From: Mucisphaera calidilacus
GTDB lineage: Bacteria > Planctomycetota > Phycisphaerae > Phycisphaerales > Phycisphaeraceae
Assembly (NCBI RefSeq): GCF_007748075.1
Contig: NZ_CP036280.1
Coordinates: 1,110,001-1,142,000 of the forward strand
Direction: 5' to 3'
Length of the DNA stretch: 32,000 nt
Part shown: piece by piece, positions 1 to 32,000 of the stretch
Layout: the number at the start of each line of letters is the position of its first letter
Position numbering within the stretch: position 1 is the stretch's first letter
Translations under genes and position numbers: made by a program
Notes under the pieces: model-generated
Told to the model about the DNA's origin: nothing
Seen by the model: the letters and a program-made list of their open reading frames with translations, nothing else
Database searches by the model: none

Positions 1-3
1 CGC

Positions 4-330
4 GTGCCGGGCAACCGGGTGATCCTCTCGCCGGACGAGCGGTTGCTGCTGCTCAAACTGGGGTCGGCCGTAGGGCATGACGTCCATGATCTCGTCGGGA
101 TCGTGAGTGTCAAGACCTACAAACGCTGGCTTCGCCAGCAGCAGGGGGGTAGAGCCCCCGGACAGGTTGGCCGGCCGCCCAAGGTCACCGCTTCGCTTCG
201 TCCGCACCAGTCGCTTGAGAACACGCCGCCCGAGGATGTCGGCAAGCCGCCACCGACCTCGACGGGCTGGATCCGTCGAGAGCGTACCCTCGGCGGGCTT
301 CTGAATCATGACTACCGAAAAGCAGCATGA
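4..330 (+). pseudogene. Remnant of an rve-type (IS481/IS3-like) transposase; the catalytic core is missing
   Basis: 108-aa ORF starting at GTG 4; it may continue upstream of the window. The N-terminus (SPDERLLLLKLG...VKTYKRWL) looks like a transposase HTH. The C-terminus RRERTLGGLLNHDYRKAA is the usual tail of integrase-core transposases. No DDE core lies between them. Recognised by eye only. Confidence 0.4.
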
Positions 331-331
331 T

Positions 332-2251
332 TCACGATGAAAGCTGGCCGTGCCCGACAATCTGGACCGGCTGCGCTGTGGACCAGGTCAGGCTGGGAGA
401 CCGCCGGGCACGTGGGGCCAGGGAGCTGAGCAGGCAGATAAGTACGCCGGGGGCGGGCTCGGGGATACGACTGCTGTCGTGGTTGAAATAGGACGCCAGC
501 GTGCTCAGGTCGAGGAGATTGACAACGGTGTTGCCGCTGAAGTCACCGGAGGCCCAGCCGCCGCGTGTTTCGAAGGACTGCGCGAGCAGTGAGAGGTCGA
601 GCAGGTCGACACGCCCATCGAGGTTAGCGTCGCCGTATTCCGTGTTGAGGATGTCACGGATCAGCATGTCGACGTCGGCGTGATTGACGATGCCGTCATG
701 ACTGAGGTCGTACAGGGACGTTTCGGTGCCGAGATTCTCGAAGAGCAGGTCGATGTCGTCGGCATCCACCGTTCCGCTGGCGTCGAGGTCACCCGGGATG
801 ACGCGGGTGTTCCAGGTGAGCGTGAGTGCGGAGCGTGCTTCGATGGTGTAGTCGAAGCGTGCGCCGGCGCGTTCGACCTCGAAGTGTTGCTCCTGCCATG
901 TTGGGTTGTAGGCGATGAGTACCTCAGACGCGTCGGGGTTGACGAAGGCGACGGTTTCAACGACACCGTCGAAGGTGGTCGAGTCGATGCGGACTGCGCC
1001 GGGATCGATGAACTGGCTCACCTGGGCGAGCACGTAGTACTCGACTTCGCGTGTGATTTCGCCGCTCTGGCGGTCGATGGTGACGACACCTCGGCAGTTA
1101 CTGCAGCCCCCCAGGTGAGGGCCTCGGTTCTCGTCGAGCGCCAGGTTCCAGTAGAGAATGGTCTGGGACCAGTTGCGGAGTCCGCCGACGATGATGTTCT
1201 CGAAAGCCCAGATCAGGCTGTCGCCGAAGTCGGGCGCGAAATCACCGCCGGTGATCTCGGTGAAGTAGATGCCCTTGTCGGGCTTGAAATCGTGGAGGCG
1301 TGATTGATTCTCCACAGAGCCGGCGTAGCCGTGGAACGCCGTGCCGTCGATGTAGCCGCTGGCCTCGGGGTCGTTGAGGACGGTCAGGGCGTAGTTCCAC
1401 TCGTCCCAGTTATGGTCGTAGGCAAGGATCTTGGTATTGATACCCGATGACTCGAAGAGCGGTCCCAGGTGGTCGCCGATAAAAGTGCTCTGTTGATAGG
1501 TGGGCATCAACATTGATGGATAGGACGGGGTCGTGTGGAGGGGCTCGTTCTGAACCGTGACCGCATCAATCGCCAGGCCGTATCCGCTGTAGCCCTCCAC
1601 GAAACGACGGAAATACGCGGCGTAGGCCTCGTAGGACGACGACTTGAGTGATCCGCCATAGAGCGAATTGTTCGTCTTCATCCATGCGGGCGCACTCCAT
1701 GGCGACCCCATCAATTTGAGGTTTGGATTGATTGACTTGGCTTGCTGGAGTGCCGGTATCCGGTGCTCGAGGTCAGGTTCGAGCGAGAAGTGTGTCTGGG
1801 TCGGGTCTGTCTGGCCGGGCTGCAGGTCGTTGTAAGTGTAATGGGAGGTCGAAAAGTCGCTGGCCCCCATCGGGAGGCGAAGGTAGCTCAGCCCGATCCC
1901 CTCAGAAGTCGAGAAGAGTTCATTCATGAGCGCGTTGCGCTGCTGCTCGGTCAGGTTACTCATCAGCAACTGCGCCGAAGCATCCGTCATGGCTGCGCCA
2001 AACCCCTGGATGGTCTGATAGGTCGTGTCGGGGTCGATCACCACGCGGTAGGGGGCGTTAACGGAAGCCGTTCCCCAGTCGACGGGGGCCTGCTCGCGGA
2101 GCAGCGAGCTTTGGTCACCGGTGGTCAGCCAACCTCGGACCGGTCCGAGGTCGGCACGAGCGGTAACAGCCGCGAGCAGCAGGAAGCACGCTCCGGCCCT
2201 GGCGGGCCAGAGTATGGAGGAGGAGGGGCGAGAGGTCGGAGGACACGTCAT
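332..2251 (-). CDS. Secreted GH30-like glycoside hydrolase with a C-terminal dockerin-like repeat module and PEP-CTERM sorting tail
   Basis: 639 aa. N-terminal signal peptide (ACFLLLAAVTARA). GH30-type motifs IQGFGAAMTDASA, VTVQNEP (acid/base Glu) and YFTEITGG. C-terminal EF-hand-like repeats DASGTVDADDIDLL and DANLDGRVDLLDLSLL. The protein ends IPEPAPGVLICLL...RARRS, which is PEP-CTERM-like. Confidence 0.85.
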   Translation of the reverse strand: MTCPPTSRPSSSILWPARAGACFLLLAAVTARADLGPVRGWLTTGDQSSLLREQAPVDWGTASVNAPYRVVIDPDTTYQTIQGFGAAMTDASAQLLMSNLTEQQRNALMNELFSTSEGIGLSYLRLPMGASDFSTSHYTYNDLQPGQTDPTQTHFSLEPDLEHRIPALQQAKSINPNLKLMGSPWSAPAWMKTNNSLYGGSLKSSSYEAYAAYFRRFVEGYSGYGLAIDAVTVQNEPLHTTPSYPSMLMPTYQQSTFIGDHLGPLFESSGINTKILAYDHNWDEWNYALTVLNDPEASGYIDGTAFHGYAGSVENQSRLHDFKPDKGIYFTEITGGDFAPDFGDSLIWAFENIIVGGLRNWSQTILYWNLALDENRGPHLGGCSNCRGVVTIDRQSGEITREVEYYVLAQVSQFIDPGAVRIDSTTFDGVVETVAFVNPDASEVLIAYNPTWQEQHFEVERAGARFDYTIEARSALTLTWNTRVIPGDLDASGTVDADDIDLLFENLGTETSLYDLSHDGIVNHADVDMLIRDILNTEYGDANLDGRVDLLDLSLLAQSFETRGGWASGDFSGNTVVNLLDLSTLASYFNHDSSRIPEPAPGVLICLLSSLAPRARRSPSLTWSTAQPVQIVGHGQLSS

Positions 2252-2272
2252 CGGGTACGACTCATCCGTTTG

Positions 2273-3700
2273 TTACACGCGCCGTCGCTGAATCATCCAG
2301 CCGAGTGTGATCAGAGCGGCAGCCGCCGGCTCGGGGACACTGGATTGGTTGAAGTTCATGGCGAGTATCGACAAGTCAAGGAGATTGACGATGGTGTCGC
2401 CGTTGTAATCGCCATTGGCCCAGCCGCCGGCCTCGTCGAAACTCGCGGCGAGTGACGAAAGATCGAGCAGGTCCACGGTCTGGTCGAGGTTGCTGTCGCC
2501 GTACAGTGATCCGAGCACCTGCTCGACGAGCGCGTCCACGTCGCTCAGATCGGCCGCTCCGCCGTTACCGCCGATGTCAAAGAGGGGGTCGGTCGAGCCG
2601 AGGTTCGCGTAGAGCAGGTCGATGTCAAGGTCGTCGACGACGCCATCGCGATTGACGTCACCCAGCAGGTCGGGCAAGACCTCCTCGAGGGTGGTGTCAA
2701 AGATGAAGGCGTTCGCGTTCGGTTCCTCGATGTAGAGGAAGTTCACGTTCTCGAAGCTGACGATCGGCCGTACATACGCCGTGCCCTCAACGGCGGTGGC
2801 GGCCATGGTGAAGCTCAAGCCGTCACCGGTCGTGCTCGTGTCGATCGGGACAATCACTTCGCCGAGCTTGTTCGCATCGTCATCGCCATAGAACTCGAGA
2901 CCGAACCTGAGGTCGGCATCCCAGCTGCTCTCGATGCGGACGTCCTCCAGCGTGAATCGGTACTCCTTGCCGGCCTCGCCATCGATCTTCTGCTGCCAGA
3001 CGTAGCCGGAGTTGACGCCGGTATCGGCGAACAGGCTGATGTGTGCGTTATCCTCGCCGAAGAACTCGTTGAATCCGATGTTACCCGCGCTGTTCCAGGC
3101 ATGGCCGAGCGGCGGACCACCGGCTCCGGGATTGCGGAGCAGGTCCTCGCCGGGATTCGGCGTCTCGGAGAGGAAAGTGTCGAAGACAAAGCCGTTTGCC
3201 TGAGACTGGCCGGCGTAGCTGCCATTCACGTTGTTGAACTGGATGATCGGGCGGACGTAGACGGTGCCCGGAACAGCGGTGCCCGTCATAGACAGGAAGT
3301 TGCCATCGACCTGTGCGAAGTCCTCGGCCGTGTAGATTGAGAGGGTTTCGCCGATCTTGGTCGCGTCGTCGGCCTGGTAGTACTCGAGCCCTACGATCAG
3401 GTCGGCATCCCAGTTGCTCTCGATACGTACATCCAGCAGATCGAAGGTGTAGCTGGTCCCTTGCGCCCCTTCGATGCCGAGTTGGTAGACGCCGCCGATG
3501 TTCTCCGCCCGATCGGCGTAGAGGCTGGCATGACCGTTCGCGCCGAAGAAGGCGTTGAAGTCGGCTGCGCCGAAGGCGCCCCAGCCCGTGCCAAAGCCCT
3601 CGGGATCATTGAAGTCAGGGTTGACGAGAAGGTTGGTACGTGCCGACACGGTGGCCGTGAGTCCCAGAGCGAGAGCGGCGGTGAAGAGCAGGCGTTGCAT
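2273..3700 (-). CDS. Secreted protein with two tandem CBM4/9-like domains, a dockerin-like module and a PEP-CTERM tail
   Basis: The ORF track starts at 3733. ATG 3700 (MQRLLFTAALALGLTATVSA signal peptide) is preceded by AGGAGG and is preferred. There is an internal duplication: NLLVNPDFNDP...LLDVRIESNWDADL...VYVRPIIQFNNVN versus DLLRNPGAGG...LEDVRIESSWDADL...AYVRPIVSFENVN. C-terminus is DVNRDGVVDDLDIDLL ... VPEPAAAALITLGWMIQRRRV. Confidence 0.8.
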   Translation of the reverse strand: MQRLLFTAALALGLTATVSARTNLLVNPDFNDPEGFGTGWGAFGAADFNAFFGANGHASLYADRAENIGGVYQLGIEGAQGTSYTFDLLDVRIESNWDADLIVGLEYYQADDATKIGETLSIYTAEDFAQVDGNFLSMTGTAVPGTVYVRPIIQFNNVNGSYAGQSQANGFVFDTFLSETPNPGEDLLRNPGAGGPPLGHAWNSAGNIGFNEFFGEDNAHISLFADTGVNSGYVWQQKIDGEAGKEYRFTLEDVRIESSWDADLRFGLEFYGDDDANKLGEVIVPIDTSTTGDGLSFTMAATAVEGTAYVRPIVSFENVNFLYIEEPNANAFIFDTTLEEVLPDLLGDVNRDGVVDDLDIDLLYANLGSTDPLFDIGGNGGAADLSDVDALVEQVLGSLYGDSNLDQTVDLLDLSSLAASFDEAGGWANGDYNGDTIVNLLDLSILAMNFNQSSVPEPAAAALITLGWMIQRRRV

Positions 3701-3776
3701 ATCGGATTCCTCCTGAGGTGAAGACGTGAGCAAGGACCTCGGCGTGCGTCAGCACACCGAGATCATGGTTGATACA

Positions 3777-4367
3777 TCAGGCCCTGCGGCGGGCGAGGAG
3801 GCTCAGGCCGGCGAGTCCCAGCCCGAGCGTCGAGGGAGCGGGGACGACCGTCAGGGAGGCCTCGAAGACGAAGGCGTTCTCCTGGCCACCCGCGGTGCTG
3901 CGGACGTTATCGAACTGGATGATCGGTCGGATGAAGACCGTGCCGGCAGGCGCGGTGGCGGTCATGTCGAAACTCAGACCGTCGCCGGTGACGGAGAGGT
4001 CGACGGGGACGATAATGTCACTGATCCTGGTGGCATCGTCACCCTCGAAGAATTCAAGTCCGAAGCGCAGGTCCGTATCGATGTTCTCCTCGAGACGGAC
4101 ATCGAGCAGTTCGAAGCTGTAGGTAACGCCCGCGTCGCCGGTGATACCCGTCTGGAAGACACCGCCGAAGTTACCGGGGTTGTCGGAGAAGAGACTCGCG
4201 TGGGCGTTGCCACCGAAGAAATCATGAAAGCCCGCCGCCCCGAACGATCCCCACTCCGCACCGATGCTCGGGTCGCCGAAGCCGGGGTTACGGAGCAGTT
4301 CGTCCGCCGAGACCGAGCCGGCGAAACCCATCGAAGCCATCGAGACGATCAACAGTGCATGTTTCAT
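3777..4367 (-). CDS. Secreted single-domain CBM4/9-like PEP-CTERM protein, a paralog of the 2273-3700 domains
   Basis: 196 aa. AAGGAGG lies upstream of the ATG. Signal peptide MKHALLIVSMASMGFAGSVSA. Shares ELLRNPGFGDP...LLDVRLEENIDTDLRFGLEFF...VFIRPIIQFDNV with the neighbouring gene. Ends VPAPSTLGLGLAGLSLLARRRA. Confidence 0.8.
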   Translation of the reverse strand: MKHALLIVSMASMGFAGSVSADELLRNPGFGDPSIGAEWGSFGAAGFHDFFGGNAHASLFSDNPGNFGGVFQTGITGDAGVTYSFELLDVRLEENIDTDLRFGLEFFEGDDATRISDIIVPVDLSVTGDGLSFDMTATAPAGTVFIRPIIQFDNVRSTAGGQENAFVFEASLTVVPAPSTLGLGLAGLSLLARRRA

Positions 4368-4462
4368 TTCCTATCCTCCTTGTGAAACGTGAATCTGAGA
4401 ATCTGACAGGTCAACATAACCTGAACACAGAAACAATTATATGGTCAAGACAATCGGAGTGA

Positions 4463-5236
4463 TCAATCTTCCCATGTCGAGTTCGGCAGCCACGGCCAGT
4501 TTTCATTCACAAACTGGTTGTATGGCCATGTGTTGTAGCTGGTCCGTGTGCTCTTGGCGAAATACGTTTCCGAGGTGACGCCGCTGGCGTGACCATCCAT
4601 GTAGCCGACGTTCAGACCGGTTCCCGTCTTCTCGTGCGGCAAGGATTCTCCGTTGATCTCCCAATCGGGGAAGACGACATCGAACTGGATCACGGCCTCG
4701 GTCGCGGACATGGGTGTGTCGAGGTTGGAAACGACCAGCTGGCGCTTCTGAAACGTTGGCCAGAAGTAGGCGGCGTAGATGTTGTAGCGGTAATGCGTGG
4801 GCCGGGGCTCATTCTCACGGAGCCAGTCCGGTCCCTGACCTCCGGCGGTGCCTGGGCAGATGAACGCGTCGGAGAACTCGCCATTACCTTCCTCGCCGCC
4901 AATGTAGGGAATGAGGAGATTCTGTTGATAGATGTATTCGCCGGTGTTCGGGTCGACCGCTCCCTGGATACCACCGATGTTCCACGCACGATCGTGCCAG
5001 TCGTAGTTCCCGGCCAGGGGCAGCGTGCCGCCATAGTCATTGGCGTAGGTCACGATGGCGATCAACTGCTGGCGGAGGTTGGAGGCACACTGGACGTTGC
5101 GTGCGACCTCGCGTGCCGCGCCAAGCGCGGGCAGGAGGATGCCGATGAGCAGGGCGATGATGCTGATGACCACGAGCAGTTCGATCAGCGTGAATCCGGT
5201 GGCCGGGTGCTGAGTGCCAGTCTTGATGCGGAGCAT
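4463..5236 (-). CDS. Prepilin-type N-terminal cleavage/methylation domain protein (type II pseudopilin-like, of the kind common in Planctomycetota and Verrucomicrobiota)
   Basis: 257 aa. Classic leader and mature N-terminus [39 protein letters not shown]-terminal YMDGHASGV motif is typical of this paralog family. Confidence 0.8.
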
Positions 5237-5266
5237 GAGAGACTCCCGATCTGCAAGAGAGGGCGG

Positions 5267-6331
5267 CTATTGAGAGACACTGATACGGACGCCGGTCGGC
5301 GAAACACGGACAGGGGTTGCGGGTGGCGCTCCGGTCGTCTTGTTGATTTCGAGGATGGCTTCGATCTGGAGGGCGATACGCTCGGTGTTCTCACCGGGCG
5401 AGGCTGTGTCCGAGAGCGATCGGCAGAGCCATCGAGCGGCCTGGTAGCCGAGTTCGTTCGCGTTCTGGCAGACGGCGGTATAGACAGGGTGGGTCATCTT
5501 CCGCAAGTCTTCGTCATCAACCCCAACGATGGAGAGGTCCTCGGGCACCCGGACGTCGAGTTCCATCGCCCGGCGGAGGGCCCCCACGGTCGCCGGTGGG
5601 TCGGTGAAGAAGATCGCGGTCGGCGGATCAGGCAGGGAGAGGAATCGGCAGAGTGCCGCACCGCCGCCCTCCACGTCGGCGCGAATGGCAAAACGCAGCG
5701 CGGGATCGGTCTCGAGTCCCGCATCTGCCATGGCCCGGTCATAGGCGGCGATCCGGTCGCGGTGATCGGTGTCCGAGAGGACGTTATGGCAGATCGCGAT
5801 CCGACGATGGCCCATGTGCAACAGGTGCTCGATGGCCTGGAGCGTCGGCGTGAAGGAGTTGCAGCATACGAAATTCACATCCTCCCGCTCGAAACGATCT
5901 GCGATTACGACGCTGGGAATCCCCGCGGCCGCGATCTCCTCAACGAGTTGTCGGGTTTGGTGGTCGTCGCGGATAAGCAGGCCGTCGAGGTGGAGACGGC
6001 TGAGCATGCCGGTGTGTGACTCGCCCTCGCGCCGCTGCCGCATGTCGAAGGTTGTGACCGCGTAGCCTGAGGCCGAGGCTCCACGAGCCACTCCTGACCA
6101 GATCGTGGCATCATATCCGCTGAACATTGGACCGGATGTTTCATTAACAAACATCATGCCGATCGTGCCATTACGCTGGCGGCGCCGTGTGGCCACGTAG
6201 CCCATCCGCCGGGCTTCCGTAATCACCTTTTTTTTTAGTTTAGCACTGACATCAGGCGCGTTATTGAGGGATCGCGACACAGTGGCCGCTGAGACGCCGA
6301 GGTTCGAAGCTATGTCACGCACCGTCGCCAT
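5267..6331 (-). CDS. LacI-family transcriptional regulator
   Basis: 354 aa. N-terminal HTH MATVRDIASNLGVSAATVSRSLNN, followed by a periplasmic-binding-protein-like sugar-binding core. Confidence 0.85.
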   Translation of the reverse strand: MATVRDIASNLGVSAATVSRSLNNAPDVSAKLKKKVITEARRMGYVATRRRQRNGTIGMMFVNETSGPMFSGYDATIWSGVARGASASGYAVTTFDMRQRREGESHTGMLSRLHLDGLLIRDDHQTRQLVEEIAAAGIPSVVIADRFEREDVNFVCCNSFTPTLQAIEHLLHMGHRRIAICHNVLSDTDHRDRIAAYDRAMADAGLETDPALRFAIRADVEGGGAALCRFLSLPDPPTAIFFTDPPATVGALRRAMELDVRVPEDLSIVGVDDEDLRKMTHPVYTAVCQNANELGYQAARWLCRSLSDTASPGENTERIALQIEAILEINKTTGAPPATPVRVSPTGVRISVSQ

Positions 6332-6478
6332 GTTGAGATAGATCCTTGACGAGCCAGGAGATGTTCCGTAAAATTCCGCAACACAAGCGAATCTCTATGA
6401 AACATTAACGCATCGATGCAGCGTGTCAAGCCTCGACCCTCGAAACTGACGAAAAAGTCGACGATGCCCATTGGCCCT

Positions 6479-7855
6479 CTAAGACAGCCCGGTCACCAGC
6501 GTCTGTATACCGCGAGCGGGAGCGGTGATCTCATAGGACCGCCCCATCCACTCGAGGGTGTAGTCGAGGTCGTACTCGCCATGGTTCATCACCACAACCG
6601 CAAGGGAGCCATCGGGGTTTTCGCAGGCCGTAGCGAGCAGATCGGCATGACTGACGTCACAGCCGATGCGTACGGCGCCCGGCTCGATGAAGCGGGAGAA
6701 GTGCCCGAGATAGGCATAGGAGCTCTGGTAAAGCATCTGACCTGTGTTACGGTCGTACAAGATCGGGGCAGAGCAGAGATTCCCCACGTGATTGGGACCG
6801 CCGGTCTCATCGAGGAGGATGTTCCAGTCCAGCCAGCCCTCGCACCAGCGGTTCAGGTCGTTGATGATCGATCGGCCATAGCGCTCGCCGAGTTCCCAGG
6901 CACCCGTGTGAGGCCCCCCCTCCTGGCAACCCTCGGTGAAGATCAGATGCTTCTCGGGGTAGGCGTCGTGCAGACGCTGGACGTTCTCGAAGAAGTCGCC
7001 GCAGTACCAGTGGAATCCGGCGCCCCAGATGTACTGACTCGCCTCGGCGTCCTGATAGGCGATTGTGGCGCGATCGAGAAGCAGGTCGCGGTTGTGGTCC
7101 CAGATCACGATCCTCACGTCGCCCAGGCCGGCGCGTTCGAGGGTTGGCCCGAGGTAATCCCGGACGAAATCTCGCTCCTCTTCGGCAGAATAGCGACAGG
7201 ATTCCCACGTCTGCGTGGCGTCCGGTTCGTTCTGCACGGTTACCCCCCAGATCGGGATTCCCTCCTCGCCCATCGACTCGATGTAACGCACGAAATAGTC
7301 AGCCCAGGTCTGACGATGCTCAGGCAGCAGCTTGCCGCCCCGGAGCATGTCTCCGTTCGACTTCATCCAGGCCGGAGGGCTCCATGGGGACGCGAGGATC
7401 GAAACCGGGCGGTCGGCTACGGCCATCGCGTCCTTGATCAGGGGCAGGACCGTGTTGCGGTCGGCGTCCAGGCTGAAGGATTTCAGCGAGACGTCGCCCT
7501 CGTCGACGTAGGTGTATCGCCCGCGGGAGAAGTCGCAGGCATGAATATGCGTCCTCCAGAATGCGTACCCGTGCCCGCCTTCGGTCGAGAAATAGCCGCG
7601 CAGAAAAGTCTCACGCATCCCCTCGTTCATCATTTGGTAATTGACCGCCGACGACTCTGTCAACGCCCCGCCGAAGCCGATGATCGTCTGGTACCGCTTC
7701 GAGGCATCGAGCGTGATTCGGATGAGGCCCTGCACAGCACCTGTTTCGGGCGCTACGCTGCCGGCAGGCCGCAGCGATTCGCCTGTAGCTCTGCTGGTCT
7801 CGTAGATATTCACGGAAGTGACATCAGCAGCGGTGTCTGTTTTCATGGCAGACAT
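6479..7855 (-). CDS. Cytoplasmic GH30-like glycoside hydrolase (glucosylceramidase / beta-1,6-glucanase-like)
   Basis: Motifs IIGFGGALTESSA, VTVQNEP and IFTEGCQ. No signal peptide. The start is uncertain: the track gives GTG 7924, and ATG 7855 or 7846 give a typical-length N-terminus. Confidence 0.8.
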   Translation of the reverse strand: MSAMKTDTAADVTSVNIYETSRATGESLRPAGSVAPETGAVQGLIRITLDASKRYQTIIGFGGALTESSAVNYQMMNEGMRETFLRGYFSTEGGHGYAFWRTHIHACDFSRGRYTYVDEGDVSLKSFSLDADRNTVLPLIKDAMAVADRPVSILASPWSPPAWMKSNGDMLRGGKLLPEHRQTWADYFVRYIESMGEEGIPIWGVTVQNEPDATQTWESCRYSAEEERDFVRDYLGPTLERAGLGDVRIVIWDHNRDLLLDRATIAYQDAEASQYIWGAGFHWYCGDFFENVQRLHDAYPEKHLIFTEGCQEGGPHTGAWELGERYGRSIINDLNRWCEGWLDWNILLDETGGPNHVGNLCSAPILYDRNTGQMLYQSSYAYLGHFSRFIEPGAVRIGCDVSHADLLATACENPDGSLAVVVMNHGEYDLDYTLEWMGRSYEITAPARGIQTLVTGLS

Positions 7856-7962
7856 CGTAGTGACTTCTTCCGAGACGACGTGGATCATGAACGGGCCAAA
7901 GAGAGAAAACCACACCGAGTTCACCGCGAAATCACGACCTAACCCTCCAGGAGGCTGGCGTC

Positions 7963-9843
7963 ATGCAGAAGCAACCCCTGCCGCGCACACGCACGACATT
8001 CACACTGGCCCTCATCCTGCTCTCGGCATGCGCGACGGCTGTTGCCGGATCGAGCACGCACCCCTGGATCAAGGCCGAGGGAGCGCGATTCGTCAACGAC
8101 TTGGGCGAACAGGTCACCCTCAAAGGCTGCAACGTCGGCAACTGGTTGCTGCTCGAGATGTGGATGCTGGCGATCGACCACGGCCAGTTTCGAGATCAGT
8201 ACGATTTCGAGGAGAACCTGTCTCGTCGCTTTGGACGCCCGGAGCGAGAGCGCCTGATGGATCTCTATCGCGAGAACTGGATCAAGCCTCGTGACTTTGC
8301 CATCATCAAGAGTTTCGGCTTCAACACGGTCCGGCTACCGTTTAACTACCGACTCCTGCAAGACGACGAGCGTCCTTTCGCTTTGCGCAAGGACGCGTTC
8401 GAGTGGCTCGATCGCGGGATCGAGATGGCAGAGGCCGAAGGCCTCTACGTGATTCTGGACATGCATGGTGTGCCGGGTGGACAGAGCGTCGATCACCCTA
8501 CTGGGCGAGTCGAGCAGAACAAGCTCTGGGAGAATCCTGTTTACGCTGACAGGACGGCATGGCTCTGGCGTCAGATTGCCGACCGCTATCGGGACCGCGC
8601 TTCGGTCGCCGGTTACGACGTCATCAACGAGCCGTACGCGGACTTCAACACCGACATACGTCCGCAGCTGAAGGCTGTTTTTGGCAAGATCTATGATGCG
8701 ATCCGCGAGGTGGATGAGCGGCATATTGTTTTTGCGCCCGCGCCTCTCTGGGGCGGACATGCTTTCTACGGATCGCCCGAAGAGAACGGCTGGACTCAGG
8801 TGGCGTTCACCGAGCATCACTACCCCGGCCTTTTTGGCGACTCGCCTACGAAGCAGTCACACGGCCGCTTTGTCTATCGCGAACTTCCCGAGAAGCACGC
8901 GTTCATTGAACGTGTCCGGGTGCCCATGTTCATCGGCGAGTGGAATCCGGTATTTGAGAGTCTCGGCGGCGGCGACCTGATGCGTCGGTATTTCGATATT
9001 TATGAGAGCTACGGATGGGCAGCTGCCATGTGGTCTTACAAAATACTGCACAGGGAGGGCGGCGTAGTCAGAGACAACTGGTATATGGTCAGCAACGCCA
9101 AGACGCTGCACCAGCTTGACTTCAAGACCGCACCGATCGAAGAGATCGAAGACTATTTCAGATGGTTCGGGTCGATGGAATACGTGATCGACGAGCCCAT
9201 GCGGACCGCGCTGGTGCGCGAGAACCCCATCTACGTTGACCTGCCGATGCCCGCTCCGCCGATGGCCGAGCCGCCTCACCGCGATGCACTCGAGGTCTGG
9301 CAGGCCGCGGACGTTGGTGAAGCTATCGAAGGGGGTCAGCGTCGTGATGGTGATGATGCGCTCACGATCTACGGCGGCGGCCACGACATCTGGACCGACA
9401 ATGACGCCTTTCGATTCGTCTGCCGGGAAATCGAGGGCGATTTTGTCATGACCACGCGCATCGATCACCTTGGCGCTACCAGCGTCTACGCCAAGGCAGG
9501 CATCATGGCTCGTGCCAGCCTTGACAACAACTCCGCCCATGTCCTGATCCACGCGTTCCCCGACGGTCAGTTGGCACGCGGTCTGCGTCACGAGCAGGGC
9601 GCGATGATGTCGCAAGCAGACGTGCCCAACGATCAGCTGCCGGTCTACGTGCGGCTGTCACGACGGGGTCATACCTTCGTGGGTGAATTCAGCCTTGACG
9701 GCATGAACTGGCGCCCTGCCGGGACACCTGTCGAGGTGCCCGCGATCGGGAAGACCTGCCTGCTTGGCCTGGCAGTCCTGAGTCACAACGCGGGGGCTCT
9801 TACCGAGGCCCGATTCACATCGATCACTATCGAGTCGTGGTAG
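7963..9843 (+). CDS. GH5-like glycoside hydrolase, probable lipoprotein, with a C-terminal ConA/DUF1349-like jelly-roll domain
   Basis: 626 aa. CAGGAGG RBS. Signal peptide with lipobox-like LLSAC. GH5 motifs GCNVGNWLLLEMW, GFNTVRLPF, YDVINEP (acid/base) and FIGEWN (nucleophile). C-terminus is GGGHDIWTDNDAFRFV...GDF...YAKAGIMARASL...LSRRGHTFVGEFSLDGMNW. Confidence 0.8.
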   Translation: MQKQPLPRTRTTFTLALILLSACATAVAGSSTHPWIKAEGARFVNDLGEQVTLKGCNVGNWLLLEMWMLAIDHGQFRDQYDFEENLSRRFGRPERERLMDLYRENWIKPRDFAIIKSFGFNTVRLPFNYRLLQDDERPFALRKDAFEWLDRGIEMAEAEGLYVILDMHGVPGGQSVDHPTGRVEQNKLWENPVYADRTAWLWRQIADRYRDRASVAGYDVINEPYADFNTDIRPQLKAVFGKIYDAIREVDERHIVFAPAPLWGGHAFYGSPEENGWTQVAFTEHHYPGLFGDSPTKQSHGRFVYRELPEKHAFIERVRVPMFIGEWNPVFESLGGGDLMRRYFDIYESYGWAAAMWSYKILHREGGVVRDNWYMVSNAKTLHQLDFKTAPIEEIEDYFRWFGSMEYVIDEPMRTALVRENPIYVDLPMPAPPMAEPPHRDALEVWQAADVGEAIEGGQRRDGDDALTIYGGGHDIWTDNDAFRFVCREIEGDFVMTTRIDHLGATSVYAKAGIMARASLDNNSAHVLIHAFPDGQLARGLRHEQGAMMSQADVPNDQLPVYVRLSRRGHTFVGEFSLDGMNWRPAGTPVEVPAIGKTCLLGLAVLSHNAGALTEARFTSITIESW

Positions 9844-9978
9844 GCGAGCTGGCGGGAACGATCATCGAGCTGTCGCGCCGTGTTGTGCCACCGTGCAACT
9901 AGATGATGCATGGATAATCTGCCTCTAGCTATCACGACTACTCGCAAGCCATCAGACGAGGCCGGCTCTTCGAGATGC

Positions 9979-10130
9979 ACACTGACCCTCCCCCACGGTC
10001 CGGCCCACAGTCGATGGCGGATCCAGCAGAGGCGGGCGTCGTGGAGCCCGTCTTTGCAATGGTGGATTCGGATGCGGGTGGATCGTGCGTGGGGATTGAT
10101 TGTCGACGTCCGCCTGGCTGAGTCTCGGAA
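9979..10130. mobile_element. Degraded terminal fragment of an IS3-family element related to the intact copy at 10513-11772
   Basis: By-eye alignment of this segment against the intact IS end. ACTGACCCTCCCCCACGGTCCGGCCCACAGTC (9981-) matches ACTGACCTTCCCCCACGATTCAGCCCACATTC (10515-). GCAGAGGCGGGCGTCGTGGAGC matches GCAGAGGCGGGCGTAGCGGAGC. TTCGGATGCGGGTGG matches TTCGGGTGCGGGTGG. Weaker similarity with indels continues to about 10130. Same orientation as the intact IS end. Confidence 0.6.
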
Positions 10131-10310
10131 GATACTTATTTCGTGTGTGCGGGAATCATCCTCGCGTGAAGCGGGTTAGGTGAGGGCTGTGGGCGTCGGG
10201 CTGGCCGCCCTCACTGTCATTGTTGCTTCGCACGGCGAAGGGAGTTTGCCGGGCTCAGGTTCGTTGTCTTTATCGCCTTTGATTGTCACCATCCTCTGCC
10301 GAGACCCTCC

Positions 10311-10514
10311 ATGAACGCTTTTGAGAACTGCCCCGATTTGGACGATTTCATGCAGGGCCTGATCAAGCGGAATCCGCACGAGACGGAGTTCCATCAGGCC
10401 GTGCGCGAGGTCGCTGAGAGCGTGGTCCCTTATGTGCTGGAGCACCGTCAGTACAAGGACGCTCAGATTCTGGAACGGATGACCGAGCCCGACCGGATCG
10501 TGATTTTCAGGGTG
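10311..10514 (+). pseudogene. gdhA: 5' fragment (68 codons) of NADP-specific glutamate dehydrogenase, truncated by IS insertion
   Basis: MNAFEN...LIKRNPHETEFHQAVREVAESVVPYV...ILERMTEPDRIVIFRV matches the conserved GdhA N-terminus (E. coli ...KRDPNQTEFAQAVREV...LLERLVEPERVIQFRV/VWVDD). The match stops exactly at the IS inverted repeat. The rest of the 99-aa ORF is read-through into the IS. Confidence 0.8.
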
Positions 10515-10545
10515 ACTGACCTTCCCCCACGATTCAGCCCACATT

Positions 10546-11571
10546 CTACGGTAGACCGAGGCTGGTTTGCAGAGGCGGGCGTAGCGGAGCGGAGCCCGGC
10601 TCTGCAGTGATGGTTTCGGGTGCGGGTGGCCGGTAGTCCAGCGACGAATGAGGCCGGATCGTGTTGTAATGACGTCGCCACCGCTCGATGAGGACCTTCG
10701 CTTCCTTGAGCGTGTAAAAGAGCTCGCCGTTGAGCAGTTCATCCCTCAGCTTGCCGTTGAAGCTCTCCACGTAGCCGTTTTCCCAAGGCGACCCCGGTTC
10801 GATGAAGAGCGTCTTGACGCCCACACGCTTAAGCCAACCCCGGACGACCTTCGCAGTAAACTCCGGCCCATTATCTGAGCGGATGTGCTCAGGTACGCTC
10901 CGCGTCGCCATGAGCCACGCCAATCGCTCGAGGACATCGTCACTCTTGAGCTGTCGATCCACGTCCAACGCCAGGCATTCGCGGGTGTATTCATCCACAA
11001 TCGCCAGCACCCGGAATGGGCGTCCGTCGTGTGTTCTCGTCTGGACGAAGTCGTACGCCCAGACATGGTCCTTGTGCTCGGGTCTCAATCGCACACATGA
11101 GCCATCGTTGAGCCACAGCCGACCACGCTTAGGCTGCTTCTTCGGCACCTTCAGGCCCTCTCGCTTCCAGATCCGCTCGACTCGCTTATGGTTCACAGTC
11201 CAACCTTCATCTCTGAGCAACGCCGTAATCCGTGGCGTGCCATACCGTCCGTACATGGCCGCCAACGCCACGATCCGCCGCGTCAACGGCCCCTCGTCAT
11301 CCCGCTCGATGGGCAGGTAACGCTGCACGGCTCGCGGCTGGCACAACACCTTGCACGCCCGACGCTCCGACACCCTCAGGTGGTCGATCACCTCACTGAC
11401 CACCCGGCGGCGACGCGTCGGGCTCAGCGTTTTAGCGCTGCGGCTTCGCGAAGAATCGCCTTGTCGAGCTCCGATTCGGCCAGCAGCTTCTTGAGCCGGC
11501 CGTTCTCCTGCTCCAGTTCTTTGAACCGCTTGGCCTGGTCGGTCTTCAGACCGCCGTACTCCCGACGCCAC
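10546..11571 (-). CDS. IS3-family transposase OrfB (rve/DDE core), expressed as an OrfAB frameshift fusion
   Basis: HVWAYDFVQT...LAIVDEYTREC...IRSDNGPEFTA...PGSPWENGYVESFNGKLRDELLN is an integrase-core signature. It lies in the -1 frame relative to orfA. Confidence 0.8.
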   Translation of the reverse strand: MASGVRRSEDRPGQAVQRTGAGERPAQEAAGRIGARQGDSSRSRSAKTLSPTRRRRVVSEVIDHLRVSERRACKVLCQPRAVQRYLPIERDDEGPLTRRIVALAAMYGRYGTPRITALLRDEGWTVNHKRVERIWKREGLKVPKKQPKRGRLWLNDGSCVRLRPEHKDHVWAYDFVQTRTHDGRPFRVLAIVDEYTRECLALDVDRQLKSDDVLERLAWLMATRSVPEHIRSDNGPEFTAKVVRGWLKRVGVKTLFIEPGSPWENGYVESFNGKLRDELLNGELFYTLKEAKVLIERWRRHYNTIRPHSSLDYRPPAPETITAEPGSAPLRPPLQTSLGLP

Positions 11572-11702
11572 TTGTAGTACGTCTGCTCGTGAACCCCGAT
11601 CTGCTTGCAGACCCCGGCCACCGAGGACCCTTGGCTCATCAACACCTCCGCCTCTCGAAGCTTGTTCACGATCTCCTCCGCTGAATGACGCTTGCGTCCC
11701 AT
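11424..11702 (-). CDS. IS3-family transposase OrfA (HTH)
   Basis: MGRKRHSAEEIVNKLREAEVL...GVCKQIGVHEQTYYKWRREYGG...ENGRLKKLLAE is the typical IS3 OrfA HTH plus leucine zipper. The track starts at 11723; ATG 11702 is the more likely start. Confidence 0.8.
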   Translation of the reverse strand: MGRKRHSAEEIVNKLREAEVLMSQGSSVAGVCKQIGVHEQTYYKWRREYGGLKTDQAKRFKELEQENGRLKKLLAESELDKAILREAAALKR

Positions 11703-11774
11703 GCCTGATCCTCCTTGATCCATGCCTCAGAACTAAGTCTAAGAAATGGATCAGATTGAGGGGGGCAGGTCAAT

Positions 11775-12044
11775 CCGGCCCTGCTCATCGATCTTACCGC
11801 CTGCCGGGTGACGCTCGATCCAGAAGCGGTGATCCCCACCCGTAGCAACCAGCCCAGACTCAAACTCGATCGTAAGAAGTGCCGTGGCCGTAACATCGTC
11901 GAATGCTGCATCGGCTGGCTCAAGTGCTGCCGACGGGTCGCCACACGCTACGAAAAGCTCGCCAGCCACTACCTCGGACTCGTCAAGCTCGCCATTATCC
12001 AGCGATGCCTTAGGCTCCTCGTACATCCGTCAGGCAGGGCCTAG
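11775..12044 (+). pseudogene. C-terminal stub of an IS5-family (DDE) transposase, truncated by the IS3 element
   Basis: ...VIPTRSNQPRLKLDRKKCRGRNIVECCIGWLKCCRRVATRYEKLASHYLGLVKLAII matches the IS5/IS427-type C-terminus (IP.RSN...Y+.RN.VER.F..LK.FRR+ATRY+K). The frame is open back to the IS3 end at 11772. Confidence 0.7.
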
Positions 12045-12091
12045 TTGCGCACACCACGTATCTGGCCCCTGCGCTGTATCTCTATCGCCCC

Positions 12092-12424
12092 CTACCCCTC
12101 CCTCATCCTGTGGTGATCGCAGCCGCAGTCGTCTTCTCTTCCTTCGCGGACGGCCTGCTTGATCACTTCGACCTGCTCGGGGTCGGTCGGCAGCCCACGA
12201 CCCAGGTCGACATCGACTTGATCCCGCTGCGTCACCTTCGTTTCCACCCCCCCAAGCTTAGGGGTGCCCTGCATCCTGCGTGCTCGAAGCTGCTGCCCGG
12301 TGAACCTCTGAACCTCACTTTCGATCACCTGCGCGCCCTCGAACACCACGCGGTACGTCAGCTCGTCGCTGACGTAGGTGCAGAGGATGCGCTTTCCGAG
12401 CACGTGGATCGCGTGCCTGCCCAT
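12092..12424 (-). CDS. Hypothetical protein, last gene of the prophage tail module
   Basis: 110 aa. The start overlaps the upstream stop by 1 nt (TGATG), the same coupling seen elsewhere in this operon. No recognisable motif. Confidence 0.5.
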   Translation of the reverse strand: MGRHAIHVLGKRILCTYVSDELTYRVVFEGAQVIESEVQRFTGQQLRARRMQGTPKLGGVETKVTQRDQVDVDLGRGLPTDPEQVEVIKQAVREGREDDCGCDHHRMREG

Positions 12425-13785
12425 CAGGCGATCTCCCAGGTGGTCGTGATGGTCTCGTCGTCGTACCCAATGAAGTCGTTGCCGACCACGACCTGCTGCT
12501 GGGCCGTGTGCTGGATCACCGGGCTTTGATAAAACGTCTGCCCGACCAGCGGTGCGGGCCCGGAGGCGAGCCCGGAGCGTCCGCCGATCCCTCCTTGCTG
12601 GGGCGCGAAGATCGCGGGTGCCCAGTTCGTGGGTGTTTCGCCATCACCGAAGAACGTGTCCACGTTCCAGTGCACCAGCTGCGGCGTCGGCTCGTAACCC
12701 GTGTCGAACTGCCCGTCGAGGTTCGCGATCACGGTCACGTTGTCGTCGTCGGTGTCGTACTGAACCTGCACGGTGCCGGTGAGCTTCATGCCCATGACCG
12801 CGATGTTCTGAGGCGTCTGAACACCGGGGAACTCACAGAGATACGGGTTGCCGGTGGGCGTCCCGTTCTCGTCGTTCCATGTGTGGTAGACGTACTTGCA
12901 GATGCCCTCCCAGTACTCGCTGACCGCGTAGTTGGCGATCGCCACCGAGCCGTCCACCGATCCGTGGGTAAAGACCAGCGGGCGGTAGAGGTCGTAGGCG
13001 GTCTGGCTGTTGAGGGGCCAGCCCGCGTACATCTGGATCATCGCAAAGGTCCCCGCCTGCTCGTTGAACTCGGTGTAGCAACTCGGCCAGCCGTTTTTAC
13101 CGCCTACGAACGAGCCTCTGGCTCTGACCGACCCGAGGTAGCCGGGGGCAATCTTCTCAAGCCACTCGATCGCGTCCTTAGCGTCGCCATCAGCCTCTTC
13201 AAAGACCAGGCTAAAGCCGTAGTAAGCCAGGGTATGGGTCTGCGCATCGAAGTGGTAGTAGGGATCGTTGCTGGTGACCTCGATCTCGATCGTGTGGGTG
13301 CCGGGCGGCAGCAGCATCTTGTGGGTGGCCGCTTCGGGTGATGAGACGACCGGGCCGAGTCTGCATCCCTGCTTGCCGCCCGCGGCGTGGGCATTCCCAA
13401 TAAACCGCCCGTTGATGGTCATCTGCATCTTCTCGAAGTCTTGATCCTGAAGCTCGCCCATGCCGAACCACGAGACGCGGACCACCATCCAGCGATCAAG
13501 CGTGAAGGTCCCGGTGGCAGCCCCTTCCTGGGTGTTGGCGTTGCGCAGCTCCTGCGGCGAGCAGTTGTCGTCGTGCTCGAACCGAAAACTCAGCCGATGA
13601 CCGCAGTCGCCGCTGACGGCCCACGGGTCCTCCTGGGTGATCATGCCATCGTGCGACGTGGTCCAGGTGATCTGCGGGTAGCAGCCACAGCAGCAGGCCT
13701 GGCCCACCGCGAGCTTGCCGCTGGGGGTCAAGATGAGCTTGCCCGTATCGGGATGAATGACGAATCTGCCGCTCATGAGCCGCAC
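12424..13785 (-). CDS. Putative tail fibre / receptor-binding protein, assigned by position only
   Basis: 453 aa. Third gene after the tape measure. N-terminal cysteine knot ACCCGC (13681-13695). No family recognised by eye. Confidence 0.6.
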   Translation of the reverse strand: MRLMSGRFVIHPDTGKLILTPSGKLAVGQACCCGCYPQITWTTSHDGMITQEDPWAVSGDCGHRLSFRFEHDDNCSPQELRNANTQEGAATGTFTLDRWMVVRVSWFGMGELQDQDFEKMQMTINGRFIGNAHAAGGKQGCRLGPVVSSPEAATHKMLLPPGTHTIEIEVTSNDPYYHFDAQTHTLAYYGFSLVFEEADGDAKDAIEWLEKIAPGYLGSVRARGSFVGGKNGWPSCYTEFNEQAGTFAMIQMYAGWPLNSQTAYDLYRPLVFTHGSVDGSVAIANYAVSEYWEGICKYVYHTWNDENGTPTGNPYLCEFPGVQTPQNIAVMGMKLTGTVQVQYDTDDDNVTVIANLDGQFDTGYEPTPQLVHWNVDTFFGDGETPTNWAPAIFAPQQGGIGGRSGLASGPAPLVGQTFYQSPVIQHTAQQQVVVGNDFIGYDDETITTTWEIA

Positions 13786-14591
13786 GCCTGGGTATCGAGG
13801 GTCTCGTTGATCCAGCCCAGCACCAGGTCGTAGCCGTAGGCGAGATTGGGCGCGTAGTGGGCGTACCCGAAGTCGGCGGCAATCACCTGGCCTAAGGCGG
13901 GTCGCCGCCAGCGGTGAGGCGAACTCATCGGATCGACCGCGCTGGCCAGAGTCGCCCCGGTAACCGGATCGATGACGTCGTAGGTCCAGGTGGCGGGTCC
14001 GGTCTCATCGCCTTGTGTGCCCCCGACCTGAGTGAGTTCTACAGGCATCGGGCAGGCGGGCTGCTGCTGACCGGTTAAGTGCACCAGCGCCTTTTTAAAG
14101 CCTGTGCCGGGCTGCTTCCAGATGATGGTGGCCGAGCCCACGGGCTGGGGCAATAGCGCAAAGACCCCCTGCGCGATGCCCGCGTAGCGGTACGTCTCGG
14201 CAACCGGGTCAATCACCATGAGATTGGCTTGGCAGACACCGCTTAGATAAGCACGGCCGATTGAGCCTTGCGCCAGCGGCTCAGCGAGGACGACGAACCG
14301 CACGCGGTGGCTCTGCTCATCGGGCAGCACCACCGACATCGCTGCCTGACGACCAAACTCCGCAAGATTGTCGTCCGGGGTGATCAGCGGCCCCTCGAGC
14401 CCGACCACGGCGTAGCGCGGCATGGCGTAGCCGCTGTCGTTGCGCACGAGGATTGTTGCGGTCTTCGCGCCTGCGACCGCTTGCGATCGCGTCACGCCGC
14501 TATCGAACGAGCTGCGCACCGCCGCATCGATAAAGGCGTTGTAGGTCCGCGCGGGAATCGCCAGGGGATCGCCGGTCTGGACCTTCTTCAC
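13773..14591 (-). CDS. Tail tip / baseplate-position protein of unknown family
   Basis: 272 aa (MKKVQTGDPLAIPARTYNAFIDAA...). The ATGA start overlaps the upstream stop. Function is inferred from position only. Confidence 0.65.
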   Translation of the reverse strand: MKKVQTGDPLAIPARTYNAFIDAAVRSSFDSGVTRSQAVAGAKTATILVRNDSGYAMPRYAVVGLEGPLITPDDNLAEFGRQAAMSVVLPDEQSHRVRFVVLAEPLAQGSIGRAYLSGVCQANLMVIDPVAETYRYAGIAQGVFALLPQPVGSATIIWKQPGTGFKKALVHLTGQQQPACPMPVELTQVGGTQGDETGPATWTYDVIDPVTGATLASAVDPMSSPHRWRRPALGQVIAADFGYAHYAPNLAYGYDLVLGWINETLDTQACGS

Positions 14592-15418
14592 GTTGTTCCA
14601 ATCCCCAGTTGCGCAAAGTCGCCCTGCTCGTAGACCTTCTCGACGTAAGCGGCGACGGGCTGCTTGACCAGCGTACTGCTGTACGCGTCTTCGACGTCGC
14701 CGTAGCGCACCCAGAGGTACTCCCAGCCCTTCTTGCTGATGCCGGTCATCGCGCCGACGCTCATGCCCGTGCGGTTGGGGCTACCGGCGAACTTGAAGGT
14801 GATCTCCCAGCTTGCGCCGTCTGACCGCTGCGTGCCCGAAGCGCCAAGCAAAAGGCACTCACCCGCCGCCAGGCCGCGGAAGCTGCCTGAGTTGACCTTG
14901 CCGGTGAGGTTAAAGAGCACGCCCTTGTAGCTGCTGGTGACCTGCGTATCGGGCAGGTAATGCGTCTCGGAGAAGTTGTAGACCGGGACCAGGATGTCGA
15001 CACCCTCGACGCTGTCGTGGGTCACGCCGATCGCCCCGCGGAAGTTAGGGGCCGTCCCGCTGGCGGCGTAGCTGGCGGTGGTGCCAAGGGACTGGGTGAT
15101 GTGCTGGGTGCCGCCGCCAGTATCGAAGCTAAAGGACGAGCTGCCGGTGGACGGTGACGATGCGCCGCCCGCGCTGTTTACCGCGTAGGTCACCGTACCC
15201 AGCCAGATGCAGCGATCGGGGTTGGTCTGGTCGATGTAGACCGGCTCGAGCGTGGGGTTTTGACGTGGCAGGCCCTGGTAGCTCTCTGGGGCGGTTGTCT
15301 TGAGCAGCGTCATCGCCGCCAGGGGGTCGTCGCTGCCAACAAGGGTGTAGGTCAGCTCCGCCGACTGGTTCTCGGTGACCACACGTGAATCAGCGTTCTC
15401 GGTGCAGGTGATGGGCAT
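14588..15418 (-). CDS. Distal-tail-position protein of unknown family
   Basis: The track starts at TTG 15448. ATG 15418 (MPITCTENAD...) is preceded by AAGGA and is preferred. It is the first minus-strand gene after the tape measure, separated from it only by the opposite-strand AbrB gene. Confidence 0.65.
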   Translation of the reverse strand: MPITCTENADSRVVTENQSAELTYTLVGSDDPLAAMTLLKTTAPESYQGLPRQNPTLEPVYIDQTNPDRCIWLGTVTYAVNSAGGASSPSTGSSSFSFDTGGGTQHITQSLGTTASYAASGTAPNFRGAIGVTHDSVEGVDILVPVYNFSETHYLPDTQVTSSYKGVLFNLTGKVNSGSFRGLAAGECLLLGASGTQRSDGASWEITFKFAGSPNRTGMSVGAMTGISKKGWEYLWVRYGDVEDAYSSTLVKQPVAAYVEKVYEQGDFAQLGIGTT

Positions 15419-15494
15419 GGTGGTGGTCCTTGCGCTTGGGTCTGGCAAGCGTTAGAGTCTGTGTGGTGAGCGTGTTTTCACAGGGAGCCTTGCC

Positions 15495-15722
15495 ATGAGA
15501 ATCTCGGCTAAAGGGCAGGTAACCATTCCTCAGTCAATCCGCGAGAAACACGGTCTGTGGCCCGGGACTGAAGTCGACTTTGTCGAACGCGGCGGGCGGG
15601 TCTACCTGCGAAAAAGCGGCAGCGATGCCTCGCGTGGCAAGCGTGTGGTCGCAGGCCTGCGCGGCAAAGCCGAAGTCATGATGAGTACCGACCAGATCAT
15701 GGACCTGACGCGTGGTGACTGA
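15495..15722 (+). CDS. AbrB/MazE/SpoVT-type antitoxin-like DNA-binding protein (VapB-like) with no adjacent toxin gene
   Basis: 75 aa. MRISAKGQVTIPQSIREKHGLWPGTEVDFVERGGRVYLRK is a swapped-hairpin AbrB domain. The C-terminal ...MSTDQIMDLTRGD is typical of VapB. GGGAG RBS. It lies on the strand opposite the tail operon, wedged between the tape measure stop (15742) and the distal tail gene start (15418). Confidence 0.8.
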   Translation: MRISAKGQVTIPQSIREKHGLWPGTEVDFVERGGRVYLRKSGSDASRGKRVVAGLRGKAEVMMSTDQIMDLTRGD

Positions 15723-15741
15723 TCCATTCACGTGTATCGCA

Positions 15742-17733
15742 TCAGCCAAACCTCAGCCCCCCGCTGCGGGCTGCTTCGACGAGCTTCCCGGTGTTCTTCG
15801 CGGTGGCCTCAGCCGCGTCTGCGGTGCGGTCCTCGGCGTCGCTGGAGCCCAGCGAGCGCAGCGCCTCGGCGTTGAACGTGCCTCGGACTCCGATCCTGGC
15901 GGCCTCTGCGTGGAGCAGTTCGCCGATGTCGCCAAGGCCGGCTAAGGCATCGCGTAGATTGCCTGTGACGCTCTGATCGCTTGGCCCGCCCGACTCCGAT
16001 GTCTTCGCCGCGTCGATCGCCTCTTGCCACTGCAGACGTGCCTGCGCCAGTTCCTGCTCGCTGCGTGCCAGACGCGCCCGGTAGTCCGCGTCGACCTGCT
16101 GGTGCGTGCTGGAATTCGCGCTACCGATGACCGCCATCGTCGCTTGGTGCGTAGCGCTGGCTTGAGCAACCTGAGCCTGACGCCTTGCTTCGCGCTGCGC
16201 GATCGCTCGCTGCTGCTGATCACTGATCTGCCTGATCGCGGCCTGCTTGCGCTGCTCGATGAGCTTGTTACTTACCTGAAGGTCGATCGACTCATCGAAC
16301 AGCGACCGGATCCAGTTCCACGCCTTGTGCGCTTGAGCTTTGATCTGCTGCCATGACCTGGCGAAGTAGGCGACAAAGCTCTGCCACGCCTTGGAGAACA
16401 TCGCGGTCGTCTCGATCCAGCCGACCTCCAGGGCGTGCCAGGTCTGCTGCGCGACCGCCAGCAGGCCACTAAAAGCGTCGTGACCGAGCTTGATAAAGAC
16501 ACCCGTAAACGCCATCCAGGCCTTTTTCAGTGCGTAAAGACCTCGGGTCCACGCAAGCTCAATCGTCAGCCACATGATCTTGGCGGCCAGAGCCATGTCG
16601 CCGGCAGCAAACGCCCTTGCAATCCCCCGGTACGCCGCCAGAGCCTGCTCTTTGAGCTGCGCGAACTTGCCACTCAGCCAGCTTAGCGCACGGCCACCAG
16701 CTTCTGAGCTGTAGAGCAGGTGCCCAGCGAATGCCGCTAAGCCCGCCGTCACCAGCCCCACGGGTGAGAGCAGCGCACTGATCGCAGCGCCGATTGTGGC
16801 TAGGGCCGTCACCACGGCTGCGCCTACGCTGGCCAGTACACCAAGACCCGCCGCAGCGGCGGTGATCGCTGCGCCCAGCACCGTGATCGCAGCGCCCGCA
16901 GCGAGGACGCCCAGGGCCACTTTAAGAACGCTCACGACCAGCTGGCGGTTGCTGCTGACCCACGCAGAGACCCGGACCACCAACAAGGTGATCGTATCTG
17001 CCGCTTTGGTCAGCGCCGGAGCCAGCGCAGCACCGACATAGAACACGCCCATCTTGACGACCTTCCACAGCCGGTCGAGCGCATCGGTCAAGACCTCGGC
17101 GGCCCTCGCGTCCTTGCCGGACATGGTCAGGCCCAACCGCCGAGCTTCTTCCTGAAGCTTCTCGATGCCCTTAGCCCCGCCGGCCATCAGCGGCAGAAGC
17201 TGCGTGCCCGCCCGGCCCAGCAGCGCCTGAGCTAGCGCCGCCTTGCGGGTGGGGTCTTCGATGCGGCTGATTGCCTGCGCCAGCATCGAGAACTGATCCT
17301 CAGGAGGCAATCCGGCGAGATCACGGTAGGCCAGACCCAGGTCGCTAAGCGCGTCGGTCTGCGTGCTCAGGCCCCGACCCGCGTCGTAGATCGAACGCTG
17401 CATCCGGCGCAGGCCGACCTCCAGCGCCTCGAGTGACGTGCCGCTGACACTGGCCGCATAACGCAGCTCACTCAGCGCCACGACGCTCAGACCCGTTCTT
17501 CTGGCCATCTTGGCCACCTGATCGCCGTAGCCGCCAAAGAGCTTGACCGACGCCGCCAGGGGCGCAAGCAGCGCTACGCCGATCGCGGTCATCCGCAGGC
17601 CGAGTCCGCGCACCGAGTCGCCAAAGGCGGCAAGCCTGCGCTCGGCTCGGCGCAGGCCGCGTACCAGCTTGCTCTCGTCAGCGAACAGCTCAACAAACGC
17701 GCGCCCCGCCTTGATCCCTCTGGATGACGCCAT
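15742..17733 (-). CDS. Tail tape measure protein
   Basis: 663 aa. Tape-measure core GYGDQVAKMARRTGLSVVALSELRYAASVSGTSLEAL. Long Ala/Gly/Leu-rich hydrophobic middle and a coiled-coil C-terminus. Canonical position. Confidence 0.85.
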   Translation of the reverse strand: MASSRGIKAGRAFVELFADESKLVRGLRRAERRLAAFGDSVRGLGLRMTAIGVALLAPLAASVKLFGGYGDQVAKMARRTGLSVVALSELRYAASVSGTSLEALEVGLRRMQRSIYDAGRGLSTQTDALSDLGLAYRDLAGLPPEDQFSMLAQAISRIEDPTRKAALAQALLGRAGTQLLPLMAGGAKGIEKLQEEARRLGLTMSGKDARAAEVLTDALDRLWKVVKMGVFYVGAALAPALTKAADTITLLVVRVSAWVSSNRQLVVSVLKVALGVLAAGAAITVLGAAITAAAAGLGVLASVGAAVVTALATIGAAISALLSPVGLVTAGLAAFAGHLLYSSEAGGRALSWLSGKFAQLKEQALAAYRGIARAFAAGDMALAAKIMWLTIELAWTRGLYALKKAWMAFTGVFIKLGHDAFSGLLAVAQQTWHALEVGWIETTAMFSKAWQSFVAYFARSWQQIKAQAHKAWNWIRSLFDESIDLQVSNKLIEQRKQAAIRQISDQQQRAIAQREARRQAQVAQASATHQATMAVIGSANSSTHQQVDADYRARLARSEQELAQARLQWQEAIDAAKTSESGGPSDQSVTGNLRDALAGLGDIGELLHAEAARIGVRGTFNAEALRSLGSSDAEDRTADAAEATAKNTGKLVEAARSGGLRFG

Positions 17734-17735
17734 CG

Positions 17736-17876
17736 CTAGTCCTTGTTGCCATCGATCTGGTCAAGAAGACCGGTCATCTCGCGGCGCAGCGCCGTGAAGC
17801 TGATGATGCGCTCGATCAGCGATCCCAGCCAGAGCCCGATGCAACCCAGTCCAATCGAGAAGATGATCTGTTCCAT
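17736..17876 (-). CDS. Small single-pass membrane protein (46 aa)
   Basis: MEQIIFSIGLGCIGLWLGSLIERIISFTALRREMTGLLDQIDGNKD. Its ATG overlaps the stop of the upstream gene by 1 nt (TGATG at 17876). Its stop lies 2 nt before the tape measure ATG. It is the C-terminal part of the implausible 281-aa track ORF 17736-18581. Confidence 0.55.
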   Translation of the reverse strand: MEQIIFSIGLGCIGLWLGSLIERIISFTALRREMTGLLDQIDGNKD

Positions 17877-18436
17877 CAAGCGTGTCCTTTCAGTGGTGAG
17901 TTTGAATTCCAGGAATTCCGGGGGGAGCTGTGGTAGTTGCTGATGACGCCCGGCACGATCAGCCACAGGCCAAGGCCGATGACCGCCACGATCCAGACCC
18001 ACGTCGGCAAAGCGGGCAGGCCGATCGCCAGGGCCATGACCGCTGCGCCGATGGCGATGGTGTAGGTGCCCGCAGTGGTTGGGATCAGGGGCAGGTACGA
18101 CCTGGCGGCCAGGACCCCGACACCGCCAATCATCAGCGCCGGGCCGGTGACCCAGGCAATCCAGGTCTGATCCGCCGCGATCATCGCCGGCGTCTGCTTC
18201 TGGCCCGATCCGGTGGAGATGATCATCGGCCCGTGCTCGAGCGTGGCGGGGTGCACCGCCTTGTCCGGCTGGGTGACGGTGACCTTTGCGCCGCTGCCAT
18301 CGGTGCAGGTGATGCGGCCGTGGTGCACGCACGAGGTGATCGCCATGACCGCGACAAACAGCGTCGCCGTCAGGGTCATGCCCATCGAAAAGGCGTTGAG
18401 CTCGTGCAGCAATGCGTCGTCGCAGGGATGCTTCAT
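17876..18436 (-). CDS. Polytopic membrane protein, possibly a lipoprotein
   Basis: About 186 aa from ATG 18436. Lipobox-like LFVAVMAITSC. Three C-terminal hydrophobic helices: WIAWVTGPALMIGGVGVLAA, TYTIAIGAAVMALAIGLPAL and WVWIVAVIGLGLWLIVPGVI. One TTCCGGGGGG copy lies near the 3' end. Confidence 0.6.
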   Translation of the reverse strand: MKHPCDDALLHELNAFSMGMTLTATLFVAVMAITSCVHHGRITCTDGSGAKVTVTQPDKAVHPATLEHGPMIISTGSGQKQTPAMIAADQTWIAWVTGPALMIGGVGVLAARSYLPLIPTTAGTYTIAIGAAVMALAIGLPALPTWVWIVAVIGLGLWLIVPGVISNYHSSPRNSWNSNSPLKGHA

Positions 18437-18438
18437 GA

Positions 18439-18654
18439 TCAAGACCTTTCGCTGGTGGACTCAAGCACTTGCCGCAGCATCGCCAGGCCTTGCCGATCCG
18501 GCCCGCTGCTGCGCGGCGCTTGCTGTTGCTGATACGGGTCAAAGTCCGACGGCCTGTAAGGGCGGCCTTTCCTGGGATCACGGTGGGTATTGGCGATCAG
18601 GCAGCAGAGCACCGAGGTGTGGGCCCAGCGCTCGCGGCCGTGGCCCTCGGCCAT
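18439..18654 (-). CDS. Tail assembly chaperone T-segment, probably made only as a -1 frameshift extension of the 18675-19220 product
   Basis: It lies in the -1 frame relative to the upstream chaperone ORF ((19238-18654) mod 3 = 2). That frame stays open upstream through the G-rich 3' end of the chaperone gene (...GFRGRGRGFWGLTLRQLLWMAEGHG...). There is no RBS before its own ATG. Confidence 0.55.
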   Translation of the reverse strand: MAEGHGRERWAHTSVLCCLIANTHRDPRKGRPYRPSDFDPYQQQQAPRSSGPDRQGLAMLRQVLESTSERS

Positions 18655-18674
18655 CCACAGCAGTTGCCGAAGCG

Positions 18675-19220
18675 TCAGCCCCCAGAATCCCCGCCCCCGC
18701 CCCCGGAATCCTCCGAAGTCACAGATGCCAAGGCTTCCCGCGATCCGAAAGACATCGGCCCACCCATAGGTGCCGCCATCGCCTCGTCCACCAGCTTCCG
18801 GGGGTCGATCCCGTCGATCCTGGTCTCGACCGCGTTGACCGCCGCGTCGATCATGGCCATCTGCTTGGCGACCGCCTTGGCCCTGTCGTTGCGGCCGCGC
18901 GACCGGAAAAAATCGATGAGTTCCTCGTAGAACGCTTTCTGCGCTGCCAGCAACGTCTGGCCGTCGAACCCGGCACGTACCTGATCCTCGGTCACGTTGT
19001 GCTTGTCGAACTGCCCCTCGAGCATGCAGCAGAGCACCTGACCAAGCAGCATCTCGTCGGTCCCAAACAGCGTCAGGAGGGGCTGGCCGGTTGGATCGCC
19101 ACTGCGAGGTGCCTCGGGCTGAAGCAGGTCGATGTCCAGCTTCTGCTTAACCGCCATGGCCGTGCCGAGGTTGAGTGTGAGCGTCCAGCTGCGGCCAGTT
19201 GCGTCGGTAAAGGTCTTCAT
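18675..19220 (-). CDS. Tail assembly chaperone (gpG-like)
   Basis: ATG 19220 (MKTFTDATGRSWTLTLNLG...) follows GGAGGTGG and overlaps the major tail stop by 1 nt (TGATG). It lies between the major tail protein and the tape measure. It ends ...SEDSGGGGGDSGG, encoded by a motif array. Confidence 0.7.
   Translation of the reverse strand: MKTFTDATGRSWTLTLNLGTAMAVKQKLDIDLLQPEAPRSGDPTGQPLLTLFGTDEMLLGQVLCCMLEGQFDKHNVTEDQVRAGFDGQTLLAAQKAFYEELIDFFRSRGRNDRAKAVAKQMAMIDAAVNAVETRIDGIDPRKLVDEAMAAPMGGPMSFGSREALASVTSEDSGGGGGDSGG
18678..18711 (-). repeat. TTCCGGGGG-family array (a)
   Basis: Minus strand GGATTCCGGGGGCGGGGGCGGGGATTCTGGGGGC, located at the 3' end of the chaperone gene. Confidence 0.85.
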
Positions 19221-19657
19221 CAGGCCACCTCCACCCACTCTGTGAACACCGCGAGCTTGGCCGTCACGCTGACGGTCACGCCTTCTTCGAGCGGCTCGCT
19301 GCGGCTAAAGTTCGTGATCGAGAAGTCGCCGTGCGGGCCTTCGGTGCCGGAGGTGGACTTCTCGCCGGTGAGCACGGCCAGGCTGATCGTGGAGGCGGTG
19401 AGGAACGCGGTCTTGATCGCGTCGAAGCCCGCGTCACCCGGCTGCCAGAGCATCTCGAACTCGGCGGTGCACTCGCGCAGCGTCGGTGCGGTCGCCCGCC
19501 ACCCCGCGTTGGCGCGGGTGGTGACGTCCGCCTCACCCGCTTCGAGGTTGAGCGTCACGTCCTTGACGTTGCTCATCTCGGTCAGGTTGGTCAGGTCGTC
19601 ACCGGCGGTGCCCTGGTAGATCTTGGCGTTCATGCCAAGGACGAATTGATCGGCCAC
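19220..19657 (-). CDS. Major tail protein (TP901-1/HK97-like tube protein)
   Basis: GTG 19657 follows AAGGAGA and lies downstream of the preceding stop at 19675, so it is preferred over the track start 19702. ...NVKDVTLNLEAGEADVTTRANAGWRATAPTLRECTAEFEMLW... resembles siphovirus major tail proteins. Confidence 0.7.
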   Translation of the reverse strand: MADQFVLGMNAKIYQGTAGDDLTNLTEMSNVKDVTLNLEAGEADVTTRANAGWRATAPTLRECTAEFEMLWQPGDAGFDAIKTAFLTASTISLAVLTGEKSTSGTEGPHGDFSITNFSRSEPLEEGVTVSVTAKLAVFTEWVEVA

Positions 19658-19674
19658 GGTGGTATCTCCTTGTG

Positions 19675-20109
19675 TCAGGGACGGATGACGCTGTCGCGCC
19701 ACAGCGAGGGCAGCTTGGGCAGTTCCTTGTCAAAGGCCGGCCCCATGAACGGCCGTGCCCGGATGGTCACGCGTCGGCGTTGGCCACTGCGGGTGAGCGT
19801 GGTCGAATCGCCGTACTCGAGGAGGCCGGGCGCTTGGCCTCGCGCACTGCCGCTTAGACGGGCCGGTCCAATGACCACCGAGTTCTTCTTAGGGTCGTAA
19901 CCAACGAAGATGAACTTCTTGAGCAGGCCGGTGTGGCTGCTCGGCGGCGAGCCGGGTTCGCTGATCCTCTTGCGCTTGCGGATGCTGCTTCGCGCCGTGC
20001 GGCGCACGAACGCACCAAAGCGGCTCAGCACAGCACGTGTCGCGTGGTCGACTCGGCGGCGTACGGCCCGGGTGTCGAAGAAGAGGTCTTTGATACGAAG
20101 ATCAAGCAC
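19675..20109 (-). CDS. HK97 gp10-like head-tail / tail-terminator family protein
   Basis: 144 aa. ...TGLLKKFI...IRARPFMGPAFDKE resembles the HK97 gp10 family signature (TG.L..SI ... ARPF..PA). Confidence 0.6.
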   Translation of the reverse strand: MLDLRIKDLFFDTRAVRRRVDHATRAVLSRFGAFVRRTARSSIRKRKRISEPGSPPSSHTGLLKKFIFVGYDPKKNSVVIGPARLSGSARGQAPGLLEYGDSTTLTRSGQRRRVTIRARPFMGPAFDKELPKLPSLWRDSVIRP

Positions 20110-20470
20110 CGCCGTTCTCCTGCTTGCGGGTGTAGATCAGCCAGCCCGCGACCAGGACGTCCGCGTCGAGGCTCAGCGTCAGAGCGTCGCCGACTTCGCA
20201 CACAAGCCAGGGGATGCTGGCGTCGGGGCTGAGCCCCAGCACCACGCAGCTGTGCGCCGCCATGGGCAGCAACCCGCACAGGGGCGTCTGACGATCGAGC
20301 GGCCCGCTGTAGAACGCGGCGTTGACCGCGCCCGCCGCCATCAGGCAGCCTCCGAGCACGCAGATGCGCTGACCCGGCTGCGCCGCGATCAGCTCGTGGC
20401 CTTCTGCGCGATGCCCCGCTGCGGTCACGGTGACGCGGGCGATCTGTGATGTGTCGAGGGCAGTTGTCAT
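20102..20470 (-). CDS. Hypothetical head-tail module protein
   Basis: 122 aa. Contiguous and overlapping with its neighbours in the same operon. No motif recognised. Confidence 0.5.
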   Translation of the reverse strand: MTTALDTSQIARVTVTAAGHRAEGHELIAAQPGQRICVLGGCLMAAGAVNAAFYSGPLDRQTPLCGLLPMAAHSCVVLGLSPDASIPWLVCEVGDALTLSLDADVLVAGWLIYTRKQENGGA

Positions 20471-20473
20471 GGC

Positions 20474-20923
20474 TTACCTGAATCTCATCGTGCGGTAGGT
20501 CAGACTCAGCACGCTGGTAAAGACGCGCTGGTGCAGCAGGTGATCAGCGGCGTAGACCGGGTCGTTGACGGTGCTGACCCACATCGCGTGATCCGCTTGA
20601 TCAAGTCGCCGCTGACGCAGGTAGGCGGCGATCTCGTCGGTCAGAGTGCCCAGGTCTTCGACCTGCTGATCCGCGTCCTGCGCTACGAGCTTCTGCTGCA
20701 CGCCCACGTCCACACTCACGTCGTGCTGGCTCAGTGTTCGTGTGGCCGCCGCCGACTCGATCGCCTTGGGCACGACGGTGACTCGAAGGTCGACCAGGTC
20801 GGCAAGCTCGTAGACCGGCAGGAGCTTGCGCACCGCGGTAAACGGCTTGCTAAAGACCCCGGGCCGAGCCGGCAGGTTCAGCTCGTGGGTCACGGCGTCG
20901 GCGATATCAATGACCAAGCTCAT
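20474..20923 (-). CDS. Hypothetical head-tail connector-position protein
   Basis: 149 aa. Tightly packed in the operon. No motif recognised. Confidence 0.55.
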   Translation of the reverse strand: MSLVIDIADAVTHELNLPARPGVFSKPFTAVRKLLPVYELADLVDLRVTVVPKAIESAAATRTLSQHDVSVDVGVQQKLVAQDADQQVEDLGTLTDEIAAYLRQRRLDQADHAMWVSTVNDPVYAADHLLHQRVFTSVLSLTYRTMRFR

Positions 20924-20928
20924 GGTGG

Positions 20929-21168
20929 TTACCCTCCCGCAACCGAAGCGAGCAGGGCGATCAGCCCCGAGGTGGTGGTCGCGATCACCGCCGCCACGAT
21001 CAGCCAGGTGAGCCTGGCCTGACGCGCAGCGTTCTGTTCAAGGCGGTCCAGTCGCAGCTGAATACCCGGCCGGCCGTTGCCGCGCACCGCCTGGTCAAGC
21101 TGATCGAGCTTGCGGTGCACCGACTCGAAGTGCTCGCGGCACTGCTCAAACTGTTGGCACTCACTCAT
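20929..21168 (-). CDS. Small coiled-coil protein with a C-terminal transmembrane anchor
   Basis: 79 aa: MSECQQFEQCREHFESVHRKLDQLDQAVRGNGRPGIQLRLDRLEQ... followed by LTWLIVAAVIATTTSGLIALLASVAGG. The ATGA start overlaps the upstream stop. Confidence 0.6.
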   Translation of the reverse strand: MSECQQFEQCREHFESVHRKLDQLDQAVRGNGRPGIQLRLDRLEQNAARQARLTWLIVAAVIATTTSGLIALLASVAGG

Positions 21169-21524
21169 GGTTCACTCTGGGGCGTGGTGTCCTTGGTGTG
21201 GATGCGGAAGGTGGTGCGGTAAGGGTCAGACCAGCGCCACGGGCCTTCGCCCGCCAGGTAGATGACCTCGTAGACCCGTCCGTCAGCGACGATCTGGTCG
21301 CCCTGCTTGGGCCCAAAACCCAGCTCACTGGCGAGGATCAAAAAGTCCGTGACGTGCGACCGCACCGTCAGGCCCGATTCGTCCGCCATCTCGACATCCG
21401 TCTTGCCGTAGGTCGCGTTAACGGTGACGCTGTCGGGTGGGCGTCGGTACGCGACGGGGCTGGAGCAGCAGGTTGTGCGCTGCTGCTCGAGCCACTGCGC
21501 GCCTTGGCGAAGAAGATCAGCCAT
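21165..21524 (-). CDS. Head-tail adaptor / head-closure-like protein
   Basis: 119 aa. ...DFLILASELGFGPKQGDQIVADGRVYEVI...WRWSDPYRTTFRIHTK resembles phage head-tail joining proteins. A 1-nt TGATG overlap links it to the DUF2190 gene. Confidence 0.5.
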   Translation of the reverse strand: MADLLRQGAQWLEQQRTTCCSSPVAYRRPPDSVTVNATYGKTDVEMADESGLTVRSHVTDFLILASELGFGPKQGDQIVADGRVYEVIYLAGEGPWRWSDPYRTTFRIHTKDTTPQSEP

Positions 21525-21892
21525 CAGGCGTTTTGCAGCAGGACCGCGCGGACGGCTGGGTCGCCGTTAGCAGCGTCAGCGACGGCCTTGCCAAGCAGCG
21601 TGTTGCTCGGCTCGGTGGTGGTCGCTGCCCCGCTAAGCGCTACGCCGTCAAGCGGGTTGCCGTCGGCGTCCCAGTAGACCTTCTCGCCGGCCGCGATGAT
21701 GCCCGAGGCCTTGGCGATGTCGTAGACGCCGGTGAGCTCGAGCGTACCCAGCTGACCCGCCGCGATATCGTGCTTGGCGATGCCGACAAGGCCGTCGCCG
21801 AGGACCACGATGTCGCCGGCGCTCACGTCACTTCCTGGCGCAGGGGTGTAGTCGATGCCTTTGCCTTCGTGGATAAAGCGTGCTTGTGTCAT
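21524..21892 (-). CDS. DUF2190-family protein (capsid decoration / cement-like)
   Basis: 122 aa. ...SAGDIVVLGDGLVGIAKHDIAAGQLGTLELTGVYDIAKASGIIAAGEKVYWDADGN... is the characteristic DUF2190 pattern. Confidence 0.7.
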   Translation of the reverse strand: MTQARFIHEGKGIDYTPAPGSDVSAGDIVVLGDGLVGIAKHDIAAGQLGTLELTGVYDIAKASGIIAAGEKVYWDADGNPLDGVALSGAATTTEPSNTLLGKAVADAANGDPAVRAVLLQNA

Positions 21893-21930
21893 AAGTGATG
21901 CTTCCTTACTTGTTCTGGTGAACGATCCGT

Positions 21931-21964
21931 AAAAAGGACCCGCCTCCTAAGAGGTAAGAAGGCG
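21931..21964 (-). terminator. Intrinsic terminator after the capsid gene
   Basis: Minus strand CGCCTTCT-TACCTCTT-AGGAGGCG forms an 8-bp stem including one G-U pair, followed by GGTCCTTTTT. It lies 20 nt downstream of the capsid stop at 21985. Confidence 0.55.
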
Positions 21965-21984
21965 AGCCCCGGGAGCCGATACGC

Positions 21985-24159
21985 TTACGCCTCGCCCTTC
22001 ATCTTCAGAGCGCCGCGGTAGTCCTGTTCCTTCACACCAAAATCGATATAGCCGCGGAACATCACGCCCAGCCGGTTAAAGTCTGCGTCGGTCTTCTCGA
22101 CGGTCGGGCGATCGACGCCGTTGAGGAACGCGACCTCGATCGCCGGCAGGCGGTTGGGATCGGCCAGCAGGTACCAAGCCTTATCTGATGCCCCCGAGAA
22201 GCTGCTGTTGGACAGGTAGACACTCGAGACCACGCCGAACTTACCCACGTGCGGGTTGGCCGCGGGCTTGGCCTTGTTGGCGCTGGTGGTCTCGTTGAGC
22301 TGGACACTCTTCATGAGCATCTCAGCGGGCACCTTCAGCGCCGTGGGCACCAGCAGCGTGGCGGGCCGGATCCCCAGCGGCTTGCCACTGGGCTTTACCT
22401 GAGTGCCAAAGGCCACCTCGGCGGCGGTCAGCCCGTCGACACTCAGTGCTGTGTCAGCACCGGCCTTGTAGTTGTTGTGGCCCGCGTGGAAGAAGGCCTG
22501 GCCGTCGGGCTGCACCGGGTTGGCCAGCCACAGGCCCCAGACCGCGTCAGCGATCGCCTCGGCTGCGCCCATACCGATCTGACGCGGGATGTCGGTAAAC
22601 GCGCCCATGTCATCGTTGATGATCATCTGCCGCGTCAAGCCGAACATGATGCCGTGGGTATCGGCTTTCTGGCTGAAGGTCTGTTCACCCAGTTGCCCGT
22701 GCTTGAGTTCGCCATCGGGACCGATCTGCTCGAACTGGAAGCTGCCGGTCATCCTGTAGCGTGTGTGCTGCTTAAAGTCGTTGACCGAGGCAACCTTGGC
22801 GATGCTCCTCCACGCGTCCTCGACGTAGTTGTAGCCCTCGAGCAGCATCTTGTTGGCGACGTTAGAGAGGATGCCCGGGAGCGTCGTTGTGCTAAACGCG
22901 GCCTCAAGCCAGCCCGACGCATCACGCCTAAAGCGCGGCAGGTGCTGACCCGAGGCCAGTTCACAAAACTCCTGGATACCGACGCCACGCAGCTTGTCTG
23001 CCGCTTCGAGGATCGACTCGTCGTAGCTCGCCTCGATCCGGCTACTGGAAAGACCCGACGCCATCAGCGCCACAGCTTCAAAGACCTGCTCCCCCCGGAC
23101 CCCCGCCCCCGGCCCCCGGACACCCTGCCCCCGGACACCCCGCCCCCGGAATCCTCGATCGCCGTCATGGTCTGACGACGAGACGACGGCCGGCACCTGC
23201 GGCCGGGACGCACGCAGCACGTGCAGCTCGGTGCGGCTCTCGTCCCAGCCATCCTCAATCGCCTTGGCCTCAATTTCGGGGTAGCTGCCCTTGCAGACGC
23301 TGCGGATGGCGGCAATCCGCTTGCTCTCTGCGGCAGCTTCGGCGCGCATCGCCTGAATCGAGTCGCTGACCTTGCCGTGAGCTGACGGGACCTGCTTGCC
23401 CTCATCCGACCGCGCTTCGACCCCCGGGTACTTCTCCTCGTGCTGCTCCTGGGAGTCCGGGGAGTCCGGGGAGTCCGGGGTCTGCTTGGTGGTTTCGACG
23501 GTTTTACGGGGGGCCGGGGTTTCCGGGGTTTCCGGGGGGTGCGGGGTGGTGGCGTTGTTGTCGCTCATCGCGTGAGTCTCCTTGTCTTGGGCTGCGATCC
23601 GGGCCGACGTGGCGGCGTCCGCACCGCTGTCGACGAAGCTGATTTCTTTGAGCACCGACCGCCGCACCACGTGCACGGGGCCGGTAAACGATTGATCGTT
23701 GACCTTGACCTGCTGTCCTGCGGGCACCATCTCGGCCTCGATGACTGCCGCGCCGATCGACGCCTGCCAGGGAAAGCCGTTCGTGCCGCTTCGGGCCACA
23801 TCGCGTGCCCAACTGGTGTCGCGGCTGATCAGGCCCTCGGCCAGGACCCGGCCGTTGTCGACCAGGACGCGCTGGGTGTGGCCCACACCCTGACGGCGCT
23901 CGTGGTCCAGGCGGATCGGCAGGTTCTGCGACGGGATCTCCAACCCCTCAAGATCCACCACAACAGGGTGCGGGAACCCGGTGATCTTCATCAGACCGCC
24001 GGTGTAGGCGACCATGCGGAACTGCGGCAGCCCCGGAAGCTTGCCGTCGGTGGCGGGAGCAGCCGCTTCAACGCTCAGAGAGCATCGGAAGCTCAGGTAA
24101 TCAGGCTGCTTGTCGTTGATTCCGGGGGTTTTCATTGCCGGGGGTGCTTCCGGGGGCAT
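21985..24159 (-). CDS. Prohead protease - scaffold-like linker - major capsid protein fusion (HK97-type)
   Basis: 724 aa. GAGGAA RBS before ATG 24159. The N-terminus has an S78/HK97-protease-like motif (IRLDHERRQGVGHT...GLISRDTSWARDVARSG...WQASIGA...KEISFVDSGAD). The helical middle (IQAMRAEAAAESKRIAAIR...EIEAKAIEDGW) resembles a scaffold. The C-terminal ~370 aa resemble an HK97-fold capsid protein (...FSQKADTHGIMFGLTRQMIINDD...LLVPTALKVPAEMLM...). Confidence 0.75.
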   Translation of the reverse strand: MPPEAPPAMKTPGINDKQPDYLSFRCSLSVEAAAPATDGKLPGLPQFRMVAYTGGLMKITGFPHPVVVDLEGLEIPSQNLPIRLDHERRQGVGHTQRVLVDNGRVLAEGLISRDTSWARDVARSGTNGFPWQASIGAAVIEAEMVPAGQQVKVNDQSFTGPVHVVRRSVLKEISFVDSGADAATSARIAAQDKETHAMSDNNATTPHPPETPETPAPRKTVETTKQTPDSPDSPDSQEQHEEKYPGVEARSDEGKQVPSAHGKVSDSIQAMRAEAAAESKRIAAIRSVCKGSYPEIEAKAIEDGWDESRTELHVLRASRPQVPAVVSSSDHDGDRGFRGRGVRGQGVRGPGAGVRGEQVFEAVALMASGLSSSRIEASYDESILEAADKLRGVGIQEFCELASGQHLPRFRRDASGWLEAAFSTTTLPGILSNVANKMLLEGYNYVEDAWRSIAKVASVNDFKQHTRYRMTGSFQFEQIGPDGELKHGQLGEQTFSQKADTHGIMFGLTRQMIINDDMGAFTDIPRQIGMGAAEAIADAVWGLWLANPVQPDGQAFFHAGHNNYKAGADTALSVDGLTAAEVAFGTQVKPSGKPLGIRPATLLVPTALKVPAEMLMKSVQLNETTSANKAKPAANPHVGKFGVVSSVYLSNSSFSGASDKAWYLLADPNRLPAIEVAFLNGVDRPTVEKTDADFNRLGVMFRGYIDFGVKEQDYRGALKMKGEA
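23089..23156 (-). repeat. TTCCGGGGG-family array (b)
   Basis: Plus strand has three 15-bp units, GCCCCCGGACACCCT / GCCCCCGGACACCCC / GCCCCCGGAATCCTC (23112-23156), plus CCCCCCGGAC and CCCCGCCCCCGG upstream. Encodes GFRGRGVRGQGVRGPGAGVRGE. Confidence 0.9.
23451..23480 (+). repeat. TTCCGGGGG-family array (c1)
   Basis: Perfect 9-bp tandem repeat GGGAGTCCG x3 plus GGG. On the antisense strand it encodes SPDSPDSPDS. Confidence 0.9.
23508..23549 (+). repeat. TTCCGGGGG-family array (c2)
   Basis: GGGGGGCCGGGGTTTCCGGGGTTTCCGGGGGGTGCGGGGTGG. On the antisense strand it encodes HPPETPETPAPR. Confidence 0.9.
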
Positions 24160-25687
24160 CGGTGTCTTCCTCGTTGTCTCGTGGTGGCTGTTCGGGCTGG
24201 GTCTGGGCTTCGCTGAGCCCTAGCTGCTTCATGAGCTGTTTTTCCTTGGCCCGCTGACGCAGTTCGGTCTCCCAGTCCTTGCCCTGGCGGGCGTACTCGG
24301 CCGCGAGTGTGGTGGTGTTGCTCGAAAGCCGCTTCGCCTGGGCGGTGGCTTCCTTGGCCGGGTCAACGTGTTCGGTGCCGTCCCAGAACCACTGACGCGC
24401 AAGACGCCTTGCACGTGCGTCGATCCCTCGCAGGAAGGCAAAGTCGCGCAGCAAGCTGGCCTCATGCAGCCAGGCGGCGAAGATGCGGTCGAGCACCGTG
24501 TTGCTGCAATCAGCCTGCTCGACGCGGATGGATTTGAAGTAGGTCTGGTAATCGAGTCGCCCGGAGGCGTAGTTGTAGCCGGCGCTGTTGCCCGCAGCGA
24601 CGTTAAATGGCATGTTCAGACAGCGGGCGATCTCATTGAGCAGTTCATGCTTGAACTCGCTGTACGTCGTGCCGGGCTGCTCAGCCTTGATCTGCCCGAG
24701 CTTCCAGCCGTCGGGCAGCGTGGTCGCCATGCGTTTTTCGAGTTGGACCACGTCCATCGGCTCGACGGCAGACGCCTCCCCGTTGGCAGGAGCGTCGGTG
24801 TAGAGCACGGCGGCGAAGTCGGCGGCTGTCTCGGCAGCGGCCAGAACCGCCAGGGTGTAGCGACGCAATTGAGCGAACAGCGGCAGCGCCGGCGTGATCT
24901 CCGGGACACCGCGGTGCTGACCCGGACGGTCAGGTCGGAACCAGTGAATCATCGACGCTGCCGGCACGCGGTCATACACATCGACGATGGATGTGTATGC
25001 GGTCTGCCCGGGGTGCTGCCGATGCACCAGGTAGGTTCGCGGATTGCCGTGGCGGTCGAACTCGATGCCGTCAACCTCAGCAAGCGTCTCGTCGCGCGTG
25101 TCGAAGGCACGGTGCCTTCCGGAGCTGCGGTTTCCAAGGGCGGGGCTATCTCCGGGGGCGGGGGTGGGGGTGGTGATTCGGTCCGCTTCGATCAGCTGCA
25201 GGTCGATCTTCACCGGCGAATCGATCCTCGGGTTACCTGCGATAAGAGCGAACGCCTCGCCGTCGGTCGCCTTGGCCATCCGCATCGTGCGGATCTTCTC
25301 GGCCAGATGAATCTCCCTGGCCCAGTTAGCAAAGGCCGTCTCGACGATGCGGTTGATCTCCGCGTCCTCGGTCAGCAGCTGCAGACGCGGGCCGGTGCCC
25401 ACGCAGTCGTTGGCCAGTGTGAGCACGATCCCCTTGGCGTAGGCGTTGTTCGCCACCTCGTAGCGGGCGCGGTTGCGGAGCTTGCCACGCACGTCGGCCG
25501 AAGCCGCCGCGTCAGCCGACAACCCGTCGGCGTTGGCCCAGTGCCGGGCGTTGTCCACGGTGGTCTGCGCCGCGTCGTAGCGCGCACGTAGCGCCCCCGG
25601 AACCTCCCCCGGAACCTCCCCCGGAACCACCCCCGGCATCACCGGGAGGGACTGCTGGGCCTTCACCTTCTTGCGGAACGGCCACAT
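24101..25687 (-). CDS. Portal protein, lambda family
   Basis: ARYDAAQTTVDNARHWANADGLSADAAASADVRGKLRNRARYEVANNAYAKGIVLTLANDCVGTGPRLQ matches the lambda-type portal N-terminus. ATG 25687 overlaps the upstream stop by 1 nt (TGATG). The track start TTG 25690 is less likely. Confidence 0.85.
   Translation of the reverse strand: MWPFRKKVKAQQSLPVMPGVVPGEVPGEVPGALRARYDAAQTTVDNARHWANADGLSADAAASADVRGKLRNRARYEVANNAYAKGIVLTLANDCVGTGPRLQLLTEDAEINRIVETAFANWAREIHLAEKIRTMRMAKATDGEAFALIAGNPRIDSPVKIDLQLIEADRITTPTPAPGDSPALGNRSSGRHRAFDTRDETLAEVDGIEFDRHGNPRTYLVHRQHPGQTAYTSIVDVYDRVPAASMIHWFRPDRPGQHRGVPEITPALPLFAQLRRYTLAVLAAAETAADFAAVLYTDAPANGEASAVEPMDVVQLEKRMATTLPDGWKLGQIKAEQPGTTYSEFKHELLNEIARCLNMPFNVAAGNSAGYNYASGRLDYQTYFKSIRVEQADCSNTVLDRIFAAWLHEASLLRDFAFLRGIDARARRLARQWFWDGTEHVDPAKEATAQAKRLSSNTTTLAAEYARQGKDWETELRQRAKEKQLMKQLGLSEAQTQPEQPPRDNEEDTDAPGSTPGNENPRNQRQAA
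24119..24156 (+). repeat. TTCCGGGGG-family array (d)
   Basis: ATTCCGGGGGTTTTCATTGCCGGGGGTGCTTCCGGGGG. Lies within the 59-nt overlap between the portal 3' end and the capsid-fusion 5' end. Confidence 0.85.
25142..25173 (+). repeat. TTCCGGGGG-family array (e)
   Basis: GGGGCTATCTCCGGGGGCGGGGGTGGGGGTGG. In the portal it encodes TTPTPAPGDSP on the antisense strand. Confidence 0.7.
25593..25646 (-). repeat. TTCCGGGGG-family array (f)
   Basis: Plus strand has 12-bp units CCCCCGGAACCT x2, then CCCCCGGAACCA and CCCCCGGCATCA. Encodes the portal N-terminus MPGVVPGEVPGEVPGA. Confidence 0.9.
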
Positions 25688-25893
25688 CAAACAGTCCCTC
25701 CCGGATCGACCTTGGCCAGCTTGATACCGAGGCCTTTCGACCGACTCGCCTTCTTGGACTCGAGGTACTTATCCGCGGCAATCTGGTCGGCAAGACCGTG
25801 CTGGTCCACACTGCCGCTGTCACCCGAGGCTCGCTTGGGCCCGGCGGCGTTCTCGCGGATGGTGGTGTCCAGGTTGTCCGTGTCCTTCGCCAA
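25687..25893 (-). CDS. Small phage protein in the gpW position, between terminase and portal
   Basis: 68 aa. TTG start preceded by GGAGA. ...SGDSGSVDQHGLADQIAADKYLESKKASRSKGLGIKLAKVDPGG. Function is inferred from position only. Confidence 0.5.
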   Translation of the reverse strand: MAKDTDNLDTTIRENAAGPKRASGDSGSVDQHGLADQIAADKYLESKKASRSKGLGIKLAKVDPGGTV

Positions 25894-26127
25894 AGATGTC
25901 TCCGAGAATGATCGGTCCCCTCTCTAGTTACCTATGCGAATGGGCACAGACGGTCCCGCGCAAGTGGGTGATTGGATTAGAACGCTTCGAATATGTTCCG
26001 TACTGGGAACGAGCTACACGCAAGTGCACCTGATGAGCTGCGATGTTCTACTAGCCTCATACGTCGTGAACACACCCACACCTGCGGCATTCGATCCCCC
26101 GCTGCTCCTGCCTTGCACGTTCGCTGG

Positions 26128-28467
26128 TTACCTGTGCCATGACTGCTCGCTCCTTTGCATCTGTGACAACTTCAGTCGTTTGCCCGGCGTGGCCGTGACC
26201 GCCTGCGTGCCGGTGAGATTCGCTCCTTGGACGCTGGCCGCGACGGCGCAGCCGACCAGGCAGTCCAGCCAGTGGTTGTCCGGCCTGCCTGCCCGCAGCT
26301 TCCACTCATCCACCACGCGGCCCCGCGCTTCGGTCTGCACGCGGTACTCGGCGGTGAGGTGCTCGGCGAAAAGCTGGTGTTCGGCGGGCTTGCGGCCAAA
26401 GAGCGACAGACAACCCGGATCACCCATCGCCACCGATAGCCGGGCGTGGATAAAGCTCTTCCAGTAGTTGGTGTCGATCAGCACGTGCCGCACCTGCCTG
26501 CGTCCCTGCACGTTGGGGATGCGCCAGTGGTGCCCGACCCGCTCGCCGCGCTTGCGCTTGTATTCGCTGAACGGAATGCTCGAGGCACCGACGTAGCGCC
26601 CGTGGCTGGGCATGACCAGGCTGGCGTGGGCGCTCTGGCGGCAGAACTGATAGACCACGTCGGTGGACTGGCCCCAGTTGGCGTCGATCAGGCAGCGTTC
26701 GATCCGCAGTTCGGCCCCGTCGTCGCGTCGCCAGCTTCGAGACAGGTAATCCTCGGTGAGCTTCTCCAGCCCGGCGTAGATCGAGCCTTCGAGCCCTGTG
26801 CCCGGCGCATTGCGCCCCAGCGTCTTCTGGGCTTCTCTGAGCGTGAAGTACGAACGCTGCTGATCGGGGTAGGTGCCATAGTCGAGGGCGTAGCCGGTGA
26901 AGTCGTCCTCCCACGCCACCACAGCGTGAAAGAGCAGCTTGCCCTGCACGTCGATGAACATCGTCAGGTGGCTGGCCCCAATCGGCACGATTGCCCGCGG
27001 ATGGCCGTTGATCTTGGCAGCGATCGCCTCGGCGGAGAGCTGATCGACGTCGCCTTCGTCCTCGGGCAGCGGCTCGTTCTGGTACTCGGCCCAGAACGCC
27101 CGTTCATCCTGCAGCCGCAGGTTCATGGCGTGCTGGATCGCCGACAGTTCATCCTCGTTGTGGCGCTGCGGCCAGGCGATCACCGCGCCCGCATCCATCT
27201 TGTCGCGATGCTCGCGGTAGAACTCGGTCGCCTCGTGGCCGTCGCCGTCGTTACGGAAGCTATCGGATCGAATCTGGGCGTAGGTCTCCCAGAGCTTCTC
27301 GTTGTCAGGAAAGGCGTAGACCAGCTTGGTGCGCTGCCCCTGCCATGCCGGGTGCTTGTCGCGGTCAAGAATCTGATCCGCCATGTCCCCGGGGCGGATC
27401 ACCGTGCAGGGCATGATGCCGGAGATCTTCTGGCCCGGGCCGGCCAGGTTCAGGATCGCGCCGTTGAGCGTCTCCATCCGGGCACGCACCTGCTGATCAC
27501 TGCGGGCCGATTCGTCGGTCTGCGGGTCATCGAGGACCACCAGCGACGGGCGCAGCGCCCGGCCGTCGGCGTGCTTGTACTTCATGCCGCGAATCCGGCT
27601 CTCGATCCCCGCGACCCGTACAACCGCGCCCGAGCAGTCGCTGCCAGGGGTCGTTGGCAGCACAATCTCGTCGGCCGTCCAGACGATGCGGGTGTGCTTG
27701 CCGTTGCAGAGTTGGCCCTTGGCGCGGTTGTGGATGCGTTCGAGCGCATGGATCGGGTAGACCGCCTCGGGATAGTCTTCGAGCAGGTGCTCGTTGGTCT
27801 CGAACTCGACCTTGATGCTCTCGAGCATGTTGCGGGCGTGCCCGGCGTCCGAGCCGATCAGGCAGACGAACTCCTGCGCTCCGGTGAGCATCGCCCAGAT
27901 GCAGGCCGTCTCGGCCAGCGTGGTCTTGCCGCTGCCACGGGGCATGGCCATGGCGAACAGCCCGCCGCGAAGCACGGCGTGTTCGATCTTCTCGATGACC
28001 TTGAGGTGATCGTTCGACCACGGCAGGCAGAAGGTCTCAGGGAAGTAGGTCTCGCAGAAGAACCGAAAGTCGTCGCGTGCCTTAGCCTTGCGATCCGGGT
28101 CGACGATCTTGGGGATATCGCCGATATCACGCCCGCTGGCCGACAACTCGGCGTTGCGGGCACGAGCCGCCTCTTTAAGCGCCTCATAACCCCCGGAAGC
28201 AGCGGGCTGCTTGTCCGGTTCACCTTCGGATGGGTGGTGACGCAGCCACACCAGCCACGCGGCGTAGCGCAGCAGGTCGACGTGCTTCTCGTCGCCCACA
28301 CGAAACCCCGCCCGGTTGCGGTGGCGGCGCAGCTGCTGCTCGCTGATCACCTCACCCAGCGGCGTGGAGTTGAGCATCCGCGTCAGCGTCGACGGGCGGA
28401 GCTTGCGCGGGTCAATCCTTCCGGGGGTGTTTCCGGGGGCGGGGGCGGGGTTACTTCCGGGGGCCAT
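26128..28467 (-). CDS. Terminase large subunit with an N-terminal TerS-like wHTH extension
   Basis: 779 aa. GGGAGG RBS. Walker A MPRGSGKTTLAE, Walker B LVVLDDPQ. Nuclease-half motifs FIDVQGKLLFHAVVAWEDD and CLIDANWG. N-terminal residues 20-75 (LRPSTLTRMLNS...ISEQQLRRHRNRAGF...VDLLRYAAWLV) are similar to the upstream 77-aa protein. Confidence 0.85.
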   Translation of the reverse strand: MAPGSNPAPAPGNTPGRIDPRKLRPSTLTRMLNSTPLGEVISEQQLRRHRNRAGFRVGDEKHVDLLRYAAWLVWLRHHPSEGEPDKQPAASGGYEALKEAARARNAELSASGRDIGDIPKIVDPDRKAKARDDFRFFCETYFPETFCLPWSNDHLKVIEKIEHAVLRGGLFAMAMPRGSGKTTLAETACIWAMLTGAQEFVCLIGSDAGHARNMLESIKVEFETNEHLLEDYPEAVYPIHALERIHNRAKGQLCNGKHTRIVWTADEIVLPTTPGSDCSGAVVRVAGIESRIRGMKYKHADGRALRPSLVVLDDPQTDESARSDQQVRARMETLNGAILNLAGPGQKISGIMPCTVIRPGDMADQILDRDKHPAWQGQRTKLVYAFPDNEKLWETYAQIRSDSFRNDGDGHEATEFYREHRDKMDAGAVIAWPQRHNEDELSAIQHAMNLRLQDERAFWAEYQNEPLPEDEGDVDQLSAEAIAAKINGHPRAIVPIGASHLTMFIDVQGKLLFHAVVAWEDDFTGYALDYGTYPDQQRSYFTLREAQKTLGRNAPGTGLEGSIYAGLEKLTEDYLSRSWRRDDGAELRIERCLIDANWGQSTDVVYQFCRQSAHASLVMPSHGRYVGASSIPFSEYKRKRGERVGHHWRIPNVQGRRQVRHVLIDTNYWKSFIHARLSVAMGDPGCLSLFGRKPAEHQLFAEHLTAEYRVQTEARGRVVDEWKLRAGRPDNHWLDCLVGCAVAASVQGANLTGTQAVTATPGKRLKLSQMQRSEQSWHR
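28419..28463 (+). repeat. TTCCGGGGG-family array (g)
   Basis: TTCCGGGGGTGTTTCCGGGGGCGGGGGCGGGGTTACTTCCGGGGG. Spans the TerL start and the TerS-like stop. On the antisense strand it encodes APGSNPAPAPGNTPG. Confidence 0.9.
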
Positions 28468-28684
28468 GAGCCGCCTCCCTCGCCAGCCAGGCGGCGTAAT
28501 GCACCAGGTTCACGGTGCCGGGGTTCCGGGGGTCGGGGTTCCGGGGGTCGGGGTTGGTGGGTGCGCCCGCTTCGATGTCGACGCGGACCATCGCCTCGGT
28601 GATGCGGCGATGGCCCGCTGCTGCGAGGATCTTCGCCGCCTGAGCCGGCGTCAGTGCCGTGATTCTGGGGTTGGGGTCGGACAT
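28451..28684 (-). CDS. Small terminase-like / Nu1-type wHTH DNA-binding protein
   Basis: 77 aa. ...LTPAQAAKILAAAGHRRITEAMVRVDIEAGAP[TNPDPRNPDPRNPG]TVNLVHYAAWLA. Sits immediately upstream of TerL and overlaps it by 17 nt. The bracketed segment is encoded by a motif array. Confidence 0.6.
   Translation of the reverse strand: MSDPNPRITALTPAQAAKILAAAGHRRITEAMVRVDIEAGAPTNPDPRNPDPRNPGTVNLVHYAAWLAREAAHGPRK
28518..28560 (+). repeat. TTCCGGGGG-family array (h)
   Basis: 15-bp units GGGGTTCCGGGGGTC x2 followed by GGGGTTGG. On the antisense strand it encodes NPDPRNPDPRNPG inside the TerS-like wHTH. Confidence 0.9.
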
Positions 28685-28818
28685 ATCTCTAGCCCTTCTG
28701 CGAGCTTGTGGGAATCTGTAAGTAATTGCGAGTCATGGGCTTAATGGTCTTGATGATGCCGCGATTCCATGGCTTGATGTGTCTGTAACGACAGCACCAG
28801 GTAGCCAAGGAAATCGCC

Positions 28819-29049
28819 ATGCATAGCGCACGCCCCAACGCCAGCAGCAGCCTTCAACGCGACTGGCACGACCTCAAGCCCGGCGACGTGATCTGGTTCA
28901 ACAGCGCCTGGCGCGAGGTCTTCGACGCCTACCCCAGCGGCCACGACACCGTGACCATCAAGCTGATCGTTCGGGCCGCGAAATGCCCCACCCGGATCGA
29001 AACCCACCGCGTCTGCGTCAACAACACCACGGCCACCTGCCAGGCCTGA
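28819..29049 (+). CDS. Hypothetical small protein, first gene of the divergent accessory operon
   Basis: 76 aa. AAGGAAA RBS. No motif recognised. Confidence 0.55.
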   Translation: MHSARPNASSSLQRDWHDLKPGDVIWFNSAWREVFDAYPSGHDTVTIKLIVRAAKCPTRIETHRVCVNNTTATCQA

Positions 29050-29070
29050 ACCGGAAAGGAACACACCACC

Positions 29071-29307
29071 ATGGCCAAGCAGACCGCCCACGAGCTCTAC
29101 GACCAACGCCGCCAGGACATCGCCCGCGTGATGGACTGGATCGAACTCGAACTCGACAAGCACAAGACCAACGCCAAGAGCGATCCGAAGAACTGGGGCT
29201 ACGCCGGTGACCTCGGCCACGTTCGCGAGAAGCTCATCGAGACGCTGGCTTTCCTCTCTAACAGCGATCCGCAAGAGATTGAAGCGATGCTCAGTGAATG
29301 CCGCTGA
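29071..29307 (+). CDS. Hypothetical small protein
   Basis: 78 aa. AAAGGAA RBS. Helical (MAKQTAHELYDQRRQDIARVMDWIELELDKHK...). Confidence 0.55.
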   Translation: MAKQTAHELYDQRRQDIARVMDWIELELDKHKTNAKSDPKNWGYAGDLGHVREKLIETLAFLSNSDPQEIEAMLSECR

Positions 29308-29352
29308 TTCCCTTGAATCGTCATCAACCACGCTTGAGCAAGGAGACATCCC

Positions 29353-29595
29353 ATGCCACAGCCACGCGCAACCACGGATCAGGCGCTTCACCGCATCGCC
29401 AGCGAGACGCTCGGCCTCGAAACCCTCGAGACCCGCAAGAGCGACAGCCTCGACTTCCACGAGGTCAGCGTTTGGGGCGTCAAGGCCGCCCTTGAGCAGG
29501 CGTACGAAGCGGGCCGCAAGGCGGCTCCACCCCAGCCTCCAACGCGAACCATCTGCCCGGCGTGTGGCCGGGAGATCGAGACCCGCCCCCTCTAA
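29353..29595 (+). CDS. Hypothetical small protein with a DUF6900-like motif
   Basis: 80 aa. AAGGAGA RBS. ...LGLETLETRKSDSLDFHEVSVWGVKAALEQAYEAG... resembles a small family seen on plasmids and phages; this rests on memory only. C-terminal CPACG. Confidence 0.55.
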   Translation: MPQPRATTDQALHRIASETLGLETLETRKSDSLDFHEVSVWGVKAALEQAYEAGRKAAPPQPPTRTICPACGREIETRPL

Positions 29596-29623
29596 AGCCC
29601 GCTCGTTGCGGGCTTGTTTGTTG
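29596..29623 (+). terminator. Intrinsic terminator
   Basis: AGCCCGC-tcgtt-GCGGGCT is a perfect 7-bp stem, followed by TGTTTGTTG. It starts directly after the stop codon at 29593-29595. Confidence 0.6.
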
Positions 29624-29646
29624 ATAGAACCCCAAGGAGTGACGCC

Positions 29647-30228
29647 ATGAAGAAGATCGACGTGCAGATCGGCGCGACCTACCTCGTCAAGGTCGCCGGC
29701 AACCTCGTGCCGGTGAAGATCGAGCGCGAGCACGCATCCGGGTACGGCTGGGAAGGCGTGAGCCAGAAGACCGGCAAGACGATCCGGATCAAGAGCCCGC
29801 AGCGCCTGCGTCAGCGTCTGGGCGACGTTCCCGCCACGGCCGACGGGCCTGCGAGGACGACCGCCAAGGCCAAGACCAGGACCCAACGCGACACGGGCCA
29901 ACGTGCCGCGACTGGGGGCGCTTCCGGGGGCGATTGCGGGGGTACTTCCGGGGGTGCCGGGGGTGATTCCGGGGGAGAGAAGCAGATGAGTCTGCTCGAC
30001 GCGGCGGCGCACCTGCTGAGCCTGGGCACCGGCGACGACCCGAGGGCGATGCGCTGCCAGGAGTTGGTCGACCTTGCCATCGAGAGCCGGCTCTGGTCGC
30101 CCGGCAAAGGCAAGACGCCCGCGAACACGCTCTACGCCGCCATCTCGCGCGAGATCAAGGTCAAGGGCGACGCCAGCCGCTTCGTCAAGGCCGAACGCGG
30201 CAAGTTCGCCCTGGCCAGCACTGCCTGA
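29647..30228 (+). CDS. Two-domain DNA-binding protein: small beta-rich N-domain, basic linker, C-terminal HARE-HTH-like winged helix
   Basis: ATG 29647 (MKKIDVQIGATYLVKV...) follows AAGGAG; the track start 29614 lies inside the terminator. The C-terminus MSLLDAAAHLLSLG...MRCQELVDLAIESRLWSPGKGKTPANTLYAAISREIKVKGDASRFVKAERGKFAL fits the HARE-HTH pattern (RpoE-delta N-domain type). The linker GGASGGDCGGTSGGAGGDSGG is encoded by a motif array. Confidence 0.65.
   Translation: MKKIDVQIGATYLVKVAGNLVPVKIEREHASGYGWEGVSQKTGKTIRIKSPQRLRQRLGDVPATADGPARTTAKAKTRTQRDTGQRAATGGASGGDCGGTSGGAGGDSGGEKQMSLLDAAAHLLSLGTGDDPRAMRCQELVDLAIESRLWSPGKGKTPANTLYAAISREIKVKGDASRFVKAERGKFALASTA
29914..29975 (+). repeat. TTCCGGGGG-family array (i)
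   Basis: GGGGGCGCTTCCGGGGGCGATTGCGGGGGTACTTCCGGGGGTGCCGGGGGTGATTCCGGGGG: six G5 tracts at an 11-12-bp period. Encodes the interdomain linker of the HARE-HTH-like protein. Confidence 0.9.
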
Positions 30229-30256
30229 ACGCCGCGTCATACCCCCACCTCCTCGA

Positions 30257-30294
30257 CCCCGGGAGCAGCCTCGGCCTGCGTCGGGGTTGTTTGT
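30257..30294 (+). terminator. Probable intrinsic terminator
   Basis: CCCCG-GGA-GCAG-cctcggc-CTGC-GT-CGGGG forms a bipartite stem, followed by TTGTTTGT. Confidence 0.4.
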
Positions 30295-30340
30295 CGTGGG
30301 ACAACTCGAGACGTAAAGAAACGATTGTTTCCTATGGAGG

Positions 30341-30369
30341 TTGACTGAGAAACGACCGATTCTTAGTAT
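30341..30369 (+). promoter_or_regulatory. Sigma70-like promoter candidate for the Fic gene, overlapped by GAAACG / CGTTTC repeats
   Basis: TTGACT (30341-30346), a 17-nt spacer, then TAGTAT (30364-30369). AGAAACgattGTTTCC lies at about 30318-30333. GAGAAACGACCG lies inside the spacer and GACCGTTTCAC downstream. Confidence 0.4.
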
Positions 30370-30399
30370 CGGGATCACGGAAAGGACCGTTTCACAGCC

Positions 30400-31551
30400 A
30401 TGACCCGCGAGACCGGCACATACCGAGCGAGCACCTACCACGACGAGACCGTCAAGGCGTTCGTGCCGCACCCGCTGCCCCCGGCGAACCCGCCCTTGAC
30501 GGTCGAAGGCGACCTTGCCGAGCGCCACGCCGCGGCGGCGGAAGCCATCAGCCGGCTCCGTGTCGCCGGGGCGATGGTGCCTGACCCGGGCTGGTTCCTT
30601 TACGGTTTTGTCCGCAAGGAGGCCGTGCTGTCGTCGCAGATCGAGGGCACCCAGGCGACGCTCCGCGATGTTGCCACGTTCGAGGCGACCAGCAGCACGG
30701 ACCGACCCGACGACGTCGAGGAGGTCTGCAACTACGTCGATGGCCTTCGCCACGCCCGCTCTGCGATCATCGATCCCGCCGGCCTGCCACTGAGCACGCG
30801 GCTGCTGTGTGACGTGCACCGCATCCTCATGCGTGGTGTTCGAGGCGCGGACAAACTCCCCGGCGAGATTCGACGCAGTCAGAACTGGATTGGTGGCTCG
30901 CGCCCCGGCAACGCCCGCTTTGTCCCCCCGCCTCACGAAGAGGTTGCGCCGGCGCTCGCGGCCCTCGAGAAGTGGGTGCACTCCGACGACCCGCTGCCGC
31001 CGTTGGTGAAAGCCGGGCTGGCGCACGTGCAGTTCGAGACGATCCACCCGTTTCTCGACGGCAACGGCCGCATCGGTCGCATGCTCGTCACGCTGCTCGT
31101 TGAGCACTGGGGCCTGCTGGATCAGCCGCTGTTGTACCTGAGCGTCGCGTTTAAACGTCGCCAGCAGGCGTACTACACGCACCTCGCCGCCGTACGCACC
31201 GAGGGCGACTGGGAGGGATGGACCGCGTTCTTTCTTGACTGTGTTGCGGATGCCGCCAACGACGGCGTCCGCATCGCACAGGCGATTCACGAACTGACGC
31301 ATCGCGATCGTGAGCGTGTCGTGAGGCACGACCGAGCGACCATCGCGGCGGTGCAGCTTCTCGATCGCCTGCCATCGACCCCGGTCCTCACGGTCCCGAA
31401 GGCGCGTGAGCTGCTCGGCATCACCGCGCCGCCCGCACGCAAGGCCGTCGATCTGCTGGAGCAACTCGGCGTGCTCCGCGAGACCACCGGCAAGCAGCGT
31501 GATCGTGTCTACGCCTACCACGCCTACCTTGAACTGTTGACCGAGTCGTAG
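30400..31551 (+). CDS. Fic-family protein (AMPylase-type) with an intramolecular inhibitory motif and a C-terminal wHTH
   Basis: 383 aa. Canonical Fic motif HPFLDGNGRIGR. N-terminal SSQIEG fits the (S/T)xxxE(G/N) inhibitory helix. C-terminal ...ARELLGITAPPARKAVDLLEQLGVL... is a winged helix. Confidence 0.9.
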   Translation: MTRETGTYRASTYHDETVKAFVPHPLPPANPPLTVEGDLAERHAAAAEAISRLRVAGAMVPDPGWFLYGFVRKEAVLSSQIEGTQATLRDVATFEATSSTDRPDDVEEVCNYVDGLRHARSAIIDPAGLPLSTRLLCDVHRILMRGVRGADKLPGEIRRSQNWIGGSRPGNARFVPPPHEEVAPALAALEKWVHSDDPLPPLVKAGLAHVQFETIHPFLDGNGRIGRMLVTLLVEHWGLLDQPLLYLSVAFKRRQQAYYTHLAAVRTEGDWEGWTAFFLDCVADAANDGVRIAQAIHELTHRDRERVVRHDRATIAAVQLLDRLPSTPVLTVPKARELLGITAPPARKAVDLLEQLGVLRETTGKQRDRVYAYHAYLELLTES

Positions 31552-31556
31552 CCTCA

Positions 31557-32000
31557 TCAGTCGGCGCTCTCGTCATCGGTCAGGGTTGTCTTAGTCCCGG
31601 CGATCCGCTTCGCCTTCCGCCCCGTGAACTTCTCCCAGCGCTCGACGATCACGTCGCAGTAGGCCGGGTCCAGTTCCATCAGGAAGGCCCGCCGCCCGGT
31701 CTGCTCGCAGCCGATGAGCGTTGAACCACTGCCGCCAAAGAGATCGAGTACGGTCTGGCCCGGCAACGACGAGTACTGGATCGAGCGGACCGCCAGCTCA
31801 ACCGGCTTCTCGGTCAGGTGGACCATGCTCTGCGGGTTGACCTTCTTGACGTGCCACAGGTCGGTGGCGTTGTTGGGGCCGTAGAACTCGTGCCCCGCGC
31901 CCTCGCGCCAGCCGTAGAAGCAGATCTCGAACGCGCCCATGAAGTCCTTACGGGTGAGCACCGGGTGCTGCTTGTCCCAGACAATGCCCTGGCTGAAGTA
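31557..32000 (-). CDS. DNA methyltransferase (N6/N4 MTase family), partial; the N-terminus lies beyond the window end
   Basis: The frame is open to the window edge (...VWDKQHPVLTRKDFMGAF...). Motifs HLTEKPVEL and VLDLFGGSGSTLIGCEQTGRRAFLMELDPAYCDV are typical of N6_N4_Mtase enzymes. Confidence 0.8.
   Translation of the reverse strand, partial: YFSQGIVWDKQHPVLTRKDFMGAFEICFYGWREGAGHEFYGPNNATDLWHVKKVNPQSMVHLTEKPVELAVRSIQYSSLPGQTVLDLFGGSGSTLIGCEQTGRRAFLMELDPAYCDVIVERWEKFTGRKAKRIAGTKTTLTDDESAD

Follow-up and report, generated by a model that had tools for sequence, protein, structure and literature searches.

The DNA word TTCCGGGGG, arrayed in the head and packaging genes of a Mucisphaera calidilacus prophage, looks like a genome-wide repeat of certain Phycisphaerae

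Here we describe a 9-nt DNA word, TTCCGGGGG, in a prophage of Mucisphaera calidilacus. The window, by which we mean the whole 32,000-nt stretch analysed (NZ_CP036280.1, positions 1,110,001-1,142,000), contains the prophage together with 9.7 kb of host DNA. The genes concerned are those for a 187-aa protein (18675-19238, minus strand), a protease-capsid fusion (21985-24159, minus strand), the portal, TerL, a 77-aa ORF upstream of TerL (28451-28684, minus strand) and a HARE-HTH protein (29614-30228, plus strand), with a DNA methylase encoded nearby; the TerS, wHTH and chaperone products gave no Pfam or PHROGs match and carry labels taken from gene position only. Copies and arrays of the word lie along the prophage as follows (window coordinates).

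17916-17924, plus strand: single exact copy lying between the genes for the tape measure and the 187-aa protein; it is uncertain which ORF is real there.
18679-18708, minus strand: G5 array (CCCCGC x2.8 on the plus strand) with one exact copy at its end, coding the C-terminal SEDSGGGGGDSGG of the 187-aa protein, a tail missing from relatives.
18796-18804, plus strand: single copy within the 187-aa gene, antisense DPRK; relatives have DIDK or DPGK there.
23092-23151, minus strand: period-15 array of one exact and three 8-mer copies, coding GFRGRGVRGQGVRGPGAGVRGE, a ~23-aa insertion that immediately precedes the capsid domain in the protease-capsid fusion.
23447-23551, plus strand: two period-9 arrays of 4-G variants (TCCGGGGAG x3.8, CCGGGGTTT x2.7) with an exact copy at 23530, coding two linkers, TPDSPDSPDS and PPETPETP, that separate the protease part from the scaffold part.
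24031-24037, minus strand: 4-G variant, LPG near the capsid-fusion N-terminus; other motif-rich phages have SGG or NPG there.
24120-24156, plus strand: two exact copies, 28 nt apart, where the portal 3' end overlaps the capsid-fusion 5' end; the portal frame gives PRN and APG, the capsid-fusion frame TPG and MPPE.
25151-25173, plus strand: 8-mer copy and GGGGGT x3.3, a window-specific portal surface-loop insertion, TPAPGDSP...
25594-25636, minus strand: period-12 array of three exact copies and one variant, coding PGVVPGEVPGEVPGA near the portal N-terminus; three copies in the window, one in phage L094.
28190-28198, minus strand: single copy in TerL at about aa 92 (AASGGYE), a net +9 nt against 82-90% identical TerL; phage L282 has LRG at this site, in another frame.
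28419-28463, plus strand: three exact copies and CGGGGG runs at the junction of the 77-aa ORF and TerL, a 45-nt segment between ATG GCC and ATT GAC of TerL (MA-PGSNPAPAPGNTPGR-IDPRK), absent from all close relatives.
28514-28555, plus strand: within the 77-aa ORF, an array of period 15 that holds two exact copies and reads PDPRNPDPRNPG.
29914-29975, plus strand: three exact copies with unlike spacers in the HARE-HTH linker, reading ASGGDCGGTSGGAGGDSGG; the linker of relatives is shorter and motif-free.

All 19 exact copies listed in the original prediction (13 on the plus strand, 6 on the minus strand) were recovered at identical coordinates, as was the lone 8-mer core, TCCGGGGG, that it had placed near position 155 (155-162). 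TTCCGGGGG is the top-ranked 9-mer by frequency in the window, where 0.36 copies are expected and 100 dinucleotide shuffles gave a maximum of 3; the 8-mer was observed 24 times against 2.1 expected. Several arrays mix the 9-mer with CGGGGG runs and 4-G variants. The claimed confinement to about 17.9-30.0 kb also held, with zero exact copies in the window outside 17916-29975: the 12.6 kb of the head/packaging part hold all 11 clusters and the other 15.4 kb none (p ~1.5e-4 under uniform placement), and the window density is 1.5 copies per kb. The description of the motif as seeded across the prophage did not survive, since the tail module (12-17.7 kb) has 0 copies; the 9.7 kb of host DNA inside the window likewise has none.

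The word is a DNA-level feature and not a peptide-level one. All six strand and phase readings proposed for its core are found: the sense phases read SGG, xRG and (V/L)PG, the antisense ones PR(N/K), P(E/D) and PG. FRG and PRN come from the frames that are used least. By comparison, AGCAGGTCGA, a codon-driven 10-mer of the same window that served as an internal control, is read in one phase per strand. Synonymous shuffling of 13 genes, with every protein kept, gave 0.80 +/- 0.82 copies (maximum 4 in 500) against 21 observed, a figure in which copies in overlapping genes are counted twice. The six frames and the shuffle together bear out the earlier claim that the conserved unit is nucleic acid. 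The word also employs GGA, a rare codon for glycine (22 of 287 Gly codons). Of the same-strand spacings, 80% are multiples of 3; array periods mostly follow the multiples of 3 that had been claimed, the copies at 24120 and 24148 in the portal/capsid overlap (28 nt apart) being an exception, and periods of 13 and 17 occur in arrays beyond, or at the margin of, confident ORFs. Inverted TTCCGGGGG pairs of the terminator type are rare.

Alignment with homologues identified every window array as a lineage-specific insertion in a variable linker or terminus, and the proposed placement at insertion-tolerant sites was confirmed by the way in which the arrays align as insertions in regions that are gap-rich among relatives. 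New copies are precise short insertions, some consisting of the bare 9-mer and others adding a few bases to it, frequently with runs of CGGGGG. Examples include an exact 9-nt gain before CAG TGG in the portal, portal loop inserts of 24 nt and 42 nt in two phages, TerL gains of 45 nt and 9 nt in the window, and, in phage L282, a 39-nt array together with a patch changing CCA GAG AAG to CCC CCG GAA; occasionally a short patch is replaced with length unchanged. Local multiplication takes the form of tandem duplication of "word plus spacer" units, and the G5-tract arrays so produced conform to the canonical G-quadruplex pattern. The motif is present in many of the longer indels that distinguish phages 88-92% identical to each other.

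Related phages were sampled as 80 loci picked via the portal gene, blind to the motif. Among these, TTCCGGGGG density is bimodal and independent of GC, with zero copies in 61 of the 80 and 0.5-1.3 copies per kb in the motif-rich phages of the family. Content can be patchy along a single phage, the window and L046 each being motif-rich in one part and empty in another. Motif-free relatives have 0 copies in 8-15 kb at identities of 83-90% for TerL, 61-70% for TerS, 52-70% for HARE and 80-90% for the methylase; L244, for example, has 0 copies in 11.5 kb (TerL 90%, TerS 68%, HARE 62%, methylase 90% identical), and L257, L250 and L248 similarly keep the homologues and are motif-free. Whether a phage has homologues of TerS, HARE-HTH and the methylase bears no relation to the motif, and pPSMK1, a homologous plasmid from P. 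mikurensis, carries 1 copy in 81 kb. As relatives with ~90% identical TerL carry none, the arrays are dispensable for packaging or assembly. From these sequence comparisons, the head/packaging module of the M. calidilacus prophage appears to have acquired its copies recently.

The word is not confined to phages. Loci with triple arrays were Planctomycetota, chiefly Phycisphaerae, in 86 of 120 cases, several genomes supplying many contigs each, and in Phycisphaerae MAGs the array-bearing housekeeping genes include those for IMPDH, GyrB, ClpP and tRNA synthetases. A type IV secretion conjugative element (L128) has 17 copies in 8 kb, or ~2 per kb. With the arrays behind the search hits set aside, density comes to 0.28 copies per kb; loci of other taxa have 0.06, and ~0.02 is expected. 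DNA around GH5 orthologues in relatives, chosen blind to the motif, has only 0.08, which suggests that the host background may be low; host-locus densities are otherwise biased upward by the use of 8-kb tiles picked for containing an array. Enrichment persists at 50% GC (Dive100 loci), and presence is patchy even inside the Phycisphaeraceae. In host loci most copies are singletons and the first decile of ORFs is enriched in motif; strand polarity is absent (140 clusters on plus, 130 on minus; heterogeneity p = 0.26). It had been argued that equal frequency in host housekeeping genes would make the word a compositional artefact. That frequency is approached by the proxy of related-genome loci (0.3-1 against 1.5 copies per kb), but the artefact conclusion does not follow, because the word stays DNA-level in those genomes too.

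Based on these comparisons, we think it reasonably probable that TTCCGGGGG is a lineage-restricted, hyper-abundant DNA word, spread by insertions and patches, expanded in tandem and confined by selection to tolerant in-frame sites. It looks like an undescribed genome-wide repeat of certain Phycisphaerae and not a phage device. Some chromosomes of Phycisphaerae (Planctomycetota) would carry it at 10-50 times the chance rate, as would phages and conjugative elements akin to those of that group. The pattern suggests that selection purges copies that disrupt reading frame or fold, so that survivors in genes would have periods of 9, 12 or 15 nt and lie at termini, interdomain linkers and gene junctions, where they would be translated as SGG, PG(S/N), PPE, (L/V)PG, xRG or PRN according to strand and phase. 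Our preferred candidate for the driver is a sequence-specific bias in how motif-rich lineages take up, recombine or repair DNA, which would amount to a molecular drive like that proposed for uptake sequences and HIP1. Whatever writes the word may not act in M. calidilacus now, because the 9.7 kb of host DNA and the tail module are motif-free.

Clearly less probable is that the word is a selected tag of mobile DNA, which in motif-rich Phycisphaerae would either signal uptake or entry or mark the DNA as self against host nuclease or defence; carriers would establish better, leading to accumulation, and tandem copies would raise the chance of recognition. The densest carriers are indeed mobile elements (window 1.5, rich phages 0.5-1.3 and L128 ~2 copies per kb, against 0.08-0.4 in host samples, the window phage and the conjugative element being denser than any of these), but this comparison is confounded by locus choice. 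Motif gain is rapid relative to protein divergence, the two orientations are equally frequent, as they are for uptake sequences, a short patch was swapped to make the word, and the exact 9-mer is retained within array 29914-29975 though the spacers differ. Against this, the tail module of the same prophage is motif-free, a Chi-like mark would need the strand polarity that is absent, and neither a competence gene nor a nuclease gene was tied to the motif. Known uptake systems also show the reverse, Treangen in 2008 having reportedly found their mobile DNA to be poorer in signal than the core genome. The denser mobile elements fit a mobile-DNA advantage at least as well as passive acquisition.

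It is improbable that the arrays act by folding into G-quadruplexes (or i-motifs) where genes start and meet, thereby tuning translation, transcription or recombination of phage genes. As a matter of sequence pattern only, the window has 10 canonical G4 motifs against 1.8 expected, 9 of which are the arrays; several arrays lie inside the first 35 codons of TerL, portal and capsid fusion, and host ORFs show the first-decile enrichment. The singletons that prevail in host loci are nevertheless incapable of forming G4, whether the G-rich strand is sense or antisense varies from gene to gene, a G4 role leaves the conserved TTCC part unaccounted for, and close relatives manage without arrays. We give still less weight to the proposal that the word provides boundary microhomology promoting module shuffling between phages: the arrays do sit at gene and domain junctions, and patchy content in the window and L046 suggests mosaicism, but many copies lie inside domain loops and host enzymes, and nine bases are a very short homology.

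Cis-acting phage sites, whether iteron-like arrays for the small HTH protein, the TerL N-domain or HARE-HTH, packaging signals or a phage-methylase target, were among the roles put forward in the original prediction and are now very unlikely. They would suit the clustering of copies in the packaging/head module, densest at the 77-aa ORF/TerL junction, and the DNA methylase and HARE-HTH protein encoded nearby; they are largely refuted by the 61 of 80 loci, close phages with TerL, TerS, HARE and methylase homologues among them, that are motif-free, by the status of the arrays as lineage-specific insertions that are not conserved, and by the same word in housekeeping genes of other genomes and in the conjugative element. 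Hardly credible at all is a compositional artefact, in which Pro/Gly/Ser-rich linkers of a 64% GC genome draw on the same codons by chance: the encoded peptides are low-complexity and linker-like, but the synonymous-codon shuffle refutes this reading, and against it also stand the rare GGA codon, the use of all six frames, the arrays outside confident ORFs with periods that are not multiples of 3, the equal enrichment at 50% GC and the many equal-GC relatives, the majority, that are motif-free.

Taken as a lineage-restricted repeat, TTCCGGGGG shares features with several known systems. Like Chi and KOPS it is an oligomer over-represented along the chromosome, but those motifs are polar and it is not. 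HIP1 (GCGATCGC) of cyanobacteria is over-represented by a factor of 15-300 and may number more than one copy per gene, with a function that the two sources treat as unresolved (PMC5861425, PMC4390886). TTCCGGGGG is likewise hyper-abundant and lineage-specific; HIP1 is palindromic, is associated with orphan methyltransferases and is not known to form tandem in-frame arrays, whereas TTCCGGGGG is asymmetric and patchy even within one family. Rickettsia palindromic elements were reportedly described by Ogata et al. in 2000 as inserted in-frame in protein-coding genes, essential ones included, at sites tolerated by the fold. The likeness lies in in-frame repeat DNA at tolerant sites of coding genes, although those elements are palindromes of 100-150 bp and the present unit is 9 nt, non-palindromic and tandem-expanding. 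Coding simple-sequence repeats and minisatellites also form short tandem arrays of variable copy number with in-gene periods in multiples of 3; unlike them, one fixed 9-mer core recurs over hundreds of independent loci with differing spacers, and many copies are singletons that slippage could not create. In contrast to the uptake sequences of Haemophilus (USS) and Neisseria (DUS), TTCCGGGGG arises by precise insertion, forms tandem arrays, rarely occurs as terminator-type inverted pairs, is at least as abundant in mobile elements as in chromosomes and has not been linked to a competence system or receptor. It nonetheless resembles them as a non-palindromic word of 9-12 nt at roughly one per kb, in both orientations, within genes in all frames, restricted to a single lineage and biased toward the frames and places least harmful to proteins.

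The 9-nt word TTCCGGGGG occurs 19 times in the window (13 copies on the plus strand and six on the minus strand), each copy lying exactly where the original prediction had placed it, compared with 0.36 copies expected from dinucleotide shuffles, and it is the commonest 9-mer of the window. Its 8-mer core TCCGGGGG is found 24 times against 2.1 expected, the copy predicted at position 155 being among them. Exact copies of the 9-mer are confined to positions 17916-29975, with none across 9.7 kb of host genes and none across 5.7 kb of prophage tail genes, and Tandem Repeats Finder reports the arrays as tandem repeats with periods of 9, 12 and 15, interspersed with CGGGGG runs. The genes concerned are arranged as follows.

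Features of the window
332-10179, host genes of planctomycete type: DUF1559 with N-terminal methylation motif, PEP-CTERM, dockerin, GH30, GH5
10546-11571, minus strand, IS transposase with rve integrase core and HTH_21 domain
15742-17733, minus strand, tape measure (PHROGs)
18675-19238, minus strand, 187-aa protein
19220-19702, minus strand, tail tube
21985-24159, minus strand, "major head and protease" fusion (capsid fusion)
24101-25690, minus strand, lambda-family portal
26128-28467, minus strand, gpA-type large terminase (TerL)
28451-28684, minus strand, 77-aa ORF
29614-30228, plus strand, HARE-HTH protein
30400-31551, plus strand, Fic-domain protein, adjoining the HARE-HTH gene
31557-31961, minus strand, DNA methylase fragment (N6_N4_Mtase), at the window end

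M. calidilacus strain Pan265 (CP036280) belongs to the family Phycisphaeraceae and has a GC content of 63.9% (PMC8882080). The IS transposase separates the glycoside-hydrolase genes of the host from the distal tail genes and is close to the presumed end of the prophage. The Fic protein, which has a close homologue in one of 80 related phage loci (L303, 85%), looks like variable cargo. Antisense to the HARE-HTH and Fic genes runs a 938-aa Arg/Gly/Ala-rich ORF (28741-31557, minus strand), probably a spurious high-GC ORF; TerL and the portal gene are likewise overlapped by similar long antisense ORFs.

The enrichment of the word stays when coding content is controlled for. A codon-shuffled control, already envisaged in the original prediction, exchanged synonymous codons among 13 window genes while preserving all proteins and codon usage, and yielded 0.80 +/- 0.82 copies of TTCCGGGGG (maximum 4, 500 shuffles) against 21 observed. 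Within the word these genes use GGA, a rare glycine codon, and every phase of the core is used in both orientations, giving SGG, xRG and (V/L)PG in sense and PR(N/K), P(E/D) and PG in antisense. The original claim that the conserved unit is nucleic acid is thus borne out, and TTCCGGGGG is a DNA-level element. A second over-represented word, AGCAGGTCGA, serves as an internal control, with eight copies (600, 744, 2613, 12168, 16091, 19123, 20658 and 28271) against 0.09 expected in the window. In contrast to TTCCGGGGG, it occupies a single phase per strand, read as (I/V)DLL or QQV(D/E) in preferred codons, in host and phage genes, and looks like a codon or peptide effect.

Alignment of the window proteins with their relatives (82-90% identical in the case of TerL) places the arrays at termini, linkers and gap-rich loops, in agreement with the prediction that they lie where insertions are tolerated, and reveals them as insertions relative to those relatives, with variable copy number. 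TerL begins MAIDPR in the relatives and MA-PGSNPAPAPGNTPGR-IDPRK in the window, a gain of 45 nt with three copies between ATG GCC and ATT GAC, and there is a further net gain of 9 nt at ASGG, around residue 92. The N-terminal array of the portal has three GTTCCGGGGGAG units in the window and one in the related phage locus L094, while the portal loop and C-terminal copies fall in gap-rich alignment columns. Copies in the capsid fusion occupy an N-terminal extension, the protease-scaffold linker and an insertion of ~23 aa directly before the capsid domain, and the same insertion pattern is seen in the HARE-HTH linker and at the C-terminus of the 187-aa protein.

In other motif-rich phages these tolerant sites hold the word in different frames: LRG replaces SGG in TerL, and SGG or NPG replaces LPG in the capsid fusion. 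Further copies occupy positions particular to those phages. The portal genes of L094, L040 and L101 show a precise gain of 9 nt, (A/C/T)TCCGGGGG, before CAG/CTG TGG, which those of L106, L037 and L095 lack, and one portal loop has received inserts of 24 and 42 nt. The TerL gene of the related phage locus L282 contains a 39-nt G5 array as well as a length-neutral replacement, CCA GAG AAG to CCC CCG GAA, which creates the word between conserved flanks and resembles a short conversion patch more than the outcome of stepwise mutation. Many of the longer indels between phages that are 88-92% identical contain the motif. These alignments show the arrays to be recent insertions in tolerant places. 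The word is gained through short insertions and patches and multiplied by duplication, and proteins accept it only when it is in frame and falls in a flexible region.

To sample the phage family without regard to the motif, we collected 80 loci by a portal-based search (portals 61-77% identical). No copy is present in 61 of them, including ten high-GC loci of 15-21 kb, while about 15 carry 0.4-1.3 copies per kb, and across all 80 loci motif density shows no relation to GC content. The original prediction had offered iterons, packaging signals or a phage methylase target as roles for the arrays, and these do not survive the comparison. Homologues of the prophage genes labelled TerS, HARE-HTH and methylase occur in motif-free and motif-rich phages alike; L244, with TerL 90%, TerS 68%, HARE 62% and methylase 90% identical, has no copy in 11.5 kb. 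Conservation among phages that share the cognate proteins, as for phage iterons or pac or cos sites, was not found in L244, L257, L250 and L248, whose TerL proteins are 83-90% identical and which encode TerS and HARE-HTH homologues yet have no copies. Because motif-free relatives carry homologues of the phage's own DNA-binding, packaging and methylation proteins, we rejected these genes as the driver. Judged by its absence from so many relatives, the word is dispensable for this phage family; the window arrays are not regulatory or packaging elements and no such annotation should be given to them.

Within motif-rich phages, the word extends across all modules, tail included, in L307, L286 and L314, while the window and L046 each combine a rich part with an empty one, which suggests mosaic ancestry. 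The methylase fragment is 72-93% identical at the amino acid level across most of the phage family (higher-GC members), with or without the motif, and the structural genes are less conserved (TerL down to 41%, capsid 36-78%). A low-GC branch (~43%; L304, L305, L306, L309-L311, L315 and L317-L319), with portals 64-68% identical to that of the window and no motif copies, presumably has its hosts in another group. A contig of 193 kb that is labelled viral, IMGVR_UViG_3300005512_000002, has doublets at five well-separated places (L030, L057, L071, L089 and L108), L057 alone holding 11 copies in 6.9 kb; it could be either a piece of a motif-rich host or a very large element.

A scan for three consecutive copies, with each species represented by a single genome, returned at least 120 loci. 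Among the matches listed, 86 of 120 belong to Planctomycetota, mostly Phycisphaerae, and several genomes have many array contigs, such as MAG SJ709 with at least 11 and one 2.96-Mb contig with three distant sites. Also among the matches listed, loci outside Planctomycetota are mostly a single isolated array, with one each in actinomycetes. We set these aside as probable ordinary coding repeats; in the one locus checked, from Prosthecobacter, all 16 copies form one 600-nt, single-strand array of period 21. The array-bearing planctomycete ORFs are ordinary housekeeping genes, for example those for IMP dehydrogenase, class I tRNA synthetases, GyrB, NuoD, ClpP, methionine synthase, porphobilinogen deaminase and peptide deformylase, and the loci richest in additional copies encode ribosomal protein S2, EF-Ts, glutamine synthetase, FtsH, SmpB and ScpB. 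Leaving out the triggering array, density among the matches listed is 0.28 per kb in Planctomycetota and 0.06 in other taxa, compared with ~0.02 expected, and enrichment is also seen in one genome at 50% GC.

Mobile elements other than phages carry the word unevenly. A conjugative element in a Phycisphaeraceae MAG chromosome (L128), encoding VirB4, VirB11, VirD4 and a DUF3363 relaxase, holds 17 copies within 8 kb (~2 per kb), whereas the homologous Phycisphaera mikurensis plasmid pPSMK1 (NC_017081.1; L327 and L328) has one in 81 kb. Their type IV secretion systems are of one type and each comes with a DUF3363 relaxase, while their motif content differs sharply. Sampling blind to the motif, we found 7 copies over 87.6 kb of sequence surrounding GH5 orthologues in the host's relatives; single loci carry between 0 and ~0.2 per kb, except for a doublet ending one 3-kb contig, so that motif richness is patchy even within Phycisphaeraceae. 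The word is a feature of a bacterial lineage, the phages having it in common with chromosomes and a conjugative element of some Phycisphaerae. Its density is 1.5 per kb in the window prophage against 0 in the 9.7-kb host flank, and 0.08-0.4 per kb in host samples, the host loci being a biased sample. Absence from both the host flank and the tail module suggests either that the head and packaging module acquired its copies elsewhere or that M. calidilacus is not a motif-rich species.

Several properties bear on how the word arises. Same-strand spacings are multiples of 3 in 80% of cases, 12 being the commonest, then 9 and then 15, while periods of 13 and 17 occur in arrays that lie beyond confident ORFs or just at their border, which indicates that multiples of 3 reflect selection and not the generating process. 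Spacers are usually identical inside an array and different between arrays, and units of host arrays are mostly identical, the pattern expected of local tandem duplication of the word plus its neighbours. Host genes and phage genes both make use of all six frames, with SGG, PG(S/N), PPE and (L/V)PG favoured and FRG and PRN rarest; about one third of copies fall outside crude ORF calls, and the first ORF decile is enriched. The window contains 10 matches to a G-quadruplex pattern (four or more G3+ tracts, loops of 1-7 nt) against 1.8 expected, nine of which, as pattern matches only, are the arrays themselves. Searches gave no Rfam match at the gathering threshold and no tRNA.

We infer that the exact 9-mer is maintained by a bias or by selection that is specific both to the lineage and to the sequence; the driver may be biased uptake, recombination or repair, or else an advantage that mobile DNA derives from the word. 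The last of these would make the word a tag for mobile DNA, a possible explanation given that mobile elements are its densest carriers. The extra copies in host loci are mostly singletons (145 clusters, 161 copies, among the matches listed), which slippage cannot generate. Two observations point beyond neutral slippage: the word stays constant while spacers vary at 29914-29975, and the L282 patch was replaced in such a way as to create it. A polar motif of the Chi or KOPS kind is excluded, given the lack of strand bias (140 clusters on the plus strand and 130 on the minus strand; 100 neighbouring pairs in the same orientation and 84 in different orientations; no local polarity, heterogeneity chi-square p = 0.26).

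A fuller version of the inferred sequence-specific bias is tentative, and we regard it as rather unlikely. Some Phycisphaerae might possess an undescribed system that writes or favours TTCCGGGGG in resident or passing DNA, including essential genes, conjugative elements and phages, either through an uptake or entry signal or through enzyme-driven oligonucleotide insertion or conversion; the word would then seed G-quadruplex-prone in-frame arrays that remodel linkers, and a phage moving between hosts would pick up or shed the signature, making it a readable host tag. If density in a phage or conjugative element does track host lineage, a host-lineage signature for uncultured viruses becomes possible. 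The arrays map where proteins accept insertions of 3-25 residues and amount to a natural experiment. There are few hyper-abundant genome words (USS, DUS, HIP1 and Chi), and every one of them has led to some DNA-handling system. A further example from Planctomycetota, a phylum that has received little study, would open a way into its DNA uptake, repair or defence.

No description of TTCCGGGGG, of tandem in-frame repeats in Phycisphaerae or of uptake sequences in Planctomycetes was found in the searchable literature. The closest parallels are uptake sequences and HIP1. Like USS and DUS, TTCCGGGGG is a short hyper-abundant word in both orientations (0.28-1 per kb in related Planctomycetota loci, against ~0.02); however, uptake sequences are richer in the core genome than in prophages and newly acquired DNA, while TTCCGGGGG reaches 1.5 per kb in the prophage and ~2 in the conjugative element L128 compared with 0.08-0.4 in the biased host loci. 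HIP1 is 15-300-fold over-represented and still debated in function (PMC5861425, PMC4390886). As a word HIP1 is a palindrome with a methyltransferase site, whereas TTCCGGGGG is not its own reverse complement and only its inner CCGG is palindromic. Chi is polar and TTCCGGGGG is not. Coding simple-sequence repeats share the tandem identical units with periods of 9, 12 and 15 and the variable copy number (three in the window portal, one in L094), but there each locus has its own unit, whereas here one 9-mer core recurs at hundreds of loci, with spacers that differ between loci and with singletons too, unlike locus-specific slippage arrays. The closest parallel to in-frame repeat insertion into genes is provided by the Rickettsia palindromic elements, although these are palindromic and ~100-150 bp long and the TTCCGGGGG units are non-palindromic and 9-22 nt. 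TTCCGGGGG thus lacks defining features of uptake sequences, HIP1, Rickettsia palindromic elements and Chi, and is best described as a word of the hyper-abundant genome kind that is unusual in its precise insertions, its in-frame tandem arrays and its presence in both essential genes and mobile elements.
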